A stretch of DNA of 64,000 nucleotides from a virus, in the IMG/VR virus record IMGVR_UViG_3300026538_000054, positions 32,001 to 96,000 of that record. One strand, written 5' to 3'. The notes beneath the pieces are model-generated. The model did no database searches. It worked only from the letters and a program-made list of their open reading frames with translations, and was not told the DNA's origin. Of this stretch, positions 1 to 64,000 are shown in pieces. Within the stretch, counting starts at the first letter, position 1. Each line of letters begins with the position of its first letter. The position numbers were made by a program, and so were the translations under genes.

Positions 1-249
1 GGCCTGCACTACGGCGGTGACCTGGGCGAGCGTTACATCGGCGGCCCTCATGGCCGATACCTCGGTATGGGCGCGGGAGCGCTGGGTGGCGGTCTGGCTG
101 GCCGCATGGCCTCTGGCCTTCTGCCAGGCGGCGATGACGACGAGGAAGACGACCCGCGAGCCAGGCGGCTCAGGAAGCGGTCCTTCGTGGAGGACCTGGC
201 TGACAGGGCGGCCGCTGCCTCGGCTGGCGTGAAGTGAGGATTGGAATTC

Positions 250-261
250 TTTTCCGGAAAA
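250..261. promoter_or_regulatory. TTTTCCGGAAAA palindrome (other copies 5809, 24959, 29101, 41417, 55740)
   Basis: Perfect 12-bp palindrome, 6 copies, 5 intergenic. Confidence 0.6.
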
Positions 262-267
262 CGCTAT

Positions 268-750
268 ATGGCCCGTGGTGCTGCTTGGTGGGACCGGTTC
301 TTCCTGGGCATGGCGCAGTACGTCTCGACGGCGTCTAAAGACCCCAGCACGAAGGCTGGCGCCGTGGTTGTGGATGACAAACGCAGGGTCGTAAGTGTCG
401 GCTACAACGGCTTCGCACGCGGCGTGGTTGACGACCCTGCACGCTACACTAATCGCGAGCTCAAGTACAAAATGATCCTGCACGCTGAGCGCAACGCGCT
501 ACTGTTTGCCGGCCGATCGCTTGAGAACTGCGTCCTCTACACCTGGCCGTTCATGACCTGCTCCGTCTGCGCGGCGATGGTCATCCAGACCGGTATCGTT
601 CGGTGTGTCGCCCCTCCCATACCTGACCATCTGCAAGCTCGCTGGGGCGAGGACATGGCCCTGGCCGCGACCATGCTCCGCGAGGCCGGCGTCAGTCTGG
701 TCGTTTATGAGGGGGAGATCAACGAGCGCAAGGACTGTTGCAGCACGTAG
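268..750 (+). CDS. dCMP deaminase (ComEB/DCD family)
   Basis: S-K-D-P-S-T-K-A-G-A, GYNG, HAERNA and P-x-x-x-C-x-x-C zinc motifs; ATG at 268 preferred over TTG at 241. Confidence 0.92.
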   Translation: MARGAAWWDRFFLGMAQYVSTASKDPSTKAGAVVVDDKRRVVSVGYNGFARGVVDDPARYTNRELKYKMILHAERNALLFAGRSLENCVLYTWPFMTCSVCAAMVIQTGIVRCVAPPIPDHLQARWGEDMALAATMLREAGVSLVVYEGEINERKDCCST

Positions 751-778
751 CCCTCTGCAGCGGGCTGAAAGCTGCGAC
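749..778 (+). repeat. Solitary CRISPR-like repeat (core), overlaps dCMP deaminase stop
   Basis: AGCCCTCTGCAGCGGGCTGAAAGCTGCGAC. Confidence 0.85.
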
Positions 779-801
779 GTCGAGGTGATGACGCCAGGAC
801 A

Positions 802-1167
802 TCACCTCCTTGGTGCTGGCGTGAGGCTGATCCGCGGCGTGCCGTAGTCGCCCTCGGCCGTCCCTCTTAGTCTGCCGTTCAGGCGGACGGACCACTTGTG
901 CTCCCAGCCATTCTCGCCGAGCTTGCTCGTCACTTTTAGGACGCCGTCCTTGAGCGACCAGCGGCCCGTATACCACGCTCCGTCGATCTCTCTGCTGCAC
1001 TCATACTTGCCGTCTGCGTGGAAGGTCACCTGGTAGTCCTGTGTGCCCCAGATGAGTACGTACTCGCCCTGCAGCCTAATAGGCTTCGTCGCGGGCACCG
1101 GTGCGCTCCATCCAGGGAACAAAGTCGAACCCGTCACGACTGTTGCCAACAAGATTGCGTTTCGCAT
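802..1167 (-). CDS. Secreted/lipocalin-like hypothetical protein
   Basis: N-terminal signal-like segment, beta-rich (VTFHADGKY...GRWSLKDGVL); flanked by two repeats. Confidence 0.6.
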   Translation of the reverse strand: MRNAILLATVVTGSTLFPGWSAPVPATKPIRLQGEYVLIWGTQDYQVTFHADGKYECSREIDGAWYTGRWSLKDGVLKVTSKLGENGWEHKWSVRLNGRLRGTAEGDYGTPRISLTPAPRR

Positions 1168-1197
1168 GGCTTCGCATTGCTCTGACAGGGAAGTGGT

Positions 1198-1234
1198 GTC
1201 GTAGCTTTTAGCCCGCTACGGAGGGCTTCGGCAC
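1198..1234 (-). repeat. Solitary CRISPR-like repeat in 5' UTR of 802..1167
   Basis: Reverse complement GTGCCGAAGCCCTCCGTAGCGGGCTAAAAGCTACGAC. Confidence 0.85.
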
Positions 1235-1280
1235 TCTCGGTATCGTAGCATGCCCGGTAGCCCTTTTTCCGGAGACCTTT

Positions 1281-2144
1281 ATGGCTGTGTTCATGGAGCT
1301 CGGCAAGCATGTTGCCGATATGGATCAGGACTGTTACGTCCGGTTGACGGCGCTTCAGAAGATCTCTGGCGACGATCGTGAGCCGCGGACGTACGCGAGG
1401 ACCGTGTCCGGCAAGGCCGCCATGAAGCGGTTGGAAGCGGAGCTGGGCCTGCGCCAGGAGGAGCTCTTCCGGATCGGCAAGGGCGGCGCCAAGTACGCCC
1501 ACCTGCGCGTTGTCGAGCTGCTCGTCAACTGGTGGGGAAAGAGCGACAAGGTCAAGCCGGGGTTCGTCTCTTACTGCAGGCAGCGAATCGCGGACCTACT
1601 GGCCGCCCGAAGCGGCGACCCTGAAGCGAAGTCCCGCGCGAGCGCCCAGACGGCGGCCTTTCAAGAGAGCCAGAAGAAGCTGCACACCTGGCACGGGATC
1701 GGCTTTCACACGGCTAGCGGTTACTTCTACGCCGACGAGATGTGCCGACCCTACGGCAGGCGGCTCGACGACTTTCTGGCTACCCAGGAGGGGCGAGCCG
1801 TTCTGGAGCAGACCTCCAAGAGGTCGAACAGGCCCGTGGCCGACCTGGTGCGGCTCGCCCCTGACGGCGTGAATCGTTTGGTCCACGGGGTGGTGGGCGT
1901 GGCGCTTGCCCACTGGCTGGACGTCGAGTTCTTCGTCTACTGCCAGGACTGGCTGATCCGGCACGGCCTCAACGTCCTGTCGCCCCGAAACGGCGCTCCG
2001 GTCTACGACGAGCTTCACGGTCGAATTGACGCCCTGGAAGAGCAGGCCTGGCAGGCGGCGCAGGAGTTTGCCAGGCTTCGTCGAGATCTGGACATTGCCG
2101 CCGCGTGTATTGAGTACTGCGACGCCAGGCTTCGGCGGTCCTGA
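1281..2144 (+). CDS. KilA-N (APSES-like) DNA-binding protein, two KilA-N-like units plus coiled coil
   Basis: DCYVRLTALQK...GGAKYAH...LVNWW and GYFYADEMC...LDDFL...VHGVVGVALAHWLDVEF patterns. Confidence 0.75.
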   Translation: MAVFMELGKHVADMDQDCYVRLTALQKISGDDREPRTYARTVSGKAAMKRLEAELGLRQEELFRIGKGGAKYAHLRVVELLVNWWGKSDKVKPGFVSYCRQRIADLLAARSGDPEAKSRASAQTAAFQESQKKLHTWHGIGFHTASGYFYADEMCRPYGRRLDDFLATQEGRAVLEQTSKRSNRPVADLVRLAPDGVNRLVHGVVGVALAHWLDVEFFVYCQDWLIRHGLNVLSPRNGAPVYDELHGRIDALEEQAWQAAQEFARLRRDLDIAAACIEYCDARLRRS

Positions 2145-2173
2145 ACGGCCCTGAGTATCTGACCTATTACCCG

Positions 2174-2224
2174 GCGGTCGGTGGTGACTGGTTGTTCCAG
2201 TCACCACCGACCGCTTTGTTTTTT
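2174..2224 (+). terminator. Intrinsic terminator
   Basis: 18-bp perfect stem GCGGTCGGTGGTGACTGG/CCAGTCACCACCGACCGC followed by a T-rich tail. Confidence 0.8.
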
Positions 2225-2235
2225 GAGGTAGTGTT

Positions 2236-3543
2236 ATGTTTCGTGTACGAAGCAGGCGGCTGGGCGTTGAGTGCTTGAGCGAGCGCGTCGTTCCCGCCGC
2301 CATGACCTGGGGCGGTGGCAGCATGCTTGACGCTTCCGTTCTGAGAACAGACAACTGGGCTGGTGGTGTGGTGCCGGGCGCGAATGACAGTGTCACGATC
2401 GGCGTGAGCGATCATCCGCCCTGGGTCCCGGCCGGCTGGCCTGTCACCTGGGGGGCGTTAAGCCTGGCGTCTAACGCCGTCATTCACGATACCGGGTTGT
2501 TAATCATTACCGGGGCTGGCGTCGCGGGCGACTATCCTAGCGTCATTTCCGGCAGCGTCGATTTCCATTACCAGGGACCGCCGAAAGGCCCTGCCCCTGG
2601 CAGGATTGAAGAGAACGGAGTGTTGGCGTTCGAGTCCAGGGGCGCGCTCTGGAACTCGGGCGGGATCGGTGACGGGACCGGACTGGGAACTGTCATTATC
2701 GATACTGGCGGGACGTTAGAGGCTCGCTCGAACGCCGTGGGCTTCAACTGGTGTGATGTCGTTGTCGGCTACAACGGCAAGCTAAACTTAACCAGCTTGA
2801 ACGCCAACCTGCTAACGACGGTTACGGATATAACGATTGAGAATAATGGGCAGCTTAACTTCACCAGCACTGACACGGGACAGGGCGCGCGAGGCGGCTT
2901 GGCGGGTGATGGGCGGGTATTCCTGACGGACGACGGCGTGATCATGAACCAGGCCAGGGTTGCTCCCGGTCAGGGGGTTGGCTGGTTGACGCTCAACGTA
3001 AAGTTGACCATTTCGGGTGGCAACTATACGGTTGACACCGAAAGCTATAGTAAGCACTCCGGTGCCGATCTGATCTTCACCCAAGACGTCTATCAGGACG
3101 GCGGTGCCATGCACCTGCACGGCCGTTGTGACGCCATCTGGTACGACGACGGCGGGATCTTCAAGTTTGAGTTGGGAGATCACCCAACTATCTGCGGCAC
3201 GCTCACGATTGACGACGGCGGCGTGTTGAGCTTCGACCAGTGCGGCAATGAGTCGAAGGTCATCGGCGACCTGATCTTCACCGAGGGCACGTACAACTTG
3301 CCCCTCGGTGACGCGGCGATGGTCCCAAAGCTCCACGTTACCGGCAGCGCGACGTTTGGGTCGAACGAGTTCGGCCCGACCGCCTGCCTGAACTGGTTCG
3401 TCCCGCCGAACCAGACCGCGCCCGCCAACGCCGTCGAGTTCTTCCTGTGCGACGGGACGGTCACGGGCACTCTGGGCGAGCTGCAAGTGCAGCGGTTCCT
3501 GACTGTCGCGGTTGTTAACGGTCAGACGCGCTTCTCGATTTGA
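2236..3543 (+). CDS. Planctomycete-type extracellular beta-helix protein
   Basis: N-terminal RRLGVECLSERVVPA resembles planctomycete LEPR-XLL motif; W-x-G-G...NW-x-GG-x-VPG-x-x-D motif; Gly/Asn/Thr-rich passenger-like repeats. Confidence 0.7.
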   Translation: MFRVRSRRLGVECLSERVVPAAMTWGGGSMLDASVLRTDNWAGGVVPGANDSVTIGVSDHPPWVPAGWPVTWGALSLASNAVIHDTGLLIITGAGVAGDYPSVISGSVDFHYQGPPKGPAPGRIEENGVLAFESRGALWNSGGIGDGTGLGTVIIDTGGTLEARSNAVGFNWCDVVVGYNGKLNLTSLNANLLTTVTDITIENNGQLNFTSTDTGQGARGGLAGDGRVFLTDDGVIMNQARVAPGQGVGWLTLNVKLTISGGNYTVDTESYSKHSGADLIFTQDVYQDGGAMHLHGRCDAIWYDDGGIFKFELGDHPTICGTLTIDDGGVLSFDQCGNESKVIGDLIFTEGTYNLPLGDAAMVPKLHVTGSATFGSNEFGPTACLNWFVPPNQTAPANAVEFFLCDGTVTGTLGELQVQRFLTVAVVNGQTRFSI

Positions 3544-3635
3544 CATATTCGGACCGCCACGAAAGCAACCATGTTTCTCAGCAATTCTCAGCAACAAGGC
3601 CGCTGAGAAGGCCTTCATCTCTGATGGTAGCAACC

Positions 3636-3857
3636 ATGTCAGACTTTGATGTCTTGTATTGCTCGAGCGTCGTCTTCTGCTCCGCCCTGGTTGCCGCGAT
3701 TGTCATCGGCCCCTGGGAACCAGTTCTTCGCTTTTTCGGGCTTCGTCGATCGGCGTGGGCCCTCGGCAAGGTCCGAGGGCTTTGCTGGGCCGCGGCCGCT
3801 CTGGCCGCGGTGTTCTTTCTCGTCTGGCTCGTGCGGCTAATCTTTTTCGGGAGTTAA
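3636..3857 (+). CDS. Small membrane protein
   Basis: Two hydrophobic segments. Confidence 0.5.
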   Translation: MSDFDVLYCSSVVFCSALVAAIVIGPWEPVLRFFGLRRSAWALGKVRGLCWAAAALAAVFFLVWLVRLIFFGS

Positions 3858-3862
3858 CGGTC

Positions 3863-4345
3863 ATGTCAACCAAGGCCAGTCAAGAAGTCGTCATCATCGA
3901 GGCTGAGATCGCCGTCTCCAGGGCGAAGGGGAGGTGCCCCTGGCCCAGCCAGTCCTTCCCGAACGGCTTTGAGTTCTTCTTTGAGCGGCTCCAGATCAAG
4001 CGCATCGAGAAGTGCGCGTACCCCGCGGACCAGGGCCTCGCGGTGCTCAGTCCCTGCGAGGACGACGACTGCGTCACCATCCTGGTCGACGAACCGGCCC
4101 GCCTGGGCGGCGTGCTCCGGCGCTACTACGACCAGGAACGTGCCGAGCTGCGTGTTCCCGGTCGTCTCTGCACTATCTGGCTGGGGGTGAGTCAGTTCAA
4201 GCTCATGGACCTGCTCCAGTCGCAGGCCCCCGAGGCCATCACGGAGGCCCTTGCCCTGGCCGTCCTCGCCCGCAACTACACCACCATCACCGCGCAGGTC
4301 CAGGGTGGGAAGTACACGGAACGGAGAGCGCAGGCCCCGGCGTGA
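3863..4345 (+). CDS. Hypothetical protein
   Basis: ATG after GGAG, GC3-rich codons. Confidence 0.6.
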   Translation: MSTKASQEVVIIEAEIAVSRAKGRCPWPSQSFPNGFEFFFERLQIKRIEKCAYPADQGLAVLSPCEDDDCVTILVDEPARLGGVLRRYYDQERAELRVPGRLCTIWLGVSQFKLMDLLQSQAPEAITEALALAVLARNYTTITAQVQGGKYTERRAQAPA

Positions 4346-4385
4346 CCAAGTGCTGTTTCCTTGCTCTTGTGCGGAGGCACTGATC

Positions 4386-4856
4386 TTGAAAGCCGCATCG
4401 ACGGTGTCGCCGGAGTATCGAGAACTGGCCCTGGCAGCACTTGAGCGGGCGGCCGGGCCATTGACCTGGCTGGCGCTGGCGCAACTGGCGTGCGTCGCCG
4501 ACGTCTCGAGCGCCTATCTCGAGTTCGCGGCGGCCCTGAGGGAGTTGGCGGCCTCCGGCCAGGCCCTGAGACAAGGAGGCCCGGCGGGTGATCTTTTCAG
4601 ACGGGTTGATCAACCAACTCAGCTCGGCGACAAAAGACCCGGTCGGCTGGCCCGTGCCCTCACGAACCTGCGAATCAAGCATGGGCTTTCTCAGGAGCAG
4701 GCGGCCTTGCAGCTTGGCTGGCCGCCCACGCGGGTCGTCAGGCTTGAAAATTCGCCCGACGACGAACAGAAGTTGGGTGAGCTCAAGACCTACGCTCGCG
4801 CGCTAGGTAGAGACTTGTTCGTTGCCTTCGCCGTTGCTGTGGGCGAGGCGGACTAG
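4386..4856 (+). CDS. XRE-family HTH protein
   Basis: LRIKHGLSQEQAALQLGWPPTRVVRLEN; start uncertain. Confidence 0.75.
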   Translation: MKAASTVSPEYRELALAALERAAGPLTWLALAQLACVADVSSAYLEFAAALRELAASGQALRQGGPAGDLFRRVDQPTQLGDKRPGRLARALTNLRIKHGLSQEQAALQLGWPPTRVVRLENSPDDEQKLGELKTYARALGRDLFVAFAVAVGEAD

Positions 4857-4870
4857 CTCGTGTAATGCTG

Positions 4871-4898
4871 GCCCTCTGCAGCGGGCTGAATGCTGCAA
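4871..4898 (+). repeat. Solitary CRISPR-like repeat (core)
   Basis: GCCCTCTGCAGCGGGCTGAATGCTGCAA. Confidence 0.8.
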
Positions 4899-4933
4899 AA
4901 ATGCTGCAAAAAGAAATGGGCCGAGCGCCAAGC

Positions 4934-4986
4934 AGAGACAAGGCCGGTGGCAATTGCCACCGGCCTTGTCTCTTTCTCTTAGCTAT
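4934..4986 (+). terminator. 40-bp perfect palindrome with TTCTCTTAGCTAT tail
   Basis: AGAGACAAGGCCGGTGGCAA|TTGCCACCGGCCTTGTCTCT. Confidence 0.7.
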
Positions 4987-5030
4987 CGAGCCGCGTGCGC
5001 CTTTCCCATGCGGGTGTTATGCTGTAGGCC

Positions 5031-5181
5031 GTACCAGAGCCATACGCAGCGGGCTAAAAGCTGCGAAGGATGGCGACCTGTGTCAAAGCCCTGCGCAGCG
5101 GGCTGAATGCTGCGAGAGGATGTCCCACTCCCTGGCCACGGTGGGTGACAAAGCCCTTTGCAGCGGGCTTAAAGCTGCGAC
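5031..5181 (+). CRISPR. Mini-array, 3 degenerate repeats (5031, 5080, 5145), spacers 12 and 28 bp
   Basis: Three 37-bp copies of the repeat. Confidence 0.75.
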
Positions 5182-5223
5182 GCAGCGGGGTAAGTGCTGT
5201 AACAGCCGAAGGATGAGCGAACC

Positions 5224-5724
5224 ATGTCCGAACACGAGTTGCTGCGCTCCATCAATCAACGCCTCGCACACATAGGCCGCTCGACGGACGCTATCGCCTC
5301 GGCTGTCTTCCTTATCGTGCGAAAGTTGCTCGATGAGGAGCAAGGTGGCCTGTCGCCCGAAGACGCCGCCAAAGTGCTCGCCCGACTGACGGCCCACGAC
5401 CAAGCTCTCGAGGACATCGTCGCCGAGCAAACCGACGAGAGCTCTTCCACGCTCGGCAAACACCACTCAGTAGCGAGAACCGCGATGGCTATTCCGCAAG
5501 CCTTGCAGGACATCTTGGCCAAGATTGACGCCGACACCAGCGCCCTGGCCGCGGTGGTCCTGGACCTGCGCAACAAGATCAGCACGGGCATGTCCCAGGA
5601 GGACGTGGTCGCCGTACAGACCACCCTGGGTCAGATCGCCGACCGTCTCGAGCAGACGGCTCACGACCCCAACGCGCCGGTGCCGCCCGGCCCTCAACCG
5701 GTCTTCGCCGGCCGCAAGCCGTAA
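5224..5724 (+). CDS. Coiled-coil hypothetical protein (possible internal start at 5485)
   Basis: ORF track, helical composition. Confidence 0.55.
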   Translation: MSEHELLRSINQRLAHIGRSTDAIASAVFLIVRKLLDEEQGGLSPEDAAKVLARLTAHDQALEDIVAEQTDESSSTLGKHHSVARTAMAIPQALQDILAKIDADTSALAAVVLDLRNKISTGMSQEDVVAVQTTLGQIADRLEQTAHDPNAPVPPGPQPVFAGRKP

Positions 5725-5911
5725 GGCGGCCAAGAGATCACGTTGTTCGGTAGGTGGTCGGAACGAGCCGAGTGCCCCTCACGGGGAGTCGGCTCGTTTC
5801 GTTTTCCCTTTTCCGGAAAACGTTTTGTCGCGTGCGTGTTAACCTGGCGACAGGCCTACTCGGCGGCCTAATAGCCGAGAAGTAGCCTAGAACGGAAAAA
5901 GAAACGAGCTA

Positions 5912-5965
5912 ATAGCTAAAAGAAAAACGTACCAGGCCACCCGTATACGGGTGGCCTGGTACGTT
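5912..5965 (-). terminator. 40-bp perfect palindrome with TTTTCTTTTAGCTAT tail ending the minus-strand operon
   Basis: AACGTACCAGGCCACCCGTA|TACGGGTGGCCTGGTACGTT (5926-5965). Confidence 0.75.
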
Positions 5966-6478
5966 ACTCGTTGACGTTCGTCAACGAGTGGCCAGGTCAC
6001 GAATAGCCGCGACCAGAACGGTCGCGAAAAACACCATCGCCATGAAGGCGATGGTCATACCTCTTGTCCAGCTCATTTTTTTTTTACTCATTACCCGAAC
6101 ACGCAGACGGCGCTCGGGGTCCTTTCCATCCGAACCTGCTGCTCGCGGATGCGGTAGGTGAACCGCTCCACCCCAAAGACGACGCAATCGTCAGTTTGCG
6201 TCGTCGACCTGCCGCCGGCACAGGCGAGGACGCTCGCCAGCGCATCTTCTCGGCTGGCAAAGACGGCGAGGCCTCCCCCGCCGTTCCAGCTCACCACCCA
6301 GACAGATCTCATCGCAGCTCCTCGACCATCTCCCCGTCGCCCCACCATCCCCGGTCGTTGGGGTGGTCGCTCAGGTACGCTTGGGCCTCCGCGCGGGTGC
6401 GGAAGGCGACACCGAGGTGCTGCGATCCGGCGTGCCCGCCGTCGGTGGAACAGTGGGTGTGGACAGGCACGTAAACTA

Positions 6479-6931
6479 TCATTGACTATCCTCCTCCTTC
6501 CGCACGGTGTAGCGCGCGAGCCGCGGGAGCGCGGCTCGCATGTCTTCCAGGCCGTACTCCTGGCCTCGCGGCGGCGCGCCGCTGAACTCGACGGCCGTTA
6601 CGCTGGCGGCCTCTGCGGCCAGGTTCAGCGGGACGTTCCCGGAGGACGTGCTTGCCGCGCACGTCCTCCGGGCGGGCGTCCCCGGTGATCAACTGGATGT
6701 GCCAGTCCTCCGGCGCCGACGGCAGCAGGCCGTCGGCGTACGAGGAGGACTGGTCCCGGGGGTCCAGCGGGTCCTCCTCGTACGCGAGGACCACTTTGTC
6801 CGCCTCGACACGAGCGAGGCGACGAATATCGGGGCGTCGTGTTCCGGCTCGCACGGCAGGGCAACATAGGCGAGCTTCTTCTCGGCCGCCAGCTTCTCGG
6901 CCGCGAAGAAGATCGGATCGGTTTTCTTCAT
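6479..6931 (-). pseudogene. Frameshifted Csx16-like (CARF-related, ring nuclease-like) gene
   Basis: Joining frames gives ...ITGDARPEDVRGKHVL/GNVPLNLAAEAASVTAVEF...RGQEYGLEDMRAALPRLARYTV, matching the Csx16 pattern G-x-L-P-x-x-L-A-A...RG-x-E-L; extra base near 6641. Confidence 0.6.
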
Positions 6932-6970
6932 CTCTCTCGCTCCTTGCCCCTTGGGGCGGGCTTTCGCATC

Positions 6971-7441
6971 TCACTCCACGTCCGGCCCCTCGGACCGAAC
7001 ACCATCGTCGGCGCAGATCACCAGCCGGCAAATAAAGGCCTGCAGCGGCCAGTCGCCCGCATACTTCAGGTCACCCGCCCGTGGTGGTAAGAGTTCTCGC
7101 CCCAGCCATTCATGCGCCTCGGCGGCCATCTCCCGCCACGACTCCGCTCGTCCACAGAGCCAGGCGACCAGGTGGCCCATGACCGCCGCGTCCACCCCTG
7201 GCCCATTCGCCTTGTGGTTGGCGAGGTCGAAGAGAAGGCCTGCGCCCCGTCTTCTTTCCTCCGCGCCAGCCAGCCGCCCAGCCTCCTTGTCCCTGGCGAA
7301 GGCCTCTGCCGCAGCCCGGCCAGCGCGCCGGTGCGAGGACGGATCGGCGCGCTTCTCCCGTATGAACGCCTCGCCGGCGAGGACGTGAGCGACCACGCGA
7401 AAGGCCACGGCGCGAGGGACCAGGTGCGGCGGGTCAATCAT
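6971..7441 (-). CDS. Hypothetical protein
   Basis: Part of the minus-strand small-gene operon. Confidence 0.5.
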   Translation of the reverse strand: MIDPPHLVPRAVAFRVVAHVLAGEAFIREKRADPSSHRRAGRAAAEAFARDKEAGRLAGAEERRRGAGLLFDLANHKANGPGVDAAVMGHLVAWLCGRAESWREMAAEAHEWLGRELLPPRAGDLKYAGDWPLQAFICRLVICADDGVRSEGPDVE

Positions 7442-7583
7442 GATTTTTCTCTTGGCGCCGGGCGCTGTCCCGGCTAACATCTCATTAGTCGAGGCCGAAT
7501 TGAAGCGAGGCCTTCAGCAGTCTCGGAAAACCCCTCCTCGACTTTTCCCGCTCCGGCAATCTCTTGCCGGAGCGGCCCCGTTT

Positions 7584-8981
7584 CTACTCCTCGTAGCCGC
7601 ACCCGCGGGGCAGCCGCCCGACTTGCGATAGTGGTAAGCGCCAGCAACGGTTCTTGGCGTCCCATCGCGCTCCGTTGATGGCCTTGATGGCCTCTCTGAC
7701 CGGGTAGGTGTTGCCGGTCACGGTGACCATCGGGTCGGCCTTCCGCGCCGCCGCCTTGGTCTTGCGGCTAACCGCTTTCTGTTCGGCCTCTGCCTTCTCC
7801 TTCTTCGCCGACTCCAAAGCGCCGGCCAGCTCGGCCGCGATGTCCGTGCGGTGGCTGTACTGCTCCCACCCCCGCTTTTGTTCGGCGGCGAGCTCGTTGG
7901 CCGCCTCTTGCCCGATCGCCTCGATGGCCGTAGGCAGCCAATCGGCCAGGGCGGTCTCGTAAGCGGCATTCCTCTCAGCCGTGATACGTCGGGCGACCGC
8001 CGCCAGTACCTCGTGGTAACTATCCAGGGTCGCGGCGTCACCAGACTCGACGTAGGCCGTTGACGCGGTCTTGGCGGCCTCGTCGCAGCCCGCCATCCTG
8101 ACGGCGGCCTCCGTGCAGCCCTCCGTCACGAGCGCGGCCCTGTCAGCCTGGTACGCCTCGACGGTCTCCTGTTCGCGCGCCCGACGGACGGCGATGGCGG
8201 CCTGAGCAGCCTCGATGACCGGCAGCAGGGAGACCGGGACGTAGTAGTGGTCCTGGTGGTCGTCGTAACTGCGGTGAGACAGGTGACCGACCACGCCACC
8301 GTCCGGCAGATCAGCGATGTAGCGCACGTTGCCGGAGCGGAACTTCGCGTCCCGCTCGTCGCTTAGCACTCGCCAGGCGCTGGCGGGTATCAGGCCCTCG
8401 GGGAGGGAGTAGATGTGATGCTGCGCTGAGACGGCGCTCCACGTCGCCTCGATCGCCTTCTTCTTGGCGGCGGCCTCATCCTCGGCCGACCGCTTCGCCG
8501 TCTCATCGGTCTCCCGTTCTTTCCGCTCCTTGTCCGTCTCCTCGACGGGAACGGCGACCCAGCGGCTGTACTTGCCTGGCCCATCCGGGTATTCGGCCCA
8601 GGCGTCCATGTCCTCGATGGCGTCGCTGCTCACGTAGCGCAGCGCGGATGACTCGCTGACCACGAACATGCCGCCCCACTTCTTGGAGCGGAAGATCTCG
8701 CCCAGCTTTCGCCGCTCGTCACGTCGGTTGCCCTGGATACCGTCGCCCGGCCGCGGGATGCGCTTGTGCTTGCGGGCGGGGGCATCATGCTCCGCCCGAA
8801 CGACGTGCCCCGTCTCGGGGACGACCACGACGGCCTGATCGGTCTTTCGCAGGATGCGACTCTCGACGGCACGCCCGGCGTCGGCCAGGGCGTCGGCGGC
8901 GACCAGACGACTGACGGGGTCGCTCAAGTCGAAGGTCATGGTCCCGACGGTGAGAGTCAAGGAGATGGTCTCTATGGACAT
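7584..8981 (-). CDS. Hypothetical protein, N-terminal TIGR02996-like segment, C-terminal DUF5710-like motif
   Basis: DPVSRLVAADALADAG; GNTYPVREAIKAINGARWDAKNRCW; ATG 8981 with AAGGA RBS. Confidence 0.6.
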   Translation of the reverse strand: MSIETISLTLTVGTMTFDLSDPVSRLVAADALADAGRAVESRILRKTDQAVVVVPETGHVVRAEHDAPARKHKRIPRPGDGIQGNRRDERRKLGEIFRSKKWGGMFVVSESSALRYVSSDAIEDMDAWAEYPDGPGKYSRWVAVPVEETDKERKERETDETAKRSAEDEAAAKKKAIEATWSAVSAQHHIYSLPEGLIPASAWRVLSDERDAKFRSGNVRYIADLPDGGVVGHLSHRSYDDHQDHYYVPVSLLPVIEAAQAAIAVRRAREQETVEAYQADRAALVTEGCTEAAVRMAGCDEAAKTASTAYVESGDAATLDSYHEVLAAVARRITAERNAAYETALADWLPTAIEAIGQEAANELAAEQKRGWEQYSHRTDIAAELAGALESAKKEKAEAEQKAVSRKTKAAARKADPMVTVTGNTYPVREAIKAINGARWDAKNRCWRLPLSQVGRLPRGCGYEE

Positions 8982-9228
8982 TGATATTTCCTTTCTTGCC
9001 GGGGAGAACAGGCCCCGGCGGCAGGGTGGCAAAAGACTCAAAGCAGAAACTCGTTGAAAAGGGAACTGGACGCCAGTTTGGTCCTGGTCGCCGGGACCGT
9101 CGCTCTGTGACCGGGATAGGCCCCGCGGCGACGCTCCACCAGCAAGTCCTCTCCGGCACGTACCGCGGCGGCCTCTGCAACCTGCCCCGCATCCTCCAGG
9201 TGATCGGCCAGGGCGATTCGGGCGAGGG

Positions 9229-9648
9229 TTAGGCGTATCGCGCCCGGAGGGCCGTGCAGGCCGCGTAAGTCGCCTCGAAGTCATCGCGCTGCATGGCTGC
9301 GACCACCTCGTCATCCGTGGCCATGCCAACGAAACCGCGGTCGCTCCAGTTCGCCGTAAATCGTCGCATGCGTACGCGGCACGCCTCGGGGCAGTCAAGC
9401 GGACCGATGACGCGCTTCACGGCCGAGGCCGGCACTCTCACGCCCTCGAACAGCGCAACGCTCGGCTGAGCGAAAATCTCGCGCTTCCACTTCTCGATCA
9501 ACCTCGAGGTGCGCTTGCCGCCGTCGTCGTAGTAATAGGTCACTTTTCGGCCGGGCTCGACGACCGGCGCGCCGTCGCTGGCAGCCTGGACCGTTCCGTA
9601 GCCGTCGCCGTAGCCTTGATGCAACTCCACCATCAACAGCGTGGTCAT
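9229..9648 (-). CDS. Hypothetical protein
   Basis: GGAGG RBS, operon context. Confidence 0.6.
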   Translation of the reverse strand: MTTLLMVELHQGYGDGYGTVQAASDGAPVVEPGRKVTYYYDDGGKRTSRLIEKWKREIFAQPSVALFEGVRVPASAVKRVIGPLDCPEACRVRMRRFTANWSDRGFVGMATDDEVVAAMQRDDFEATYAACTALRARYA

Positions 9649-9660
9649 GGTCGCCTCCTG

Positions 9661-10029
9661 TTAATCACCGGCGGCCAATCGGCCGAAGTGGTGTCCGAGC
9701 TGATCGCTCGCCGGGGGCGGGGCGCTCCCGTCCGCCTCATGCCCCACCACGACGCCCTCGAACCGCCAGTAGCCCGCGTACTCGATGCTGCCGTGGTACT
9801 GGCTGTACTCGGGGTCGTCATCCGTGTTCACCGGCCCCAGATCGGCGGTGATCTCCACCAGCGGCACAGGGCCGTCCCGCCCCGCGAAGCAAGACACGGG
9901 AACTCGCTCCCCCACTGCCGGCCGAATGACTTCGCCTGCCGTATCCACCTGGATGGCCCATGTACGCCATCGAACCTTCGCCCCGACAGGGACCGGTTCT
10001 TTCGTGTACGTTGCCACAACATCGCTCAT
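9661..10029 (-). CDS. Hypothetical protein
   Basis: AAGGAG RBS, first gene after promoter motif. Confidence 0.6.
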   Translation of the reverse strand: MSDVVATYTKEPVPVGAKVRWRTWAIQVDTAGEVIRPAVGERVPVSCFAGRDGPVPLVEITADLGPVNTDDDPEYSQYHGSIEYAGYWRFEGVVVGHEADGSAPPPASDQLGHHFGRLAAGD

Positions 10030-10102
10030 GCTTTCTCTCCTTGACTGTACCTAACTATACCGCGCTGAAATCCGGCGCCAAGCCCGGCCTGGCAGGTAAA
10101 GA

Positions 10103-10142
10103 GCGGCAAGAGATATTGACATCTTTTTGGTAGGAATTAAGC
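10103..10142 (-). promoter_or_regulatory. Bipartite phage promoter-like motif CTWAA-N15-YGTCAATAT
   Basis: GCTTAA-15nt-TGTCAATATCTCTTGCCGC; 7 copies with identical spacing. Confidence 0.7.
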
Positions 10143-10231
10143 AGCCAGCCCACCCCTGACCAGGGGTGGGCTGGTGCGTTTCCTGCTTCGTGTCCGATCT
10201 GTCTTGTACTGGCGTGCCCAGACAAGAAGAC

Positions 10232-11278
10232 CTATTCTTTCTGCGCCGGCAGCAGATCGAGCTGGACTTTATGCCCACGCTTGGGGTAGGCGCGGTTGAC
10301 CATTTGCATCAGGTGGTCCCAAGAGTCGGCAGCGCGCATCAAACCGATCATCGCGTAGAGGTGTTGGGCAAGCGCCGGGTGTCCGACATCATCCGTGAAC
10401 CACTGGTGGTGCTTCGCTTCCCTGCCGCCGCGATCGGTCTTCGGGTTCTTCTTTTCCAGCTCTTCCAGCACTCCAGGAGCAAGGCGGGCATACACCAGGT
10501 CCTTGGTGTAGTTCGCCACGCACTGCGGTCGGTTGACCTTCATGCCCTTCCACTCCCACTTGCGCAGGCGGAAGATTTCCTTGTAGAAGTCATCCGGGAA
10601 CCGCTTCGCCCAGGCGGCGAACTCCTTGCGCAAGAACGCGTCAAGGATCGCCTGGAGGGCCTGTCGGTCGCGGATCTCTTGGTAGCCCGTCGCCTCATCG
10701 ACCAGCGCGATGATAGCGACGTGAGCCAGAGCACGTATCAGCATGTACGCCTTTTCGGCGGTCTGCTTCTGTGAGTCGGTCAGCACGCCAGCGTCCTTGG
10801 CCTTGAGCCAGACATCGCAGATGCGGGGGACCAACTCGGCCTTGAATCCGTAAGCCGTGCGGCCTCCGTGTTGCGGAACGTACTCGATCGGCTCAGTCAG
10901 CGACGCCGCTAAGTCTATGTCGATAAAGGGCTTGAGGTTGTCAGCCATCAAGAAATTGGGGAGTTTAGCGACGCCCTCCGACGAGGGCTCCGCGCCCGTC
11001 TTCTGTTTCGACGGGCCGCTGCCGGTGGTGTGGCGCCCTAGCGCAGCCGACATACCACGTTGCGAGACGACCCGAATGCCGCTCTTGAGGACGGCACAGG
11101 GAATGACTGCATCGCCGATGGTCAGATTGCCTTCGTGAGTCGCCTCAGGTGGCCCCCAGCGAGCGGCCGCGCCCTTCTTGGCGATTTTCTTCCTTTGTTC
11201 TTCCGACAGTTTCGCCGCTCGCGCACGGCCGCCCTTCGACGGGTCAGGGACGCCAGGTGGCTTCTTTTCCGCACTCAT
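10232..11278 (-). CDS. P63C domain protein
   Basis: KGGRARAAKLS...AAARW; IPCAVL; IIALVDEATGYQ; W-x-K-x-FPDDFY; K-x-HQWFT...GHP. Confidence 0.9.
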   Translation of the reverse strand: MSAEKKPPGVPDPSKGGRARAAKLSEEQRKKIAKKGAAARWGPPEATHEGNLTIGDAVIPCAVLKSGIRVVSQRGMSAALGRHTTGSGPSKQKTGAEPSSEGVAKLPNFLMADNLKPFIDIDLAASLTEPIEYVPQHGGRTAYGFKAELVPRICDVWLKAKDAGVLTDSQKQTAEKAYMLIRALAHVAIIALVDEATGYQEIRDRQALQAILDAFLRKEFAAWAKRFPDDFYKEIFRLRKWEWKGMKVNRPQCVANYTKDLVYARLAPGVLEELEKKNPKTDRGGREAKHHQWFTDDVGHPALAQHLYAMIGLMRAADSWDHLMQMVNRAYPKRGHKVQLDLLPAQKE

Positions 11279-11310
11279 GACGCATCTCCTTCATGACAGG
11301 TGATGATCAC

Positions 11311-11339
11311 ATTATCTCCTTGCTCGGCAAGTATGTCAA
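11311..11339 (-). promoter_or_regulatory. Sigma70-type promoter of P63C gene
   Basis: TTGACA-17nt-GATAAT on minus strand; imperfect palindrome CTTGCTCGGCAAG in the spacer. Confidence 0.65.
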
Positions 11340-11497
11340 GGGTAATTTATGCTTGCCGATCAGGCTGTGGTCGATGGAGACCGGGCGGTAGCCTCAAAGT
11401 GGTGAAGCGCGGTAGTCAGCAGCGAACCGCCGATTTGGTGGCCGGCCTAGAACGCAAAGCTAATGCCTACAAGAACTTGCGCGGCAACAGCAGGAGC

Positions 11498-11602
11498 TCG
11501 CGGCACCTGCTCGATTGACTAAGTAAGCGACGCCGTTAAGTCGCTGGCTGCAAAGGACTTGCGGCTGCCAGCACCCCAAAAACAGGGTAGTTTAGCGACG
11601 CC
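11498..11602 (-). pseudogene. Degenerate ungapped 105-bp copy of P63C segment 10871-10975
   Basis: GVAKLPCFWGAGSRKSFAASDLTASLT*SIEQVP versus GVAKLPNFLMADNLKPFIDIDLAASLTEPIEYVP. Confidence 0.7.
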
Positions 11603-11604
11603 GA

Positions 11605-12933
11605 TCAGGGCGCTCGCTGCTGCCCGCCGGCCGCCTGCCTTGACGCTTCCATCAGCCGCTGCGCGCGTGCCTCAATGGCAGCCAGCGTCTCGTCGCTCAT
11701 ATGGCTACGCCTGATGCCTTCGGCCGCCCGCTCCGCCGGCGGGCCTGTTCGCTTGACCGCCTCGCCAATCTGCCGGGCATGCTCCCGAATCACCTCCGGC
11801 GGTATCTCTTCCCCCGACGTGGCCGCGCTAGACGCCACGCCGAGGAGGCGCCCCAGGGCCGTGGCCGGTTCGCGAACGGCTCGTTGAATGTCTTCGTGGC
11901 CCCTGGCGTCCCGGTACATCGCCCTGGCGGCCGGTCCGTGTTGGACGACCAGGCCAGCGGCCTCCGGGGCCGCCGCTCGGTACACCTCTCTAAGCCTGTC
12001 GCGGGTGCCTTGTGGCATTCTTTCGCGCATGAGCCCGAGTTGATCTCTCGCCTCGCCCAGCCCGTAGAGGTCGAGCAAGGTGCTTCGCCCGATGTCGGCG
12101 GGGTCAGCCATGAACCTTTCCCTGGTGTCCGCCCAGGCCTTGCCGGCCACGTTTCGGTAGAAGTGCGGCGGCAGCTTCTTGGCCGAGCTGCGCATGGCCA
12201 GGGTGCTCATCAGGCCCAGGGGTGATGTGCTGCGCAAGGCGTCCCAGCCGGCCGCCAGATAAGGGCCGTGCGATTGCCGCCAGCTCTCCGGGAACACCGC
12301 CGGGCCTTTTTGCCCGTGCTCGTATTGCCCGTGGCGAAAAGCGCCGACGAGAGCGTGCCGGAAGGCGCTTCGGTGAAAGTCGCCCACGGCAGTGTCATCA
12401 CCGCCAGCCCAGGAAGGGGCGTAACTGCCGTATGCCGCCATCGCAGGCCCCATGGCCGACGTGGCCATCACCGAGGTCTTGAATGGCTCTCGGTCAGCCT
12501 CCGGGACCTGCAGGTAGTCGGCCATCCTGTCACCGGCCCGGTTGGCGGCCTGGTAGGCCCCTGTTGCCGCCGAGTAAGCCGCCGAGCCCAGGCCCACCGC
12601 CGGTAGAAGAGCGAACGGTAATCTCACGGCGTTGGCCAGTCGGGGGTTGTTCTTCCTGATCCAGGGGTCGAAGACCGGCGTGGTGGCGAACCTGAGAGAG
12701 GAGCGCAACGGCTTGTCCGCGAAGTTCTCTCCAGGTTTCAGGCCGGCCATGGACCGCAGGTGGGACAGCACAGGCCCTGGCTTCTTGGGCGCTGGCTCTT
12801 CCTCTTCGTCCTCGTCGGCCTCGAGCGGCTTGAGCGCAGTTGGCAACGGAGCGGCCGTCTTGATCAACCGTTTGATCAGCTCGGGCGGTTCGAGAAAGGA
12901 CCTGAGGCCCAGGACTTCGGCGGCGGTCTTCAC
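11605..12933 (-). CDS. Ala/Gly-rich putative virion protein (KxA motifs)
   Basis: Starts VKTAAEVLGLR, shared with 28772. Confidence 0.55.
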   Translation of the reverse strand: MKTAAEVLGLRSFLEPPELIKRLIKTAAPLPTALKPLEADEDEEEEPAPKKPGPVLSHLRSMAGLKPGENFADKPLRSSLRFATTPVFDPWIRKNNPRLANAVRLPFALLPAVGLGSAAYSAATGAYQAANRAGDRMADYLQVPEADREPFKTSVMATSAMGPAMAAYGSYAPSWAGGDDTAVGDFHRSAFRHALVGAFRHGQYEHGQKGPAVFPESWRQSHGPYLAAGWDALRSTSPLGLMSTLAMRSSAKKLPPHFYRNVAGKAWADTRERFMADPADIGRSTLLDLYGLGEARDQLGLMRERMPQGTRDRLREVYRAAAPEAAGLVVQHGPAARAMYRDARGHEDIQRAVREPATALGRLLGVASSAATSGEEIPPEVIREHARQIGEAVKRTGPPAERAAEGIRRSHMSDETLAAIEARAQRLMEASRQAAGGQQRAP

Positions 12934-12935
12934 GA

Positions 12936-13394
12936 TCAGGCTCGCTGACTAGCAAGGAGGATGGCGAGCGGGCTGCGGGGTGCAGAGGCTTGTTTCTTCT
13001 TGCCCTTGTCCTCTTTGGGCTTCTTCTCTTCCTCGGCGTCATCGTCGTCTATCGGCCGCTTGTTGCCTCGGGCCTTGTCCCACATCGCGCCCCAGAGGCT
13101 TCGCGGGTAGGACCAGGAAAAGCCCGGCTCGCCTCTGGTGTCGAAACCGAGGCCGCCCAACTGCGGCGGCGCCACGCGCAGCCCTAAGTCTCTGTCGCCG
13201 ATTCGCGCGCCGACGTAGGGATGCGGGATCAGGCCAAGCGCGTGGCTGTAGCCAGCCTCCAGGCCCATGGGGAACTTCTCAGGGTCGCCGAGCAAGTAGC
13301 GCCCGCCGCCCCAGGAGATCACGGCCTCTTTCTCCATCTGTACGGAGAACCACGCCGCCTTCTCTGCCAGCCGCTCGATGATGTCGTTCTGCAC
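12936..13394 (-). CDS. Putative virion-associated protein (KxA motifs)
   Basis: EKAA, EKEA, KQAS motifs. Confidence 0.5.
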   Translation of the reverse strand: MQNDIIERLAEKAAWFSVQMEKEAVISWGGGRYLLGDPEKFPMGLEAGYSHALGLIPHPYVGARIGDRDLGLRVAPPQLGGLGFDTRGEPGFSWSYPRSLWGAMWDKARGNKRPIDDDDAEEEKKPKEDKGKKKQASAPRSPLAILLASQRA

Positions 13395-13489
13395 GTCGCG
13401 TCCTCTTGAGCCTGCTGATTGTACGCTCTCGCCGATAGCTAAAAAGAAAGACGCCAGGGCCCCGCAAGGGGCCCTGGGTCGTTGCTCGA

Positions 13490-13864
13490 TCAGGGCGTCA
13501 ACGTTTCTTTCAGGCGCTTGCGCGCCCTCTCGGTCAGTTCTCGGGCCGCCTCGTTGCCCGCGGCCTCACCCTCCACCTCGATGATGATGGCGGCCTTTAT
13601 CTTGCTCAGGGTATCCCGGCCGTACTCGGCTACTAGCTCGTCCGTCAACTGGTCAACGACCCGCCAGGTCTGTTCCTTCGCCGCCTGGCTCTTCTTGTCC
13701 CACCCGCCTGCCTCTTCCTGGGTCAGTCGGTGAGTGTGTTCGACGCTGACGACCTTGATGTCGAATTGGATGGGCGCTCTGAAGACCGGGCCGCTGTGGG
13801 GCGCGACCATGGCGAACAGCACAACCAGGGCGATGGCGAACAGCGCGCAGATGATCTTCTTCAT
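13490..13864 (-). CDS. Exported hypothetical protein
   Basis: MKK plus hydrophobic signal. Confidence 0.6.
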   Translation of the reverse strand: MKKIICALFAIALVVLFAMVAPHSGPVFRAPIQFDIKVVSVEHTHRLTQEEAGGWDKKSQAAKEQTWRVVDQLTDELVAEYGRDTLSKIKAAIIIEVEGEAAGNEAARELTERARKRLKETLTP

Positions 13865-13955
13865 GGTTCTGATCCGGAAAAGAAACGGCCGGAGCACATG
13901 CTCTGGCCTGGGAGGTGGAAACAGGTTGTTGGTTGACTTAGTCGGTCTACTCGGC

Positions 13956-14441
13956 CTACTCTTGCAGCCAGTTGATCAGTTTTTTGGCCGCTTCCCTGCC
14001 CTCCGCGTGTTCTGGGTGGGGCGAAGTCGCGATCAATTGCAGCCCGTACCACAGCCGGACCGTGTTCATTTGCTCTCTCGCCCGTTGACCGGCAGGGCCC
14101 TGTTGCGCGCAGTAGTTGTCAACCATAACCGTCACCTCCCGGATCGCCTCCCTGGCTTCGTCGTCGATATCGGCCCTGGTCTTGTCTTTGGCCATGCGCC
14201 ACAGCTTGTCCAGGGCGTCGGCGAGACTGTCCTTGTAGAGCGCGTCGAGGGTCAGCTCGTTCGGCCGTTTTCTCTTCCCAGCCGCCTTCCCGGCTCCACC
14301 GGCGGCGGCCTTCTCGGTCAGGACGGAGGTGGTCGGGCCGGAGCGAACCGAGCGTTCGCTGTCGTCCTGGTCGCGCTTGACACCGCCACAACCGACGGAC
14401 AAGGCCAGCAGACCGACCAGGACGAAAATGAGATTCTTCAT
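13956..14441 (-). CDS. Putative lipoprotein
   Basis: MKNLIFVLVGLLALSVGC lipobox. Confidence 0.7.
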   Translation of the reverse strand: MKNLIFVLVGLLALSVGCGGVKRDQDDSERSVRSGPTTSVLTEKAAAGGAGKAAGKRKRPNELTLDALYKDSLADALDKLWRMAKDKTRADIDDEAREAIREVTVMVDNYCAQQGPAGQRAREQMNTVRLWYGLQLIATSPHPEHAEGREAAKKLINWLQE

Positions 14442-14541
14442 TTTCCTTCTCCATAAAATGAGAACGGTCGGAGCGCGTGCTCCGACCTTCTGCTTGCGAC
14501 TTTGTTGGTTGACTTAGTCGGCCTGGGCGGCTGTTACGCGG

Positions 14542-15006
14542 TTACTTCGCCGCCTGCCCGCCGGCGAAGACCATGACGCGTGGCCCCGAGAGCGGACCGC
14601 AGACGGCCAGTTGCGGTTGTCGAACGGCTTCGCGGCCGGTGTAAGGCCCGAACTCGTGGTACTGCGCAAAGCGCGTCCGCTCTCGATTGTCCCTTTCGGC
14701 GACGGCATCCGGCGCGAAGTAGGCCGCGATGTCGGGGGACGGCCACAGCCCCGGCGCCGCGTCAATGGTCCAGTGGCGGGCTTCGTTTTCGTCCCTTTCA
14801 GCGGTAGCGGCCTCAAGGCTCTTGAGCTTGTCCAGCAGGTCATACGCCTTGAGGGACCTGGCGATCTTGGCGTCGCTCTCCGCTTTTCCCTTCACCCAGG
14901 CCTCGTGCTGCTTCCTATCGTGCTCGTCGATGTGGCGAGCGAGCGCCATGGCGAGGACGCCACCGATGCCCGACATGGCCACCAACACGGTCAGAAACTT
15001 CTTCAT
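14542..15006 (-). CDS. Membrane-anchored hypothetical protein
   Basis: MKK plus hydrophobic N-terminus. Confidence 0.6.
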   Translation of the reverse strand: MKKFLTVLVAMSGIGGVLAMALARHIDEHDRKQHEAWVKGKAESDAKIARSLKAYDLLDKLKSLEAATAERDENEARHWTIDAAPGLWPSPDIAAYFAPDAVAERDNRERTRFAQYHEFGPYTGREAVRQPQLAVCGPLSGPRVMVFAGGQAAK

Positions 15007-15050
15007 TTTCCTTCTCCCGAAGTGGAACCAGAGGTCTGAGCTAGACCTCT

Positions 15051-15088
15051 CTCAGGAGATATTGACACAAAAACTATCCGAATTAAGC
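15051..15088 (-). promoter_or_regulatory. Bipartite phage promoter-like motif
   Basis: GCTTAA-15nt-TGTCAATATCTC upstream of 15006. Confidence 0.7.
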
Positions 15089-15330
15089 AGTTGCCGGCGC
15101 TCTGGTTTGTCGCGCGGAAGTCGCCTAATGTGACCGGGATCGCCCTTCATGCCCGGAGAGACCAGATGACTACCGAACGCGAAGGCCCCGTCGGACTGTG
15201 GCATCCGCCGAGCGGCGAGGGCAAATCAGATACTGGCCTGGACGTCTCAGTTAGTTTGGCATAGAACTTGCTATGAGGCGCGTCGCGCACCGCTTGATTT
15301 TGACCGGAGGGTCCGGTACAAAGGTGGAAC

Positions 15331-15762
15331 ATGGCGAAAGACAGCGAAAGCCGCCGTGAGGGTCTGCTTGTTCAGGCCGTCAACCCCGTGGACGGCAAGA
15401 CCTGCACAGTCCAGATTTCTCACGCTCGTATGCAGACGGTGGCGACAAGGGGCCTGATCCACGCAAGCGAATGCGGATACATCGTGCCGGCGATCCTGAG
15501 AGGACCGACGGCGATTTTTGAGGGCCTTCGTCGAGAGGAGGACGAAGACCAGTGGGGCGTGGGGTGGCGATGTTACTGCGGCGTGCCGTCCTGCAGCTAC
15601 AGAAAAGACGGCACGAAGGGGCCGTCTTACCCTGGTCAGGTGTACTTGGTATTTGTGAACTCGGACGGAGTGGCCTATAACTGGCGGTGGGAGAAAGCGG
15701 ACGAAGACAACCAGAAGTTGCCGGTTGGCCACGCGGATAGGTTTAAGAGGCGTTTACTATGA
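15331..15762 (+). CDS. Possible BECR-fold toxin-like protein
   Basis: ILRGPTAIFEG...Y...VYLVFVN pattern; overlaps the next gene by ATGA-type coupling. Confidence 0.4.
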   Translation: MAKDSESRREGLLVQAVNPVDGKTCTVQISHARMQTVATRGLIHASECGYIVPAILRGPTAIFEGLRREEDEDQWGVGWRCYCGVPSCSYRKDGTKGPSYPGQVYLVFVNSDGVAYNWRWEKADEDNQKLPVGHADRFKRRLL

Positions 15763-16187
15763 ATACGGTTTCGGAGAACGATTTCGCCACGAAGGTTATG
15801 TCATTGGTTAACCCGGAAGAGCCGTTCAAGCCCGTTGCGACCTACGACCGGGATGGAGACTGCATCGAGTTCCTGATGCGGCCTGATGCGTTCTACGCCG
15901 AGCGGGTGGACGACCTCGTGACCGTCTACTACAGCCAGGACACGAAGGAAGTCATCGGTTCCCTGATCAAGGGGGTCTCCGGTTTCTGCGCCAACGTCTT
16001 GAAGAAATTGCCGGGCTTCCGGATCGATATCATCGACGGGCGCGTGAAGCTGGTTCATATCTTCCGCGCGAAGCTCTGGTCAAGCGAACGCGACCCCGTC
16101 GCCGGCAAGACCGTGACCTACCGCAAGTTGATTGAGGCGGCCGAGGAGTCGGAGCTCGATGTCGAAGCCGAGAGCTGCGTCAGTTGA
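15759..16187 (+). CDS. DUF2283-like putative antitoxin
   Basis: YDRDGDCIEF...TVYYS...VIG pattern. Confidence 0.4.
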   Translation: MNTVSENDFATKVMSLVNPEEPFKPVATYDRDGDCIEFLMRPDAFYAERVDDLVTVYYSQDTKEVIGSLIKGVSGFCANVLKKLPGFRIDIIDGRVKLVHIFRAKLWSSERDPVAGKTVTYRKLIEAAEESELDVEAESCVS

Positions 16188-16216
16188 TCCCGCCCGTTTG
16201 ATTTTCCGCAACAACA

Positions 16217-16252
16217 CGAGACGACGGAGGAAGATATTCCTCCGTCGTCTCG
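16217..16252 (+). terminator. Hairpin after 16187
   Basis: CGAGACGACGGAGGAA/TTCCTCCGTCGTCTCG. Confidence 0.55.
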
Positions 16253-16412
16253 CTTCCGGTCTCGGGACCGGCTGAGGGTGACTGACCCCTCCCCTTTCTT
16301 CCGCTCCCGTGCCTTGTCACCCCTCCTGAATTTCCTTGCTTGTCGGACGAATACCGTCTAGTCTGGTCTGGTAGGGTCTCGTTTCTTCTTGCGCCTGGAA
16401 AGAGGAGGACGG

Positions 16413-18329
16413 ATGGGCGGTCTTCGTGCGGTAACCAGGGCGGGGGTCGTGGCGGTCTTCTGTCTGGTGGTGGGGGGAGTAGGCGTTTTCAACCTGTTGT
16501 CCTGGTCTGCACCGGCGGCCACAGAGATCGTGCTGCCTGGTCAAGCGGCGGCTGTTGCGCGGAAAGGGCTACCGGTCCAGCTGACCGGCGCGCTGCTTCG
16601 CGAAGGTATGAGGCTCATCCCGTGGGCGTCGTTGTTGGAAGTTAACGCCCGCGCGAACTTCACAGTTCGGCTTCAGTCGCTAGGAGTGACCGGCCAGTTT
16701 GAGGTGTCTACGGGACAGTCGGATGACGAACGAGCGCTAGTCGAGGCCGGCAAACGGTTTAAGAGCGAAACCAACGCCATCCTCAAGCAGCAGCTCCTGG
16801 TCATGATCGACACGCTGAAGGAGCAGAAGGAGCGCAACCGCTTGCTCAGGGAGCAGACGCGAGTTGCCCAGCATCTTCTTGACCTCCAGATACGCGCCTT
16901 CGATTACCAGAAGTGGGTTCAGGAAGAAGCCATTTTGCGCAAGAAGGAGTACAGCGTCCCAGTTGACAAGTTAGTGGTCGTCGTGGCGGACTTTTCCAGC
17001 GGCAATCAGGACGAGGGGCGCGAGGTCGCCGACGAGATCGCCCACCACTTGACTGAGCTGTCCCGAAACGGCCTGGACATCCATGTTCTCAATGGCGAGA
17101 TACGGCCGGGCGTCGCGGTGCGAAGCGAGGAGATGGCCCGTGATATTGGCCGGCACTTCCCTGGGACCGACTTCGTCGTGGTCTGGGGCTCGATGTCGCC
17201 ACGCACCGTCGGCCGCTACCGCCCGCATCTGACTTGCGTGCAGTACGTCAAGGGCGCCAAGGCCGCCAGCGTCACCACGTCGATAAACCTTGACCCCGGC
17301 GAGCTGCCGGAGAAGGGCAAGGCGGAGGCTTACCAGCGGGCGTGTTACGAGCGGCTGATCGGCGCGACCTGTGCCGCCATCCCGAGTCTCTACGCGGCCT
17401 ACCAGATCAGACGGGACAAGGTGCCGCAACTGAGCGGTATCTTCAAACTGCTCGGTGACGAACAGCCGGAGACCAAGCAACTAAAGGCGAAGCTCTTGCC
17501 ATTGACCCGGTGGGCCAAGGTCAGTTCGGCTCTGAAGGCCACCCGGTTGTGCCGACTCTCTGACATCTCCTCGGATCGGCCGTTCCCGCTCCGTGTGGTC
17601 AACGAGAAGGATGGCAGCCTTATGGCCCTGGTCACGGATGAGAAGGGCGAACCGCGCAAGTTCTACAACGAGGCGTCGAAGAAACAGGAGTACGTGTACG
17701 TCGACGTGCTTGAGACGACGGTGAGTCAGTTCATCAGGTTCCTGAACGCGAGCGGCGGCAACAAGAAGGGAGGCGGTCACGACTGGCTCTATATGAAGTC
17801 GGACGTCCCGCACTGGGACATTGCCGAGGAGAAAGGGACTTTTATCGAGCGGCCAGATGCTAAGCGCAAGGAGGGGATCGTCCGCGGTCGGCTGCCTGTC
17901 ACCAACATGAGCTGGTTCGGGGCGGTTGCTTACTGCGAGTGGGCCGGCAAGTCGCTGCCGCGTAGAGAGGAGTGGCAGGCTGCCGCCGAGCCTCAGGGCG
18001 GCGGAGAGTTTCCGTGGGGCAAGGACGGAGCTAGTTTTGCCAGGCTTTGCAACGCGGGCAACCGTGACTACCACCTCCACGGCGGCTCGCGCCCTCGTGA
18101 CTGCAGTCGTGTGGGCTGCTTCGACATGGCCGGCAACGTGGCCGAGTGGTGCGCGGACTGGTTTGACGAGAAGGCGGGCAAGCGCATGGTCATGGGAGGG
18201 CACTGCGAGGACACCGAGGTCGCCAACGTCAAGATTACGGCGAAAAAAGGCGAGTACCAGACAAACTACGACTGGAAGATCGGCTTCCGCGGGGTCGTGC
18301 GTATCCCGGTCGATCTCGGGCAGGACTGA
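16413..18329 (+). CDS. Membrane-anchored FGE-sulfatase (SUMF1/C-type lectin fold) domain protein
   Basis: PVTNMSWFGAVAYCEWAGKSLP-x-x-EEW, FPWG, FDMAGNVAEW, IGFRGV. Confidence 0.88.
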   Translation: MGGLRAVTRAGVVAVFCLVVGGVGVFNLLSWSAPAATEIVLPGQAAAVARKGLPVQLTGALLREGMRLIPWASLLEVNARANFTVRLQSLGVTGQFEVSTGQSDDERALVEAGKRFKSETNAILKQQLLVMIDTLKEQKERNRLLREQTRVAQHLLDLQIRAFDYQKWVQEEAILRKKEYSVPVDKLVVVVADFSSGNQDEGREVADEIAHHLTELSRNGLDIHVLNGEIRPGVAVRSEEMARDIGRHFPGTDFVVVWGSMSPRTVGRYRPHLTCVQYVKGAKAASVTTSINLDPGELPEKGKAEAYQRACYERLIGATCAAIPSLYAAYQIRRDKVPQLSGIFKLLGDEQPETKQLKAKLLPLTRWAKVSSALKATRLCRLSDISSDRPFPLRVVNEKDGSLMALVTDEKGEPRKFYNEASKKQEYVYVDVLETTVSQFIRFLNASGGNKKGGGHDWLYMKSDVPHWDIAEEKGTFIERPDAKRKEGIVRGRLPVTNMSWFGAVAYCEWAGKSLPRREEWQAAAEPQGGGEFPWGKDGASFARLCNAGNRDYHLHGGSRPRDCSRVGCFDMAGNVAEWCADWFDEKAGKRMVMGGHCEDTEVANVKITAKKGEYQTNYDWKIGFRGVVRIPVDLGQD

Positions 18330-18345
18330 TACCAGGAGAGGCTAG

Positions 18346-18672
18346 ATGTCTGTTGAGCACCAAGCCAGCCAGGGCGTGACGTCGCAGCCCGCCAGCCCGC
18401 CTGTCGCACCTCCGACCGATAGACAGGCCGGGTCCCAGCCGATTTGGCAGTGCTACACGCCCGGCTCGGTCAGGGCCTTTGGGGACATGCGGTTTATCGC
18501 CGGCCTTCTGATGGGCATGGGTGTAGTCGGCACCGCGGCTGTAGTCGCGAAATTTTTCGGTTACGCTCCCTACCTGCCGCCCTGGCTCGGCCTTGCGGGA
18601 CCGGTTCTCTATTTCGTCGGTTGGTGGCTTAACAGCCGTGCTCGACGTGAATTGCAGTCTCCGCAAGGTTGA
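18346..18672 (+). CDS. Membrane protein
   Basis: Two TM segments, RBS. Confidence 0.55.
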   Translation: MSVEHQASQGVTSQPASPPVAPPTDRQAGSQPIWQCYTPGSVRAFGDMRFIAGLLMGMGVVGTAAVVAKFFGYAPYLPPWLGLAGPVLYFVGWWLNSRARRELQSPQG

Positions 18673-18730
18673 CAATTCGGTTGTTATCTGCTCATGATCT
18701 CCCCTGGCCCTTCTCTTACCAGGGGAGATC

Positions 18731-21253
18731 ATGGAGAGCCTCGGTCTCGCGAAATACGCCGCCGACTACTACCGCCGCACCGTACCTGATGCTTTCAGCT
18801 CCGGCCTCGACGACTTCACCGCCGGCTTCGTGCAGTGCTGCTGGGACGAGGACCTCGACGACGAGGAGATGGTAGATCGCATGGTCAAGGCCGCCATGGC
18901 CGACCCGGAGGTCGCTAGCGAGTTCGCGAAAGAGTGTGCCAAGTTCGAGCTGATGGAGAAGCAGGCCGATGGTGTCGGCGCGGCTGTCGCTAAAGGCATT
19001 GGCAGTTGGCTGGCGCCCGCCGGGAGGAGACTGAATGCTCTCAACCCGTTCAGCAGAGGCGCTCGGCCTCCGGTGCCGCACGCTCCCGTGCCGCCAGCGC
19101 CACACGTTCCTGTGCCGCCAGTCGGACAGGCTGCCGGGCAAGCGGCCGGTCATGGCGCGGCCCAGGCGGCGGGCCACGCCGGCGGCGACGCGTTGTCGCA
19201 TCTCCTTTCTGGGCCTGTCGCCTCTGCCGCTCCGCAGCGAACTTACGCGCAGATGTTGAGCGGCAACCCGTTGGCGCGCGGGACGGGCAGGGCGCTTGGC
19301 TATGGGGCCGGCGCGGTTAGCGCTGTGGGCGGTGCCGCTCTAACCGGTCAAATGGTTGCCCCTGGAACCTACCAGCGCTTGACCGAGAGCGACCAGCAGC
19401 GCACCCTCAGAGAAGGCGGCGAGCGCGCGCAGACTCAAGCTCTGCAACAAGACCAACGTCGGCAATTCGGTGAAACGCTGGCGGGCGAGCTGGAGCACGG
19501 CTTCGCAGGCGGCGAGGGCCTGCGCCCTGTCAACCGAGGCATGAACCTCACCGCCCACGGGAACATGCGTTCAGACACGCCATCGGGCTACGCTCTCCTT
19601 GATGCCGGCGACCAGGGCGGCTGGCTGGGCCGCTATCGCCAGAACCTGCCGGAGCAAGACCGGGCGTCCTTTGATCGCACCGCTCCCTATATCGCCGCCA
19701 TCAGGCAGGACCCACGGCTCGTTCAGCTTCTCGCGACCAACCCGACGGGCGCGGCCGGCCAGACTTTCACGCAGGCCCTTGCGCACGGCGCCGTCGAGTC
19801 AGGTAACAGGACCGGCCTCATGGGCGCCAGGCGCAACCCGACGCAGTTTGTCAATCAGCTTCGTGAGCAGTTCCTGCCCGGCGCTCCCGCTCTCGCTTCT
19901 CTCCCCCTGGATCGAGAAGCGATCGGCAAGACCATGGACGCCCCTGTCCCGCAGGGCATAACGGACGCCCAGCTCACGACCTACTTGCAACAACAAGGCT
20001 TCAATCCCGACGCCTTCCGACAGCTCCCTCCTCAGCAGCAGCAACAGCCCGGTCAGACAGGCCAGCCTGACCCTCAACGACAAATCCGTGCCGGTCAGCT
20101 CGTCAACCAGGAGAGCCAGACCTTGCAGACGGCGCTGGGAGGCCCACGCACCCCGGAGGCCATGCGCAACGCCGTCACCACGCTGCAAGACCCGGCTGCG
20201 TTCGAGAGCTATCACCAAGGGCTGGAAAACCTGGAGCAACAAGTTGCCTCCCAGGCGGGCAGGATCTCCCGAGACCGCGCGCTCTACATGACGGATCAAA
20301 TCAGGCACGCGCGCAGCATTGCCGCCATGGCCAGGGCCCAGGGCGTCACGGGACAGCCGATCGTCTCGCTGAACCATTTGCAGGCCAGGCTCAACTCCGC
20401 CGACATGCGGGACCCCGTGGTCCAGACCGCCCTGGACAACATCAAAAAAGACCCCGAGTTCGCGCGCCAGGCCCGCGCCTTCGAGGCGCAATACCCTGAT
20501 GTACACGAGCCGACCGGTAACTTGCTGGAAGACATCTGGGGCCAGGCCGGCAAGGCCTTTGGCGGCTGGGGCAGGACCATGCTCCTGGGCGGCATGGGCC
20601 TGGGCCTCTTCGGCATGCTTTCCGGCCTGACCGGCCAGACCTCCGGGATGGGCATGTGGGGGCCGCTCCTGGGCGGCGTCGGCCTCGCTGGTCTCGCCGC
20701 CACGGGCGGCTCGCAGCAAGGTGCCGGCAACTTGATGGGCGGCCTGGGGAGCCTCTTCGGCATGGGCCAGGCCCCGCAAGGCTTCTCGCCCTTGCAGGCC
20801 CCGCCCGCTCCTGCTCAGCCTGCTCCGGCGCAACCAGCCCCCGCCGCGGGCGCTGCTCCTCCCGCTGCCGCCGGTAACGCGCCTGCGCCTACCCAGCAGG
20901 AGACGGCCGAGCAGAGAACGCAGCGTACGCAACAGACCAGGGCGCGAGTCTCCGAGTTGGTGGGCTCCGGCCGTCCCGCGGATGTTGAGCGTGGCTCGCA
21001 GATGTTCGCCGACATGTTGGTCAGTGACATGCCCGACCGGGCCAGGGAGCTCGTCGATCGGGAGACGCAGTTTAGAATGGCCACCCCGAAGATGATCGCT
21101 GAGCGCTCGGGCGGCGCCCTCACCGAGCAGGAAGCGACCATGCTCCAGCGCAACCTGGTCCCGGTCCTGACCGCCCTTCGGAAGAAGCTCGGCATGCCGA
21201 GCAAGTTCGTCCCTAACCGCTTCATGCCCGGCGGCACGTGGTCGCAGGAGTAG
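18731..21253 (+). CDS. Large Gly/Ala/Gln-rich putative virion (ejected) protein
   Basis: 840 aa, KYAA/KQAD motifs, glycine-zipper hydrophobic segment. Confidence 0.55.
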   Translation: MESLGLAKYAADYYRRTVPDAFSSGLDDFTAGFVQCCWDEDLDDEEMVDRMVKAAMADPEVASEFAKECAKFELMEKQADGVGAAVAKGIGSWLAPAGRRLNALNPFSRGARPPVPHAPVPPAPHVPVPPVGQAAGQAAGHGAAQAAGHAGGDALSHLLSGPVASAAPQRTYAQMLSGNPLARGTGRALGYGAGAVSAVGGAALTGQMVAPGTYQRLTESDQQRTLREGGERAQTQALQQDQRRQFGETLAGELEHGFAGGEGLRPVNRGMNLTAHGNMRSDTPSGYALLDAGDQGGWLGRYRQNLPEQDRASFDRTAPYIAAIRQDPRLVQLLATNPTGAAGQTFTQALAHGAVESGNRTGLMGARRNPTQFVNQLREQFLPGAPALASLPLDREAIGKTMDAPVPQGITDAQLTTYLQQQGFNPDAFRQLPPQQQQQPGQTGQPDPQRQIRAGQLVNQESQTLQTALGGPRTPEAMRNAVTTLQDPAAFESYHQGLENLEQQVASQAGRISRDRALYMTDQIRHARSIAAMARAQGVTGQPIVSLNHLQARLNSADMRDPVVQTALDNIKKDPEFARQARAFEAQYPDVHEPTGNLLEDIWGQAGKAFGGWGRTMLLGGMGLGLFGMLSGLTGQTSGMGMWGPLLGGVGLAGLAATGGSQQGAGNLMGGLGSLFGMGQAPQGFSPLQAPPAPAQPAPAQPAPAAGAAPPAAAGNAPAPTQQETAEQRTQRTQQTRARVSELVGSGRPADVERGSQMFADMLVSDMPDRARELVDRETQFRMATPKMIAERSGGALTEQEATMLQRNLVPVLTALRKKLGMPSKFVPNRFMPGGTWSQE

Positions 21254-21545
21254 TAAGCACGTCCCACAGCTCCAAGCAGACGTCTTCGCTGAGCTCTAGC
21301 GCCACCTACCTGGCGGTACTAGAGCTCTTGTCGTTCAGTGCCTTCTTCTCCTTTTTGCCAGCCGCTACACTAAGCATTTCCGATCTGATTTTTCGTCGTA
21401 AGCCAGTCGCTGATAAGGACTTTCGTCCGCGATACCAGTCTTTTGACCCGACGGATTTGTTGCCTGTCAGCCAGGCGCTGCGTAGCATAGTCATGCTTAG
21501 CCTAAGCACAGCCTGTCAGCCTACTTGGCGACTTAAAAGAGGAGA

Positions 21546-22601
21546 TTGTTGGTGGAAAAAGTCATCGCTAAAGACGCTCCCTCACTGAGTGACGGAGCCA
21601 GGGGAGGCAAGAAGCGCGCGGAGGTCTTGACGGCCGAGCAGCGCAAGGCGATTGCCAGGCAGGCCGCGGAAGCTCGCTGGTGCAGCAAACTGCCTGTCGC
21701 CACCCACACGGGGACCATCAAGCTGGCGGACAGGGAGATTGCCTGTGCGGTCCTGGAGACGGGCCAGCGTGTCTTAACGCAGGAATCTTTCCTGGCGCTT
21801 ATCGGCCGATCGATCAAGCAGCGGGGCGGGCAGACCGTGGTTTTGTCCGAGGGCCTACCTCCCTTCCTGGCGGCAGACAACCTCTACGCGTTCATCTCGG
21901 ACGACTTACGGCGCGCCGCCACGCCCATCCATTTTTGCGCGCCGGCGACTGATGAGGGTCGCGGGCACCATCCTCGTCGCGCCTACGGTTACGATGCCAA
22001 CCTGTTGCCGATGGTCTGCGAGGTCTACCTGTCCGCCCGAGATGCCGGGAAGGCAACGCTGCAGCAATCGCACATTGTCGCCGCCTGTGATCTGCTCATG
22101 CGCGGCCTGGCCCGTGTCGGCATCACTGCGCTGGTAGACGAGGCCACGGGGTTCCAGGACTGCCGCGCCCGCGACGCGCTGGCCAAGATCCTGGAGGCGT
22201 TCGTTGCCAAGGCCTTGCGGCCCTGGGTCAAGACCTTCCCGCCCGAGTTCTACAAGGAAATGTTCCGGCTTCGTGGGCTGCCCTTCGCTGAGACGGTTCA
22301 GGGGCCGCGGTACATCGGACACCTGACCAACAACCTGGTCTACAAGCGCCTTGCGCCGGGCCTGCGCGAGGAGCTGGTCAGTAGGAACCCGGTCGGTGAC
22401 GACGGTCGTCGGAAGGCCAAGCACCACCAGTGGCTGACGCGGGACATCGGTCACCCCAAGCTCCTGGAGCACTTGCGAATCGTCACGTTGTTCATGCAGG
22501 CCTCCAAGGACTGGACCTCGTTTCAGCAGCAACTCGACATCGTCTTGCCGATCCTCTCCGCCGACGAGGAGCCGAAACCGAGCAAAAAGAAGAAGGCCTG
22601 A
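21546..22601 (+). CDS. P63C domain protein (second paralogue)
   Basis: GGKKRA...EARW; IACAVL; ITALVDEATGFQ; WVKTFPPEFY; KHHQWLT...GHP. Confidence 0.9.
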   Translation: MLVEKVIAKDAPSLSDGARGGKKRAEVLTAEQRKAIARQAAEARWCSKLPVATHTGTIKLADREIACAVLETGQRVLTQESFLALIGRSIKQRGGQTVVLSEGLPPFLAADNLYAFISDDLRRAATPIHFCAPATDEGRGHHPRRAYGYDANLLPMVCEVYLSARDAGKATLQQSHIVAACDLLMRGLARVGITALVDEATGFQDCRARDALAKILEAFVAKALRPWVKTFPPEFYKEMFRLRGLPFAETVQGPRYIGHLTNNLVYKRLAPGLREELVSRNPVGDDGRRKAKHHQWLTRDIGHPKLLEHLRIVTLFMQASKDWTSFQQQLDIVLPILSADEEPKPSKKKKA

Positions 22602-22657
22602 GAGTCACGTCCCACAGCGTCGACTAACCTGTCGCTGTGCGAGGTAAGATGGCAGCG

Positions 22658-22767
22658 GTTCCAAAGCCCTGTGTAGCGGGCTAAAAGCTGCAACCGGTAG
22701 ACGGGGTGGCGCGAGAGCCACGGCTCGGCCGTGCCAAAGCCCTCTGCAGCGGGCTGAAAGCTACAAA
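22658..22767 (+). CRISPR. Mini-array: repeat, 36-bp spacer, repeat
   Basis: Repeats 22658-22694 and 22731-22767. Confidence 0.85.
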
Positions 22768-22806
22768 AAATCTGCAACATGCCGCGGATACCGCCAAGAG
22801 GCTCCA

Positions 22807-24297
22807 ATGCCATCTATCAGACACCAGGGGCCTCTTCTCCTTGGCGCCTCCCGCGCCTTTCACAAGATCGCCGCTCCTCTCTCTGACGACAACCTGGTGC
22901 AAACGGCCAGAGATCACGGCGGCGAGTACCTGGGCGAGATGGCACGGCGCCTGGTCGCCCAGGGCATGCGCGACCAGGTGCAACAGGCCCTTGATCAGTC
23001 CGTGTTCGCATCGGGCATCAACTCGACGAGGGAGAAGCGCCTGCGCCTTAACCAGCTCCTGGTACGGGCCTACCACAGCCCGACGTCCAGGATGCTGGCC
23101 GGCCTGGGCCCTTCTCTTTCAGGCGCCCCTGCCAAGAGAGAGGCCACCGCTCCGGCCGCCTCGCAAGGCGCCGCCATCACCGCGGGAGGGCAAGCTCCTG
23201 CGCCCGCTCCTTTGGTCACAGGCCCCCTCTCTCAGCCGCAAACACAGCAGCCGCTCAAGGACCACTCGCCCGAGCGCATCTACTCCGAGGGCGTGCCGGA
23301 AAGACAACCAACCACGCAGCGGGAGCTCATGCAGGACCGGCAAGCTCTTCAGCCTTCGAGGGAGGTCCGCGAACAGACGCCCGGCAGTGCGGCCGACCTT
23401 TATCACGACTACGCCAACTGGGCCGAAGAGAACCTCGGCAAGTCCATGGGCCTGGAGACCGCCTGGGGCCTCGTCCCCTTACTGGGCGGCGCGCCTGACG
23501 TCGCGAAGGGCATGGCGGCCATGGATGAGGGCCGTCGCTGGGACGCGATGCGCCACTACGGCATGGGCCTTCTCGGCACCATCCCTGGCGCGAAGTTGTT
23601 GACCCGAGGAGGCATGGGACTAACCGCCGGCATGCGCGCCGCTCAGGTGGCTGGTCGAGTTGCTCAAACGGCCAGTCACGTAGCGCCTGTGGTCACGGCT
23701 GGCGCGCGTGGTCTGCAAGCCGTCGAGCATGCCGCCCCTGCCGTGGCCTCGGCCGCCGCTCCGTCGCTAACTCGCAGGGTCGCCACGACCACGGGCCGTG
23801 TGGTTGGTCAGACCGCCGGTCAGATTGCTGCCGGCGGCGCCATCGGCGCCGGCGCCGCGTTGGGAGAGTCCATCGAGAACGCAGGCACTCTAAGGCAGTC
23901 GCTTGCCACGGCGGACCAAGCAGAGCGGTCACGTGCTCAGGCCTTCCTCGACCAGGTCAACAAGAGGCGTGCTTATCTCAACTCCCTGGTGCCAGGGGTC
24001 AACATCGGGGCCCAGGCCCCCGCCACCCTGGAGGCCGTCTCTCAGCCCGGTGCGCTTTCGCGTTTTTCCACCGAGGCCGATCTCCACGAACTGGCCGCCC
24101 ATCCTGCCTGGCAAGAGACTGTCAGGCGACACACCCCCGGCTGGGGCGGCGCTGCCAGCAGAGAAAGTCTTCTGGGGCACGTGTCCCAGAACCTTGGCTT
24201 CGATCTCTCCAGGCCTGTTGCGCCACAGGCCGCTCCCGCTGCGCCGGCGGCCCCTGCGCCAGCTCCTGCCCCGACGCCCACGCCGCCTGCGCCTTGA
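22807..24297 (+). CDS. Ala/Gly-rich putative virion protein
   Basis: 496 aa, KIAA motif, glycine-zipper region, Pro/Ala tail. Confidence 0.55.
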   Translation: MPSIRHQGPLLLGASRAFHKIAAPLSDDNLVQTARDHGGEYLGEMARRLVAQGMRDQVQQALDQSVFASGINSTREKRLRLNQLLVRAYHSPTSRMLAGLGPSLSGAPAKREATAPAASQGAAITAGGQAPAPAPLVTGPLSQPQTQQPLKDHSPERIYSEGVPERQPTTQRELMQDRQALQPSREVREQTPGSAADLYHDYANWAEENLGKSMGLETAWGLVPLLGGAPDVAKGMAAMDEGRRWDAMRHYGMGLLGTIPGAKLLTRGGMGLTAGMRAAQVAGRVAQTASHVAPVVTAGARGLQAVEHAAPAVASAAAPSLTRRVATTTGRVVGQTAGQIAAGGAIGAGAALGESIENAGTLRQSLATADQAERSRAQAFLDQVNKRRAYLNSLVPGVNIGAQAPATLEAVSQPGALSRFSTEADLHELAAHPAWQETVRRHTPGWGGAASRESLLGHVSQNLGFDLSRPVAPQAAPAAPAAPAPAPAPTPTPPAP

Positions 24298-24394
24298 GCG
24301 CGATTCGTTTACATCAGGTTCGCTCAGATACAATCAAGGGCCGACACGGCCTGGCGGCCGCGCTGTCTTTTTTGGCCGCAAGGCGAGTTGAAAT

Positions 24395-24817
24395 ATGAGC
24401 ATGTTGGTGGAAAGACCGGAGAAACTGATCCAGGTCCTCGAGCAAAGTCGCGACATCCTGCGGGAGATCCGAGACGGCATAGGCGGTGCTCCGCAGGAGC
24501 GCCCGGCTGATAACGGGCCTGACTTGTGGCTCTCGATCGAGCAGGCGGCGAAGCACGCTGCTCTCTCGCCTACCACGCTGCGTCGGGCCATCAAGCAAGG
24601 CCTTCTCGACGCCAAGAACGTCTCTTTGGGCAAGAAGCGCCCGACCTATCGGGTCACCATGCGACAGCTCAACAACTTCATCGAGAACGGAGGCGCCCCG
24701 GCGGACGAGCGCGTGCTCGAGTACCGGAGCCGCCACCTCCCTGAGCTGGCCCATGAGAACGGCGACGTGCTCGACGCCGACGTGGATGTCGAGACGAACT
24801 CAGGTGACCCGTCGTGA
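24395..24817 (+). CDS. Excisionase-like HTH protein
   Basis: WLSIEQAAKHAALSPTTLRRAIKQGLL...YRVT; convergent with integrase. Confidence 0.8.
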   Translation: MSMLVERPEKLIQVLEQSRDILREIRDGIGGAPQERPADNGPDLWLSIEQAAKHAALSPTTLRRAIKQGLLDAKNVSLGKKRPTYRVTMRQLNNFIENGGAPADERVLEYRSRHLPELAHENGDVLDADVDVETNSGDPS

Positions 24818-24820
24818 TCG

Positions 24821-24930
24821 GTTGCGGCATCCAGCCCGCCGCACAGGGCTTTGACACACGGTGAGACTGGGCGTAGCGTCATCGGTTCACGATGTTGCAG
24901 CTTTCAGCCCGCTGCAGAGGGCTTTGGAAC
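24821..24930 (-). CRISPR. Mini-array: repeat, 36-bp spacer, repeat
   Basis: Repeats 24894-24930 and 24821-24857, between xis and int. Confidence 0.85.
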
Positions 24931-25074
24931 AACGGCTAGATTATCAACAGGGAAGTTCTTTTCCGGAAAACGTGTTGTAGGCCCCGAAAATTCCTCTCCT
25001 GGGCGCGTATAAGAATAGTAGGGAGGGGCGGCCGGGTAAGGCCGGGACGGACCTGCCGGCCGCTCTTCCCATCT

Positions 25075-25105
25075 AAGCCCTGTGCAGCGGGCTCAATGCT
25101 GCAAA
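25075..25105 (+). repeat. Solitary CRISPR-like repeat (core)
   Basis: AAGCCCTGTGCAGCGGGCTCAATGCTGCAAA. Confidence 0.8.
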
Positions 25106-25118
25106 GCGTTGTCGAATA

Positions 25119-26249
25119 TCAGCGACCCATCCTCTCTTTCTCGTCGGCCTTTTTCAGCGCTTCCGCAGCCAGGTCGCCCGCCCGCGAGACGTCCTCGGCG
25201 CTCAGGTGCAAGTAGTGCTTGGCCATGGTCAGGCTGGTCCAGCCGCCCAGAAGCTGCAACTGCGGCCCGGTGGCCCCGCCTCTGGCCGCCTGGGTCAGGA
25301 TCGTGTGTCTGCTGGAGTAGGCCACGAGTTGTTCGCCGTCTTTTTCTTCCACGCTCGCTCTTTCTCTCAGCCGCCGAAACCAGACGCAGAAGTAGTCCTT
25401 GGTCCAGCGACCGCCCTCGGAGTTGGGAAAGAGCGGCAGGCTCTCCACTCCCGGTCGCTTCTTCTCCAGCCAGACGATCATCTTCATGAGCGGCGCGGGC
25501 AGGCTGATCACCCTGGGCGCCTTGGCCTTGGTCGTCCTGGCCGTCTTGTGCTGCCTGAGGATCAGGAGCCGCTTCTCTTTATCCAGCATCGAGCGCTGCG
25601 CCGTTCTCATCTCCCCCGGCCGCATGCTGGTGAGCCGCAGCGCGTAAAGGGCGATCTTCTGCTCGGGCGCCTTGCAGGCCGCGAGTAGCCTGCGAAACTC
25701 CTCGTTGGTCATGAGCCTGGACCTCGGCTCGGCGGACAGCCTCTTGACGCCGGCGGCCGGGCCGTCGTCGGCGAGCAGCTCGGCCTCTTTCCAGCCCCAG
25801 CGCCAGAGCCTTCGCAGCGCCCTGATCACGTTGTTGACCGTGGCCGGCTTGTACTTCTCGGCCATGTCGTTTCGCAGCTTGAGCACGTCCGCCTTCTTGA
25901 CCCTCCCCACGCGCCAGCCCTTCCAGGCCCTGAGGGCGTAGCGGAACTGCTCCTTGTAGAACTCGTAGGTCCTTTCCGCCTTCGTGGCCTTGACGTCGTC
26001 GAGGAAGAGATCAACGAGCTTGGTCAGGGGCATGTTGGCCCCTTCTCGTCCTCCCTGCGCCTGTCGGCCCTGGAGCTTCGCCAGGGCCTTGGCCGCCTCC
26101 GCCTCGGTGTCCGCCAGGAAGGTCCTCTCCTTGCCGGCGTCGGTGTACCAGCCGTCTCTCCAGAAGAAAGGCTTCGCTCTTCGGGGCACGCGCCACCTCT
26201 TTTCCGGCCCTAACCTGTCCGATCTCGTCTGATCAACTAAAACTGACAC
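25119..26249 (-). CDS. int: Tyrosine recombinase/integrase
   Basis: TSMRPGE (R), HKT (K), YSSRHT, LLGGW...HY catalytic pattern. Confidence 0.92.
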   Translation of the reverse strand: MSVLVDQTRSDRLGPEKRWRVPRRAKPFFWRDGWYTDAGKERTFLADTEAEAAKALAKLQGRQAQGGREGANMPLTKLVDLFLDDVKATKAERTYEFYKEQFRYALRAWKGWRVGRVKKADVLKLRNDMAEKYKPATVNNVIRALRRLWRWGWKEAELLADDGPAAGVKRLSAEPRSRLMTNEEFRRLLAACKAPEQKIALYALRLTSMRPGEMRTAQRSMLDKEKRLLILRQHKTARTTKAKAPRVISLPAPLMKMIVWLEKKRPGVESLPLFPNSEGGRWTKDYFCVWFRRLRERASVEEKDGEQLVAYSSRHTILTQAARGGATGPQLQLLGGWTSLTMAKHYLHLSAEDVSRAGDLAAEALKKADEKERMGR

Positions 26250-26515
26250 GAAAACTGACAGGGGTCTGTTTCACATTACCCATCTCCAACAGCCGTAAGA
26301 GGTTGCGACCTGGAAAGACAAGAAAGCTCGCACGCCTGGCACATGGGCGAGCGCTGTTCCAACGCCTTCACCTCTTCTGCGCCTTAGCTCAGCTAATGCC
26401 TTTCATCGCAACCACTTACGGCAACCAAGTCAACGAGCGACACGCTCGATGACGGTGCTTTTCTTACCTGATTGCGACTCGTTTGACCACGGGAAAACTG
26501 ACAGGAAAACTGACA
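26239..26515. other. attP-like site
   Basis: Two tandem pairs of AAAACTGACA (26239-26260, 26494-26515), inverted IHF-like sites 26292-26308 and 26406-26422, central TTAGCTCAGCTAA palindrome. Confidence 0.65.
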
Positions 26516-26534
26516 CCACCCTGGCAGGTATTAA

Positions 26535-26574
26535 GCTAAAATCTCTCCTGAAACGTGTCAATATCTCTTGCCGC
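26535..26574 (+). promoter_or_regulatory. Bipartite phage promoter-like motif
   Basis: GCTAAA-15nt-TGTCAATATCTCTTGCCGC. Confidence 0.7.
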
Positions 26575-26610
26575 TCTTTAGCCAGCGGTTACTGTTCCGC
26601 GTACGGAGAG

Positions 26611-26880
26611 ATGTCCATGAGCGACGAGACGAAGACCGTGGCGCCCCTGACGAACGCCAAGCCCGAGACCAGGCCGCTGACCCCGTTCGTACTTCGCTGT
26701 CCCTGCTGTAACGAGGAGAAAGCCAGCTTCGCGCTGTTCCTCGGCAACCTGGGCGACGGCGAAGAAATGCAATGCCAGGAGTGCGACCATACCGTCAACC
26801 TGGATGATGTGAGGGACCTCATCGATCGTTGGTCGGTGTTTCTGGCCTGGCTGGCGTTGTTGCCGGCCGGGAAGGGTTGA
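26611..26880 (+). CDS. Small zinc-ribbon protein
   Basis: CPCC...CQEC. Confidence 0.6.
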   Translation: MSMSDETKTVAPLTNAKPETRPLTPFVLRCPCCNEEKASFALFLGNLGDGEEMQCQECDHTVNLDDVRDLIDRWSVFLAWLALLPAGKG

Positions 26881-26908
26881 GCGCAGTGCGTAGAAAGGAG
26901 TGTGTGCG

Positions 26909-27166
26909 ATGTTGATCCGTCTGGTGTTGCCGCCCGAGAAGGCGACATTCGCCTGCGTCAAGAAGCTGCCTGGTCTGGATGGTCTGAAGCTCGACGCAAA
27001 GTACGGCCTGGTGCCGATCGGCGGACATGGCTACGTGGTGAGAGCGAAAGGCCCGCCCGAGAACGTCAAGCCGCGGGTCAGCCCGGAGATCCAGAGTTGG
27101 TATCCGGGCCCGCAAGTCTCACCCGTCGGTGAGAAGAAAGGCGAGGGCACAGTATGTCGATCGTGA
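26909..27166 (+). CDS. Hypothetical protein
   Basis: AAGGAG RBS. Confidence 0.55.
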   Translation: MLIRLVLPPEKATFACVKKLPGLDGLKLDAKYGLVPIGGHGYVVRAKGPPENVKPRVSPEIQSWYPGPQVSPVGEKKGEGTVCRS

Positions 27167-27258
27167 AGATACAAGTGACGGCCGAGGACATCGCCACTTG
27201 AGCACCGGCAACGCCACAGCGATCCCTGGGGGGATCGCTGTGGTATTTTCTTCCTTTT

Positions 27259-27288
27259 AGCCCTCTACAGCGGGCTAAAAGCTGCGAC
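27259..27288 (+). repeat. Solitary CRISPR-like repeat in 5' UTR of 27317
   Basis: AGCCCTCTACAGCGGGCTAAAAGCTGCGAC. Confidence 0.8.
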
Positions 27289-27316
27289 ATGGACGTGAAC
27301 AACGAGTACCGCCAAG

Positions 27317-29029
27317 ATGCTTGCCCTTGACGATCCTGACCTGCGCGCCTTTATCGCGCGCACTGCTGCCTCGACCTACTCGCTTGGCAAGGAGGCGGTC
27401 TCCCTGGTCAAGAAGGGAGGCACGCCCGAGACGACCCACGCCCTGGCCGGCAGGCTCTACCTCTCCCGCTCGGGGTGGCTGCTGCTCAGCGTCCCCAACG
27501 CCCTGGTGCGAGGCGCCTTCGACGCCCTGGACGAGCCAGGATTGGAGCTGCCTTCGGGTCACAATGGTGGACGACTAAACTCTCACATCTCTGTTATTTC
27601 GCCCCGCGAGATGGAGAAGGCGAACCTTGACCCTGAGGCCGTGTCCGAACGCGGACACTCGTTCCACTACACCCTGGGCCCGATCCGCACGGTCAGGCCG
27701 AAGAACTGGGAAGAGATCGAGCGTGTCTGGTACATCCAGGTCAAATCGCCTGAGCTGGAGAAGTTGCGTTTGTCCTACGGTCTCTCGGCCAGGCCTAATA
27801 ACGACAAATTCGATCTGCATTGTACGATAGCGGTAAGGCGCCGAGGTGTTCTACGAAGTAATACCGAAGTCAAGAAGGAGGCTGCTACGGACAGAGCGAC
27901 GCGTGGAGAGCGCGTGTTCACCAGTATGGTCCCGCGCGCTGCGTTGGCTTACGTTCGGCGGCATGGGTTGCTGGGTGGCAAGGCCCTCATGGACCGGCCG
28001 GACGCTCTGGCCGCTGCGGCCAGCAGTAGAGGGCTTAGCACGGGCGAACTCAGGGCTGATATCCAGCGCACCCTGGACGGCTGGAAGAGGGGTGAGGCTG
28101 GCGGGCCGAATGTCTTTTTCCATCTCCCGCCTGACGAGACGCAGTTTCCGGACAATCACCCCTTCAGGAAGCATGACCTGGTGCCGGTGAGGGTTCGGTT
28201 CGACGAGCTTGTGCGCGACGCTCCGGACACCAGGGTCTACGGCATGGAGCTGGAGCCCTACGACCCTGCCAGGCACGTCACAGGCATGGAGCGGCACCGC
28301 TATCTGAAGCCTGACGAAGTGGATACCTTTCTCAGCAAGTCTCCGCGGGACCTCTGGGCCAACTACGCCGACCCTGACAAGAGCGGCTACTACGCCCCCA
28401 ACGTACCGCACGCTTCGCTGCACACGCCGGACGGCACCGTGCCGGCGAGATATCTGGACTTTCCCGATGAGCTTGATGAGGGGCCCAGGCTGCCAACGGC
28501 GCTTAGAGGCTTGAAGTCCGCGGGCGCTTCTTCACCGGTCGAGAAGGCCAAGGAGCTTCTCGCCTCCTGGGGTGATGACGCGCCGTCCATCTACCTTCAC
28601 CAGACCGACAAGAAGGCCTGGCTGATGGTCGGCGACTGGCATGAGAGCGAGTCGGTCAAGAAGTGGTGTGAGGAGCTGGAGAAAGCCCTGCCCGGCTACG
28701 AACTACAGTGCGAGAGCGAGGCCCAGCCCGTGTCCGTGAAACCAGGGAAAGAGAAGGACGGCTGGCTGCGTGTGAAGACCGCTGCCGAGGTGCTGGGCCT
28801 CAGGGTCACCCGTGTCGCTCTTGGCCTGCCACATGCTCTTGCTTGTTTGAGCGGGTGCAGCGAATCGCCCGCCCAGGAAGACAAACCGCCCGACATCTAC
28901 GACAAGACGGAGGCGTTGAAGCACCCGACCACCGCGGCGGATGAGCCACCGCCACCGGCCGACGAAGACGAGTCGCCCGCCGAAGAGCTCTTTGAGGACC
29001 TCGAAGACCTTGACGACGCTGTGAGATAA
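27317..29029 (+). CDS. Multidomain protein: 2H phosphoesterase plus possible ADP-ribosyltransferase-like domain
   Basis: HISV (27584) and HCTI (27818) 2H motifs; second region YVRRHGLLG...NVFF...GTVPARYL is ART-like (weaker). Confidence 0.7.
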   Translation: MLALDDPDLRAFIARTAASTYSLGKEAVSLVKKGGTPETTHALAGRLYLSRSGWLLLSVPNALVRGAFDALDEPGLELPSGHNGGRLNSHISVISPREMEKANLDPEAVSERGHSFHYTLGPIRTVRPKNWEEIERVWYIQVKSPELEKLRLSYGLSARPNNDKFDLHCTIAVRRRGVLRSNTEVKKEAATDRATRGERVFTSMVPRAALAYVRRHGLLGGKALMDRPDALAAAASSRGLSTGELRADIQRTLDGWKRGEAGGPNVFFHLPPDETQFPDNHPFRKHDLVPVRVRFDELVRDAPDTRVYGMELEPYDPARHVTGMERHRYLKPDEVDTFLSKSPRDLWANYADPDKSGYYAPNVPHASLHTPDGTVPARYLDFPDELDEGPRLPTALRGLKSAGASSPVEKAKELLASWGDDAPSIYLHQTDKKAWLMVGDWHESESVKKWCEELEKALPGYELQCESEAQPVSVKPGKEKDGWLRVKTAAEVLGLRVTRVALGLPHALACLSGCSESPAQEDKPPDIYDKTEALKHPTTAADEPPPPADEDESPAEELFEDLEDLDDAVR

Positions 29030-29051
29030 GCGAGTTCTTTTACGGCCTCGG

Positions 29052-29163
29052 CAACAAGGCCGCCAGAGAGGCCTGCGTGTAGGATAGCGACCGGAAACTG
29101 TTTTCCGGAAAAGATTGGCTTCCCTCGCTAGTCTACACACAGGCCTCTCTGGCGGCCTTGTTG
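29052..29163. repeat. 31-bp inverted repeat enclosing TTTTCCGGAAAA
   Basis: CAACAAGGCCGCCAGAGAGGCCTGCGTGTAG / CTACACACAGGCCTCTCTGGCGGCCTTGTTG. Confidence 0.75.
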
Positions 29164-29207
29164 TCAGGAACGGAAAAGCAGCTTACGGTGCTGCTACGAT
29201 GACCGCT

Positions 29208-29315
29208 AGACCAAAGCCCTCCGCAATGGGCTAAAAGCTGCGACGGAGGCGGGAATACGCGACGACGCGACGTTCTACTTGCCAAAGCCCTCTGTAGCGG
29301 GCTAAAAGCTGCAAT
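29208..29315 (+). CRISPR. Mini-array: repeat, 34-bp spacer, repeat
   Basis: Repeats 29208-29244 and 29279-29315. Confidence 0.8.
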
Positions 29316-29393
29316 GTTAGGTGGCGCCTGTGTGGCCTTCCCGGCGGCCCGGTTGCCAGGGACGGAAAAGATCGACTCTAGAGGGGCACGCTC

Positions 29394-29993
29394 GTGAAGT
29401 CGCATCACGCTCCGGTCGTCATGGTCCCTGTCGGTGGCGAGGACGCTCCTGTGTGCCCGCACTGCGGCCAGGTCATCTCTCCTCAGGACGTCTACCGAGA
29501 CAAGCGTGGTTGGACGTTTCACCGTCCTTGCTTCCGCGCCGGCAAGGGCTCGGTGCTCCTGGAAGAGCCAAGGCCTTCCGGCCTTCCCTCCCTGGAGAAA
29601 GAGGCCAGCAATCCGTCTCTGGCCAGGCCCAGAGCGTTGAACGCGCTGGACGACACGGACAGGGTGCGTCGAAACCTGCTCACGCTTGGCTCAGCACAGC
29701 CGCCGGGCACTCTGCCTTCCGCACCGAGTTTTCTCACCCCTGGAGTGGTTCTTCCCGCTGCCGGCGCTGCGGGAGGCGCTCTGCTCTCAGGCGGCGATGA
29801 GGACGAAGAGGCGGAACGACGCATCCCGGCCAGGCTGCGCGGGGCGCTTCGCGGTATTGCGACCGGAGGCGGTGCCGCGCTGGGGCAGCACCTGGCCGGC
29901 GAGGCGACAGGTGGTGACCTGGGCTCTCGCGCGGGCGGCGGCCTTGCAGGGGGCGCCCTGGCCCTTCTTCTTTCCAGGGCGATACCGAAATGA
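29394..29993 (+). CDS. Zn-finger plus glycine-zipper protein
   Basis: CPHC...HRPC; EKEA motif. Confidence 0.55.
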   Translation: MKSHHAPVVMVPVGGEDAPVCPHCGQVISPQDVYRDKRGWTFHRPCFRAGKGSVLLEEPRPSGLPSLEKEASNPSLARPRALNALDDTDRVRRNLLTLGSAQPPGTLPSAPSFLTPGVVLPAAGAAGGALLSGGDEDEEAERRIPARLRGALRGIATGGGAALGQHLAGEATGGDLGSRAGGGLAGGALALLLSRAIPK

Positions 29994-30020
29994 GACCAGC
30001 ACAGGTGCTCATTCCGACCA

Positions 30021-30060
30021 GCTAAAAAACGACCGAAAAGGTGTCAATATCTCTTGCCGC
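30021..30060 (+). promoter_or_regulatory. Bipartite phage promoter-like motif
   Basis: GCTAAA-15nt-TGTCAATATCTCTTGCCGC. Confidence 0.7.
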
Positions 30061-30105
30061 CGGTCTATCTCAGGCCGGCTTTTTCGTTTCATGCAAGAGG
30101 TGGAC

Positions 30106-30531
30106 ATGATCTTCCTGGACCGATCCGCGCTGGACCACGTCAAGTTCGCCCGCGTCATCGCTGTTCACAGGATCGTCCCGCCGGTCTATGAAGAGATTAG
30201 CGAGGGCCGTGTAACCTCCACGGGCTACCGCGTGGAGTGGCAGTCCTTCCGGGCCTCGGTGCTCCGGGGAGAACAGCCCGCTCCGCCCGAGGGCTGGCGG
30301 CCCCTCTGGGCGCGTCTGGTCGAGAAGATACGCCGGGCCCTGGCCTCCTCCGAGGCGCACGAGGCCGTCGCCCAACTGGTCTACGAAAGCGGCCTGGAGC
30401 GACTGGATGGCCCCCTGGTCGCTCCGCCTGCCGATCCCGACGAAGAGGCGCAGGGCCTCTTCGCCTGCGCCATCGCCGACCGGCCGTCCCACGGCCCCGT
30501 GGAGGCCCTGCGGAAGTTGATCTGGGCCTGA
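30106..30531 (+). CDS. Hypothetical protein
   Basis: GAGG RBS, follows promoter motif. Confidence 0.55.
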   Translation: MIFLDRSALDHVKFARVIAVHRIVPPVYEEISEGRVTSTGYRVEWQSFRASVLRGEQPAPPEGWRPLWARLVEKIRRALASSEAHEAVAQLVYESGLERLDGPLVAPPADPDEEAQGLFACAIADRPSHGPVEALRKLIWA

Positions 30532-30546
30532 TAGGAGAAGTAGCAC

Positions 30547-31338
30547 GTGCCCGAAGAGGAATGGCTGCTGCCCGTCGGGGCGCTGGAGAAGCTGAACTAC
30601 GTGTCGCCGAAGTCATCGTTCAGGAAGCTGCGACTCTTCGCCTGCGCGTGCTTTGCCGCAGTGGACATTCCTCTGTGCGAGGCGGAAGAGAGCCAGATCG
30701 ACTTCGGCGAACAGGCCGCGGAGTCGCCGAATACCTGCTTCGGCATCAATATGCGATTCGAGTGGCTCGCCTGGCGCGAGGCGAACAACAAGCCGACAGG
30801 AGGTACACAACTACCGTGCATCCATGATGATCCGCTTAGCGCCGCGGAAGAGTCGCTTTTCGATTCCGCCTCCCTTGTCGCAGCCGTGCTGGATTGCCCA
30901 GCGACTGGCCACCTGTACGCCGAGAAGATTACCTCCAGGCTCAGGTCCCTGGTGTGGGACCTCTTCGGCAACCCGTTCCGGCCCGTGGAGATCAGGAAGA
31001 AGTGCCGGCGTTGTGCAGGCGTCGGCAGGTACAAGACAGTCGTCTATGTCGGCGACGGGAAAAGCGGGAGGATGGATCGCCACTGCCAGGCCTGCCGGGG
31101 CGTCGGGTGGTTTCAGCCTGACTGGCGCTCCTCTCGCGTGATCTCTCTGGCACAGCCGGCCTACGACGAGCGACTCCCTTCAAGAGAACTGGACACGGCA
31201 CGGCTCTTTGTCCTCTCCGACGCCATGGAGGAAGAGGCCGACGCGAGCCTTGATATCAGACTGCTCGAGCACCTACGCTCACCAGGGCCGCACTACCGCG
31301 GGTGCTGGGCCCTGGACCTCATCCTGGGAAAGGAGTGA
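30547..31338 (+). CDS. Gemmata-type expanded family protein (RKLRLFAC...GNPFRP...GCWALDL) with DnaJ-like CxxCxGxG insert
   Basis: Family motifs visible in translation. Confidence 0.75.
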   Translation: MPEEEWLLPVGALEKLNYVSPKSSFRKLRLFACACFAAVDIPLCEAEESQIDFGEQAAESPNTCFGINMRFEWLAWREANNKPTGGTQLPCIHDDPLSAAEESLFDSASLVAAVLDCPATGHLYAEKITSRLRSLVWDLFGNPFRPVEIRKKCRRCAGVGRYKTVVYVGDGKSGRMDRHCQACRGVGWFQPDWRSSRVISLAQPAYDERLPSRELDTARLFVLSDAMEEEADASLDIRLLEHLRSPGPHYRGCWALDLILGKE

Positions 31339-31344
31339 TTTCTT

Positions 31345-31992
31345 GTGACCGAGCAGGAATGGCTGAATAGCAACAACCCTCATGCGATGTTGGTCTGGAT
31401 GAAGCAAGAGGGGCGGGCTGTTAGCCTGCGCACGTTGCGGCTGTTTGCCGCGGGCTGTGCGAGGAACGTCAATCCGCCTCGCGGAAGCAGCCTTATCGCC
31501 CAGGGCTTGAGCGTGGCGGAGCGTTACGCCGACCGTCAGGCCACCGCTCGTGAGCTTGCAAACGCCTCGCTTCAAATGCCCAAGGGCTGTATCCAGGGTA
31601 GGGCCCTGTGGGGCAATAGAGAACTGTGGGCGGGAGTGGAGGACATTCTGTGGTATCGCAGCTCAATGGGGCTGATGGACGCCTTCTTGTTGCGGGATCT
31701 GGTTGGCAATCCGTTCAGGCCCTGGTTGAGCGAGCCCGCGACGGTGAACGAACTTGATGCCCGTCCCGGCGCGCAGATTTTTCTTTACCGCTGGTCGCAC
31801 GCCAACGACCATCTGGCCTGGTGCCTGGCGGATGTTTGTTACGAGAAGAACGACTGGAGGTCCTTGCCCGTCATCGCTGACGCCCTCGAGGACAACGGCT
31901 GCGAGGCCGCAGACGTCCTGACGCACCTTCGGTCCCCCGGCCCTCACGCCAGGGGATGCTGGGCCCTGGACCTGGTCCTTGGAAAGTGGTGA
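31345..31992 (+). CDS. Gemmata-type expanded family protein
   Basis: TEQEWL, LRLFAAGC, GNPFRP, ADALEDNGC, HARGCWALDLVLGK. Confidence 0.8.
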   Translation: MTEQEWLNSNNPHAMLVWMKQEGRAVSLRTLRLFAAGCARNVNPPRGSSLIAQGLSVAERYADRQATARELANASLQMPKGCIQGRALWGNRELWAGVEDILWYRSSMGLMDAFLLRDLVGNPFRPWLSEPATVNELDARPGAQIFLYRWSHANDHLAWCLADVCYEKNDWRSLPVIADALEDNGCEAADVLTHLRSPGPHARGCWALDLVLGKW

Positions 31993-32027
31993 GAGAGAGG
32001 CGCGCAAGCGCCCTCTTTTTTTAGCTG

Positions 32028-32267
32028 TCAGCCCACGTGCTCAAGACCCAGCTCTCGACGGAAGAACTCTCGCGCCCAGTCCAGGCTGCTTTGCCGCATC
32101 GCCAGGACCTCAGCTTCGCTTTTTCCCTGCGCGCGCATGGCCGTGCCGAGGGCCATGTCCCAGAGCATGGCCAGCTTTATGGCCTCGATGTGCTGTTCTC
32201 TCCGTGGTAGCAAGGCCGTCTTTGTCAGCCAGTCCTTGAGGTCTTTGAACTTCGTTTCTTCTTGCAT
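32028..32267 (-). CDS. Hypothetical protein
   Basis: ORF ending at a hairpin. Confidence 0.45.
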   Translation of the reverse strand: MQEETKFKDLKDWLTKTALLPRREQHIEAIKLAMLWDMALGTAMRAQGKSEAEVLAMRQSSLDWAREFFRRELGLEHVG

Positions 32268-32325
32268 GATTCGCCGAACCTTTCTCCAGGGATAATCAGG
32301 CAGCCCGCCCTCGGGAGACAAGCCA

Positions 32326-33633
32326 ATGCCGGCTGACCCGATTCTTCTTGATAGCGTGGCCTCGGCCACGCAGCCTTTCACCGGAAGACGAGTCCTAGAG
32401 GACCTGCTCCGTGCCAAGGCCGAGTCCGACCGAAAGAACTACCCCGCCAAGCACGCCATTCTTCGCAGGCTCATCAGGCAGTCACCGGATGATTTCGCCA
32501 CCGACAGCGAGGATGCGAACTTCTACGGCCTGACTCATCTTCCTACGCGCTTCCGGGTCCATATGCCCAAGGGGGCCATCCCGGACAACGTGGTCCTCAA
32601 GAAGGCCGAGAGCGCTGTTACCAATGAGCTCGAGGTACTGGACCGTCTCGACGAGCTGCTGGACGACCACGGAGACAAAGTTCTCGCCCTGAAAGACGCC
32701 GCCTGGTCCCTGCCCGCCCTGGCCCATAACGAGCACGATCTCAACTACGACCTCAAGACCGGCAAGTTGCTCGTCCATGCCCCTGGCCTCTCTCGCACGG
32801 AGCTGGCTCCCCTGGCCAAGATCGCTTCCTTGCAGTTCTTGCAGGGGCCCTGCGTTCGTGCCGGTAAGGACGAAGTGGCCCACATCAAGCGCTCGTATAG
32901 CCCGACGGCCAGGGCGGTAACGGACCTGCTCCATTTCACCGACGGGCCTGTGAACACCTTCACCGGCGGTGCCAACCCGATGGCCGCCTCTCTTCTCGGC
33001 GGACTGGCCGGAGCTGGGATGGGTTACGCCGGCGGCGCCGCCGTTGAACAATTAGGTGGCGGCCACCTGCAGAAGAAGCGATTGCGCAGGGCCCTGGCTG
33101 CCCTGGGAGGAGCGGTCGGTGCCTCTCCCGGCGCTTACTGGGGCTGGCACTCGCTTGCGCAACAAGGCCCGCCGGGTTGGTTGCCGCCGGATGACTCGCT
33201 CGTCAAGCTCGCCCAGGCCCTGCGCGAGCTTCTTCCCGACGTCAGGCCGAGAGAGGCCTTCTGCAAGAAGTCCGACACCGGCGCCCTCTTCGAGGGACAG
33301 GGCCTCCAGGCCGCCATTCCGGTGGACGGTTTCAACAACGTGGTCTGGTCGGCGCAGGACCCGTTCACGCCGCCATCTCTTCGCTCGGCCGCCGCCGGCC
33401 TGATACAAACAGCCTCCTTGTCCAGGGGAGGCAGCCCCGTGGTGACGCCCTACGACATCGCCCGTCTAGGCGTGGGGATGGGCTCCGGTCTTGCTTCGGG
33501 CTGGGTGGCGGGCCGTGTGCTCGGCGCTCTGGCAGGACTAAGCCCTGAGGCGCAACAAGGCCTGCAACGCGCCGGTATGTGGGCCGGCGTTCTTCGCGCC
33601 GTGGTGCCGCCCGTCTACGGTCAGGATCGTTAA
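32326..33633 (+). CDS. Putative virion protein with glycine zippers
   Basis: KKAE/KIAS/KLAQ motifs, GxxxG segments. Confidence 0.55.
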   Translation: MPADPILLDSVASATQPFTGRRVLEDLLRAKAESDRKNYPAKHAILRRLIRQSPDDFATDSEDANFYGLTHLPTRFRVHMPKGAIPDNVVLKKAESAVTNELEVLDRLDELLDDHGDKVLALKDAAWSLPALAHNEHDLNYDLKTGKLLVHAPGLSRTELAPLAKIASLQFLQGPCVRAGKDEVAHIKRSYSPTARAVTDLLHFTDGPVNTFTGGANPMAASLLGGLAGAGMGYAGGAAVEQLGGGHLQKKRLRRALAALGGAVGASPGAYWGWHSLAQQGPPGWLPPDDSLVKLAQALRELLPDVRPREAFCKKSDTGALFEGQGLQAAIPVDGFNNVVWSAQDPFTPPSLRSAAAGLIQTASLSRGGSPVVTPYDIARLGVGMGSGLASGWVAGRVLGALAGLSPEAQQGLQRAGMWAGVLRAVVPPVYGQDR

Positions 33634-33667
33634 CTGACCTACCACGAGTTACCATGTTCGGCTGTAC

Positions 33668-33698
33668 AAGCCCTCTGCGGCGGGCTGAAAGCTGCGAA
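33668..33698 (+). repeat. Solitary CRISPR-like repeat in 5' UTR of 33721
   Basis: AAGCCCTCTGCGGCGGGCTGAAAGCTGCGAA. Confidence 0.8.
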
Positions 33699-33720
33699 TA
33701 CCGGTAGATGAGCCTGACAC

Positions 33721-34101
33721 GTGGCCGGCAAACTTTCTCACAAGGTTGGCAAGCGCTACAAGTTCCGCCAGACGGAGTTCTGGGCGGAGAACGGCAGCAT
33801 CAAGCAGTTGGACCACCGCAAGGGACCTGAGCCTGATTACACGGTGGTCAGCGTCAGGGACATGCTCTTGCGCGCTCGGGCCCTCAACGAACAGGCCAAG
33901 CGCATGACCTATGCCGACGAGCGGATGGCGCACATCAAGCTCGTCGAGGACATCATCGCCTGCTGCAAGGAGGCCAGGGCGCAGGGAGACCCGTTTGTCG
34001 AGAGCACGTTCCAGGACATCCGGAACATGCGCGACAAGCACCTGCTTCTTCCCGGCCAAAACATCCAGGCCAGCAACTTTGTCATCCAGAGGCCCAAATG
34101 A
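33721..34101 (+). CDS. Hypothetical protein
   Basis: Coupled operon upstream of RNAP. Confidence 0.65.
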   Translation: MAGKLSHKVGKRYKFRQTEFWAENGSIKQLDHRKGPEPDYTVVSVRDMLLRARALNEQAKRMTYADERMAHIKLVEDIIACCKEARAQGDPFVESTFQDIRNMRDKHLLLPGQNIQASNFVIQRPK

Positions 34102-34520
34102 CGGACCGAGAGGCCTTCCGGCTCGGCTTTTATCTGCGCTGCGCGGAAGAGGGCCTCTCTCCCTTTGAGGCCGACCGTGTGGCTGCGGCCCCGCGCGTGA
34201 TGGAGAAAGCGGCCCTGCTACCACTGCTTGGCGCGGGCGCTTTGGCCACGGCGGCTGCGGTGCCTGCCTTTGCCCCGGCCATCGGGACGGGCGCTGGCCT
34301 TCTGGGAGGGGCCGCTCTGGCTGTTCCTCCTGCTCTGGGCTATGCGGGCGGTGTCCTGGGCGCCAAGGCGATGGATGGTACTTTGTTCAGCACTTATGAC
34401 AGCGAAGACCCTGTGATCGAGTCGGCCAAGAAGCGCGAGCTGGCCGACGAGTACCGTCGGCTGGCCGACAGGATCAAGAGGACCACGCGCAGGAGGCGGC
34501 TGCGCGCCGGCGAGCCATGA
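34098..34520 (+). CDS. Putative virion/membrane protein
   Basis: AFRLGF...EKAA, glycine-rich hydrophobic stretch. Confidence 0.6.
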   Translation: MTDREAFRLGFYLRCAEEGLSPFEADRVAAAPRVMEKAALLPLLGAGALATAAAVPAFAPAIGTGAGLLGGAALAVPPALGYAGGVLGAKAMDGTLFSTYDSEDPVIESAKKRELADEYRRLADRIKRTTRRRRLRAGEP

Positions 34521-34897
34521 CCACGCTCTGGGACCACTTCAAGGTCGGCAAGGACAAGGAACAGCACGGCGGCGAGCTTTTCTTCAACGAGAGGCTTTTC
34601 GGCCCCGTCCCGTACCGCGGGACCAAGCTGTCACCGGCCATCACGCAGGATGATGTAGACCTCCTGGAGACCCGGCCGTCCGGCAAGGTCAAGAAGTTTG
34701 ATCTCTCGGACCCGGCGCAGCTCGAGGAATACGAGCTCATCATCCATCGGGCTTGCATCGGCTGGTACAAGGTGCTTTTCCGCGAGCGGCAGTTCGACCC
34801 CGAGAAGAAGGACTGGCTGGTCCTTTGCGAGTGGTGCCAGCTCTACCAAGAAGCGCCGCCGCACCTGAGAGATGCGCTGGAGGGCGTTCATGGTTAG
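34517..34897 (+). CDS. Hypothetical protein
   Basis: Coupled operon. Confidence 0.65.
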   Translation: MTTLWDHFKVGKDKEQHGGELFFNERLFGPVPYRGTKLSPAITQDDVDLLETRPSGKVKKFDLSDPAQLEEYELIIHRACIGWYKVLFRERQFDPEKKDWLVLCEWCQLYQEAPPHLRDALEGVHG

Positions 34898-35870
34898 CTC
34901 CCTGATGTCCCACTTCGCCAAGAGGGCCAACGGCAACCCTGCGACGCCGGCCACGCCGACCGGCGTCAGGGCCATTGATCCCGGCACGGAGCCCTACCCG
35001 ACCAACAACCCGGTCGAGGACCACTACGGCAGGCAGGAAGTAGCCGACGCTCTCAAGGGCATCGGCCTGCTGGGGGCCGTCGGGCTGGGGACCGGCGCGA
35101 TGGCCGGCGGCGTGAAGGGCCTGTCTCGCTGGATGGCGCTCCCCTACGATCAGCCGTCCTACGCCGCCCTTGACCGGGAGATGGAGCTGCCCGTGAAGAG
35201 AAGGAAGCGCGCTCCTCGTTCTTTCTCCAAGTACGCCGGCGAAGCGAGCACCTCTCTGCTTGACGCCCTCAAGAGACCAGGTCCTTCGTACCCGGGGCCA
35301 GGCGCCTGGGCGAAGGGATGGCACCTGGTCAACAAGTACCCCTGGGTCGGCCCGGCGGGCGTCATGGCCGGCCTCGGTGGGACCGCCGCTGGTTATCTCG
35401 GGGCCAACAAGCTGGTGGGCCAGCGAGCCACCGAGGACGATGACCAGGAAGTCGAAGATGCGCGAGCTGAGTATGAGAAGGCCCTGTTAGCGCAACAAGG
35501 TGCGAAGAAACAGGCGGGGTCGGCTTCCACCATCGACGAGCTTTACGAGGGGTGGGCCGCCAAGGAGGCTGGCCTTTCTGACTTACCAGAACTGGGGCGC
35601 GGGTTACGCGACACGGCCAGGTTCCTGTCCAGTGCCTCGCCTCTTTCCCTGGCGGCCACCTACGCCATCCCTGCTGCGGCTGGCTTCGGTCTTCTTGGCT
35701 ACCTGGGTACGCGCAAGCACAACCAGCACATCGTCAACACCGCCCTGAAGAGACGAGCCGCTATGAGGGCGATGGCCTCTCCGCCCGAGATCCACCTCAC
35801 CCCTGTCGACGTCGGCGATGAGGAGGACGAAGAAGGGCCTCCCGCTTCCCCCAGGGCCCTGAGGCGCTGA
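34890..35870 (+). CDS. Putative virion protein with glycine zippers
   Basis: KRAN/KYAG/KQAG/KEAG motifs. Confidence 0.6.
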   Translation: MVSSLMSHFAKRANGNPATPATPTGVRAIDPGTEPYPTNNPVEDHYGRQEVADALKGIGLLGAVGLGTGAMAGGVKGLSRWMALPYDQPSYAALDREMELPVKRRKRAPRSFSKYAGEASTSLLDALKRPGPSYPGPGAWAKGWHLVNKYPWVGPAGVMAGLGGTAAGYLGANKLVGQRATEDDDQEVEDARAEYEKALLAQQGAKKQAGSASTIDELYEGWAAKEAGLSDLPELGRGLRDTARFLSSASPLSLAATYAIPAAAGFGLLGYLGTRKHNQHIVNTALKRRAAMRAMASPPEIHLTPVDVGDEEDEEGPPASPRALRR

Positions 35871-35876
35871 CAACGC

Positions 35877-38800
35877 ATGGCTAACCTACCGCCGCTTCAA
35901 GGCCCCGTCTCCGCGACGCCGTCAGGCCATGGCGCCCCTGTGACCATGCGGGCCTTTGACGATCACGCCGCGACCAGGGAGGCCATTTATTCCAAGACCC
36001 TGAAGGCCCTGGAGAAACTGCCGCCTGTCGAGAACGCGCGACACTCCTTGCGCGTCGAGAGGCCCGCCTACGCAGGCCCCGGCATGGTCTCCCTGGCCGA
36101 GCAAAACAGGGCCATTCTTGAAGGGCGGTCGCTTTTTCGCCGGCTCAAAGGCGACGTGGTCCTCACGGACAAGGCCACGGGCAAGGAGCTCGACCGAAAG
36201 AACGTGACCATCGCCCAGGTGCCCATGTACACCCAACGCGGCACGTTCATCTTTAACGGTTCTGAAAATGGATTGTCACACCAATTGAGGCTGCAGTCAG
36301 GCATCTACGCCCGAATACGCAGCACGGGCGAGGCGGAGTCGCACGTCAATGTACGGCCAGGCAAAGGCCTCTCTCACCGCTACTTCCTGGACCCGGAGAC
36401 CGGCCTCTTCAAGCTCCAGGCTGGACAGGCCTCTGTGCCCCTGGTCACCGTGCTGCGCGCGATGGGTGCGACAGACAGGGAGCTGCAAGAGGCCTGGGGC
36501 CGAGAGCTCTTCTCCGTTAACGCCAAGAAGGACGACCCGCGCTCCATCGAGAAGCTCTACGAGAAGCTGGAGCGACGCCCTGACAAGCAAGCCCCTGCCG
36601 AGGGCAAGCGCCTCAGGGTGGCCGAGCTCATGGCGAAGATGGAGCTTGACCCCGAGGTCACGAAGCGGACGCTGGGCCATCCCCATGCCACCCTGAGCAA
36701 GGAGACCATCCTGGCCGCCACCAGGAAGTTGCTCCGAGTGGCCAGGGACGAAGAAGAGCCGGACGACCGAGATCACCTGGCCTATCAGACCTTCCACGGC
36801 CCGGAGGACATGATCGCGGAGAGGGCTGAGCGGTCATCGCCCCTGTTCCACCAGCTTTTGTGGAAGGCGACGCGCACGGGCAAGCTGGACCATGTTCAGC
36901 CCAACTTCCTGTCCAAACATGTTCAAGGGGCCATCCTTGACTCAGGCATTGGTAACAACCTGGAAGAAATTAACCCATTAGAGTTCCTTAACAACGCGCA
37001 CAAGATAACTCGTATGGGCCGAGGCGGCATCGCCTCAATTGACAGTATACCTTCGTCCAGTAGAGCGGTTCACTCGAGTCACGTCGGTTTCATTGACCTG
37101 GTCTCGACCCCGGAAAGTCAACGTGCCGGCGTAGACACTCGCGCCGGGTTCAAGGCCCTGAAGGGCGACGACGGCCGGCTCTACACGCCGGTACACAACG
37201 CCAGGACTGGCAAGGAAGAGCTCAAAAGCCCGCAGGACCTGGCGGACGCCGTCCTCGCCTTCCCAGGGCAAATGCAAACCGGCAAGAAGCGCGTGACCGC
37301 CCTGGTCAAGGGCAGGGCGACCAGTGTGCCTCGCGAAGAGGTGGATTATGCCCTGCCCCACATGGAGCACGCCTTCACACCTACGTCCAACCTGGTCCCG
37401 CTCAAGGCCATGAGCAAGGGCCAGCGGGTGAGCATGGGTGGTCGGTTCCTGGTTCAGTCCGTGGCGCTCAAGGACGGTGAAGCGCCCCTGGTCCAGGGCC
37501 TTGTTCCCGGCACCAACAAGTCCTTTGAAGAGCTCTACGGACGCCACGTCGGCGCTGTCCATGCCAGAGATGATCAAGGCGGTCGCGTGGTGAAAGTTAC
37601 GCCCGACGGCATCACGGTCAAGTACGACGACGGCAAGACCGAAGAACACGAACTGTACAATCACTTCGTACTGAACAGGAAATCGCTTCTGCACAATACG
37701 CCAGTGGTGCGAGAAGGTGACAGGATTGAAGCGGGCCGTCCGCTGGCGAAGTCCAACTATACCGATGCCCAGGGCCGCGTGGCTGTCGGTAAGAACCTGC
37801 GCACGGCGTACATCGCACATGGTGGAGGTTCTTCCGCGAACTACGAGGATGCCTGGGTCATCAGCGAGTCGGCGGCCAAGAAGTTCACCAGCGACCACGC
37901 CTACCAGCACGCGATCGAGTGGGAAGACAACCACAAGCGCGGCAAGCGCACCTACCAGGCGCTCTTCCCTACGAAGTACGACCGAAAGACGTTGGAGCTC
38001 CTGGACGAAGATGGCGTGATCAAGCCAGGGACCAAGGTTGAGTCCGGTACGCCCCTGGTCCTGGCCGCCAGTCAGAAAGACCCTGATCGCAAGACCGTTC
38101 ACCAGAGTAGAGGCGGTGGCTTCTCAGACGCTTCTCTTGTCTGGGACCACCACGCTCCTGGAGAGGTGGTCAGCGTCGCCAAGACGGACAAGGGCGTCAA
38201 CGTTGTAGTTAGGTCATTTAATACGACTGAGATAGCGGACAAACTTTGTTACGACCCTGAGACGGAGGTGCTGACCAGCCGCGGCTGGGCGCGCGTAGCT
38301 GAGCTAACCACCGCCGACGAGGTCGCCACGTTGGGGCCAGAGGACCGGATCGAGTACCTCCAGCCTGTCGGTATCCACCGCTACCACCACATCGGCCGGA
38401 TGTATCGGCTGGAGACGACGCAGATCGATCTACTGGTCACCGAGAACCATCACCTGTACGCCTGCCGCAGGAATCGGTCTGAGTACTCTCTCCAGACTGC
38501 GTCCGAGCTATTCGGGAAGACGTTTCGGCTGAAACGAGACGGCGTGTGGACTGGCGCCTCGCCGGACTTCGTCAAGATGCCGGACCTCGTTGTTAAGGCT
38601 GGGCAGTTCGGCCACGGTGAGCGCGCCCTGGATGGGCCGAGCTTGCCGACCGACGTGTTTGTCATGCTACTCGGGATGTACCTGTCGGAGGGCTGTACGT
38701 TCAACCAGCCGAGCTACGGGTCGTACGGCATCGATATTACGCAGATCAATCCTGGCGGGCGCGCCAAGCTGTTTCCGGCGCTGGATGCCGCTGGTCTGAA

Positions 38801-41381
38801 GTACAACGCCACGTCGAACGGCGCGCGAATCTATAGCAAGTCGTTGATGGCCTATTTCAACCAGTTTGGGCGCGCCAAGGACAAGTTCATCCCTGAAGAG
38901 GTGTTTTTCTGGGCCACGGAGCACCTCAAGTCTCTTTACTACTGGCTCATGTGGGGCGATGGCTGTGAGGGTGGTACGGGCCACTCTTACTGCACCACGT
39001 CGCCTCGACTGGCCGACGACTTTCAACGGCTCCTGCTCCACATCGGGATGTCAGGCAACATCAAGAGGGTCGAAGCCAGGCGCGGCGTGATCAAGGGCAA
39101 GGAGTACGACTTCGCCCCTCGCTACGACGTTTCTGTCTTCCGGTCGAAAAACAGGCCAGAGATCAATCACGGTCACTGGAAGACCCAAAACGGGCAGAGA
39201 GAGGCCTGGGAGGAGTACTCAGGCGAGGTCTTCTGTCCGCAAATGCCGAAGAACCACGTCATCTATGTCCGCCGAAACGGCAAGCCGGTCTGGTGCGGCA
39301 ACAGCGGGCTTTACGGAGACAAAGGTGTTATATCGGGAATCATGAAAGATGATGAGATGCCTCATGATGAGAATGGCAAACCATTTGAGATGCTAGCTAA
39401 TCCTTTAGGAGTTATATCAAGAATTAACGCTAGCCAGGTGGCAGCGGCTGTCCTGGGCAAGATCGCCCAGAAGACGGGCCAGCCGTACAAGGTGGAGGAC
39501 TTCCCTCACGACAAAGAGGACATCACGGGCTGGGTGCAGCAAGAAGCCAAGAAGCACGGCGTCAAGGACCTGGAGACGGTGATCGATCCTGTGACAGGGA
39601 AGCGCATTCCCAACGTGTTGACAGGCGTTCGCTACTATATGAAACTACACCACTCGGCTGAGGGAAAGGCTTCTGCGAGGGGCCTTGGCGCCTACGACGC
39701 TGAAGGAACGCCTGCGCGAGGCCCTGGCGAGGCGGCTCAGGCCAAGCGACTGGCGCTCATGGAGACGAACGCGCTGCTCAGCCATTCCGCGCTTGACGTC
39801 CTCAAGGACGCCAGATTGGTTCGCGGTAACCAGAACGTCGAGCTCTGGGCGAGCTACATGGGCGGTGACCACCCGTCGACGCCGCCGGTGCCTTTTGTCT
39901 TTCAGAAGTTCGTGAATCAGCTCAAGGCCGCGGGCGTGAACGTGACGCGCAAGGGTGCGCAGACCAGGATCACCGCCCTGACCGACAAGGACATTGATGA
40001 GCTGGCGGGCGACAGGGAGCTGGGAAACGCCGAGACAGTCCACTGGGGCGAGGACATGCGGCCTGTCAAGGGCGGCCTGTTCGACGAGCAACTCACGGGT
40101 GGTCACACGGGCCAGAAGTGGGTGAAATTGGTTCTTGCCGAGCCGATGCTGAACCCGGTGATGGAAGAGCCAGCCCGTCGCCTCCTAGGCCTGACCCAGG
40201 CGCAGCTCGAGAGCGTGATCAAAGGAGAGCGAGAGCTTCAGGGCAAGAAGGGCCCGGAGGCCATCTCGCACGCGCTTGCGTCTATCAACCTGGAGAAGGG
40301 CATCTCGCGCGCCAGGGCGGATATCGCTTCGGGCAGGAAGACCTTGCGAGACGACGCCGTCAAGCGGCTGAGCTACCTGAAAGCGGCGCAGTCTACTGGC
40401 GTTCACCCTGGCGACTGGGTACTGAAGGCCGCCCCTGTTCTTCCTCCTATCTTCAGGCCGGTCTCCGTGATGCAGGGCACGGGCGGCACTCTGATTGCTG
40501 ACGCCAACGTGCTCTATCGCGACTTGTTCGAGTCGAACCAGGTCCTCAAGGGCCTGAAGGGGCAGGTTGACGACACCGGTGCCGAGATGTTGTCGGTCTA
40601 CAACGCGCTCAAGGCCGTTCAGGGGCTGGGTGATCCCGTCAACGCCAAGACGCAAGAGAAGAAGGTCAAGGGCCTTCTGGACACGGTCTTCGGCTCTTCC
40701 AGCAAGCACTCCGTGGTGCAGTCGAGGCTCATTGGTACGCCTGTCAACAACGTGGGTAGGGGCGTGGTGATCCCTGACGCCGATCTGGACATGGATGAGG
40801 TAGGCATACCGGAGGCCCACGCCTGGAAGGTCTACGAGCCTTCGCTCATCAGGTCGCTTGTCCGTCGCGGCATGGGCCGTGTTGACGCCCTGGCCCACGT
40901 CAGGGACAAGAGCGATGTCGCTAGGCAGGCCCTTCTGGCCGAGACGGAGAAGGGGCCGATTCTGATGACCAGGGCCCCTGTGCTTCATCGCTTTGGCATC
41001 TTGGCCTTGCTGCCGCGGCTGGTAAAGGGTGACGCTGTTAAGGTTAATCCTTACATAGTGGCAGGCCAGGGCATGGACTTTGACGGTGATGCTGTCAACT
41101 ATCATCTCCCTTTAACGCAAGAAGCTAAGCAAGAGGCTATGGAGAAGATGCTGCCCAGCAAGAGCCTTCTCGCCGTGAGCGACCTACACACACCGATGTT
41201 CAACGTCCGCCAGGAGTTCCAGGCCGGTCTCTACCGCATGACCCACGCCGAGAACAAAGAGAAGCGAGCGCGCACCTTCGCGACCATGAAGGACCTTCAC
41301 AAGGCCTACCTGCGCGGCGAGATCGAGGCGGACGATCCGGTGACGGTCATGGACCATGGCGGCCAGAGCGGTGCGAAGTAG
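35877..41381 (+). CDS. Phage multisubunit RNA polymerase: beta fused to N-terminal catalytic half of beta' (intein-containing)
   Basis: GTFIFNG, TPESQRAG, NYEDAWVIS, DKL|SGLYGDKGV, NPLGVISRIN, PVLPPIFRP, TRAPVLHR, GMDFDGD. Confidence 0.95.
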   Translation: MANLPPLQGPVSATPSGHGAPVTMRAFDDHAATREAIYSKTLKALEKLPPVENARHSLRVERPAYAGPGMVSLAEQNRAILEGRSLFRRLKGDVVLTDKATGKELDRKNVTIAQVPMYTQRGTFIFNGSENGLSHQLRLQSGIYARIRSTGEAESHVNVRPGKGLSHRYFLDPETGLFKLQAGQASVPLVTVLRAMGATDRELQEAWGRELFSVNAKKDDPRSIEKLYEKLERRPDKQAPAEGKRLRVAELMAKMELDPEVTKRTLGHPHATLSKETILAATRKLLRVARDEEEPDDRDHLAYQTFHGPEDMIAERAERSSPLFHQLLWKATRTGKLDHVQPNFLSKHVQGAILDSGIGNNLEEINPLEFLNNAHKITRMGRGGIASIDSIPSSSRAVHSSHVGFIDLVSTPESQRAGVDTRAGFKALKGDDGRLYTPVHNARTGKEELKSPQDLADAVLAFPGQMQTGKKRVTALVKGRATSVPREEVDYALPHMEHAFTPTSNLVPLKAMSKGQRVSMGGRFLVQSVALKDGEAPLVQGLVPGTNKSFEELYGRHVGAVHARDDQGGRVVKVTPDGITVKYDDGKTEEHELYNHFVLNRKSLLHNTPVVREGDRIEAGRPLAKSNYTDAQGRVAVGKNLRTAYIAHGGGSSANYEDAWVISESAAKKFTSDHAYQHAIEWEDNHKRGKRTYQALFPTKYDRKTLELLDEDGVIKPGTKVESGTPLVLAASQKDPDRKTVHQSRGGGFSDASLVWDHHAPGEVVSVAKTDKGVNVVVRSFNTTEIADKLCYDPETEVLTSRGWARVAELTTADEVATLGPEDRIEYLQPVGIHRYHHIGRMYRLETTQIDLLVTENHHLYACRRNRSEYSLQTASELFGKTFRLKRDGVWTGASPDFVKMPDLVVKAGQFGHGERALDGPSLPTDVFVMLLGMYLSEGCTFNQPSYGSYGIDITQINPGGRAKLFPALDAAGLKYNATSNGARIYSKSLMAYFNQFGRAKDKFIPEEVFFWATEHLKSLYYWLMWGDGCEGGTGHSYCTTSPRLADDFQRLLLHIGMSGNIKRVEARRGVIKGKEYDFAPRYDVSVFRSKNRPEINHGHWKTQNGQREAWEEYSGEVFCPQMPKNHVIYVRRNGKPVWCGNSGLYGDKGVISGIMKDDEMPHDENGKPFEMLANPLGVISRINASQVAAAVLGKIAQKTGQPYKVEDFPHDKEDITGWVQQEAKKHGVKDLETVIDPVTGKRIPNVLTGVRYYMKLHHSAEGKASARGLGAYDAEGTPARGPGEAAQAKRLALMETNALLSHSALDVLKDARLVRGNQNVELWASYMGGDHPSTPPVPFVFQKFVNQLKAAGVNVTRKGAQTRITALTDKDIDELAGDRELGNAETVHWGEDMRPVKGGLFDEQLTGGHTGQKWVKLVLAEPMLNPVMEEPARRLLGLTQAQLESVIKGERELQGKKGPEAISHALASINLEKGISRARADIASGRKTLRDDAVKRLSYLKAAQSTGVHPGDWVLKAAPVLPPIFRPVSVMQGTGGTLIADANVLYRDLFESNQVLKGLKGQVDDTGAEMLSVYNALKAVQGLGDPVNAKTQEKKVKGLLDTVFGSSSKHSVVQSRLIGTPVNNVGRGVVIPDADLDMDEVGIPEAHAWKVYEPSLIRSLVRRGMGRVDALAHVRDKSDVARQALLAETEKGPILMTRAPVLHRFGILALLPRLVKGDAVKVNPYIVAGQGMDFDGDAVNYHLPLTQEAKQEAMEKMLPSKSLLAVSDLHTPMFNVRQEFQAGLYRMTHAENKEKRARTFATMKDLHKAYLRGEIEADDPVTVMDHGGQSGAK
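38247..39302 (+). mobile_element. Intein with LAGLIDADG homing endonuclease in RNAP beta
   Basis: CYDPETEVLT...TENH...LGMYLSEG...WGDG...VWCGN|S. Confidence 0.92.
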
Positions 41382-41440
41382 CTGCTGCGTGTTGACGCTG
41401 TCTGGCAGTCTTTTCTTTTTCCGGAAAACATATTCAAGCG

Positions 41441-41509
41441 GCCAATAGCTAAAAGAAAACGGCGGGATGGCGCTTGCGCGCCACCTCCCGACCGTCTTCA
41501 TCCTGCGCT
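41441..41509 (-). repeat. 69-bp terminator-containing direct repeat (second copy 42061-42129)
   Basis: Two mismatches between copies. Confidence 0.85.
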
Positions 41510-41858
41510 ACCAGGCCCCACCCATTTTCCTCATCGAGGGCGCTGCGGCGTAGGCCCTGGCCTTGAGCCGCAGAGACCTAGGGAAGTAGCCGGACCGGCC
41601 GTCGATCTCGGCCAGGATCGCGTCGGCGAGGGAGGAGCAGACGGGAAGCACCAGGGCGAAGCGATTGGCCTGCCACTGACTGCCGCTCCACCCGACCTGA
41701 TCCACCATCGCCTTCGCCTGCGGCCCGAAAGGCGCAGTGACGTCGGCCTGACATTCGATGTTTTTCACTTCCTGGTCGCGCGCGACCAGGTGGGGGCTTT
41801 CGGTGATCGCCTTCAGGGAGGCGGCGGTCAACGGGTGACGGAAATTGAGAATGATCAT
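41508..41858 (-). CDS. Csx15-like protein (CARF-related, type III CRISPR ancillary family)
   Basis: MIILNFRHPLT...PFGPQ...VG-x-S...WQ...LAEIDGRSGYFP matches the Csx15 signature; C-terminus atypical. Confidence 0.8.
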   Translation of the reverse strand: MIILNFRHPLTAASLKAITESPHLVARDQEVKNIECQADVTAPFGPQAKAMVDQVGWSGSQWQANRFALVLPVCSSLADAILAEIDGRSGYFPRSLRLKARAYAAAPSMRKMGGAW

Positions 41859-41870
41859 AAAAGCTCCTTT

Positions 41871-41965
41871 ATCGGCGCGGGCACGCGAAAGTTCGCATGG
41901 CTACCCGCTCCTCACTACATATTGACGCAATTTATGTCATAATTAAGTTCTTATGCGCGGCGGCA
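41871..41965 (-). repeat. 95-bp promoter-containing direct repeat (second copy 43057-43151)
   Basis: Contains ACTTAA-15nt-CGTCAATAT. Confidence 0.85.
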
Positions 41966-42133
41966 GCCGTCGACTTGGAGTCGCCGACCAGAACAGACTG
42001 ACGCTACCTGACAGGCGTTCCTTTCTAGACTACTGGGCGGCGCAGTGCCGGAACCGAGAAGCCAATAGCTAAAAGAAAACGGCGGGATGGCGCTTGCGCG
42101 CCACTTCCCGACCGTCTTCGTCCTGCGCTGTCT

Positions 42134-42170
42134 GGCGCAGCATTCAGCCCGCTGCGCAGGGCTGCTTCAC
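42134..42170 (-). repeat. Solitary CRISPR-like repeat overlapping stop of 42167..42637
   Basis: Reverse complement GTGAAGCAGCCCTGCGCAGCGGGCTGAATGCTGCGCC. Confidence 0.8.
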
Positions 42171-42637
42171 TCGACGCGGCCCCACCGCCTGATAGCGGCG
42201 CCCCAGCGAGACGTGGAGCCGCAACAGGACGTGGGCGGATCATCCACCAGTCTAGGGCCTACCGTCGGCCCAACGCCTTGGGCATAGACAGATATCCATT
42301 TCTGCTTCATGAACAACTCGGCCTCCGGTCCCTGGTCGTTGACCTGGGACCGGCGATCCACGATCTCAGGCCGGCGAGTCGGGCCTTCGTCCGCTTCCTG
42401 CTCCGAGTGAGCCTCGGCGTCGAGCACGCTGATCCTGGACTGCACACGGTCGTTGTGCAGGCAACTCGCCGCCTTCAGAGCCGCCAGCCGGACGAACTCC
42501 TCGCGCTGAGCCCGACACTTGGCCTTGTCGAGCTGGTCGCAGAGGCCCTCGAACACGCCGATGACGATCAACGCCAGCGCGGCGATGACCAACAGAGAGC
42601 CGATGATCTCCACGAAGATGGCGGATTTCTTGTTCAT
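42167..42637 (-). CDS. Membrane-anchored hypothetical protein
   Basis: N-terminal TM, GGAG RBS. Confidence 0.55.
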   Translation of the reverse strand: MNKKSAIFVEIIGSLLVIAALALIVIGVFEGLCDQLDKAKCRAQREEFVRLAALKAASCLHNDRVQSRISVLDAEAHSEQEADEGPTRRPEIVDRRSQVNDQGPEAELFMKQKWISVYAQGVGPTVGPRLVDDPPTSCCGSTSRWGAAIRRWGRVE

Positions 42638-42751
42638 TTTTCTCCCTTTCAGAAAACGAAAAAGGGAGGCCTGAAAACAGGCCTCCCGGCACCGGAAATC
42701 GAGAAGATCAGAAGACAGGAGAGGGCGGCCCTCTCCTGGCAACGCGTGTAA

Positions 42752-43036
42752 TCAGCTCGCGATGGCCGCGAGCCTGGAAGGGGAGCGCAGCCCGCGCCTC
42801 TCGCGCAGTCGCGCGCGTAAGCAGTGCAGGGCCGCCTCGTAGCGGCCCGTGCCGTCCAGGGGCTGGTTCAGTCGGTAGGACTCGACGACCGCCAGCGCGG
42901 CGGTGGCGGCAGCGTCGGCCATGTCGGCCGCATCGAAGTCGACGTCACGGCAGCACGCGGTCGCCGTCTTCTTGATTTTCTCGGCCGCGATCTCCGCCGA
43001 CCGCCGACACAGGAACAGGATCTGTTCGCCGAGCAT
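42752..43036 (-). CDS. Hypothetical protein
   Basis: Follows duplicated promoter. Confidence 0.55.
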   Translation of the reverse strand: MLGEQILFLCRRSAEIAAEKIKKTATACCRDVDFDAADMADAAATAALAVVESYRLNQPLDGTGRYEAALHCLRARLRERRGLRSPSRLAAIAS

Positions 43037-43128
43037 GACAAGGCTCCGTCAACGAGATCGGCGCGGGCACGCGAAAGTTCGCATGGCTACCCGCGCCTCA
43101 CTAAATATTGACGCAATTTATGGCCTAA

Positions 43129-43374
43129 TTAAGTTCTTATGCGCGGCGGCACAAGAGAGGCCACGTCCTTGTTGGTGAGCACCACGGTCCGGTCCAGGCC
43201 CAGCGACTCCAGGTGCCTCTCGAAGTCCGGCTCGCCGGCGGAGATGAACCGTACGTGCTCCTGGCTCACCTGGAAGAAGACGGCCAGCGGGCGGCCCTGA
43301 TTATCCTTGATCACGAGCCGGGTGGCGTTTATCCGGACCGGCGACTCCATCCTGTTGTGCGATTCCAGGATCAT
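43129..43374 (-). CDS. Hypothetical protein
   Basis: Coupled to 43379..44104. Confidence 0.55.
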   Translation of the reverse strand: MILESHNRMESPVRINATRLVIKDNQGRPLAVFFQVSQEHVRFISAGEPDFERHLESLGLDRTVVLTNKDVASLVPPRIRT

Positions 43375-43378
43375 GCTC

Positions 43379-44104
43379 TCACCACCCTTCCACGGGCTGT
43401 TCGCCCACGGCCGCTTCTCTCTCCTTGAGTCGCTTCTGGAACCGCCAGGCGGCCACGCGGGCGTGTTCGACCGTGGACAGTTCGGCCCTGGGCAGGCCCC
43501 TGCCGTGCGAGGCTTGCTTGCCGCCTGCCTGCGGGAAGGCGCTTTGCATCGGCTCCATGGGCTGGATGGTGCTTTGCGGCGGCTGTCCACCCGCCTGCCC
43601 CTGTTCTTGTCCTCCCTGGACCACCGAGCCACCGTCGGCCGCTTGCGCCGGCATGCCGGTGACAGGGTCGCGGTTCGGGCCGTCCAGGATGTCGGGCGGC
43701 GGCTCCTTGCCTCTGGAGCGCATGTCGTGCATGACCAGCTTCTTGAGCTGAAACATGTCCGTGGCCATGGCGGCAGGGTCCGGTTTGTTGGTCTTGGGCT
43801 GTCCCTTGCCCGCTCCCACCCCTGACTGAGCCAGGGCGTTGTTCACGGCCGTCTGCACGGTCGTGGCCAGGTCGCCCCCTCCTTCCGTCGGAGTGGGCGC
43901 AGGGATGGGAGGGGCCGTAGGCGGCGGCATGGCCCCGCCACCGCCAGCAGGGCCTTGAGCCGGTGGCGGCGGGGACATCGCACCACCCTCCGACGCGGGT
44001 GGCCCGCCGCCACCAGCGGCGGCAGCGGCCGCGTCGGAGGGGACGGCAGCCTTTTTCGCGATGGCGGCCCGAGCGTAGAAGAGAGCGGCCTTGTCCAGGG
44101 GCAT
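43379..44104 (-). CDS. Pro/Gly-rich protein with KxA motifs
   Basis: AGGAG RBS; DKAA, KKAA, KQAS. Confidence 0.6.
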   Translation of the reverse strand: MPLDKAALFYARAAIAKKAAVPSDAAAAAAGGGGPPASEGGAMSPPPPAQGPAGGGGAMPPPTAPPIPAPTPTEGGGDLATTVQTAVNNALAQSGVGAGKGQPKTNKPDPAAMATDMFQLKKLVMHDMRSRGKEPPPDILDGPNRDPVTGMPAQAADGGSVVQGGQEQGQAGGQPPQSTIQPMEPMQSAFPQAGGKQASHGRGLPRAELSTVEHARVAAWRFQKRLKEREAAVGEQPVEGW

Positions 44105-44167
44105 AGCGGTTGTCTCCTGTTCTTGAAGCCATCAAAAATACCGCGTGGACTGCACCTGCGTCCGCCT

Positions 44168-44207
44168 GCTTAATAGGTCTCCATTCCGTGTCAATATTTC
44201 TTGCCAC
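44168..44207 (+). promoter_or_regulatory. Bipartite phage promoter-like motif
   Basis: GCTTAA-15nt-TGTCAATATTTCTTGCC. Confidence 0.7.
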
Positions 44208-44269
44208 CGCCTAGATCGTGCTGATACGACCGGTAGCGCGCTCTTGCTATCTTGAACATCCAGCCAGTG

Positions 44270-44306
44270 TTTGCAGCAATAAGCCCGCTGCAGAGGGCTT
44301 TGGTAC
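44270..44306 (-). repeat. Solitary CRISPR-like repeat
   Basis: Reverse complement GTACCAAAGCCCTCTGCAGCGGGCTTATTGCTGCAAA. Confidence 0.8.
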
Positions 44307-44354
44307 GTCGGTCATCTTAGCAGGTACGGTGAAACGGTCGCTCGAGAGGCCTTC

Positions 44355-44563
44355 ACCTGCGACCACTGCAACTGGGACGAGGTCCAGGCCTGGCAGGGCG
44401 GGCTGATCAGACAACTGGCCAGGCTGGCCTACGAAGGCCGTCAACCGGTTGACGGCGCTCTTGACCCGGCTGCGAGGAGCAAGCCATCCTTGAGTACCTT
44501 CGCAGCGCAGGCCCCCACGTCAGGGGCTGCTGGGCCCTTGACCTCGTTCTCGGTAAGGACTGA
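44355..44563 (+). pseudogene. C-terminal remnant of Gemmata-type family gene
   Basis: LIRQLARLAYEG...GALDP / GCEEQAILEYLRSAGPHVRGCWALDLVLGKD in shifted frames. Confidence 0.7.
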
Positions 44564-44568
44564 CGAAG

Positions 44569-45471
44569 ATGACTTTGAGACAATGGCTTGATGGCCAGGC
44601 CCTGTGGTCGATGTTCACGACGGCCGAGATCAGTGAGCGAAAACAGCGACTTCTGGTCTGTGTGCTGGCCCAAAAAGCGCTGCGAAAATATAAGGCTAAT
44701 GCGAGCAGAAAGGCCATCGAGACGTCTCTGCGTTACGCCGACGGCCTGGCTGACTCGGCAGAACTGTACCGAGCCTTTGTCGAGGCCAGGTCCCTTTGCA
44801 ACTCGACTTCGCTGCCGCTGTCTAGCTGCAAACTGCTCGCTATGCGCATAGCGGGCTGCTGCGCCAGCTTGTCCCTGACCCACTTTTTCAGTGACAACTG
44901 GTTGCCGGCTCAGGGCGACGTGGGCTGGGAGGCCCTGCGATGTGCCATGCGCGAGGTTGTCGAGGCGCCTTTCGCCCTGAGGCGACTGTGCATCTTCAAG
45001 CCGTCCAGGAGGCGCGCCGACAGGTTCCTGGCCTCGCTGGTGGAGAGGAATGAAACGACCCAGACGGCAGAGAAGCGCAAGAAAGGCGTGGCATCTTCCA
45101 CCCTGGTGGAAGAGAGGTGGAAGAAGGTCGACTGGCTCTCCAGGGCCGCGCTTGACATCGCCAGGTTGATCTACGAAGAAGACCGCTTCGAGGACCTGCC
45201 CATCCTTGCCGACGCCCTGGAAGACGCCGGCTGTACAGAGGAGCACCTGCTCATGCACCTGAGAGGCAAGTCGCAATGCCCCGCCTGTCTGGAGAGCCGC
45301 CAGGCCCTGGCGGCCATCGAGCAAGTGGCTGCGCAGGCACGGTCGAAAGGCGTCAGGACCAGTGGCGCCGGTCAGGTCTCTTGCAGCGAGTGCAACCAGG
45401 GCTGGCGGCCTCTTCAAGGCCCGCACTTCAAGGGCTGCTGGGCCCTTGATCTCATCCTCGGAAAGGAGTGA
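44569..45471 (+). CDS. Gemmata-type expanded family protein
   Basis: ERKQRLLVC, LPILADALEDAGC, HFKGCWALDLILGKE. Confidence 0.8.
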   Translation: MTLRQWLDGQALWSMFTTAEISERKQRLLVCVLAQKALRKYKANASRKAIETSLRYADGLADSAELYRAFVEARSLCNSTSLPLSSCKLLAMRIAGCCASLSLTHFFSDNWLPAQGDVGWEALRCAMREVVEAPFALRRLCIFKPSRRRADRFLASLVERNETTQTAEKRKKGVASSTLVEERWKKVDWLSRAALDIARLIYEEDRFEDLPILADALEDAGCTEEHLLMHLRGKSQCPACLESRQALAAIEQVAAQARSKGVRTSGAGQVSCSECNQGWRPLQGPHFKGCWALDLILGKE

Positions 45472-45725
45472 AACCGGTGGACAACACCAACCAGTCTGGA
45501 TCGCGGGAGCCCGCGGACGTGCTGCTCGAGGCGCTGAAGACGCCCGGTAAGACGAAGGTACGTTTCACGTTCGAGGCAGGCATATCTCGCGAGGCCATCA
45601 CCGAGCGGCTCGACGCGCTCAGAAAACTAGTCGAAAGCGTCGGCGGGACGATGACCGTGGAGAGCGTGGACTTTCCCGACGCCGAATGGGACGACGAATC
45701 GGCCGCTATGGAGGAGCACCCGTGA
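45468..45725 (+). CDS. Hypothetical protein
   Basis: Translational coupling. Confidence 0.5.
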   Translation: MKPVDNTNQSGSREPADVLLEALKTPGKTKVRFTFEAGISREAITERLDALRKLVESVGGTMTVESVDFPDAEWDDESAAMEEHP

Positions 45726-46339
45726 CGACGTTGCAAACCATCATTGATCTCCAGGCCGCTCACCGCGCCGTCCTGGAAGAGCCGTTCCGTGATGAGTGGC
45801 GACTCGCCTACGCCGACGCGCGAGAGGACATGGGCCTGGGCCTCGACGCCGAGTTTCTTCGCGACAGGGTGGCCGGCAAGCCCGATGATACCGAGGGCTA
45901 CTGGTTCGGGCCGGCCCTGCCCAACGAAGTGAAGGCGCACCAGATCTACAAGGGCTTCGTCTCTGGCGTGTCGCTGGCCTGCGGGGGCTTTCAGCGACAC
46001 GCCAGGGAGCTATTCTCCTCTCACCCGATCATCGGGGTCATCCTCACGGACAGACACGCCGGCCTAGTTGGCCTGGATGGCCATGACGATTTGTCCTACT
46101 TCTTAGACGAGGCCCGCTGGCCCACTTTGACTAGCAAGACCGACCGGTTGCCTCACGCCGTTTACGAGCTACTTGAGCCGGACCTGCTGACTCGCATCGG
46201 CAACAAGGGCTTTACGAGCCCGGAGAGGGCCAACAGGGCACTGAGCCAGGCCCTGGTACGCTACGGGCGAGGCCTGGTGCAACCGCCCCTGCCCGAGCTG
46301 GTGTTTCCCAAGCCCGAAGAAGAGGAGAAGGACCGATGA
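45722..46339 (+). CDS. TIGR02996-domain protein
   Basis: RAVLEEPFRDEWRLAYAD...KGFVSGV...HPI. Confidence 0.7.
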   Translation: MTTLQTIIDLQAAHRAVLEEPFRDEWRLAYADAREDMGLGLDAEFLRDRVAGKPDDTEGYWFGPALPNEVKAHQIYKGFVSGVSLACGGFQRHARELFSSHPIIGVILTDRHAGLVGLDGHDDLSYFLDEARWPTLTSKTDRLPHAVYELLEPDLLTRIGNKGFTSPERANRALSQALVRYGRGLVQPPLPELVFPKPEEEEKDR

Positions 46340-46842
46340 ACTGCCGCGTGAGGCTCACTGATGTCCAGGGTGATCGAGCTGGTTTCGCCGACCTGATCGG
46401 CAAGGAGGGGGCGCTTACCACCGTCGCCGAGGGCGTGTACTTGTCGCTCGACGGCGTGATCGGTTCCATGACTCTGCCGGCCCGGAGCATCGAGAAGGAC
46501 GACGAGAAAATCGTGGTCAAGACCCGACGGGACAACACCTTCGTCTTCGCCGTCGGCAAGGGCTTGCTCGCCGCGGCCCAGGCTGACAAGGCGCACAAAG
46601 AAGAGCACAAGGATAAGGCCGCGCCGGCCATGCCCGAGGAGAAGAAACCGCATCACGAAGAGATCAGGCCCTCCGAGCCAGAGAAGAAGGACGTGCCGGA
46701 GAGCATCACCCAGCCGATCGTCGAGCTGCCTCCTCCCGAGGAGAAGAAGGCGCAGCCGGAAGAGAGCAAGCCCGCGCAGGCGCCCAAGAAGGATGCCTCT
46801 ACGCCGCCGGCTACCGGCAAGCACGAGAGAAAAGGGAAGTGA
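46336..46842 (+). CDS. Hypothetical protein
   Basis: Coupled operon. Confidence 0.6.
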   Translation: MNCRVRLTDVQGDRAGFADLIGKEGALTTVAEGVYLSLDGVIGSMTLPARSIEKDDEKIVVKTRRDNTFVFAVGKGLLAAAQADKAHKEEHKDKAAPAMPEEKKPHHEEIRPSEPEKKDVPESITQPIVELPPPEEKKAQPEESKPAQAPKKDASTPPATGKHERKGK

Positions 46843-47261
46843 TGGCGAGCGAGGAGCGGGCGAACAAGCCGTTCTATCTGAGCGTGTTCCTGCGACCAGG
46901 GAAGTCACCCGAGGCCCCACAGCGATTGCATGTGCGTGTCGGCCTCACCTCCTGGGCCGGGGTAGATGATGCGGCGGGACGCGAGAACAGACTTCATGAA
47001 TGGACTTTCAGCCACGCTCATGCTCCCGCCCCCGATGCCCGAACCGTTGATGTTGTCGTGATCGCCCCGCAGTGCCGCGTCGAGCCTCTGTCCGCCCGGC
47101 TGCCCTGGCCTCCGGGGGAGGAGCAGTTCCGCGAGTTCTTCCTCACCCTCTTCCCCGAAGAGGTCGGCAAGCGGGACAGCCTCTGGGTTCGGGTGGAGCT
47201 GCTGACCCGGAATCGGGAGGTCGAGTCGGTGCAGGAAGAGTTCGCTCTGTCCGTAGGGTAG
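46839..47261 (+). CDS. Hypothetical protein
   Basis: Coupled operon. Confidence 0.55.
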   Translation: MMASEERANKPFYLSVFLRPGKSPEAPQRLHVRVGLTSWAGVDDAAGRENRLHEWTFSHAHAPAPDARTVDVVVIAPQCRVEPLSARLPWPPGEEQFREFFLTLFPEEVGKRDSLWVRVELLTRNREVESVQEEFALSVG

Positions 47262-47324
47262 TGGCCGCAAAATGGATGACTAACGCCCGGCCTAGACAAG
47301 AAGAGAGGCCACGACCATGAGCGA

Positions 47325-47361
47325 TTCGCAGCTTTTAGCCCGCTGCGTAGGGCTTGATCAC
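47325..47361 (-). repeat. Solitary CRISPR-like repeat antisense to operon
   Basis: Reverse complement GTGATCAAGCCCTACGCAGCGGGCTAAAAGCTGCGAA. Confidence 0.8.
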
Positions 47362-47415
47362 GTCTGCTAGCCCAGTGAAGCGCGCCGATTGGTCAAGTAG
47401 CGAGGGACAAGCACC

Positions 47416-47628
47416 ATGAGCGACAAAGCCTGGATCGTGTTGCGCTGTGAGATTTGTGATCGTGAAGAGGGCCCGATGACCAAGGCAGAGATGGTGACCT
47501 GCCGGAACGAAGGCTGGTCGGGCCTCGAGAGGGGATACTTCCCCGGCTGGTGGCCAAGACACATACCCATCACCTGGACGCATATGGGTGACTGCCCCGC
47601 GTGCGTCAAAGAGGCGAAAATAGCATGA
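47416..47628 (+). CDS. Small zinc-finger protein
   Basis: CEIC...CPAC. Confidence 0.6.
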   Translation: MSDKAWIVLRCEICDREEGPMTKAEMVTCRNEGWSGLERGYFPGWWPRHIPITWTHMGDCPACVKEAKIA

Positions 47629-47834
47629 CGATAGAAGAACGAGAGGCGTTTCTGGGCTGGCGAGCCAACGAGGCGCCGACGGAAGAGCAACTGCGCTACC
47701 TGGCCCGCAGGCTCTTAAACCATCTACCCATGAGCAGGGTCATGTCCTGCGACGTCGATGAGGCCGTCACGTTGCTCAAGGCCCTTCACGAACACGGTCG
47801 TTTGTGCGGCGCTGCTGAGTTCATGCGGCTGTGA
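47625..47834 (+). CDS. Hypothetical protein
   Basis: Coupled. Confidence 0.5.
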   Translation: MTIEEREAFLGWRANEAPTEEQLRYLARRLLNHLPMSRVMSCDVDEAVTLLKALHEHGRLCGAAEFMRL

Positions 47835-47912
47835 AGACGGGCGCAGTTTGATCCGGAAAAGAAACCAGGGGCCGGCTGCCGTGTAGCCTGGCCCTCTCAC
47901 CAGGATGAGGAG

Positions 47913-48224
47913 ATGAAACGACGACCTGTGGTGACGAGAGAGATCCTAGAGGGCTTGTGTCAAGCCTACGGCCGCATGGAGGCGGACGACCTGTCTGACC
48001 TGACCGATGAGCAGCAGGCCGCGTTCGAGGCGGCTGGGCGGTGGGTCAGTAAGATGTGGGAATTCATGCCACCTTCGGAACGGCGGGAGGAAGAAGCCGA
48101 GGCGCTGCTTGACCAGCAGCGCGCCAGCGGCCCCATCCAGGAAGCTCAGGAGCGGATGGCTAACCGTATCAAGGAGATACAGGCGGAGAAGAACCGGCAA
48201 GGGCCGTACCACTGGGAGGCGTGA
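47913..48224 (+). CDS. Hypothetical protein
   Basis: GAGGAG RBS. Confidence 0.6.
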   Translation: MKRRPVVTREILEGLCQAYGRMEADDLSDLTDEQQAAFEAAGRWVSKMWEFMPPSERREEEAEALLDQQRASGPIQEAQERMANRIKEIQAEKNRQGPYHWEA

Positions 48225-48282
48225 CTGACCCGCGACACCTGAGCGGCCCTCGCCCGGCCGCTCGTCTCTGAAAGATGATTGG

Positions 48283-48480
48283 ATGACGCCGGAACACCGT
48301 GACAATATTCGCGCCGCCAACAAGCGGCGCAGCAAGCACCTCTGTCAAAGCTGCGGCCAGCTCGTGACCGTTCGAGATGGATCGGAAGTTGGCGGCTTGC
48401 CTGGAGTCAAGTACCGCCAGTGCAACGGCTGTGGTGCGACCGTCGCCATTACCAGGCGGCCTCCTCGTCGCCTGCCGTAA
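48283..48480 (+). CDS. Small zinc-ribbon protein
   Basis: CQSC...CNGC. Confidence 0.55.
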   Translation: MTPEHRDNIRAANKRRSKHLCQSCGQLVTVRDGSEVGGLPGVKYRQCNGCGATVAITRRPPRRLP

Positions 48481-48521
48481 ACCGGCCCGGTTCGCCAGAC
48501 GGGCCATATAGAGGAGTGAGA

Positions 48522-48950
48522 ATGTCCGAGATGAAGCACACGGAAGAGCCTTGGGAATTGGTGTTGATGGAGGAGGGGCCGGTACTGATGGGTGGAGACG
48601 GCCAGCCAGTGCTGTACTCCATGCCGCAAAAGGCGCCGTACCGTCGCCCTCCAGAGGAGCGAGCCGCCAACATGCGTCGCATGGGCGTGTGCGTCAACGC
48701 CATGGTTGGTGTGCCCAACGAGGCGGTGGAAGAGGTGACGTGCAGACTGGGCGCCTTGATCCGACAGCGGGACGCGTTTTTGGCGATCGTAGCGGCCTAC
48801 GAGCAATGGGAGGCCGACCTGATCCAGTCGCAAGAAGCGTGGGCGGGAGGGCTGGCTCCGTTGCCGACCCTGACGCAGGAGTTGTTCGACCGCTTGCTGG
48901 AGATTCAGGCGTTGCGCAACGCCGCCATCGCCAGCGCGAACGGCAAGTAA
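48522..48950 (+). CDS. Phage hypothetical protein (HTxEPW...ANxRR...CVNA motif)
   Basis: Motif typical of small phage proteins. Confidence 0.6.
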   Translation: MSEMKHTEEPWELVLMEEGPVLMGGDGQPVLYSMPQKAPYRRPPEERAANMRRMGVCVNAMVGVPNEAVEEVTCRLGALIRQRDAFLAIVAAYEQWEADLIQSQEAWAGGLAPLPTLTQELFDRLLEIQALRNAAIASANGK

Positions 48951-48986
48951 CCAAGACAGAAGCACGGCCCTGGAGGGACCACGAAG

Positions 48987-49511
48987 ATGAACAACTGGGC
49001 CACCATCGACGACCCTTTGGACGAGGAAGAGCGCCGCGCCTTGCTAGCCGCCAAGGACCGCGGTCGTAAGCGCCTGAAGAGCGGCGTCATGGACATCCGT
49101 CCAGACCTGCACGCGGTCGCTCGCGGGGGCCTGGAGGCCGAGGTCCGCCGGCTGCAGCTCCTCGTCTTCCGTCTGCTCAGGGACAGGCCGCCCAGCCTTT
49201 CTCAGCCCGACGACGCACCCGAGCTGAAAACGCCATGCGCCCAGATGGAGCGGGCCTTGCTTGACGCCATGGCGTTTCTTTCCCGCTTGTCTGATGCCGA
49301 CGAGCTGTGCGACCGGATCATCGGTCTCCTGGAGCCGGGGGCGTGCGGTATCGACGGTTGTAAAGACCCAGCGGACCATCTGGTATGGGACCGGGTCAAG
49401 GAACAGGTAGTTCGTTGCTGCGACAGCCACTCCAACGAGATCCTCGACCAGGAAGGCCCGGAGTACTCCAGTTTCTGCCCCAACTGTGGTTGCGACATCC
49501 CTATCAACTGA
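48987..49511 (+). CDS. Cys-rich hypothetical protein
   Basis: C-terminal CPNCG. Confidence 0.55.
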   Translation: MNNWATIDDPLDEEERRALLAAKDRGRKRLKSGVMDIRPDLHAVARGGLEAEVRRLQLLVFRLLRDRPPSLSQPDDAPELKTPCAQMERALLDAMAFLSRLSDADELCDRIIGLLEPGACGIDGCKDPADHLVWDRVKEQVVRCCDSHSNEILDQEGPEYSSFCPNCGCDIPIN

Positions 49512-49594
49512 CTCCTGCTAACATCACGGGTTGTCAAGCCCGCCGCGGCGGGCCTGTTGCCGCGACCACCCGATGTGCCACGCGTGAGAACTTC

Positions 49595-52417
49595 ATGCCC
49601 CTTAACAGCACCGCCGGCCAGGCCCTCGTGAACGCCGTCCTCCCTGAGGAACTGCGCAACCACGAGCGCGCCCTGGACAAGAAGGGCATGGCCTCGCTCA
49701 TGAAGGAGGTGGCCAGGAAGCACCCTGAGCAGTACCGAGAGGTCCTCTTTCGCCTGGGGAAGCTAGGCCATCTCACCGCCTACCACACAGGGTCTCTCTC
49801 CTTTGGCCTGGAACACATGCGCACCGCGGTCAGCGCCAGAGACATGAAGAGAAAGCTGCGCCAGGAGATCGATCAGATCTATGACCACCGTTCTCTATCT
49901 CAAAAAGAGAAAGAACAGAAGATCGTTGAGCTGGTGAGCTCCTATCAAGCTCCTCTCGAGAAGGCCGTCTACGACGAGTCCCTTGCCGAGGGAAACCCTC
50001 TTGCTCTGCAAGTTCTCTCAGGGGCCAGGGGCAACAAGACCAACCTGCGCTCCCTGAGAGGCGCTGATCTTCTCTACGTAGACCACAAGGACCAGCCCGT
50101 CCCCATCCCTATCTTGCGATCCTACTCCGAGGGCCTGACCCCGGCTGACTACTATGCCGGCAGTTTCGGAGCGCGAAAGGGCGTCATTGACGTCAAGCAG
50201 GGCGTGGCTGATTCGGGCTTCGCCTCCAAGTTGCTCGTCCAGATGTCTCATCGCCTGGTGACCACCTCTCTGGATCATCCCGAGCCACCCTCTCGTATCA
50301 GGGGCCTGCCTGTTGACCTTGACGACCCTGACAACGAAGGTGCTCTCCTCGCCCATGACATAGGGCCGTTCAAGAGAAACACCGTCCTCACCCCTGACGT
50401 GCTTCACCGGCTCAAGCAAGAAGGCCACAAACACCTCCTTGTGAGATCGCCTACCGTCGGCGGCCCGCCTGACGGAGGAGTGTACGCCCGTGACGTTGGT
50501 ATCAGAGAGAAGGGCGTGATATCTCCCGTAGGAGATTTCGTCGGCATCGCCGCCGCACAGGCTCTCTGCCTAGCTGAAGGCACGTTGGTCACCCTGGCTG
50601 ATCTCACTTTCAAGCGCATCGAAGAGGTCGCTCCGGGAGACCTTATTCTGGCGGCCAACAGCAAGGGTGAGACCGCTTCGGCCAAGGTGAACAGACGTTT
50701 CCTTAACGGCCCCCGTGCGTGTTTACGTTACTTCTGGTCGAATCAGGAGCATTCTGTTCTTGCCACGAGCGAACACAAAGTGCTCAGGCCTGACAAGACC
50801 GTCAGGCCCTTCGACCAGACCTCCGTGGTCTTGCTTCATACGCCTCAAGGGCCTACTCCAGCCGCCCTGGATGAGCCTCTTCATCAAGAGCCAATCATCC
50901 TGCCCACCTATGACCTGGAGATCGACCACCCCGAGCATCTCTACGTGCTCAAGGGCGGCTTGATCGTGGCCAACTCTGAGCCTCTTACCCAGAGCACGCT
51001 GGGCAGCAAGCACTCGGGGGGCGTAGCTGGGGCCAAGAAATCAGGGCCTACGGGCTTCAAATTGCTCTCTTGCTTGGGAGAAGGCACGTTGGTGCGCATG
51101 GCCGACGTGCCTTCCAAGGAGATTGAGAAGATCAAGCCGGGTGACAGGGTCATCGGTGCGAACTTGGAGGGGGGATGGTTCCCCGTCCAGGTCAAGAACG
51201 TCTTTGACAACGGCCAGCGCCCTTGTCGCACGTTCACCTTTGAGTCGATGCTTGGTGAGGAGAGCCTCACTGCCACGGACGACCATCTCGTACTGGCTCA
51301 GGCGCCCTGCTACAAGATCGACAAGACCCTGGCTGACAAGGGCCTGAAACGGTTTGATGAGTGGGAAGGCGGCCTCAAGGTCTCGCTGGGAGAGATACGC
51401 ACGGCGCATAACTTGCCTCACCCGTTGGCGCCTGTGGGCTACAGGCCTGTGAAGGCCGCCAAGGAGCCTGGTTCTCCAGGCGTTCGTGTCGAGCTCCTCT
51501 ACGCCACCCCTGAGGTGCTTCTCCCTACCTACGACCTGGAGGTGGATCACCCTGACCACCTCTTCGTCCTGGCCAACGGCCTGGTGGTGAGCAACTCGCA
51601 GATTCAGGTTCCCAAGGCCTTCCCATCTGGAGCTTCTCACTCTCAAGAAGATGGCCGCGTGCAAGCCGTCTTCCCTGCGCCCCAGGGCGGTAACTACGTG
51701 CAGGTCAACGGCCACAAGCACTACGTGGCCCCTGGCTTCGACGTCCTGGTCAAGCCAGGCGATGAGGTTGAATCTGGCGATGTTCTCAGCGAGGGAGTAC
51801 CGAACCCTGCGGAAGTGGTGGCTCACAAGGGCGTTGGAGAAGGCAGGGCCTACTTCGTCCAGGCGTTCAGAGACTCGTTCAAGCGCTCAGGCCTGCAGGC
51901 GCATCGCCGGAACATCGAGCTGGTCGCCAGGGGCCTGATTGACCATGTCAGGCTTACCGAGGAGCATGGGCACTACTCCCCGGATGACGTAGTGCAGTAC
52001 TCCCGTCTGGAGAGGGACTGGCAGCCAAGAGACGGTGCCAAGGAAAAGGCCCCCAACGAGGCCATGGGGCACTACCTGGAAGCGCCGGTGCTGCACTACT
52101 CCATCGGGACGAAGATCAGGCCCAGCGTGGTGAAGCGCCTGTCTCAGTTCGGCGTCAAGAGCGTGTTGGTGCATCAGCAACCACCGCCTTTTGAGCCTGA
52201 AATGGTCAGGGGGATGGAGAACCTGACCCATGACCCCGACTGGATGACGAGATTTCTGGGGCCTTATGTGAAAAAGAACTTCCTGAAGGGCGTTGCCAGG
52301 GGTGACATCTCCGACGAGGCCGGAAGCAGCTACGTCCCTTCTCTGGCCAGGGGAGCGGACTTCAACCGTCTGCCGCCTGTCAAGGGCTTTGACCCCAGGT
52401 CTCTGGGCCAGCTCTAA
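49595..52417 (+). CDS. Phage RNA polymerase beta' C-terminal subunit (two mini-inteins)
   Basis: SGARGN, SYSEGLT...GARKG (bridge helix), VGIAAAQAL|SEPLTQ...KHSGG (trigger loop), HRRNIELVAR. Confidence 0.93.
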   Translation: MPLNSTAGQALVNAVLPEELRNHERALDKKGMASLMKEVARKHPEQYREVLFRLGKLGHLTAYHTGSLSFGLEHMRTAVSARDMKRKLRQEIDQIYDHRSLSQKEKEQKIVELVSSYQAPLEKAVYDESLAEGNPLALQVLSGARGNKTNLRSLRGADLLYVDHKDQPVPIPILRSYSEGLTPADYYAGSFGARKGVIDVKQGVADSGFASKLLVQMSHRLVTTSLDHPEPPSRIRGLPVDLDDPDNEGALLAHDIGPFKRNTVLTPDVLHRLKQEGHKHLLVRSPTVGGPPDGGVYARDVGIREKGVISPVGDFVGIAAAQALCLAEGTLVTLADLTFKRIEEVAPGDLILAANSKGETASAKVNRRFLNGPRACLRYFWSNQEHSVLATSEHKVLRPDKTVRPFDQTSVVLLHTPQGPTPAALDEPLHQEPIILPTYDLEIDHPEHLYVLKGGLIVANSEPLTQSTLGSKHSGGVAGAKKSGPTGFKLLSCLGEGTLVRMADVPSKEIEKIKPGDRVIGANLEGGWFPVQVKNVFDNGQRPCRTFTFESMLGEESLTATDDHLVLAQAPCYKIDKTLADKGLKRFDEWEGGLKVSLGEIRTAHNLPHPLAPVGYRPVKAAKEPGSPGVRVELLYATPEVLLPTYDLEVDHPDHLFVLANGLVVSNSQIQVPKAFPSGASHSQEDGRVQAVFPAPQGGNYVQVNGHKHYVAPGFDVLVKPGDEVESGDVLSEGVPNPAEVVAHKGVGEGRAYFVQAFRDSFKRSGLQAHRRNIELVARGLIDHVRLTEEHGHYSPDDVVQYSRLERDWQPRDGAKEKAPNEAMGHYLEAPVLHYSIGTKIRPSVVKRLSQFGVKSVLVHQQPPPFEPEMVRGMENLTHDPDWMTRFLGPYVKKNFLKGVARGDISDEAGSSYVPSLARGADFNRLPPVKGFDPRSLGQL
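50567..50974 (+). mobile_element. Mini-intein 1 (136 aa)
   Basis: CLAEGTLV...TSEHK...TYDLEID...LIVAN|S. Confidence 0.9.
51071..51595 (+). mobile_element. Mini-intein 2 (175 aa)
   Basis: CLGEGTLV...TDDHL...TYDLEVD...LVVSN|S. Confidence 0.9.
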
Positions 52418-52446
52418 GCCCTGCGCAGCGGGCTAAATGCTGCGAC
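52416..52446 (+). repeat. Solitary CRISPR-like repeat overlapping beta' stop codon
   Basis: T-AAGCCCTGCGCAGCGGGCTAAATGCTGCGAC. Confidence 0.85.
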
Positions 52447-52503
52447 TTTCCGATGTGCCGTGTCTACCCTTGTCTGTTGCGCTACAGCGCGGAGGAAATT
52501 GCG

Positions 52504-52860
52504 ATGGATGGCTTTGGCCTGGTTCTCGGGCATCTGCTGGGCGACTACATTTTTCAAAACGACTGGATGGCCGCCAACAAGACCTCCCGTTCGTTCCCGT
52601 GCGCCGTTCACTGCACGGCGTACACGCTGGCCGTATGGCTCTGCTCCTTCTGGTGGCTACCTATCTGGGCGCTTGCGGTCATCTGGCTAGCCCACTTCCC
52701 GCTCGACCGCTGGCGGCTGGCAAAGCTCTGGATGGAACGAGTTTCCGGGCAGACCAAGTTCGCTTCGGCACCAGGTCTGGCTCCCTGGTCCGTCATCGTG
52801 GTGGACAACACCATGCACCTGACCGTGCTGTTCTTGCTGGGCGTGTTCGTCCAGGGGTGA
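52504..52860 (+). CDS. DUF3307 membrane protein
   Basis: GHLLGDYIFQNDWMA...H...HFPLD...DNTMH. Confidence 0.85.
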   Translation: MDGFGLVLGHLLGDYIFQNDWMAANKTSRSFPCAVHCTAYTLAVWLCSFWWLPIWALAVIWLAHFPLDRWRLAKLWMERVSGQTKFASAPGLAPWSVIVVDNTMHLTVLFLLGVFVQG

Positions 52861-52868
52861 TTCGTCTG

Positions 52869-52898
52869 AGCCCTGCGCGGCGGGCTAAATGCCGCGAC
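52869..52898 (+). repeat. Solitary CRISPR-like repeat
   Basis: AGCCCTGCGCGGCGGGCTAAATGCCGCGAC. Confidence 0.85.
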
Positions 52899-53013
52899 TA
52901 GCCGAGCTGCCGCCCTGTACCAGGCCTCCGCAGCGGCCTTATTGCTGCGGCAGGATGTTGTGCAGGCAGTCGATGTGTCACGTCTCGCTCATCTTTCGCA
53001 CAAGGACACGACC

Positions 53014-53427
53014 ATGGACGATTTCCAGCAGTAACTCCGTCTGCAGGAGCAGCACTACCGACTGCTCCTGAACGGTGAGGAGCCCAGCACCGGGCCGGTT
53101 GAGGACCTCGAGGACCGGATGGATGCGTTGTGGGACAAGTTCACCGAGGAACAACGGAAGGCGGTCATGGCCCTGGATGGTAACGAGGGCCTTCCCGAGG
53201 TCATCCAGCAAGCGATCAACGCCTACAAGGCCTTGTACGACGCTGGCGGTGGTAGGGGCAACGACACGCCGAGGCCCAAGGTGCAGCAGGACTTCAGCCC
53301 TGCTCAGCTCGGCGATCTTGCCGAGCTGAGTTTGGCCTTTGACGACGCCCGCTGGGGCCTGGAGATGGCCCTTCTCGACAGGAGGCTCGCCAGCCTCAGT
53401 CTCAGCGACAGGAGCGAGGCCCAATGA
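53014..53427 (+). pseudogene. Hypothetical gene with early in-frame TAA (53032)
   Basis: ATG 53014 with AAGGA RBS is in frame with 53119..53427. Confidence 0.45.
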
Positions 53428-53792
53428 AAGAGATAGAAGACCTGATCTTCGACTGGATCGACACCGACCTGGCCTACCAGGCAGCCAGGTCGCGTGGTTA
53501 CACGAGAAGCCGGGACGACAAGAACTACGTGGCAATGCATCAGGCCCGCGCAGTTTGGGGGCGCGCCTGGCGTGCTCTTGCAATTCTTACGAAACCGCTC
53601 TACCCGAAGAGCCCTTTGGAGGAGTTGTTTGCGGACTACCAGGCCTTCAGGGAGCGCCACGGCTGCCAGATTGACCCGAAGGACATACCCGCCCCTTTCA
53701 GCCAGGAGCTGGCCGAGCTCAGGGAGCGCTGCAGCGTGGCGCTCCTAGCGCTTCGCGGGGCGTACCACAAGCAGTTCGACGAGAAGCGCTGA
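53424..53792 (+). CDS. Hypothetical protein, tandem paralogue A
   Basis: MKEIEDLIFD. Confidence 0.7.
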   Translation: MKEIEDLIFDWIDTDLAYQAARSRGYTRSRDDKNYVAMHQARAVWGRAWRALAILTKPLYPKSPLEELFADYQAFRERHGCQIDPKDIPAPFSQELAELRERCSVALLALRGAYHKQFDEKR

Positions 53793-53837
53793 AGACGCCC
53801 GTGGCGTACTCGAGGCTGCGTGCAGGAGCGAGGCCCA

Positions 53838-54263
53838 ATGAAAGAGATAGAAGACCTGATCTTCGACTGTATCGACAACGAACTGGCCTCCCAGGTAGCC
53901 GTGGCGCGTGGCTGTATGAGAGCCCCGGACGACAAGAACTACACAGTACGCGAGGCCTACGCGCGCGCACGCCAGGCTTACGAGCGCTCACGGCGAGTGC
54001 TTGTAAATCTCATGAAGACGGCTGCGCCGAAGCTCGCGATACAAGAGTTGTTCGATGACTACGCGGCCTTCAAGGAGCGCCACGGCCCACTGGGTGACCC
54101 GAAGGACATACCAACCCTTTTCAGCCAGGAGCTTGCTAATCTCAGGTGCCACCACGCCGTGGCGCATCTGGCGCTTCAAGAGGCGTACGCCAGACAGTTC
54201 GACGAGACAGCTAGCGCCAGGTGCGCGACCAGTAGTGGACCAGGTAGCTCTCCGGATGGATGA
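53838..54263 (+). CDS. Hypothetical protein, tandem paralogue B
   Basis: MKEIEDLIFD; shares 46-bp identical 5' DNA with A. Confidence 0.7.
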   Translation: MKEIEDLIFDCIDNELASQVAVARGCMRAPDDKNYTVREAYARARQAYERSRRVLVNLMKTAAPKLAIQELFDDYAAFKERHGPLGDPKDIPTLFSQELANLRCHHAVAHLALQEAYARQFDETASARCATSSGPGSSPDG

Positions 54264-54765
54264 CCGGCTCCTCGTCCCAGAGAAACGGGTAGAAGAAGTG
54301 CCGGGGGTGAATGGTCACTCCCGTCATGTCCTCGCTGAAGAGATCAGGCCCCCAGGGCGGGTATCTATCCACGTAGAAGGGCAGCCGCGCTACCTGCCGC
54401 TTGATCCAGTTATGGCCGGCTTCTGCGCCGAAGACTGCGCTGCAGTAGGTGTGCATGGTCAGGTCACCGGCGAACGCGCGGGCCTCCAACAAAGGATCAA
54501 GTGGCCTCAGGCACTCAATGTCTGCGTCCAGGTACACGCCGCCAAAGGTGTTGACCACGTCCAGGCGCACTACATTGGACCTGGAAGACGGCTTTACGCA
54601 GCGTGGCAGAAAGCGGTAGGTGGCCAATCTCTTGACTGCTGCGTCGTCCCAGAGGACGTACTTCCAGCTCGGGTGCTTGGCCTTGACCGTCTCCATCCAG
54701 GCGCGTTGCTGCTCTGGGACAGGCCCGCCCAACCAGACCTGATGAATGATCTTGGGGATGCTCAT
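54211..54765 (-). CDS. Glycosyltransferase family 32 (OCH1-like, DxD)
   Basis: IPKIIHQVWLG...SNVVRL...GGVYLDADIECLRP. Confidence 0.9.
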   Translation of the reverse strand: MSIPKIIHQVWLGGPVPEQQRAWMETVKAKHPSWKYVLWDDAAVKRLATYRFLPRCVKPSSRSNVVRLDVVNTFGGVYLDADIECLRPLDPLLEARAFAGDLTMHTYCSAVFGAEAGHNWIKRQVARLPFYVDRYPPWGPDLFSEDMTGVTIHPRHFFYPFLWDEEPVIHPESYLVHYWSRTWR

Positions 54766-54938
54766 GATTTTGACTCTAACCTGGGGGAAGAGCATGCGAG
54801 TTGTAAGGTGCAGTAGCTGCGGCAAGGACTTGTGCCTGAAGTGTGACGGTGATGGGTGGTTGTACACCGACGCTGCCGAAGGGGCAGAGTTTTGCCCGGA
54901 CTGCGCCGGCCCGCACCAGTGCCCCAACGAGGAAACGC

Positions 54939-55241
54939 ATGAAGCTCAAGGACAAGACGGCGGCTGACATCGTCGCTACCTGGTACAGGCTCAGGGCCCA
55001 GGGATGGCGTCGCCATCCCGTCGCTTTGGATAACCTCAGAAGCGCGATGTTGGCTCTCGAAGGGCCTGACCTGCCTGAGGAGCTTATCGCGTGGCAGGCG
55101 GCCGTTGAGGCGGAGCGGCAGATGACCGCTGAGCTGGACGCGGACAACATGGTCCCCATGTTGTCCGCGTTTCGCTTCGTCAGGGCCAACCAGGCCCTTA
55201 TCGAGGCCTGTGCAGAAGGAGTAACTGTTGATGGCGACTGA
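54939..55241 (+). CDS. Hypothetical protein
   Basis: GAGG RBS. Confidence 0.5.
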   Translation: MKLKDKTAADIVATWYRLRAQGWRRHPVALDNLRSAMLALEGPDLPEELIAWQAAVEAERQMTAELDADNMVPMLSAFRFVRANQALIEACAEGVTVDGD

Positions 55242-55551
55242 AAAGCAGAAGAAACTGGCGGCCTCTTTTCCCTACGCCGTTCCACAATGCTTCGTCCGGT
55301 TCCTCGACAACAACCACGAAGGCATCGCGGTCTACACCAAACGTGGCGGCGCGGTCAGCTTCACGCGCCATCTCGGCACGCCCATGAACGCTAAGCTCTG
55401 GGAGGACCTGGTGGAGCGGCTGGGCTGCCTGGGGCTGCGTATCTACGGCCCGGGCTTCGACGGTGCGTGGACCATGGGCTTTTTCGGGCCGGGCGCGTTC
55501 ATATACCTGGACGAGAACTTCCTCGTCCGGGACATCGAGTTTCAACCGTGA
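55231..55551 (+). CDS. Hypothetical protein
   Basis: AGGAG RBS. Confidence 0.55.
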   Translation: MATEKQKKLAASFPYAVPQCFVRFLDNNHEGIAVYTKRGGAVSFTRHLGTPMNAKLWEDLVERLGCLGLRIYGPGFDGAWTMGFFGPGAFIYLDENFLVRDIEFQP

Positions 55552-55571
55552 GGTGAGCCATACAAGACGAG

Positions 55572-56060
55572 GTGCTTCAGAAGGCCCTTGAGACCATCAG
55601 GGCCGTCGGCGTCAATCTGCCCGACCCTGCTCCCGGTCTCTGTACCGCCGTCGTGCGACCCTACTACCTGACGGCCGACCAGAACTGGCTCTGCATCGCG
55701 ACCCAGATACACGGGCAGGTCGTCTTCGTGCTCAATTTGTTTTCCGGAAAAGCACACGAGAATGAGCAATGCGTGGCCGATTGGCGGCCTGGTGATGCCC
55801 TGGATGACCAACTGCTTGAGCGATTGCGGCTCTTCGTCCGCGTTGACCATGAGGCCCTTCTCGCCCAGGCCAGGGCCCTGCTTCAGGGCTGGGTGGACAA
55901 ACAAGCCCATGACCGCTGCTGGTACTACCCTGATGTCTTCCGTGAGTTGGCTGCCTTGCTAGGCGTGAAGACGACCGTCCCTGGAGGCTTGCCGCCCAGG
56001 CCTGAGTTCGAGGACGGCTGCAGGAGATACCAGGACGAGGAGTACAACCGCACGGTTTGA
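55572..56060 (+). CDS. Hypothetical protein
   Basis: HDRCW...F...C motif. Confidence 0.55.
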   Translation: MLQKALETIRAVGVNLPDPAPGLCTAVVRPYYLTADQNWLCIATQIHGQVVFVLNLFSGKAHENEQCVADWRPGDALDDQLLERLRLFVRVDHEALLAQARALLQGWVDKQAHDRCWYYPDVFRELAALLGVKTTVPGGLPPRPEFEDGCRRYQDEEYNRTV

Positions 56061-56351
56061 CAGCTCACCTGTTTACCATTACGCTGGAGAGCTCCAGCGT
56101 AATGGTAAGGTTCTCAGCAAGGCCTTCTCGGCGGCCTCGATGCCGTGAAATGCCGTCGGCGCTGCGCTAAATGCCGCAACTCGACCTTGCACACTCGCTC
56201 GCGGGCCAGTAGCATGATGGTGCTCGGAGTGCGTGTTGAGCAGGACAGAGGAAGAAGCCTAGTAGTGTAAGCCGTTCCCCGCGCGGACAGAGCGCCGCCA
56301 ATAGTGGGCCGCGTCGAACAGCTACCCGACGACCTGACCGACGAGCAGAAC

Positions 56352-56592
56352 GAGCAAAAGCCCTGTGCAGCGGGCTGGATGCTGCAACTCTAGCAGTTGG
56401 GGCCAGGACAGGCCTTGCTACACGTACTGAAGCCCTATACAGCGGGCTGATAGCTGTAGCACGGCGAGCGCGTCGACGCCGAGTGGTCAACGCACTGAAG
56501 CCCTCTGCGGCGGGCTGAATGCTGCAACTGGAAGTAGTTGTTCGACAAGGTGGTCGCACCGAAGCCCTCTATAGTGGGCTGAAAGCTGCAGC
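56352..56592 (+). CRISPR. Degenerate array, 4 repeats (56352, 56424, 56492, 56556), spacers 35, 31 and 27 bp
   Basis: Four 37-bp copies; half repeat at 56166-56180. Confidence 0.85.
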
Positions 56593-56626
56593 AGGAGACC
56601 GAGAGCTTGGCGGCCCGGCCCATACC

Positions 56627-56881
56627 ATGTCTACACGCACCATCACCGTCCACGATCGATGTACAAAATGCAACCGCACGCTCCACTTCATATCCGAAGG
56701 CGAGCGAGGCGTGTGCGGTCCTTGCTGGGTGGCCTCTCTCGCGCCCGAGACCAAGAAGGCCATAAATCGCGTGATCGCCAGCGCCTTCAACGGCAGCGGC
56801 GAAGAAGAGAAGAGCCAGGCCGTTGATGGGGCCATGAAGGCCCTCCAGCAAGAAGACAAGAAGCCCTCTGCAGCGGGCTGA
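56627..56881 (+). CDS. Small Zn-finger protein embedded between array repeats
   Basis: CTKCNRTL...SE-x-ERGVCGPC; TGA stop lies inside the next repeat. Confidence 0.65.
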   Translation: MSTRTITVHDRCTKCNRTLHFISEGERGVCGPCWVASLAPETKKAINRVIASAFNGSGEEEKSQAVDGAMKALQQEDKKPSAAG

Positions 56882-56949
56882 AAGCTGCAACTGGAAATAC
56901 TCAAGCATGGGAGTGCCAAAGCCCTCTGTAGCGGGCTAAAAGCTGCGAC
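56861..56949 (+). CRISPR. Mini-array: repeat, 21-bp spacer, repeat
   Basis: Repeats 56861-56891 and 56913-56949. Confidence 0.8.
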
Positions 56950-56963
56950 TGGCGACCGGAGCG

Positions 56964-57155
56964 ATGACGCGCATGTCCGTCGAGGACGACAAGTTCTGGA
57001 ACGAGGTAGTAGGCGATCTCCGCAAGAAGCGAGGCTTTGGCCCGCTCACGCCAGAAGAGGCCCAGGCGGCCTATGACGCCGCGCCGGAAGAGCCTCTCTC
57101 CGAGGACAGGATCAAGGAGATCGTCAAATACGCCGTTTCAGGCGGCCAGGGCTAA
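56964..57155 (+). CDS. Hypothetical protein
   Basis: Short ORF followed by terminator. Confidence 0.55.
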   Translation: MTRMSVEDDKFWNEVVGDLRKKRGFGPLTPEEAQAAYDAAPEEPLSEDRIKEIVKYAVSGGQG

Positions 57156-57193
57156 CCCGACTGAAACGGCGTAGGTAGCACCTCGTCAGGCCT

Positions 57194-57232
57194 AGAAGCG
57201 CCTACTGGAAAACCAGTAGGCGCTTCTTTTGT
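57194..57232 (+). terminator. Intrinsic terminator
   Basis: AGAAGCGCCTACTGG-AAAA-CCAGTAGGCGCTTCT-TTTGT. Confidence 0.75.
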
Positions 57233-57316
57233 CTGTATCATCCCGATAAGCCAGGTGGCCAGGGCGGAGCAGAGGCCACCTGGCACCGTACACGCCTTCA
57301 ACGAGAAGTAGGCTTG

Positions 57317-58030
57317 ATGCCCGTAGCAGTTCAATCCCTGGGCGACGTTCTTATTCAAGAGGTGCTTGAGCACCCCGAGGACGACGTCCCCCGCCTGATC
57401 TACGCCGACTGGCTCGCCGAGAACGATCAGCCCGTCAGGGCCGAGTTCATCCAGCTCCAGTGCCGGCTGGCCAAAGAGCAGCCCGACTACGCCCTTGACA
57501 CTGGAACTTCACCCAGGGCCTACACGTCCTCGGGCGACCCTCGTATCAGGCGGGCCTACGCGCTCTTCCAGGAACTGGCCTTTCCTACCGTCAGCAAGGG
57601 CCCGATTACCTTGACTTCCTTTCAATGGACCGCGGCCACCTGGCGACGAGGCTTCGTGGAGGGCCTCTCCTTGAGCTGCTCGGAATTCACGAGGCTAGCG
57701 CGGCTAGTGTTCAAGCTGCACCCGGTCACGCGCGTGCAGCTCAAAGACAGGCAACCGACCTGGTGCCCGGGATGGAACGGTTACTGGAGTTGGCGCGTTA
57801 CGGGTGACGAGGTCCCGTTTTTTAGCGACGGCTTCTTACTGCCTCACGAAATCTTCAATCTCCTCGGCCCTGGGCACAGGGAGTCGCAACACGGTCAGTG
57901 GCGGCACTTTGACAGCAAGGAGAGGGCCGTACAAGAGCTCTCTCAGGCCTGTGTCGCCTTTGGCATCACCAAGAGGAAGGAGGGCCTCTCTGAGGCCCTG
58001 TCGGCAGAAAGCGAGAAAGATACCTCATGA
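57317..58030 (+). CDS. TIGR02996-domain protein
   Basis: EVLEHPEDDVPRLIYADWLAEN...RAEFIQLQC...WRRGFVE...HPVTRV. Confidence 0.9.
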   Translation: MPVAVQSLGDVLIQEVLEHPEDDVPRLIYADWLAENDQPVRAEFIQLQCRLAKEQPDYALDTGTSPRAYTSSGDPRIRRAYALFQELAFPTVSKGPITLTSFQWTAATWRRGFVEGLSLSCSEFTRLARLVFKLHPVTRVQLKDRQPTWCPGWNGYWSWRVTGDEVPFFSDGFLLPHEIFNLLGPGHRESQHGQWRHFDSKERAVQELSQACVAFGITKRKEGLSEALSAESEKDTS

Positions 58031-58332
58031 CCGATTACGAACAGTGGCGCTTCCGGACCACCTTGCTTAGCGATCTGGCCACCGTGATCGCCGGCAGCGA
58101 ACGTGACTACTCTCCCGAGGAGATCGTCGCCAGGGCCAAGGTCATCACCGAGGCCGTGATCAGAGAGGCGGGCAAGGCCCCGGAGAGACAGGAAAAGCCC
58201 GTCTCTCCGGGGCCTGCCCCCGACGACTACGCGGCCCTGGTGTTTTCGGGCGTCGCCAAGAAACTCGGCGACACGCTGCATGAGTCGGCCGCTTGTTTGA
58301 ACGAAGCGGCCAGAAAGGCCGGGCCGTCGTGA
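58027..58332 (+). CDS. Hypothetical protein
   Basis: Coupled. Confidence 0.55.
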   Translation: MTDYEQWRFRTTLLSDLATVIAGSERDYSPEEIVARAKVITEAVIREAGKAPERQEKPVSPGPAPDDYAALVFSGVAKKLGDTLHESAACLNEAARKAGPS

Positions 58333-58895
58333 ACGAACACCAACGGCTGGAGAGAGACCTTGAGTCTCTCCAGCGTGATCACCTTCTGGTCCTCGCCGAC
58401 GCCGCTCTTGAAGCCGGCGAGGAGCTTCTTGCCGTTGGTTACCGTCGCCTGGCCGAGTGCGGGGCCTGGCCCTTGCAGGTGCTTGAAGACGGCCTGTCTC
58501 GCTGGGAGTGGTGGACGGAGAAGGAAGAAGGCCGCTCCTTTGAGTGCTCCTTGCCGCACCGGTGGATCAAGCGCGTCCGCCAGCTCACCAGGAGCCCTCA
58601 TGGCCAGACGTGCAGGGCCCCTACCAGACAGGCAGCGCTGCGGGCGGCCGCCCAGGCCTGGGGCGAGTTGGCCTTGTCCGTTCACCTGGCTGGGCCGGGC
58701 ACGTCTCTGGGCGATTGGCGCAAGCCCGGGAAGAAGGAAGAAGAAGCGCCAGCTCCCACGGCCTTGCTTGAGGAAATTCAGCAGGAGATGGAGCGCATGC
58801 AGTCGATCAAGGAGCACGTTGACCACATGCGGGCCGCCAGCCCAGCCGGTTGGCGGTCCTGGCGCACGTTCAACCAAGGAGATCAAGGATCATGA
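58329..58895 (+). CDS. Hypothetical protein with TIGR02996-like segment
   Basis: LLVLADAALEAGE. Confidence 0.5.
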   Translation: MNEHQRLERDLESLQRDHLLVLADAALEAGEELLAVGYRRLAECGAWPLQVLEDGLSRWEWWTEKEEGRSFECSLPHRWIKRVRQLTRSPHGQTCRAPTRQAALRAAAQAWGELALSVHLAGPGTSLGDWRKPGKKEEEAPAPTALLEEIQQEMERMQSIKEHVDHMRAASPAGWRSWRTFNQGDQGS

Positions 58896-59680
58896 GCCCA
58901 CCGTTCGATCGCTGTGACAACTGCGGCGGCCAGCTCGGCCACTTCAAACGAGAGGCCTACCTGGAAAAGGCTGTTTGCCTTGCCTGCGGGCTCAAGCACT
59001 TCCGCGACCTGGATGACCATAGGATGTTCAACGCGCCGTATCGCTCGACCCACCCTGTGGACCTGGTCATGTCCCTGCCGGCTGACGACACGAGAGCGCA
59101 GGTGTCGTCTTTCCACCAGCGAGTGGCTGACTCTGGAGTGCCGGTCCTCTTACCGCCGGCGATGTTCGCCAGGCCGTTGGAAGCGGATGCTGAGAGAGGC
59201 CCATCGGCGCCGGCTGGTGTCTGTCAGGGCGACTACGCGGAGATGTTCACCCTTGCCTTCCTGCTCATTCCCGGTCAGGCCCCGCGGATGATCGCTGCGC
59301 CAGGGTTCTCCAGGCCTATCTCCGAGCACATCGGTGACGAACGCGCCTTCCTGGCCCCGTTGGTTCAAGCGGCCGTGCTGCAAGGCGCGCAGCGCATCGC
59401 CAGGGAGGTCCTGGGTCAGGGGCCTTTGCCCCTTCGGGACCTGGACCGCGGCTTGCTCGAGGACATGGGCTTCAAGCGCTACGACAGCCCGTCCCGGGGG
59501 GACTACGAGACCTGGGCCTACGATGGCGGCACCCCGCACGTGCAGTTCTTCGATGGCGAGATAGACCTGCCGCACTGGGCGATCAACGGTCGCGGTCTCT
59601 CTCGCAAGGACTTCTTCGCCTGGTTCCTCAGGGAGCTCAAGACCCAGGTGGTGGATGACGCGCGGGAGAACATGACATGA
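58892..59680 (+). CDS. Zn-ribbon hypothetical protein
   Basis: CDNC...CLAC. Confidence 0.55.
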   Translation: MSPPFDRCDNCGGQLGHFKREAYLEKAVCLACGLKHFRDLDDHRMFNAPYRSTHPVDLVMSLPADDTRAQVSSFHQRVADSGVPVLLPPAMFARPLEADAERGPSAPAGVCQGDYAEMFTLAFLLIPGQAPRMIAAPGFSRPISEHIGDERAFLAPLVQAAVLQGAQRIAREVLGQGPLPLRDLDRGLLEDMGFKRYDSPSRGDYETWAYDGGTPHVQFFDGEIDLPHWAINGRGLSRKDFFAWFLRELKTQVVDDARENMT

Positions 59681-60087
59681 ACGTTTACATCTACTGCGGC
59701 GAGCTCTACTGCGAGGCGTGCGGCAACGTCATGCGCGACGCCTTGAAGAGGATCGGCCGCGCCCCTGCCAACCCTGACGACGAGACGAGCTACGATTCTG
59801 ACTTCTACCCCAAGGGCCCCTACGCCGATGCGGGGGGCGAATCAGACGTCGTTCACCACTGCGGCAGCGACCACAAGTGTCGCGAGCCTGTCGAGATCGG
59901 TGGTAGCCGCTACGGAAAGTTCCTCGAAAACGCCTTGACGACGGCCGGCGTCGCGGAGCTCGAGAGGATGCTTGCGGAAGACCTGGCCAGTCAGGCCGAC
60001 CCGGTCCTACAGTTCTGGGCGGACTACTACCGGAAGGCCGGATACGACATTCGGCAATACGAGAAAGGGAAGCAGGAAGAGAGATGA
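59677..60087 (+). CDS. Hypothetical phage protein
   Basis: YCEAC...YDSDFYPKGP...GGESD...HC. Confidence 0.6.
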   Translation: MNVYIYCGELYCEACGNVMRDALKRIGRAPANPDDETSYDSDFYPKGPYADAGGESDVVHHCGSDHKCREPVEIGGSRYGKFLENALTTAGVAELERMLAEDLASQADPVLQFWADYYRKAGYDIRQYEKGKQEER

Positions 60088-60890
60088 CAGAGGCCCAGTG
60101 GCTTGAGAGCAAAGACCCTTTCGACCTGTTTATGGTGGCGTCCAGCGACGCGCCGGCAAGAAGAAGCGATAGAGAACTGCGTCTTTTCGCCTGCGCCTGC
60201 TGCCGTAGCGTTTGGCACTTGCTTGGCGACGAGAGAAGCAGGCGCGTGGTCGAGGTCGCCGAGAGGTTTGCCGACGGCGAGGTGAGCAGAGAGGAACTGG
60301 GCAGGGCACTCGTCTGCGGCCCTGGTGGTTTCGTTAGCCACTCTCAGCGCACGGACGAACTGGTGCGGCTGTTCTACGCCACGGCCGAGCCCGGCTTCTT
60401 CGTCTTCGCCGGACAACTGCGCAACCTTGGCCGCGGCTGGGAGGGCGAGATGCCGGACAGTGACTGGCACGAGCGCTGGCTGCCCGTGTGGGCCAACTTG
60501 CTCAGGGACGTGGTCGGCAACCCCTTCAGCCCACTCCCTGTCAAGGTGGGCCTTTATCAACCATCCGAAGAGATCACCCGCCTGGCCACGACGGCCTACG
60601 AAGAGCGCTGCCCTGTGTCGGGCGCACTGGAGCCTGCGCGACTCGCCATCCTCGCTGATGCCGTTGAAGAAGCAGGCTGCACGGAAGAGTTATTGCTTCA
60701 TCACCTTCGCGACATGGAGCCGTGCCAGGAGAGGACCAGCCAGGGCTACGAGTGCAAGAACGGGCAGCTCTTCTACCTCAACTCAGGCGGCGCGACTTAC
60801 CATCGCTGTAAAGGGACAGGCTGGATGCGTCATCGCGGTGCTCACGTTCGTGGCTGCTGGGCCCTGGATCTCATCCTGGGAAAGGAGTGA
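60084..60890 (+). CDS. Gemmata-type expanded family protein
   Basis: MTEAQWL, RELRLFACACCR, GNPFSP, LADAVEEAGC, HVRGCWALDLILGKE. Confidence 0.85.
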   Translation: MTEAQWLESKDPFDLFMVASSDAPARRSDRELRLFACACCRSVWHLLGDERSRRVVEVAERFADGEVSREELGRALVCGPGGFVSHSQRTDELVRLFYATAEPGFFVFAGQLRNLGRGWEGEMPDSDWHERWLPVWANLLRDVVGNPFSPLPVKVGLYQPSEEITRLATTAYEERCPVSGALEPARLAILADAVEEAGCTEELLLHHLRDMEPCQERTSQGYECKNGQLFYLNSGGATYHRCKGTGWMRHRGAHVRGCWALDLILGKE

Positions 60891-60894
60891 CCAC

Positions 60895-61791
60895 TTGACC
60901 GAGCGAGAGTGGCTGGGGAGCACGCGGCCCGAGAAGTTACTACGGTGGCTTGACAGTACGACCAGAGCGGACCGCAAGCCCACTCACAGGGGCATGCGTC
61001 TTTTCGTATGCGCCTGTTGCCGCAGCCTGTGGGACAAGTTGAAAGACCAACGACTTCGCGACTCGGTGGAGACCGCCGAGCTTTTCGCCGATGGCGAGGC
61101 TACGGAAAGGCAGTTGGAGCTTGCACACAAAATGGCCTGCCCGGCGGTTAGCAAAACGCATAGTAGCGCGCCTAACGAGTATTTTTGCGTCTGGGCCGCC
61201 CTGATGACGTCGAAGCCTGGTGACCGGTTCCATGACTTCCTAACCGAGCTTGAGCGCTGCCCCTCTGATGATCACCCCCTGCCAAAGGCGACGCAGCTTG
61301 AGTTGATCCGAGAGATCTTCGGCAATCCTTTCCGGCCGGCCATTGCGGACTGCAACGAGGCCCTGGACGGCTCGTGCGAGGCTCACGGCTGCGACTTCCA
61401 GAAGACAGGCGAGGCCACGTCCATATGCCCTGGCGGCAGAGGATGGTTTCGTACACGAATCGCCTGTACACCTACTGTTCGTGATCTTGCGTTAGCCAGC
61501 TACATGGATCGGTCCAGCCAGGATCGTGCTGAGCTCGACCCTTCCAGGCTCCTGGTCCTCGCAGACGCCCTGGAGGAAGCGGGCATGCGGCCCGTTACCG
61601 GCCGTACCGTCTCTCAGGTCGTCCAAGCAAGACAACAAGCCGTCATGGGCGGCTGCTGTGAGCGCTTCGCTGATCACTCGGCTTGTGACTGCCTGGAGCT
61701 GGCCGTTCCTGACGGCGTGCTTGAGCACCTGCGCTCGCCTGGTCCCCACTACCGCGGGTGCTGGGCGCTTGACTTCGTCCTGGGCAGGTAG
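60895..61791 (+). CDS. Gemmata-type expanded family protein
   Basis: TEREWL, RLFVCACCR, GNPFRP, LADALEEAG, HYRGCWALD; TTG start after AAGGAG. Confidence 0.8.
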   Translation: MTEREWLGSTRPEKLLRWLDSTTRADRKPTHRGMRLFVCACCRSLWDKLKDQRLRDSVETAELFADGEATERQLELAHKMACPAVSKTHSSAPNEYFCVWAALMTSKPGDRFHDFLTELERCPSDDHPLPKATQLELIREIFGNPFRPAIADCNEALDGSCEAHGCDFQKTGEATSICPGGRGWFRTRIACTPTVRDLALASYMDRSSQDRAELDPSRLLVLADALEEAGMRPVTGRTVSQVVQARQQAVMGGCCERFADHSACDCLELAVPDGVLEHLRSPGPHYRGCWALDFVLGR

Positions 61792-61899
61792 CGACGGCCC
61801 GCCTCATGGTCGTTGGTGCGACGGACGAGCAGTCGGGTGAGGCCTGGTACAATTCTCCGCCGTGGCTGCTTCGAGTTGCTGGCCGTAGGGAGGCGGAGC

Positions 61900-62235
61900 A
61901 TGTCAGACCAGGCCGTGATGGGCTTGATCACTGCCGTGGTGAGCTTGCTCGGGACGATGTTTACAGGCATCCTCACGTACCTCATGGCCAGGCTCAACGC
62001 TCGCGCCGCCGTCGCCGCGACGGCCGTTGAGCAGGTCAAGAAGGACCTGTCCACCAGCCAGGGCGTGGTCAACGAGAAGCTCGACAAGGCCGAGAAGATA
62101 GCCGAGAAGACGCACACTTTAGTTAACAGTAATATGGGTGTGCAGCTCGAGATGCACGCGCTGCTTGCCAGGCGAATGGCGGACAAGACCCACGAGCCGG
62201 ATGACATCGCGGCGTTCCTGGTCGGCAAGCTGTAA
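61900..62235 (+). CDS. Holin-like membrane protein
   Basis: Single N-terminal TM, coiled coil, HTLVNS motif. Confidence 0.5.
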   Translation: MSDQAVMGLITAVVSLLGTMFTGILTYLMARLNARAAVAATAVEQVKKDLSTSQGVVNEKLDKAEKIAEKTHTLVNSNMGVQLEMHALLARRMADKTHEPDDIAAFLVGKL

Positions 62236-62248
62236 GGGAGCCAGCGGT

Positions 62249-63067
62249 ATGAGGATCTTTGCGTGCGTTCTCCTGCTACCATTCCTGCTTCTCGGCCCTG
62301 CCGAGACCAGGAGGGCAGGACAAGCTCCCACGGCCGAGAAGCGACCGCGTGGCGCATTGAGTTTGAAGCTCGACGGCAACGTGCTGCTCATCGTGCAGTC
62401 GATGCCTTGTACGGTGACGGCCCCCGCCGGCGCAGACTTCTACATGTGGAACTACCCTGAGACCGTGAAGGCCTCAGCCGACGACAACGTCCTGGTGGTG
62501 AAAGACGCCCCCAAGGGCGCTTCGACGATCTCGGTCCTCTCCGTTACCATTGACTTTCAGCTCGACAAGGACGGGAAGGTCAAGAAAGAGATCAAGAAGG
62601 AGACCGGGTCGATCGTCTTGACCTACGGGAGTGGCCCTGAGCCGAAGCCGCCCGTTCCGCCAGGACCGCTTCCGCCCGATCCTCCAGGCCCTGATGACGC
62701 GCCGATCAAGGAGCCAGGCTTTCGCGTCTTGATCGTCTACGAGTCAGCCGAGTTGACCAAGATGCCGTCTGCGCAGCAGTCCGTCCTCTACGCCAAGAGC
62801 GTCAGGGACTACCTGAACGCCAAGTGCGTCGTCGGCCCGGATGGGAAGACGCGTGAGTGGCGCATCTGGGATGCCGACGTGGATACCTCTGCCGAGTCCA
62901 AAATCTGGCAGGGCGCGATGAAGCGGCCCAGGAAGTCCTTGCCCTGGATCTTGATCTCCAACGGCAAGACGGGCTTTGAAGGCGCGCTTCCTGCCGACAC
63001 GACCAAGGCGCTCGAGCTCCTGAAGAAGTACGCCGAGACGTCGACGACGAAAGGTGGCCAGAGATGA
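62249..63067 (+). CDS. Exported protein with Pro-rich linker and thioredoxin-like C-terminal domain
   Basis: Signal peptide, PEPKPPVPPGP linker, VLIVYES...LPWILI. Confidence 0.6.
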   Translation: MRIFACVLLLPFLLLGPAETRRAGQAPTAEKRPRGALSLKLDGNVLLIVQSMPCTVTAPAGADFYMWNYPETVKASADDNVLVVKDAPKGASTISVLSVTIDFQLDKDGKVKKEIKKETGSIVLTYGSGPEPKPPVPPGPLPPDPPGPDDAPIKEPGFRVLIVYESAELTKMPSAQQSVLYAKSVRDYLNAKCVVGPDGKTREWRIWDADVDTSAESKIWQGAMKRPRKSLPWILISNGKTGFEGALPADTTKALELLKKYAETSTTKGGQR

Positions 63068-63984
63068 TGCTACGGCCCAACGAGTTGCTGATCGGCGACC
63101 ACAACTACGCTGAGCACGTCGTCTCCGTGGTGGACGGGGAGCAGAAGGCCAGGGGCCTCGTCCCGCGGGACTTCAAGCTTCACCCTCAAGGGTGCTACGG
63201 CAGCGTCCAGGCCGTGGACATCCCGCTTATCCCCAGGGGCGAATGGAGCGAGCGGATCAAGGACAAGGTCGCGCAGCAGTCGCAACTCTCGGACATCAGG
63301 CTGGTCGGCAACAACGGACAAATAATACCCTCCCTCGACCAGGGAAATAAGGGTTATTGCTGGGCGCACAGCACGACGCAGGGAGTTATCATCGCCCGTG
63401 CGGTCAGCAATCAGCCTTATGTTCCGTTAAGTGCCTATGCCGTGGCTTGTGTTTTGAAAAACTTTCGGGATGAGGGCGGTTGGGGCGCTCTCTCTTGCGA
63501 CTTCATCTCGACGCGTGGCGTGCCCAGCCAGGAGAAGTGGCCGCAGCAGTCGATGAGCCGCAGCAATGACAACCCCGACACCTGGGCCAACGCGGCGCTG
63601 CACAAGATCCAGGAGGGCTGGGTCGACCTGGGGTCCTCGGTCTACGAACGCAACCTCTCCTTCGACCAGACGATCAGCCTGCTGCTCTCGGATGTTCCGG
63701 TGGTGATCGATCTGAACTGGTGGGGGCACAGTATTTTGGGCTTGGACGCGGTGGACGGCTTGTCGATGCGCAAACAGACGAGGGCGAGGTCTGGCAAGCG
63801 CGCTACGCTGCAGGAGTTCGAGTTAGCCTGGGGCGTGAACGAGGTGACAGGCGGCTACGGCGTACGCATACTGAACAGTTGGTCAGATGCGTGGTCCGAT
63901 CGTGGCATGGGAACGCTCTCCGGCAGCAAGGCGATCCCGGACGGTGCGGTCGCTCCGCGAGCCATCACGGCCGCGGCAGCGTAG
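63064..63984 (+). CDS. Papain-like (C1-type) cysteine peptidase
   Basis: DQGNKGYCWAHS, WWGHS, ILNSW catalytic Q/C/H/N pattern. Confidence 0.85.
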   Translation: MMLRPNELLIGDHNYAEHVVSVVDGEQKARGLVPRDFKLHPQGCYGSVQAVDIPLIPRGEWSERIKDKVAQQSQLSDIRLVGNNGQIIPSLDQGNKGYCWAHSTTQGVIIARAVSNQPYVPLSAYAVACVLKNFRDEGGWGALSCDFISTRGVPSQEKWPQQSMSRSNDNPDTWANAALHKIQEGWVDLGSSVYERNLSFDQTISLLLSDVPVVIDLNWWGHSILGLDAVDGLSMRKQTRARSGKRATLQEFELAWGVNEVTGGYGVRILNSWSDAWSDRGMGTLSGSKAIPDGAVAPRAITAAAA

Positions 63985-64000
63985 GGGACTTGCGACGAGG

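Follow-up and report, generated by a model that had tools for sequence, protein, structure and literature searches.

What is the short repeat that recurs between the genes of this viral DNA, and what does it do there? The initial annotation of the 64-kb window (the whole stretch of DNA analysed here) had noted that such repeats overlap stop codons and lie in leader regions. It proposed that a repeat-specific RNase or binding protein cuts polycistronic mRNA at them or controls translation, or else that they are recombination points for the exchange of gene cassettes. The window is part of a circular jumbo-phage contig of 199,022 bp, which encodes, 3.7 kb upstream of the window, a type V-M effector (Cas12m, 628 aa) and a CRISPR array of 18 repeats. 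The array repeat (GTGACAAAGCCCTGTGCAGCGGGCTCAAAGCTGCGAC, n = 18) lies directly 3' of cas12m, and the repeats dispersed over the genome are copies of it, either solitary or in mini-arrays (41–60 bits against a covariance model built from the dispersed copies and the array repeat). The protein postulated by the annotation has therefore gained a candidate, Cas12m, encoded beside an array of the same repeat, whose binding and cutting of the dispersed copies we infer.

Members of the Cas12m family tested so far bind DNA without cutting it. The phage effector is assigned to this family on full-length similarity and the RuvC triad: it matched the Cas12m of PDB entry 23vw_A (E = 2.8e-52, residues 43–614) and entry 23vu_A (E = 4.5e-14), and the RuvC residues D353, E516 and D602 are invariant in an alignment of five homologues. 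The Pfam profile Cas12f1-like_TNB gave a weak match (20.6 bits for a cut-off of 26.3 bits). The main array is regular, with a repeat spacing of 71–76 nt and spacers of 34–39 nt. The V-M systems of MmCas12m2, GoCas12m and MsCas12m have the same 36–37-nt repeat with a stem, a stacked 6-bp pseudoknot and a ..GAC end (PMC10442227, PMC11013384), and the same effector gene directly upstream of an array that needs no tracrRNA. In the phage, however, most repeats lie outside the array, between genes of protein-coding units, and some have their own promoter. A comparable locus was reported in the myxophage MV-1, with a Cas12m of ~610 aa by an array and neither adaptation genes nor identifiable protospacers; that report covers the locus only and does not mention dispersed repeats or self-targeting spacers (bioRxiv 10.64898/2026.09.14.751636).

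The 37-nt unit contains a scaffold made of a 5-bp stem (columns 8–12 with 21–25) and a 6-bp pseudoknot stem (columns 15–20 with 30–35), and ends in ..GAC or ..AAC. Across 39 copies 97.7% of the paired cells are complementary, against 20–43% when the partners are slid. Double, compensatory changes occur at four pairs of the pseudoknot stem (18 cells), and 21 G-U cells pair on the sense strand only, since the opposite strand has an A-C mismatch. This covariation and these strand-specific wobble pairs show that selection acts on the fold of the sense-strand RNA. The fold agrees with the published description of the MmCas12m2 crRNA, with a pseudoknot stem of 6 bp, a stem stacked with it and 7 disordered nt at the 5' end (PMC10442227); in the phage unit, too, ~7 nt at the 5' end are left unpaired, ahead of a stem and a 6-bp pseudoknot stem. 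Cas12m proteins bind pseudoknotted repeats of this type, and the pre-crRNA is cut within the repeat (PMC10442227, PMC11013384), a cleavage carried out by Cas12m orthologues (PMC11013384). Against a similar binding of the dispersed repeats, many solitary copies deviate from the array repeat at the two guide-adjacent positions, which MmCas12m2 reads base-specifically.

The motif GCCC-N8-GGGCT-N4-GCNGC was found 51 times on the phage contig and never in the remaining 5.2 Mb of the assembly (106 other contigs), and a covariance-model census gave 57 matches on the phage contig (E < 1e-5). In the window there were 37 matches with up to two mismatches, compared with 10.2 ± 3.3 in shuffled sequences. 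The dispersed copies do not form regular arrays: they are single or come in sets of 2–4, with spacers of 12–36 nt and protein-coding genes between the sets. Several are mini-arrays with 1–3 spacers, and four mini-arrays have spacers of the canonical 34–36 nt. Dispersed cores are almost always intergenic (35 out of 37), even though 89.6% of the genome is coding (P about 1e-34), and of the 97 gaps that are 40 nt or longer, 24 contain a copy. The orientation follows transcription, in support of the annotation's proposal: in the gaps of co-directional genes 25 copies are sense and five antisense (p = 3e-4).

The placement of the repeats relative to stop codons was confirmed by column position in all four cases where the annotation had seen a stop within a sense repeat. 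The stop of the dCMP deaminase gene (TAG, 748–750; Pfam dCMP_cyt_deam_1 in 241–750) occupies columns 7–9 of the repeat at 742–778 (+), that of the RNAP beta' gene (TAA, 52415–52417) columns 6–8 of the repeat at 52410–52446 (+), and that of the gene at 42167–42637 (−) columns 2–4 (TGA) of the repeat at 42134–42170 (−); these three repeats are solitary. The fourth lies in a set of two repeats (56855–56949, +): the first (56855–56891) overlaps the last eight codons and the stop of a Zn-ribbon ORF (56627–56881), and the TGA of this 84-aa CxxC...CxxC ORF (56879–56881) sits in the repeat's loop. Other solitary copies follow a stop closely, such as 4863–4899 (+), 6 nt past the stop of the gene at 4386–4856, and 52862–52898 (+), 1 nt past that of a DUF3307 gene (52504–52860) and followed by a degenerate copy at 52915–52951.

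Repeats also end 14–57 nt before the eight start codons that the annotation had listed, all of whose coordinates were correct on re-check. The stop-overlapping copy of the RNAP beta' gene ends 57 nt before the start at 52504, and the second repeat of the 56855–56949 set 14 nt before the ATG at 56964. A solitary repeat at 27252–27288 (+), immediately 3' of a hairpin and T run that resemble a terminator, ends 28 nt before the start at 27317. The one at 33662–33698 (+), internal to a gap of 87 nt that separates two core genes of the same direction, ends 22 nt before the start at 33721. A diverged mini-array of four repeats (56352–56592, +; repeats at 56352, 56424, 56492 and 56556; spacers of 35, 31 and 27 nt) precedes the ATG at 56627 by 34 nt. 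Two genes are bracketed as described earlier, the one at 802–1167 (−) by inverted copies and the DUF3307 gene by direct ones. A further solitary repeat (25069–25105, +) lies in the convergent gap between an excisionase-like gene and an integrase gene.

Eleven of 38 copies, namely ten dispersed ones and the first repeat of the array, are preceded at a distance of exactly 7 nt by a TAnnnT -10 box (position -13; P about 4e-21), with a TGn extension in ten of the 11. This fixed-distance rule is new here. It predicts an RNA that begins with the repeat rather than one cut at it, and the RNAs of promoter-led copies should start with the Cas12m handle. The remaining three listed starts are preceded by such copies. 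Upstream of the gene at 802–1167 (−), a TGnTAnnnT box (hexamer 1247–1242) and a solitary repeat (1234–1198) 7 nt away form a unit at 1198–1250 (−) that ends 30 nt before the start at 1167. A mini-array at 5015–5181 (+), with TGnTATGCT at 5015–5023, repeats at 5031–5067, 5080–5116 and 5145–5181 and then a half repeat, ends 42 nt before the gene at 5224–5724. A pair at 22642–22767 (+; TAAGAT at 22645–22650, repeats 22658–22694 and 22731–22767, 36-nt spacer) ends 39 nt before the start at 22807. Another pair (29192–29315, +; TGnTACGAT, hexamer 29195–29200, repeats 29208–29244 and 29279–29315, 34-nt spacer) lies upstream of the gene at 29394–29993, and a single boxed repeat (44270–44322, −; TGnTAAGAT, hexamer 44319–44314, 7 nt, repeat 44306–44270) upstream of the gene at 43379–44104 (−). 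The pair at 24821–24946 (−; TGnTAATCT, hexamer 24943–24938, repeats 24930–24894 and 24857–24821, 36-nt spacer) is located downstream of the integrase gene and directed into the excisionase-like gene (24395–24817, +). Five of the ten promoter-led dispersed copies are directed away from any gene. Four of the five antisense copies carry the fixed-distance box, the one at 47325–47361 (−) being the only copy antisense to its neighbours that does not.

The dispersed repeats co-occur with Cas12m among the relatives of the phage. The only relative lacking Cas12m (G001), whose synteny with the phage is eroded, had no copy in the covariance-model census. A second relative (G002; RNAP beta' 47–58% identical, Cas12m about 30% identical) has an unrelated repeat of its own, of which 11 copies are dispersed; all are intergenic, with a fully paired stem 2 and the same layout. 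Its -10 hexamers lie at -13 in five of the 11 copies and at -11 and -9 in two more; that of its array leader is also at -13. On a third contig with Cas12m (L090), the leader of cas12m itself is made of three repeats. Dispersal is not general to Cas12m phages, because a search at up to three mismatches gave no dispersed copy in three other viral contigs with Cas12m.

These results suggest that the messenger RNAs of the phage are themselves acted on by its CRISPR protein. The most likely reading, which we consider fairly probable, is that Cas12m binds and processes the phage's own RNAs. Copies would be transcribed in sense to give the crRNA scaffold of Cas12m, in two arrangements. In one, the -10 box 7 nt upstream would start the RNA with the handle; in the other, a sense copy would lie inside a transcription unit, often against the upstream stop and 12–57 nt before the next start. 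Cas12m would bind the handles, cut just 5' of the internal ones as it would in pre-crRNA, splitting the polycistronic RNA there, and hold the next ~17–20 nt, a stretch that for several copies covers the ribosome-binding region. Control by Cas12m may thus extend to about 24 intergenic regions, roughly a quarter of the gaps; the direction of its effect on expression is, like binding and cleavage, what we infer. Structured intercistronic sites at which an endoribonuclease separates polycistronic RNA are familiar from the Cas6/Csy4 sites of synthetic operons and the RNase III sites between phage T7 genes, and the internal copies would work alike. However, the former are engineered and the latter serve a host RNase, whereas the phage has a natural CRISPR repeat with Cas12m and a putative cleavage. 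The punctuation of polycistronic mRNA proposed by the annotation fits only the copies in short co-directional gaps, and not the ten copies with their own -10 box; the five of these that face no gene, and the mini-arrays with 34–36-nt spacers, resemble guide genes more. A cut at a stop-overlapping copy could also strip the stop and harm the upstream gene.

The copies might instead be distributed guide genes, giving extra crRNA-like guides with which Cas12m silences DNA in trans (of rival phages, the host or the phage itself), their position next to genes being secondary. We regard this as unlikely, although the promoters of the ten boxed copies, the averted direction of five and the four canonical mini-arrays speak for it, as do two self-matching spacers of the main array. 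Spacer 1 matches the phage at 38/38 positions (5632–5672, −, within the gene at 5224–5724), with a TTG flank (5670–5672 on the protospacer strand) that resembles the TTN PAM of MmCas12m2, and the first 17 nt of spacer 15 match an intergenic divergent region. Self-regulation by Cas12m is plausible because of these two spacers, the only clear self-targets in a search of phage and host with the guides. Regulators resembling crRNAs have been described in viruses (bioRxiv 10.1101/2024.10.29.618823), and this class (CreA/CreR, tracr-L, crlRNA, Cracr), which reprograms Cas effectors for transcriptional control, has the same degenerate off-array repeats and mini-arrays (10.1101/2023.03.03.530964, 10.1101/2024.10.29.618823); the repeats in the cas12m leader of the phage and of L090 fit such autoregulation. 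Yet known guides are short and partly match a cas or toxin promoter, while a search with the 17 nt after each copy found none for the phage copies, which are mostly embedded in mRNAs of unrelated genes. That search gave 93 matches in the phage (up to three mismatches) and 11 in the 5.2-Mb host assembly (up to one), where shuffled guides gave 48 and 2; ~21 of the 93 came from one repeat-like guide, and none stood out as a target, although shorter seed matches may exist. The spacers of the four mini-arrays had no exact 20-mer match in IMG/VR, and the main array had only low-complexity matches in phage and plasmid collections. Guides acting in trans would moreover need no seat 12–28 nt before start codons in operons.

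RNA anti-CRISPRs (Racrs) are likewise single CRISPR repeats in viruses, expected to give a Cas-bound RNA, but they mimic host repeats and occur once or a few times per genome (PMC10651486). We rejected this identity for the phage copies: there are ~40 of them, lone or paired, it is the array of the phage itself that they match, the sole Cas12m is phage-borne, and neither a second Cas12m nor any Cas1 was found in the 5.39-Mb assembly (100% complete by markers). A broader idea, that the copies are a sponge titrating Cas12m, either that of the phage itself, which would make them a timer, or that of a host or competitor, which would make them an RNA anti-CRISPR, seems to us quite improbable. It would be suited by the precedent of viral solitary repeats that act as RNA anti-CRISPRs (PMC10651486), by the number of handles expected to be expressed (~40, against 18 array repeats) and by clustering, since 60 kb with mostly accessory genes hold 26 of the 37 dispersed copies; but the assembly offers no host system to decoy, the copies match the phage's own repeat, and a decoy needs no tight placement before starts. 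Least probable of all are DNA-level elements, be they the annotation's recombination points or selfish array remnants: the copies around the accessory DUF3307 gene are suggestive (85% identity across 48 nt, flanks included), G001 lacks homologues of many bracketed genes, and stop codons in two frames of the unit could make in-repeat stops a by-product of insertion. But the orientation rule and the promoters at a fixed distance speak for expression, the compensatory changes and strand-specific wobble pairs show selection on a sense-strand RNA, and some copies (e.g., 33662–33698) separate core genes that are neighbours in G001 as well.

We also put forward, tentatively, the idea that a lineage of ~200-kb phages may have domesticated the DNA-binding Cas12m to regulate its gene expression at large. 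Were it true, the self-targeting array spacers would be programmable repressors, and the ~40 handles, placed in the leaders of mRNAs, between cistrons and in antisense units with a promoter, would make up a post-transcriptional regulon read by Cas12m, whose handles follow each phage's own evolving repeat sequence.

The repeats dispersed through the window are copies of the CRISPR repeat of the phage's own Cas12m (type V-M) system. The main array of this system, with 18 repeats spaced 71-76 nt (GTGACAAAGCCCTGTGCAGCGGGCTCAAAGCTGCGAC, weight-matrix scan), starts outside the window, 3.7 kb upstream of its first position. Immediately upstream of the array is a 628-aa ORF similar to two Cas12m proteins of solved structure, 23vw (E=2.8e-52, residues 43-614) and 23vu; its RuvC residues D353, E516 and D602 are invariant across five homologues. 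Cas12m orthologues, including those with the D-E-D residues, bind PAM-flanked DNA without cutting it, and process their pre-crRNA by a cut inside the repeat that requires Mg but not RuvC (PMC11013384). In the crRNA scaffold of MmCas12m2, a stem is coaxially stacked on a 6-bp pseudoknot stem, the 7-nt 5' end is disordered, and the last repeat nucleotides are read base-specifically (PMC10442227). The dispersed copies share exactly this layout: positions (columns) 8-12 of the 37-nt unit pair with 21-25, and 15-20 with 30-35. Conservation is loose in columns 1-7, and the last three bases are GAC, AAC or AAA.

We located the copies by pattern search, weight matrix and covariance model. The pattern search found 51 motifs on the phage contig (C51) and none elsewhere in 5.2 Mb. 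The whole phage carries about 37-41 dispersed copies in addition to the array; 26 strong copies and a few degenerate ones are in the window.

The window corresponds to positions 70146-134145 (minus strand) of contig C51 in assembly G000, from which it differs by a single base (window position 6798, 1 per 64,000). The first 100 bp of C51 (199,122 bp) recur as its last 100 bp, so the genome is circular or circularly permuted and 199,022 bp long. Its GC content is 63.4%, versus ~65-66% for most other large contigs. The remaining contigs form a bacterial genome (100% complete), and an RpoB look-up gives a weak hint that this host is a proteobacterium (Pseudomonadota). C51 is a jumbo tailed phage, as indicated by a Baseplate_J protein, multisubunit RNA polymerase genes and two relatives in IMG/VR (G001 and G002); a search for Terminase_6C on C51 found none. 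The phage also encodes a ribonucleotide reductase, a dCMP deaminase and KilA-N domains. Its RNA polymerase is split into a beta' gene with a Hint intein (49385-52417, intein at residues about 558-643) and a beta-like ORF of 1834 aa (35877-41381), whose residues 778-893 match a thymidylate-synthase PHROG and are possibly another insertion. At 24395-26249, an excisionase-like HTH gene (HTH_17, phrog_66) converges on a gene for a tyrosine integrase (phrog_1, E=5.8e-48), with three repeats in the gap between them; this pair indicates that the phage is probably temperate or episomal. Six genes are closed by a shared conserved 77-nt 3' end (..GCTGGGCCCTGGA..GGAAAGGAGTGA; 31262-31338, 31916-31992, 44487-44563, 45395-45471, 60814-60890 and 61718-61794) and are a paralogous family with a shared C-terminal motif. 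A tandem duplication of about 414-423 nt (53409-54207, segments 88% and 71% identical) spans two small adjacent genes. Outside the window, a LAGLIDADG_2 endonuclease ORF (L010:8030-9169, G143999-145138) adjoins a gene strongly conserved in G001.

Our own codon model called 231 genes, covering 89.6% of the genome. With these calls, 35 of 37 repeat cores are intergenic, and 24 of the 97 gaps of at least 40 nt hold a copy. The initial annotation had described repeats that overlap stop codons, sense repeats ending 14-57 nt upstream of start codons, and two single genes bracketed by repeats; all stood when we rechecked the coordinates. It had also tied the repeats to transcription, and their orientation is indeed non-random in this respect: co-directional gaps hold 25 sense and 5 antisense copies (p=3e-4) or, counted per gap, 15 sense versus 4 antisense, with one mixed (p=0.019).

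Ten dispersed copies have a putative promoter of their own. The signal emerged solely from aligning the 60 nt upstream of each copy; a scan for the standard sigma-70 consensus at 44-58 kb gave no sites. Of 38 copies, 11 have a TAnnnT hexamer exactly at -13 relative to column 1 (hexamer, 7 nt, repeat), ten of them with a TGn extension, whereas every other offset has at most one such hexamer (P about 4e-21 from the genome-wide hexamer frequency). The first repeat of the main array is among the 11; the pre-crRNA is thus predicted to start at the repeat, and transcription likewise at ten dispersed sites. The promoter-led copies in the window are at 1234-1198(-), 5031, 22658, 24930-24894(-), 29208 and 44306-44270(-). 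Most promoter-led copies are the first of a tandem set, and mini-array spacers measure 36, 36, 34 and 35 nt at 22658, 24930, 29208 and 56352, and are shorter elsewhere. Four of the five antisense copies are promoter-led, the sole exception being 47325-47361(-). Copies lacking a -10 box sit in narrow gaps: for eight or nine of them, the preceding stop codon overlaps the repeat or lies no more than 6 nt from it, and the next start follows 12-57 nt on (12-28 nt in several cases). One placement rule, promoter-led in any orientation or else sense within a transcription unit, fits 36 of the 37 copies. The copies are therefore placed to be transcribed.

Other sequences also recur. A second dispersed family consists of GCGGCAAGAGATATTGACA and, about 17 nt further on, TAGCT or TAAGC (10103-10142(+), 26534-26574(-), 30020-30060(-) and 44167-44207(-)); it looks like strong -35/-10 promoters distinct from the repeat-linked -10 boxes. 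The member at 44167-44207 falls between a promoter-led repeat and gene 43379-44104, which would thus have two promoters. A palindrome, CTTTTCCGGAAAAG, recurs intergenically (244-267, 5803-5826, 24953-24976, 41411-41434 and about G179010, the last outside the window) and could act as an operator or a bidirectional terminator. Its copy at 24953-24976 stands where the -35 element of repeat 24930-24894(-), a promoter-led copy, would be, and the one at G179010 immediately precedes a repeat. Small genes on the minus strand are flanked by two near-identical duplications, of 76 nt (41441-41516 and 42061-42136, 93% identical) and 95 nt (41871-41965 and 43057-43151, 96% identical). The shorter unit holds a GC-rich hairpin and comes right after repeat 42134-42170.

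We compared the phage with other viruses in IMG/VR. G001 (193,694 bp, direct terminal repeats, CheckV 100%), whose beta' is 58% identical, has no Cas12m and no dispersed copies; it is the only Cas12m-free relative compared. It shares 75 of the 231 genes at 22-61% protein identity, too distant for mapping breakpoints that would reveal gain or loss of cassettes at repeats. A Cas12m 86% identical to ours, on a 2.5-kb Logan contig, shows that closer relatives exist. G002 (201,946 bp; beta' 47-58% identical, open frame of 2254 aa) encodes a Cas12m about 30% identical and an 11-repeat array of an unrelated repeat, ATCGTAATACCTGCTCATCGGTTTAGAAGATGAGAC, of which it carries 11 dispersed copies. All 11 are intergenic with stem 2 fully paired, compensatory variants included. 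Seven are antisense, five of which have TATACT, TACACT, TATAAT or TACAAT at -13 (the other two at -11 and -9), and the hexamer is likewise at -13 in the array leader. Of the four sense copies, one is in a convergent gap and the others stop 11-16 nt short of a start codon. Dispersed copies thus co-occur with Cas12m, and in this phage lineage dispersal goes with Cas12m, each phage using its own repeat. Not all Cas12m viruses show such dispersal: G003 (which has no beta' match), G004 and G005 encode Cas12m and have no dispersed copies at up to 3 mismatches. These Cas12m relatives were retrieved from IMG/VR with an alignment query; a single-protein query returned none. The Cas12m-encoding viral contig L098 (IMG/VR UViG_3300047585_000208) carries eight dispersed copies of a palindrome, TTGAGTAATGCATTACTCAA, which has no relation to a CRISPR repeat, several of them shortly upstream of an ATG. 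The exact repeat pattern of our phage matched no IMG/VR locus, 38 metagenome loci and 28 GTDB loci, every one a single match. All but L064 fell below the threshold of the 37-nt weight matrix (L064 scored 25.9, versus 32-59 for the dispersed copies used), and we regard these loci as chance matches.

The main effect of the copies is probably mRNA processing and translational control. By analogy with the biochemistry of the family, Cas12m would bind handles in phage RNAs and may cut 5' of internal copies. At several copies lacking a -10 box, those with the next start close by, a Cas12m holding about 17-20 nt past the handle would cover the ribosome-binding region.

Two spacers of the main array match the phage itself. 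Spacer 1 matches window 5632-5669(-) at 38/38 positions with a TTG flank; the site is within gene 5224-5724, itself preceded by a mini-array of three repeats. The phage could tolerate such a perfect self-match only with a Cas12m that leaves DNA uncut, as expected of the family, and the match suggests that the phage employs Cas12m to repress its own genes. Spacer 15 matches an intergenic site between divergent genes outside the window (G134983-135018, C51 about 198150-198185), with 2 mismatches, both past nucleotide 17, and an ATC rather than TTN flank.

The dispersed copies might instead serve mainly to produce extra guides. Searches for trans targets of these copies gave nothing convincing: the sequences following each copy had no match in phage or host that stood out as a target against a shuffled control, and mini-array spacers had zero exact 20-mer matches in IMG/VR. 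The main array matched phage and plasmid collections only through the low-complexity spacer 9. We consider guide production unlikely as the main effect.

Solitary viral repeats can act as RNA anti-CRISPRs (PMC10651486), and the copies could titrate Cas12m. We searched the host assembly for Cas12m and Cas1 and found neither, so a decoy of host Cas12m was rejected for this host. Titration is a distinctly improbable main effect.

A DNA-level function such as recombination is the least credible main effect, since the repeat is maintained as a folded sense-strand RNA pseudoknot. In 39 copies aligned without gaps, standard pairs occur in 97.7% of cells versus 20-43% with partners slid by 1-3 columns. 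Stem 1 is almost invariant. In four of the six pseudoknot pairs both partners have changed (18 cells), a result reached by none of 500 shuffles. G-U pairs fill 21 cells, where the opposite strand would have A-C mismatches.

Control of mRNAs through handles may extend to cas12m itself. In the region of this gene and its leader (L011:9311-11640, outside the window), a degenerate sense repeat precedes the gene by 125 nt and another repeat-like sequence, GGCCTGCGCGGCGGCGCGGTAGCCGCGGC, by about 35 nt; farther up is a promoter-led copy in antisense orientation. In an unrelated Cas12m contig (L090), a three-repeat mini-array is the leader of cas12m. The repeats in both leaders suggest that cas12m is autoregulated via its own handle.

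Known CRISPR repeats outside arrays are single decoys, or one or two regulators next to cas genes; repeat-like regulators have been described beside cas genes and in phages hijacking host Cas proteins (10.1101/2023.03.03.530964, 10.1101/2024.10.29.618823). Here, in contrast, one virus carries dozens of repeats within its own transcription units, with the RNA fold under selection; it also encodes a Cas12m, whose family is not known to cleave DNA, and carries spacers matching its own genome. A preprint reports a phage Cas12m locus with no mention of dispersed repeats (10.64898/2026.09.14.751636), and our literature search found no paper on a phage that has dozens of repeats within its own transcription units. 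The fixed promoter-to-repeat spacing gives exact, cheap predictions for mapping 5' ends. If the proposed role is true, the phage would offer ready-made parts (a compact handle, a promoter starting transcription at the handle and a small effector) of possible use in multiplexed RNA processing or CRISPRi circuits. If Cas12m reads the handles, it would be a natural CRISPR effector controlling the processing, stability or translation of mRNAs genome-wide.

Follow-up and report, generated by a model that had tools for sequence, protein, structure and literature searches.

The DNA analysed here, a window of 64,000 nt (positions 32,001 to 96,000 of IMG/VR record IMGVR_UViG_3300026538_000054), lies within a phage-like element of ~199 kb, contig C51. 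The window contains 33 copies of a 37-nt element (Table 1) and the contig ~66, made up of an array of 18 repeats and 48 solitary or mini-array copies. The array is located downstream of a cas12m gene and on the same strand, the two being positioned 3.7-7 kb outside the window. The 628-aa protein encoded beside the array matches PDB entry 23vw (Cas12m; E=2.8e-52), possesses the D-E-D RuvC motifs and belongs to a family for which the representative library has 2,902 members. An initial annotation of the window had named a Cas12 enzyme as the candidate partner of the repeat, in agreement with this placement. No other cas12m gene, and no cas1, is present in the genome. The array leader consists of TGCTACGCT, 7 nt and then repeat position 1, a layout kept in an 88%-identical relative (L009). 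The cas12m leader (~97 nt) contains, 35 nt ahead of the start codon in the mRNA, a repeat-like element that is conserved, and is 98% identical to that of L009, compared with 88% for the coding DNA. Two array spacers match the element's own genes, spacer 1 at 38/38 positions, next to a TTG flank, and spacer 15 at 34/36. A search with nhmmer returned 80 hits on C51 and no significant repeat match in the other 5.2 Mb of the 5.4-Mb genome; the solitary and mini-array copies are restricted to the C51 element.

Table 1. Repeat copies and associated features in the window (S1, stem 1; S2, pseudoknot helix; WC, Watson-Crick; GU and AC, G-U and A-C pairs)
Feature	Position	Strand	Remarks
Solitary repeat	742..778	+	5' tail overlaps upstream gene end; S1 5/5, S2 5 WC + 1 GU
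Solitary repeat	1198..1234	-	Antisense to flanking genes; S2 CGTAGC/GCTACG
Extended -10 TGCTACGAT of copy 1198	1242-1250	-	7 nt upstream
Solitary repeat, AGGCC/GGCCT class	3585..3621	-	S2 CTCAGC/GCTGAG; TACCAT box 3624-3629(-)
Solitary repeat	4863..4899	+	Begins 7 nt past upstream gene end
Mini-array repeat 1/3	5031..5067	+	Spacers 12, 28 nt; leader of gene 5224-5724; -10 TATGCT 5018-5023
Mini-array repeat 2/3	5080..5116	+	S2 CGCAGC/GCTGCG
Mini-array repeat 3/3	5145..5181	+	Start codon of gene 5224-5724 42 nt downstream
Protospacer of array spacer 1	5632..5669	-	38/38; 5' flank GTTG (TTN-type PAM); inside gene 5224-5724
Solitary repeat, AGGCC class	5845..5881	+	S2 CTCGGC/GCCGAG
Mini-array repeat 1/2	22658..22694	+	36-nt spacer; -10 TAAGAT 22645-22650
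Mini-array repeat 2/2	22731..22767	+	Gene start 39 nt downstream
Mini-array repeat 2/2	24821..24857	-	S2 TGCGGC/GCCGCA
Mini-array repeat 1/2	24894..24930	-	S2 TGCAGC/GCTGCA; -10 TAATCT 24938-24943(-)
Palindrome TTTTCCGGAAAA			Farther upstream of copy 24894..24930(-) and its -10
Solitary repeat	25069..25105	+	Adjoins 3' end of tyrosine integrase gene
Solitary repeat	27252..27288	+	29 nt upstream of gene 27317-29029
Repeat, AGGCC class	29045..29081	-	Inverted partner of 29134
Repeat, AGGCC class	29134..29170	+	First of 3-repeat cluster
3-repeat cluster, middle copy	29208..29244	+	TGCTACGAT box 29192-29200, 7 nt upstream
3-repeat cluster, last copy	29279..29315	+	
Intercistronic solitary repeat	33662..33698	+	29 nt past stop, 23 nt before next gene; TACCAT 33650-33655
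Solitary repeat	42134..42170	-	
Solitary repeat	44270..44306	-	TGCTAAGAT box 44314-44322(-), 7 nt upstream
Solitary repeat	47325..47361	-	Antisense to neighbouring genes; guide shares 11-nt 5' seed with array spacer 2
Divergent GC-rich copy	49530..49566	+	S2 CGCGGC/GCCGCG; between stop 49511 and RNA polymerase gene start 49595
Repeat	52410..52446	+	Overlaps stop codon of RNA polymerase gene 49595-52417; S2 CGCAGC/GCTGCG
Repeat	52862..52898	+	2 nt past stop; S2 CGCGGC/GCCGCG
Repeat, AGGCC class	52915..52951	+	16 nt from preceding repeat
Repeat, AGGCC class	56113..56149	+	Followed by partial repeat remnant
Mini-array repeat 1/4	56352..56388	+	Followed by spacers of 35, 31, 27 nt
Mini-array repeat 2/4	56424..56460	+	S2 TACAGC/GCTGTA
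Mini-array repeat 3/4	56492..56528	+	
Mini-array repeat 4/4	56556..56592	+	Weakest S2: 3 WC, 2 GU, 1 AC
Repeat	56855..56891	+	S2 TGCAGC/GCTGCA; 21-nt spacer to next repeat
Repeat	56913..56949	+	Gene start 23 nt downstream

As the CRISPR repeat of a type V-M (Cas12m) system, the 37-nt element constitutes its guide-RNA handle. Read on the strand GTG...AC, it comprises a 7-nt 5' tail and a 5-bp stem 1 (AGCCC/GGGCT or AGGCC/GGCCT). Its other parts are a linker of 2 nt in which one U hardly varies, a pseudoknot helix of 6 bp that joins the stem loop to the 3' segment, an A-rich loop of 4 nt and the terminal AC. Across 52 distinct copies, the two helices are paired in 97.6% of 572 cells, compared with 90.1 ± 0.7 in shuffles; double-sided changes number 49, where shuffles give 8.7 ± 5.6, and the covariation score is 0.308 against 0.166 (0/500 shuffles in each case). 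Sliding the partner columns by 1-3 lowers pairing to 23-46%. A structure-blind test, APC-corrected mutual information over 666 column pairs with 300 permutations, ranked pairs 18-32, 10-23, 15-35 and 16-34 highest; every one is a proposed pair, both helices are represented, and two exceed the maximum of the permutations and two the 95th percentile. The stem-1 pattern is matched 31 times, compared with 5.8 ± 2.5 in shuffles, and the same topology is kept with different letters in the distant Cas12m loci L010 and L015. Pairs 10-23, 15-35 and 18-32 show violations of the four-gamete test with one another, which imply either repeated independent compensatory events or recombination inside the repeat. 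Among non-Watson-Crick pairs, G-U outnumbers A-C by 27 to 9 (p=0.004), which fixes the RNA strand.

The initial annotation had proposed a conserved RNA pseudoknot with a defined strand, and both parts hold: both helices covary beyond shuffles, and the strand given by the G-U bias is also that of the array relative to cas12m, of the sense-direction promoters upstream of solitary copies and of published crRNAs. The pairings between loop and 3' segment that it listed are present in 13/13 of the copies it cited, and the residual mismatches at 22658, 33662 and 56492 are G-U on the strand it gave. The copies themselves are real, although its coordinates mixed repeat starts with stem-1 starts, with offsets of 6-7 nt (56861, 52416, 52869 and 33668). 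Stem 1, described there as nearly invariant, does form the AGCCC/GGGCT pairing, but a compensatory flip of its middle pair yields AGGCC/GGCCT in 9/52 distinct copies.

The fold of Cas12m crRNA, a stem plus pseudoknot, has already been solved structurally (PMC10442227, PMC11013384). In the MmCas12m2 crRNA, disorder affects the first 7 nt at the 5' end, the pseudoknot joins -22..-17 to -8..-3, the loop is 4 nt long, and the protein reads A(-2)C(-1), the C(-1) base-specifically (PMC10442227); that of GoCas12m contains a triplex and a pseudoknot (PMC11013384). Here, the pseudoknot joins -23..-18 to -8..-3, the loop occupies -12..-9 and the repeat likewise ends in AC, although about 14 solitary copies have A in place of C(-1). 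The inferred fold follows the published scaffold almost position for position, and the pseudoknot, being already known, is no discovery in itself; what is unusual is the solitary copies. In common with the MmCas12m2 and GoCas12m systems, a 36-37-nt repeat with a dispensable 5' 7 nt, the stem, 6-bp pseudoknot, 4-nt loop and terminal AC stands beside a ~600-aa Cas12m without cas1/cas2, with the guide 3' of the repeat and T-rich protospacer flanks. The present system differs in having a stem one base pair longer, in being carried not by a plasmid but by a phage-like element that has a multisubunit RNA polymerase of its own, and in the presence, besides the array, of about 48 divergent copies across the whole element.

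A covariance model scores the 33 window copies at 29-55 bits, the next match, which is the copy at 742 shadowed on the reverse strand, at 18.6 bits, and all others at 13 bits or less, a bimodal distribution in which half-decayed copies are almost absent. In the solitary copies, scaffold columns 8-36 are conserved and the 5' 7-nt tail, a part that is disordered or trimmed away in Cas12m crRNA, is not (0.2-0.75 bit in columns 1-7 versus 1-2 bits in most scaffold columns), with U13 conserved at 98%. Provisional gene calls cover 83% of the contig, yet 47/48 solitary or mini-array copies lie outside them. With promoters defined as consensus matches only, a TANNNT box ends 5-10 nt upstream of 12/36 cluster-first copies, and exactly 7 nt upstream of 9, against a background of 2-4%; the layout of these copies (extended -10, 7 nt, repeat) is identical to that of the array's own leader. 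About a third of copies start exactly where an extended -10 promoter would be predicted to initiate transcription. About ten copies begin no more than 30 nt after a co-directional stop codon. Nine copies are antisense to both neighbours and have their own -10 boxes; these cannot be leaders of the neighbouring genes and would make separate RNAs. Several independent lines, namely pairing above the column-composition expectation, a kept scaffold with a drifting tail, placement outside gene calls, the fixed 7-nt spacing and the bimodal scores support the earlier view that the solitary copies are functional and not debris.

A fold kept through matched mutations, coupled with frequent siting at predicted transcript starts, makes the copies look like working RNA parts. 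Judged from sequence, they probably serve phage transcripts as leaders that bind Cas12m or as processing sites, and a V-M repeat whose solitary copies give those transcripts a Cas12m handle is the best explanation overall, one that we consider likely. Each copy would cause the downstream RNA to start with a Cas12m handle, either straight from the promoter or through Cas12m cleavage upstream of the scaffold, as in pre-crRNA. Bound Cas12m could then mark or process many phage transcripts, and may hold the next ~17-20 nt, in several cases reaching the ribosome-binding site, thereby tuning stability or translation; its own mRNA might be included among the targets via the repeat-like leader element. 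Apart from crRNA processing, the publications consulted describe no role for Cas12m at the RNA level.

Repeat-like sequences outside arrays, and mini-arrays of degenerate repeats, are known as stand-alone units (Shmakov et al. 2023, doi 10.1101/2023.03.03.530964), reported in the abstract for type I and subtype V-A, with a single mention of Cas12m/V-M in the main text. In about half of V-A loci a repeat-like sequence lies directly upstream of the effector gene (doi 10.1101/2023.03.03.530964), as it does here. However, a locus there has one or a few such units, all of them placed within it, and their spacers frequently show partial matches to cas promoters, whereas dozens of copies extend here across 190 kb and no partial target or promoter match was seen near cas12m. 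TldR proteins, nuclease-dead relatives of TnpB, may offer another parallel: a protein of the TnpB/Cas12 lineage is used with guide RNAs to regulate genes and not for defence (doi 10.1101/2023.11.30.569447). The protein family there is a different one, the guide RNA is long, and there is neither an array nor dispersed repeat copies; the resemblance would be one of use only.

An alternative scenario is that, at each solitary copy, promoter, repeat and guide form a single-guide crRNA gene directing DNA-binding Cas12m to trans targets, which could be host genes, competing phages or, via partial matches, the phage's own promoters; if true, the copies would constitute a dispersed RNA-guided transcription-factor network. 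A Cas12 crRNA needs only a single 5' repeat, the promoter layout equals that of the array leader, the antisense copies have promoters and no downstream gene, and the self-targeting array spacers fit the regulatory, non-cutting use described for Cas12m (PMC10442227, PMC11013384). Nevertheless, no trans targets of the first 18-20 nt after solitary repeats were found on C51, where matches are not above chance, or in the rest of the genome, which gave 2 hits at ≤1 mismatch versus 3-8 in reversed or offset controls, although the data may simply lack the genomes of the true host or of competitors. Many of the putative guides coincide with the 5' UTR and ribosome-binding site of the gene that follows, and mini-array spacers of 7, 12 and 16 nt are shorter than the 17-bp heteroduplex used by Cas12m, making some too short for guiding. 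Further, the 3' end of the repeat lacks T at PAM position -2, so a copy's own locus is not a target, and near cas12m no partial target was seen. On balance we regard this scenario as unlikely.

Less credible still, and in our view improbable, is that the copies are decoy or sponge RNAs, acting as RNA anti-CRISPRs against a host or rival Cas12m or titrating the phage's own. Many promoter-driven scaffold copies would indeed compete for Cas12m, and single repeat units of viruses that function as RNA anti-CRISPRs are known, as are viral mini-arrays (review PMC11656645); what they share with the present element is that a virus carries solitary repeats and 1-2-spacer arrays, presumably transcribed. 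Those units, however, mimic a host CRISPR system and their viruses lack the effector; here the cognate Cas12m is encoded by the phage itself, the host genome holds neither effector nor repeat, and siting at stop codons and directly upstream of start codons would be unneeded.

That the copies are neutral debris, left by recombination-broken arrays or imported from related arrays with the source pairing still carried, is very improbable. CRISPR repeats are recombinogenic, partial remnants are seen at two places, one following 56149 and the other at C51:21501, and the CGTAGC variant, found here only in solitary copy 1198, is an array repeat variant of L009, suggesting that some solitary variants may have been inherited from other arrays instead of evolving in place; no relatives on long contigs were found for comparing individual solitary sites. 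However, debris accounts poorly for pairing above what column make-up predicts, for decay confined to the tail, for the near-exclusive placement outside gene calls, for the fixed -10 distance or for the gap between 33 intact copies at ≥29 bits and other matches at ≤18.6 bits, with no decay continuum. Finally, a role as DNA, in attC- or REP-like recombination sites or protein-binding hairpins unrelated to Cas12m, merits almost no credence, for although a mirror fold is possible on both strands, a tyrosine integrase gene (window 25119-26249) adjoins three copies and the element carries duplicated gene families, the 27:9 bias points to RNA of one strand, the sequence is identical to the CRISPR repeat beside cas12m, orientations are mixed, and attC-type length or core motifs and a REP-associated transposase are lacking.

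The window corresponds to bases 70146-134145, reversed, of a ~199-kb contig (C51), and the repeat belongs to a CRISPR system carried on this molecule. An array of the identical repeat adjoins a gene whose 628-aa product matches the solved Cas12m structure PDB 23vw end to end (E=2.8e-52), retains the D, E and D motifs of RuvC and has 2,902 relatives in a representative library. This arrangement identifies the 37-nt element, at the level of sequence, as a type V-M (Cas12m) CRISPR repeat, and the Cas12 that the initial annotation had put forward as a candidate partner is thus found beside the array.

Features of the Cas12m system, the repeat copies and the carrier contig (positions are those of the window unless prefixed C51 or L001, the latter being the cas12m locus of C51)
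Feature	Position	Strand	Remarks
CRISPR array	C51:137842-139130	-	18 repeats, 17 unique spacers of 34-39 nt; outside window
cas12m, 628 aa	C51:139311-141197	-	adjoins array, upstream on same strand; outside window
cas12m leader, ~97 nt	L001:7053-7170 = C51:141198-141315	-	contains TGCTACCGT box; outside window
Array spacer 1	C51:139056-139093		next to leader
Protospacer of spacer 1	5632-5669	-	38/38 match, 5' flank GTTG; within gene 5224-5724
Mini-array of 3 repeats	5031-5181		precedes gene 5224-5724
Match to array spacer 15	C51:198150-198185		34/36 match, 5' flank AATC
Guide after solitary repeat 47325	47306-47324	-	
Mini-array spacer, 7 nt	C51:13394/13350		
Mini-array spacer, 12 nt	5031/5080		
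Mini-array spacer, 16 nt	52862/52915		
TTTTCCGGAAAA sites, 12 nt	261, 5820, 24970, 29112, 41428, 55751		palindrome
Multisubunit RNA polymerase	35946-41381 and 49595-52417	+	split by inteins
Tyrosine recombinase	25119-26249	-	Phage_integrase, E=1e-14
Family-A DNA polymerase	C51:158264-162643		fused uracil-DNA glycosylase domain and intein
Paralogous genes	31186-31992, 44467-45471, 60624-61788		repeat families D3, D5, D15, D16
Tandem duplication, 423 bp	53409-54207		
Intergenic block pair	41441-41516/42061-42136		
Intergenic block pair	41871-41965/43057-43151		

Copies of the repeat are numerous on this contig and sharply delimited. Within the window, the pattern of the first helix occurs at 31 sites against 5.8 expected, and a structural regular expression applied to the whole 5.39-Mb genome returned 67 sites, 62 of them on C51. 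A profile search gave 80 matches on C51 and none significant in the remaining genome; once reverse-strand shadows are dropped, 18 repeats remain in the array and 48 as solitary or mini-array copies, 33 of them lying in the window. The same 33 window copies were recovered by a covariance model run without filters, at 29-55 bits, the next-best scores being 18.6 bits (the reverse-strand shadow of copy 742) and then 13 bits or less. This gap leaves no continuum of half-decayed copies, and only two partial repeat remnants were seen. At the gathering threshold no Rfam family matched the window, exact-pattern scans of viral, metagenome and genome collections gave no match to the repeat core, and among 150 genomes from the host's family a covariance model gave a single weak match. 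No close relative of the Cas12m or of the RNA polymerase was found among viral contigs, nor any long relative of the phage in the viral, metagenome or genome collections or the 150 host-family genomes.

The 52 distinct copies align without gaps (alignment A1), with stem 1 formed by columns 8-12 and 21-25 and stem 2, the pseudoknot, by columns 15-20 and 30-35; copy 1198, on the minus strand, reads as tail, AGCCC, 2 nt, CGTAGC, GGGCT, 4 nt, GCTACG and AC. Standard pairs occupy 97.6% of 572 cells, compared with 90.1 ± 0.7% when the 3' partners are shuffled, and 49 cells are changed on both sides, compared with 8.7 ± 5.6. Each of the three leading measures lies above all 500 shuffles, and sliding the partners by 1-3 columns reduces pairing to 23-46%. 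The changes are evident at individual pairs among the 52 copies: 10-23 (CG 42, GC 9), 15-35 (CG 21, UA 19, UG 11), 16-34 (GC 39, UA 4, AU 2, CG 1) and 18-32 (AU 37, GC 12, GU 3). These same four head the ranking when all 666 column pairs are ordered by corrected mutual information, a structure-blind measure, and two of them exceed the maximum of 300 permutations. All four Watson-Crick combinations are present between 15-35 and 18-32, and likewise between 10-23 and 18-32, which implies either that double changes arose repeatedly or that recombination occurred within the 37 nt. The signal is not the product of a sample skewed towards pairing: the profile used to collect the copies is column-wise, and the weakest sequence matches (49530, 29134 and 29045) pair nonetheless. 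Single-helix energy is about -8 kcal/mol for each of the two helices. The proposal that a pseudoknot is kept by compensatory mutations therefore holds for both helices. Some variants may, however, have been imported already paired rather than compensated in place, as CGTAGC, found on C51 only in solitary copy 1198, is carried by the array repeat of L009, the locus of a relative with an 88%-identical cas12m. The defined RNA strand of the initial annotation is likewise upheld: G-U cells outnumber A-C cells by 27 to 9 among 550 (p=0.004), the UG intermediate at 15-35 lies on the path from CG to UA only for this strand, the array and cas12m share one orientation, and in the published crRNA the scaffold lies 5' of the guide.

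The pseudoknot is not new, as natural variation alone leads independently to the fold that cryo-EM had revealed for the Cas12m crRNA. The 36-nt repeat-derived scaffold of MmCas12m2 begins with seven disordered nucleotides, followed by a stem, a 2-nt linker containing a flipped-out base and a non-canonical pair, and a pseudoknot (-22 to -17 with -8 to -3) that stacks on the stem and leaves a 4-nt loop, whilst A(-2) and C(-1) are read base-specifically (PMC10442227). The crRNA of GoCas12m contains a triplex and a pseudoknot, like the TnpB guide core (PMC11013384). In the C51 repeat, the tail (-37 to -31) precedes a stem (-30 to -26 with -17 to -13), a linker (-25/-24), a pseudoknot (-23 to -18 with -8 to -3), a loop (-12 to -9) and the terminal AC, so that it differs from the MmCas12m2 scaffold by one additional stem base pair and is otherwise alike. 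By sequence, the repeat RNA is predicted to form each part of such a scaffold: stem and pseudoknot, a 5' tail that can be dispensed with, a loop of 4 nt and AC at the 3' end. A near-invariant unpaired U13 and an A-rich loop fit tertiary or protein contacts. The topology is kept with different letters at distant Cas12m loci (CGCAGU/ACUGCG at L010, UCCGGC/GCUGGA at L015).

Conservation within the copies follows this scaffold. The seven tail columns carry 0.2-0.75 bit of information, whereas most of columns 8-36 carry 1-2 bits; selection therefore follows the mature scaffold and not the DNA repeat as a unit. Although gene calls, which are provisional and made by codon-usage scoring, cover 83% of C51, 47 of the 48 solitary copies lie outside them. 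A TANNNT motif ends 5-10 nt upstream of 12 of the 36 copies that come first in their cluster, against a background of 2-4%; in nine of the 36 it lies exactly 7 nt upstream, usually as an extended TGnTANNNT box, and the same -10 layout is found in the array leader and in the leader of L009. In copies with an AGGCC/GGCCT stem 1 the box is located 1-2 nt before the tail, and the RNA would begin at the stem itself. About ten copies start no more than 30 nt after a co-directional stop codon, which four of them overlap or approach to within 3 nt, and eight 'last' copies are followed, 20-64 nt downstream, by a start codon with a Shine-Dalgarno motif. Nine copies run antisense to the genes on either side; in most of these a -10-like box stands at the expected distance or close to it, so they would be separate small transcription units. 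By pairing, scaffold conservation, placement, promoter spacing and score gap, the solitary copies look functional rather than array debris, as had been supposed. Upstream of several solitary repeats, at 8-40 nt, lies the palindrome TTTTCCGGAAAA, which (at one mismatch or fewer) occurs 16 times on C51, compared with roughly one site on each of 12 other contigs, is mostly intergenic and is likely to be the operator of a transcription factor.

Repeat-like elements also occur 35 and 126 nt upstream of cas12m itself. The proximal one, which retains 4/5 stem and 6/6 pseudoknot pairs, is conserved in L009, and a similar element precedes cas12m at another Cas12m locus, L014. The leader, a ~97-nt stretch that includes the proximal element, is 98% identical to that of L009, compared with 88% for the coding DNA, and sequence further upstream is not alignable, making this region a candidate autoregulatory leader. 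Two array spacers, 1 and 15, match C51, and their flanks (TTG and ATC) agree with the T/C-rich 5' PAM expected for a type V-M guide. If the Cas12m binds DNA, these matches suggest that the element is programmed to silence genes of its own. The guide after solitary repeat 47325 and array spacer 2 are identical in their first 11 nt, each being antisense to a ribosome-binding site plus ATGAGCGA start; spacer 2 also matches the cas12m start region at 16/20 positions, with a TGT flank.

The sequences establish the identity of the system, the fold, the strand, the distribution of copies and the pattern of selection, and a mechanism can be sketched from these. Solitary copies would be transcribed and bound by Cas12m, which, where a copy follows a stop codon, would cut on the 5' side of the scaffold, as happens with pre-crRNA. 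Cas12m would then sit on the 5' end of the RNA that follows and hold its next 17-20 nt as a 'guide', which could protect that end or occlude nearby ribosome-binding sites, including that of cas12m's own mRNA. A copy's own DNA is probably not a target, since the repeat ends without the T at position -2 that both protospacer flanks (TTG and ATC) carry. In its most far-reaching form, which we advance tentatively and consider rather doubtful, the model proposes that a phage of the jumbo type has made a DNA-binding, probably non-cutting Cas12m part of the way it expresses its own genes, via ~50 promoter-proximal and intercistronic scaffold pseudoknots, so that a large share of its transcripts begin with a Cas12m handle. 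Each mRNA would then act as a crRNA-like molecule as well and, together with the self-targeting array spacers, this would amount to RNA-programmed control of mRNA processing, stability, translation or feedback repression. Should the copies be sites for Cas12m on the mRNAs of the phage, they would offer a natural example of a CRISPR effector turned by a virus to general RNA binding or processing for its own genes, and the ~30 naturally tolerated scaffold variants would be useful for engineering orthogonal Cas12m guides. It is the setting that matters here: one mobile element with its own Cas12m and ~48 structure-preserving handle copies at transcript starts and cistron boundaries. Stand-alone repeats in surveys number one or a few per cas locus (doi 10.1101/2023.03.03.530964). 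No dispersed copies were found within the 10-20 kb inspected around other Cas12m elements: at L015 (29% identity), whose array has 24 repeats, the 10 kb upstream contain no solitary copy, and L012 and L013 (40% identity) have no recognisable repeats.

The main rival to this model is that the copies are dispersed single-guide genes for DNA targets outside the present data. Guides after solitary copies, compared with C51 and the remaining genome, show no enrichment over reversed or offset controls, and the mini-array spacers of 7-16 nt are shorter than the 17-bp Cas12m heteroduplex (PMC10442227), which argues that at least those copies are putative binding sites and not guides. A CreR-type Cas-regulating RNA or regulatory mini-array would place a promoter-matching pseudo-spacer near cas12m; none is present there, and the proximal leader element has no CreR-like partial guide match within 600 nt of the gene. 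Viral solitary repeats are described in the review literature as mimics of host systems (PMC11656645). A viral RNA anti-CRISPR (Racr) of this kind is disfavoured, as C51 encodes the effector itself and the 5.4-Mb genome contains neither a second cas12m nor a cas1 nor any further copy of the repeat. DNA repeats of the REP or attC type are rejected on the G-U bias, the mixed orientations, sequence identity to the CRISPR repeat and the lack of an Rfam family. Finally, a coding role on the opposite strand is dismissed by frames that vary among copies, with no long frame across the antisense copies, and a terminator role by variable sequence and no T run 3' of the copies.

The carrier itself looks like a large phage from its gene content. 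Its multisubunit RNA polymerase is accompanied by a family-A DNA polymerase, a weak match to a gpA-type terminase and a tyrosine recombinase, the last associated with a convergent intergenic region and three flanking repeat copies. The genes of C51 are mostly without family and on one strand, and its GC content is ~62.5%, compared with 65.5% for the genome. The intein-type domains interrupting the RNA polymerase genes are LAGLIDADG and Hint. The window also contains a tandem duplication and three paralogous genes with conserved N- and C-terminal blocks. Two pairs of intergenic blocks of ~76-95 nt are 93-96% identical, and one of these pairs includes a promoter-like TTGACG ... CATAAT.

Follow-up and report, generated by a model that had tools for sequence, protein, structure and literature searches.

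In a GC-rich soil jumbo phage, synonymous codons lose their G/C-ending bias in short patches, and these patches follow the insertion sites of inteins, not protein conservation. Inteins are selfish inserts bearing their own DNA-cutting enzymes, and the patches are very probably the footprint of such homing endonucleases. The window analysed here is a stretch of 64,000 nucleotides from the circular 199-kb phage; the genes, inteins and patches whose coordinates are written below as start..end lie on its plus strand. An ENA assembly differs from the phage by 1 mismatch in 25.5 kb and contigs of run X5 by none, an agreement that rules out assembly artefact as the source of the patches. No close relatives came up when single phage proteins were searched directly.

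Loss of codon bias in discrete patches

Counts of A/T-ending codons were tested against an amino-acid-matched, phage-wide expectation. The shift is most pronounced at 39310-39430, where 29 of 38 codons end in A or T (expected 7.8, P = 2e-13), followed by 41030-41140 (21/36, expected 7.0, P = 2e-7), 63315-63470 (24/52, expected 10.4, P = 1.5e-5), 27810-27870 (13/21, expected 4.4, P = 5e-5), 36950-37080 (21/44, expected 9.2, P = 6e-5) and 38200-38250 (11/18, expected 3.4, P = 7e-5). Amino-acid composition, named in the initial annotation as an alternative explanation, does not account for these strong patches, the expectation being matched for it. Weaker patches at 62115-62140 (6/9), 36260-36290 (7/11) and 27570-27600 (7/11; P 1.5-3e-3 for these three), and at about 63870 (6/14, P 0.05), were chosen by eye, and their significance is unsafe given scanning. 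Hence, of the abrupt switches to A/T-ending codons that the initial annotation had listed at catalytic motifs, the strong ones hold, the remaining ones are weak and that at the peptidase His (about 63730) is absent (3/14, P 0.54).

Inside the patches, GC3 is 0.53 instead of 0.81, and base use at four-fold positions is near-even (T.32, C.24, A.18, G.27). Codon use there is near-random (GC3 about 0.5) and undirected; the bias toward G/C is indeed lost, but to speak of AT-rich recoding overstates a fall that ends at 0.53. Across the whole phage, 22 patches reach a z of at least 4, compared with 3.2 in synonymous shuffles. Patch density is 6.2 per 10,000 codons in the phage. It is 3.0-5.9 in the bacterial contigs of the bin and reaches 6.9 in loci of related phages that are GC-rich; general codon patchiness by itself is ordinary.

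Patches and intein sites in the RNA polymerase gene

Most patches lie in the gene of a fused beta / N-terminal beta' phage RNA polymerase (35877..41381, 1834 aa; Pfam and NCBIfam RNAP hits), the call of which is identical in the ENA assembly. The patch at 36909..37160 covers empty intein sites, revealed by homolog insertions, after aa 359, 386, 392/394 and 413, with 14/30, 13/29, 14/29 and 9/30 A/T-ending codons, respectively (about 6 expected; site 413 taken alone is not significant). Another, 37641..37730, surrounds an empty site after aa 603 at which several homologs carry inteins (14/30 vs 6.3). The strongest patch, 39303..39467, takes in the downstream flank of the resident RNAP intein together with two empty sites, following aa 1153 and aa 1182, that are occupied by inteins in homologs. 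This LAGLIDADG intein (38247..39302, aa 791-1142, Cys to Asn; LAGLIDADG_3 hit, intein HMM) has ordinary codon bias itself (71/336 A/T-ending, 69.3 expected), its first codons included (2/14), and its upstream extein flank, 38202..38246, is shifted (10/15 vs 2.8). Homolog inteins also mark the empty sites of patch 39618..39785, after aa 1262 (13/29 vs 5.7) and about aa 1282-1288 (9/29 at site 1288, not significant). Finally, two empty sites, one following aa 1730 (16/29) and one following about aa 1740 (15/28; about 5.5 expected at each), fall within the patch around DFDGD (41022..41141), and eight homolog proteins have inserts in this region. A weak patch at 36260..36290 (7/11, P 3e-3 before correction) is unexplained or due to chance; no intein insertion was found at this place in RNAP homologs.

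The patches at 37641..37730 and 39618..39785 had not been listed in the initial annotation.

Within 15 codons of the 12 homolog intein insertion sites, the A/T3 fraction of the RNAP gene is 0.48, as against 0.22 in family-conserved intein-free blocks and 0.19 in intein-free blocks equally similar to cellular RpoB/RpoC. With a site list compiled after the codon profile had been seen, the codon residual is +0.234 near these sites vs -0.034 elsewhere, a contrast that 4 of 1481 circular shifts equal; with the region of the own intein removed, the figure is 4 of 1381. The shift is limited to -15..+15 codons and is level between -15 and about +12. No patch accompanies the non-intein insertions at aa 231-260, which were excluded from the site list.

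Patches had been thought to mark conserved catalytic motifs. This is correct in part only: equally conserved blocks without intein sites are unpatched, and away from intein sites GC3 is practically unrelated to residue conservation (rho 0.05). In a logistic model, closeness to an intein site improves the fit by 45 log-likelihood units and conservation improves it by 10; with proximity already included, conservation contributes 0.8. Conservation was therefore dropped as the driver. Inteins are located at conserved sites (Swithers 2009, PMC2814812), and it is for this reason that patches seem to track catalytic motifs; that study covers intein location, not codon change at empty sites. The patches show no excess protein change: departures from conserved columns amount to 16% vs 13%, and the ratio for protein change on the phage's branch ranks 26/60 among matched blocks.

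Patches in other genes

Taken together, the flanks of the seven inteins that the phage itself carries contain 76 A/T-ending codons (42-45 expected), which none of 3000 random site sets reaches. The ends of the inteins themselves are at background; the shift halts at the splice junction. In the second beta' gene, flanks of the first mini-intein (50567..50974; Hint and intein_Cterm hits) are hardly shifted (9 vs 6.1-7.8 expected) and those of the second (51071..51595) are shifted (13 vs 6.3-8.0). Exceptions are an intein site around aa 210 in the same gene (6/29) and the flanks of the phage's AAA ATPase intein (2 vs 6), both unpatched. The NrdJ patch (aa 327-364) spans the positions at which the gene is split in roseophages CRP-118 (about 345) and CRP-7 (356); for the ThyX patch, no split homolog was found among the best 30 of 1032.

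In a papain-family (C1) peptidase gene (63064..63984; Peptidase_C1), an empty intein site falls directly before catalytic Cys99, with 63357 and 63358 on either side of it. Interruption at Y98|C99 was found in 58 homologs, and the three inserts scanned carry Hint and LAGLIDADG domains. The peptidase patch (63313..63495, aa 84-144) overlaps this site and has its maximum 15-45 codons downstream of it. It was the patch that led to the site, and a literature search on inteins at this Cys in phage papain-family peptidases found nothing.

Several patches coincide with no known intein: a weak one at the Asn motif of this peptidase (63862..63915, z 3.1), that at 36260, and those of the 2H and holin-like genes. 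In the 2H-SAK phosphoesterase, one patch lies at the first His motif (27536..27604, z 3.7) and another at and after the second (27806..27889; 13/21, P 5e-5), where the first 29 letters of a sister-strain contig are unaligned, a weak sign. Among the 149 best-ranked proteins, 52 separate loci and 38 matching records (overlapping sets), none had a 2H intein, a null that does not establish intein absence, as the homolog ranking favours unsplit domains. The weak patch at 62092..62166 (z 3.5) falls in a holin-like 111-aa membrane/coiled-coil gene, for the product of which alignable relatives were not found.

Comparison with relatives

Among 105 distinct RNAP genes (mean 0.005) the phage is an outlier, with z 6.0. 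Its closest intein-rich relative, L221, shows no shift (0.18 vs 0.18), and no family-wide effect was found in RNAP, 2H or peptidase homologs; a few GC-rich relatives have single-site patches not clearly above chance. The initial annotation had proposed dS across relatives as a check; among other family members, dS is not raised near the sites (15 of 33 pairs). In a sister strain (about 94%, low cover), none of the 40 entries listed falls in patches and two contigs clip inside patches.

Discussion

The initial annotation attributed the patches to repeated escape, by silent mutation, from sequence-specific attack by CRISPR guides or homing endonucleases. Location on intein sites speaks for the latter. 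It does not show that the changes were selected for escape, since mutagenic repair and co-conversion would each produce much the same trace (PMC5378118). Inserts scanned at intein sites contain LAGLIDADG domains, that is, predicted endonucleases, and some are mini-inteins; the enzymes appear to have been active against this lineage. In relatives, LAGLIDADG inteins sit at catalytic motifs, and in mixed infections their endonucleases would cut the empty allele there. Repeated cutting would then drive synonymous turnover over about 40-45 bp on each side until the G/C-ending bias is gone, while purifying selection would preserve the protein. That this turnover consists in selection of cut-resistant silent variants is a possibility we hold tentatively. 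Patches of 80-90 bp exceed LAGLIDADG recognition sites (24-31 bp) and LAGLIDADG enzymes tolerate many synonymous changes, which weakens pure escape.

Cutting might also act through neutral mutagenic repair, with resynthesis raising the local mutation rate and codon bias decaying while escape goes unselected. It would fit patches wider than the recognition site, codon use that is random and without direction, and protein change on the phage's branch that is no faster (26/60), and it is one of the two mechanisms retained by PMC5378118. We nevertheless find it rather unlikely: the strand asymmetry typical of single-strand deamination is lacking (A:T upstream vs downstream, P 0.19), and intein-rich relatives, presumably also cut, show no dip.

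Patches could further be co-conversion scars, short flanks imported from a lower-GC phage whenever an intein is gained or precisely lost. At 33 sites in relatives, inteins are AT-richer than the genes that host them, with flanks in between (+0.046, SEM 0.017), as in L223 (flank 0.34, intein 0.37, gene 0.09), and GC3 in the family ranges over 0.31-0.99. However, the phage's own RNAP intein stands at 0.21 and its flanks at 0.62, above the inteins listed for relatives (0.29-0.41), and the shift does not extend past the intein junction. Searches by protein region and by codon sharing revealed no donor; the latter covered 157 genes and gave no excess, the longest identical run being 26 nt near sites vs 24 elsewhere. 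Such an origin is improbable.

That codons were chosen for a function, such as slow translation at active sites and splice junctions or promoters embedded in the gene, or that they cluster by chance, is very improbable, and for strong patches already largely refuted. Ordinary general patchiness agrees with chance, and short weak patches could be due to it; but cellular rpoB/rpoC of the bin are unshifted at the same columns (0.11 vs 0.10), homologous RNAP, 2H and peptidase genes have no dips, empty intein sites are affected like occupied ones, and a scan of the RNAP gene gave no promoter-like site.

Escape from CRISPR guides, whether of the phage's own Cas12m system, rival phages or the host, is a very improbable source of the patches; none of 52 phage spacers matches one. 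The phage does encode Cas12u1/Cas12m (E 5e-75) next to an array of about 18 repeats, copies of which are also dispersed, and the guide system could be what distinguishes this lineage; CRISPR escape could also account for the 2H and holin-like patches. The link between patches and this system, proposed in the initial annotation, nonetheless fails. Mapped by blastn, ungapped scan and translation, the best DNA and peptide matches of the spacers to patches and their homologs equal those of shuffled controls. A gene with a perfect self-target near 5632-5669 is unpatched (5/30 A/T-ending vs 6.2 expected), conserved motifs free of inteins are not recoded, and guides have no evident reason to favour intein sites over them. 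TT/AA moreover become commoner with recoding (12.5 per 100 nt, up from 7.4), and the PAMs of Cas12m are rich in T or C (PMC11013384). No other CRISPR arrays were found in the bin, nor was the phage's repeat in viral contigs.

The footprint of intein homing endonucleases has its closest known counterpart in diversity peaks beside fungal mobile introns, where SNP density increases (Repar and Warnecke 2017, PMC5378118). In both, the genes are conserved and the change, mostly synonymous, gathers tens of bases or less from homing sites; the proteins remain constrained, no donor was found, and mutagenic repair and co-conversion are both candidate mechanisms. Unlike these mitochondrial introns, our case concerns a phage and inteins, the signal is codon-bias loss in one genome instead of SNP density, and the effect hits most empty sites of a gene in one lineage only. 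WHO/FBA1 of Torulaspora (bioRxiv 10.64898/2026.08.13.744650) likewise involves a LAGLIDADG-type nuclease, a conserved gene and mainly third-position variation, with resistance arising from 8 of 24 synonymous changes; there, the site measures 28 bp, amino-acid change was positively selected and cleavage was assayed, whereas the phage patches measure 80-90 bp, with protein change no faster, and are known from sequence. In jumbo phages, the intron nuclease gp210 of PhiPA3 attacks the RNAP gene of rival PhiKZ, and attacked PhiKZ is rescued by a plasmid RNAP copy with 17 silent changes (Birkholz 2024, PMC11620839). The parallel lies in a homing nuclease directed at a conserved RNAP motif of a rival jumbo phage and in rescue by a silently recoded copy; however, gp210 is an HNH nuclease in an intron, natural escapers have single non-synonymous changes and the recoded allele was engineered. 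Foreign-looking exon bases beside a homing site are known from the plant cox1 intron co-conversion tract (PMC3192709); there they trace to the intron donor, in contrast to phage flanks, which differ from the resident intein and for which a donor was not found.

The patches offer a single-genome readout of where homing endonucleases acted. Natural recoded alleles, the G/C-ending counterparts of relatives and candidate nucleases are at hand for each site, and allow a direct test of whether homing-site divergence reflects selected resistance, repair error or imported DNA. It is doubtful whether selection on this lineage favoured silent recoding of nearly all its intein landing sites. If it did, codon-bias loss in one genome would map the targets of homing nucleases, and the 2H and holin-like patches would hint at unsampled elements or nucleases.

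Results

The phage and its genes

The window belongs to contig C51, which comprises 199,122 bases and was binned with a bacterium; because its termini overlap by 100 bases, we regard it as a complete circular phage genome. Occurrences of the phage come from soil metagenomes, and two genes with TIGR02996 domains, together with relatives binned with planctomycete genomes, suggest a planctomycete host. By domain content, genes of the window encode a fused beta/beta' RNA polymerase (RNAP), a second beta' part, a 2H-SAK phosphoesterase and a C1 peptidase. The RNAP is repartitioned (window 35877-41381 and 49595-52417), beta and the first half of beta' being fused and the second half lying 8 kb off. 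A paralog family (window 30547-31992, 44611-45471, 57317-58030 and 60084-61791) shares a terminal GCWALDL-type motif, with TIGR02996 in some members. Near-identical intergenic duplicates are found at 41871-41965 / 43057-43151, a pair containing a sigma-70-like promoter, and at 41441-41516 / 42061-42136. A free-standing HNH endonuclease gene lies on the opposite strand (L230:2879-3946).

Patches of A/T-ending codons

The initial annotation had named eleven stretches of A/T-ending codons at conserved catalytic motifs. After amino-acid correction six are strongly enriched and four weakly, while the stretch at the peptidase His shows no enrichment. GC3 in patches is 0.53 versus 0.81, GC1 and GC2 being almost the same, and codon choice within them is near random. 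Patch sequence is identical in the ENA assembly and the run contigs. Since the phage has patches about as frequently as bacterial contigs of the bin and related phage loci, patchiness per se is ordinary, and it is the position of patches that needs explanation.

In RNAP, the supposed dependence of GC3 dips on residue conservation did not hold, conservation per residue being without effect. This RNAP family is rich in inteins: the first gene has at least 12 sites, the second three or four. Sites were mapped by alignment of 119 homologous proteins and more than 150 loci; the list was compiled after the profile had been seen and includes every intein-like insert. Such insertions follow residues 359, 386, 392/394, 413, 603, 1153, 1182, 1262, ~1285, 1730 and ~1740, and insertion 790/1142 is the phage's own intein. 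The A/T excess amounts to +0.234 at up to 12 codons from intein sites versus -0.034 outside, ranges from -15 to about +12 codons round the sites with none beyond, is matched by only 4 of 1481 circular shifts and survives removal of the own-intein region. Ten of 12 sites are individually significant (uncorrected, adjacent sites having codons in common). Non-intein inserts at residues 231-260, left off the list, show no patch.

The share of A/T-ending codons is 0.48 at intein sites versus 0.22 in intein-free blocks of equal conservation, and 0.19 in blocks of equal similarity to cellular RpoB/RpoC. Intein proximity improves the model by 45 log-likelihood units, conservation on top of it by only 0.8. 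Evidently, conservation is a bystander of patch placement in RNAP. Inteins are known to persist at conserved motifs (PMC2814812).

Intein sites in other genes

The peptidase patch led us to search for longer homologs of this papain-family protein (P0202, P0261-P0318), and in 58 of them an insert separates Tyr98 from catalytic Cys99 (window 63357|63358). The inserts scanned contain Hint and LAGLIDADG domains, the latter in many. The patch overlaps this site, but its maximum lies 15-45 codons downstream. Our literature search found no report of inteins before the catalytic Cys of a phage papain-family peptidase.

The phage itself has seven inteins, in RNAP beta, the second beta' gene (two), PolA, large terminase, g170 and an AAA ATPase. 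In their extein flanks of 15 codons, 76 codons end in A or T versus 42-45 expected, exceeding 3000 random site sets; the intein ends next to these flanks show no shift from background. The NrdJ patch spans the split positions of nrdJ in two roseophages. Exceptions without a patch are the AAA ATPase intein and, in the second beta' gene, a site near residue 210. The terminase intein (L224:8908-11435) has a LAGLIDADG ORF in a different frame. Strong patches also occur in ThyX (L224:12063-13139, aa 286-307) and the tyrosine integrase (window 25305-25388), with z of 4.5 and 4.7; neither yielded evidence of an intein.

The two 2H patches sit on the catalytic histidines, yet no intein turned up in the 2H homologs examined. 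Nor do inteins account for the weak patches in the holin-like gene, at 36260 and at the peptidase Asn.

Relatives

Among 105 RNAP genes, whose mean effect is near zero, that of this phage reaches z 6.0. No A/T effect appears in 2H and peptidase homologs, and synonymous divergence at intein sites is not increased across 33 pairs of relatives. The codon effect is restricted to this phage's lineage. GC-rich relatives (L102, L106, L162/L164, L223) have one patch each at a single intein site (z 3.8-5.1), overall not clearly beyond chance. At relatives' loci L018 and L220-L223, resident inteins are AT-richer than host genes, with flanks often intermediate, resembling co-conversion tracts.

Discussion

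Intein landing sites show a loss of codon bias that is real and lineage-specific. As to location, the homing-endonuclease origin originally proposed is supported in RNAP, the peptidase, own-intein flanks and NrdJ. LAGLIDADG nucleases of inteins cut empty alleles during mixed infection, and such cutting would erode codon bias locally by one of three processes. Mutagenic repair after cutting could be one; it agrees with patch width and random codon use, but the strand asymmetry we looked for was not found. Selected escape from intein nucleases could also leave silent changes, and a silently recoded RNAP gene gave rescue in PhiKZ (PMC11620839); however, a patch has about three times the width of a recognition site, LAGLIDADG nucleases tolerate many synonymous changes and protein change in patches is not faster. 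Co-conversion with imported flanks could account for the slight shift beside AT-richer inteins in relatives, but the phage's own inteins have ordinary codons and a donor search was negative. In a sister strain (~94% identity), two contigs lose alignment within patches, at 37042 and 27843, which is a hint only. For fungal introns, too, the choice between mechanisms was left undecided (PMC5378118).

The phage encodes Cas12u1/Cas12m (L227:8315-10198, minus strand) just beyond the window, beside a CRISPR array ~3.7-5.0 kb upstream of the window with ~18 repeats, some 35 further repeat copies being dispersed. Two spacers of the array have matches in the phage's own genome, one 38/38 at window 5632-5669 (gene 5224-5724), the other 35/37 at a site some 64 kb upstream of the window, outside called genes. 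Escape from CRISPR guides, the other proposed cause, is unsupported as far as the phage's own spacers go: none of the 52 matches patches or their homologs above shuffles, and the gene targeted by the phage's own spacer lacks a patch.

The codon-bias loss is best read as a homing-endonuclease footprint, a variant of a phenomenon already known.
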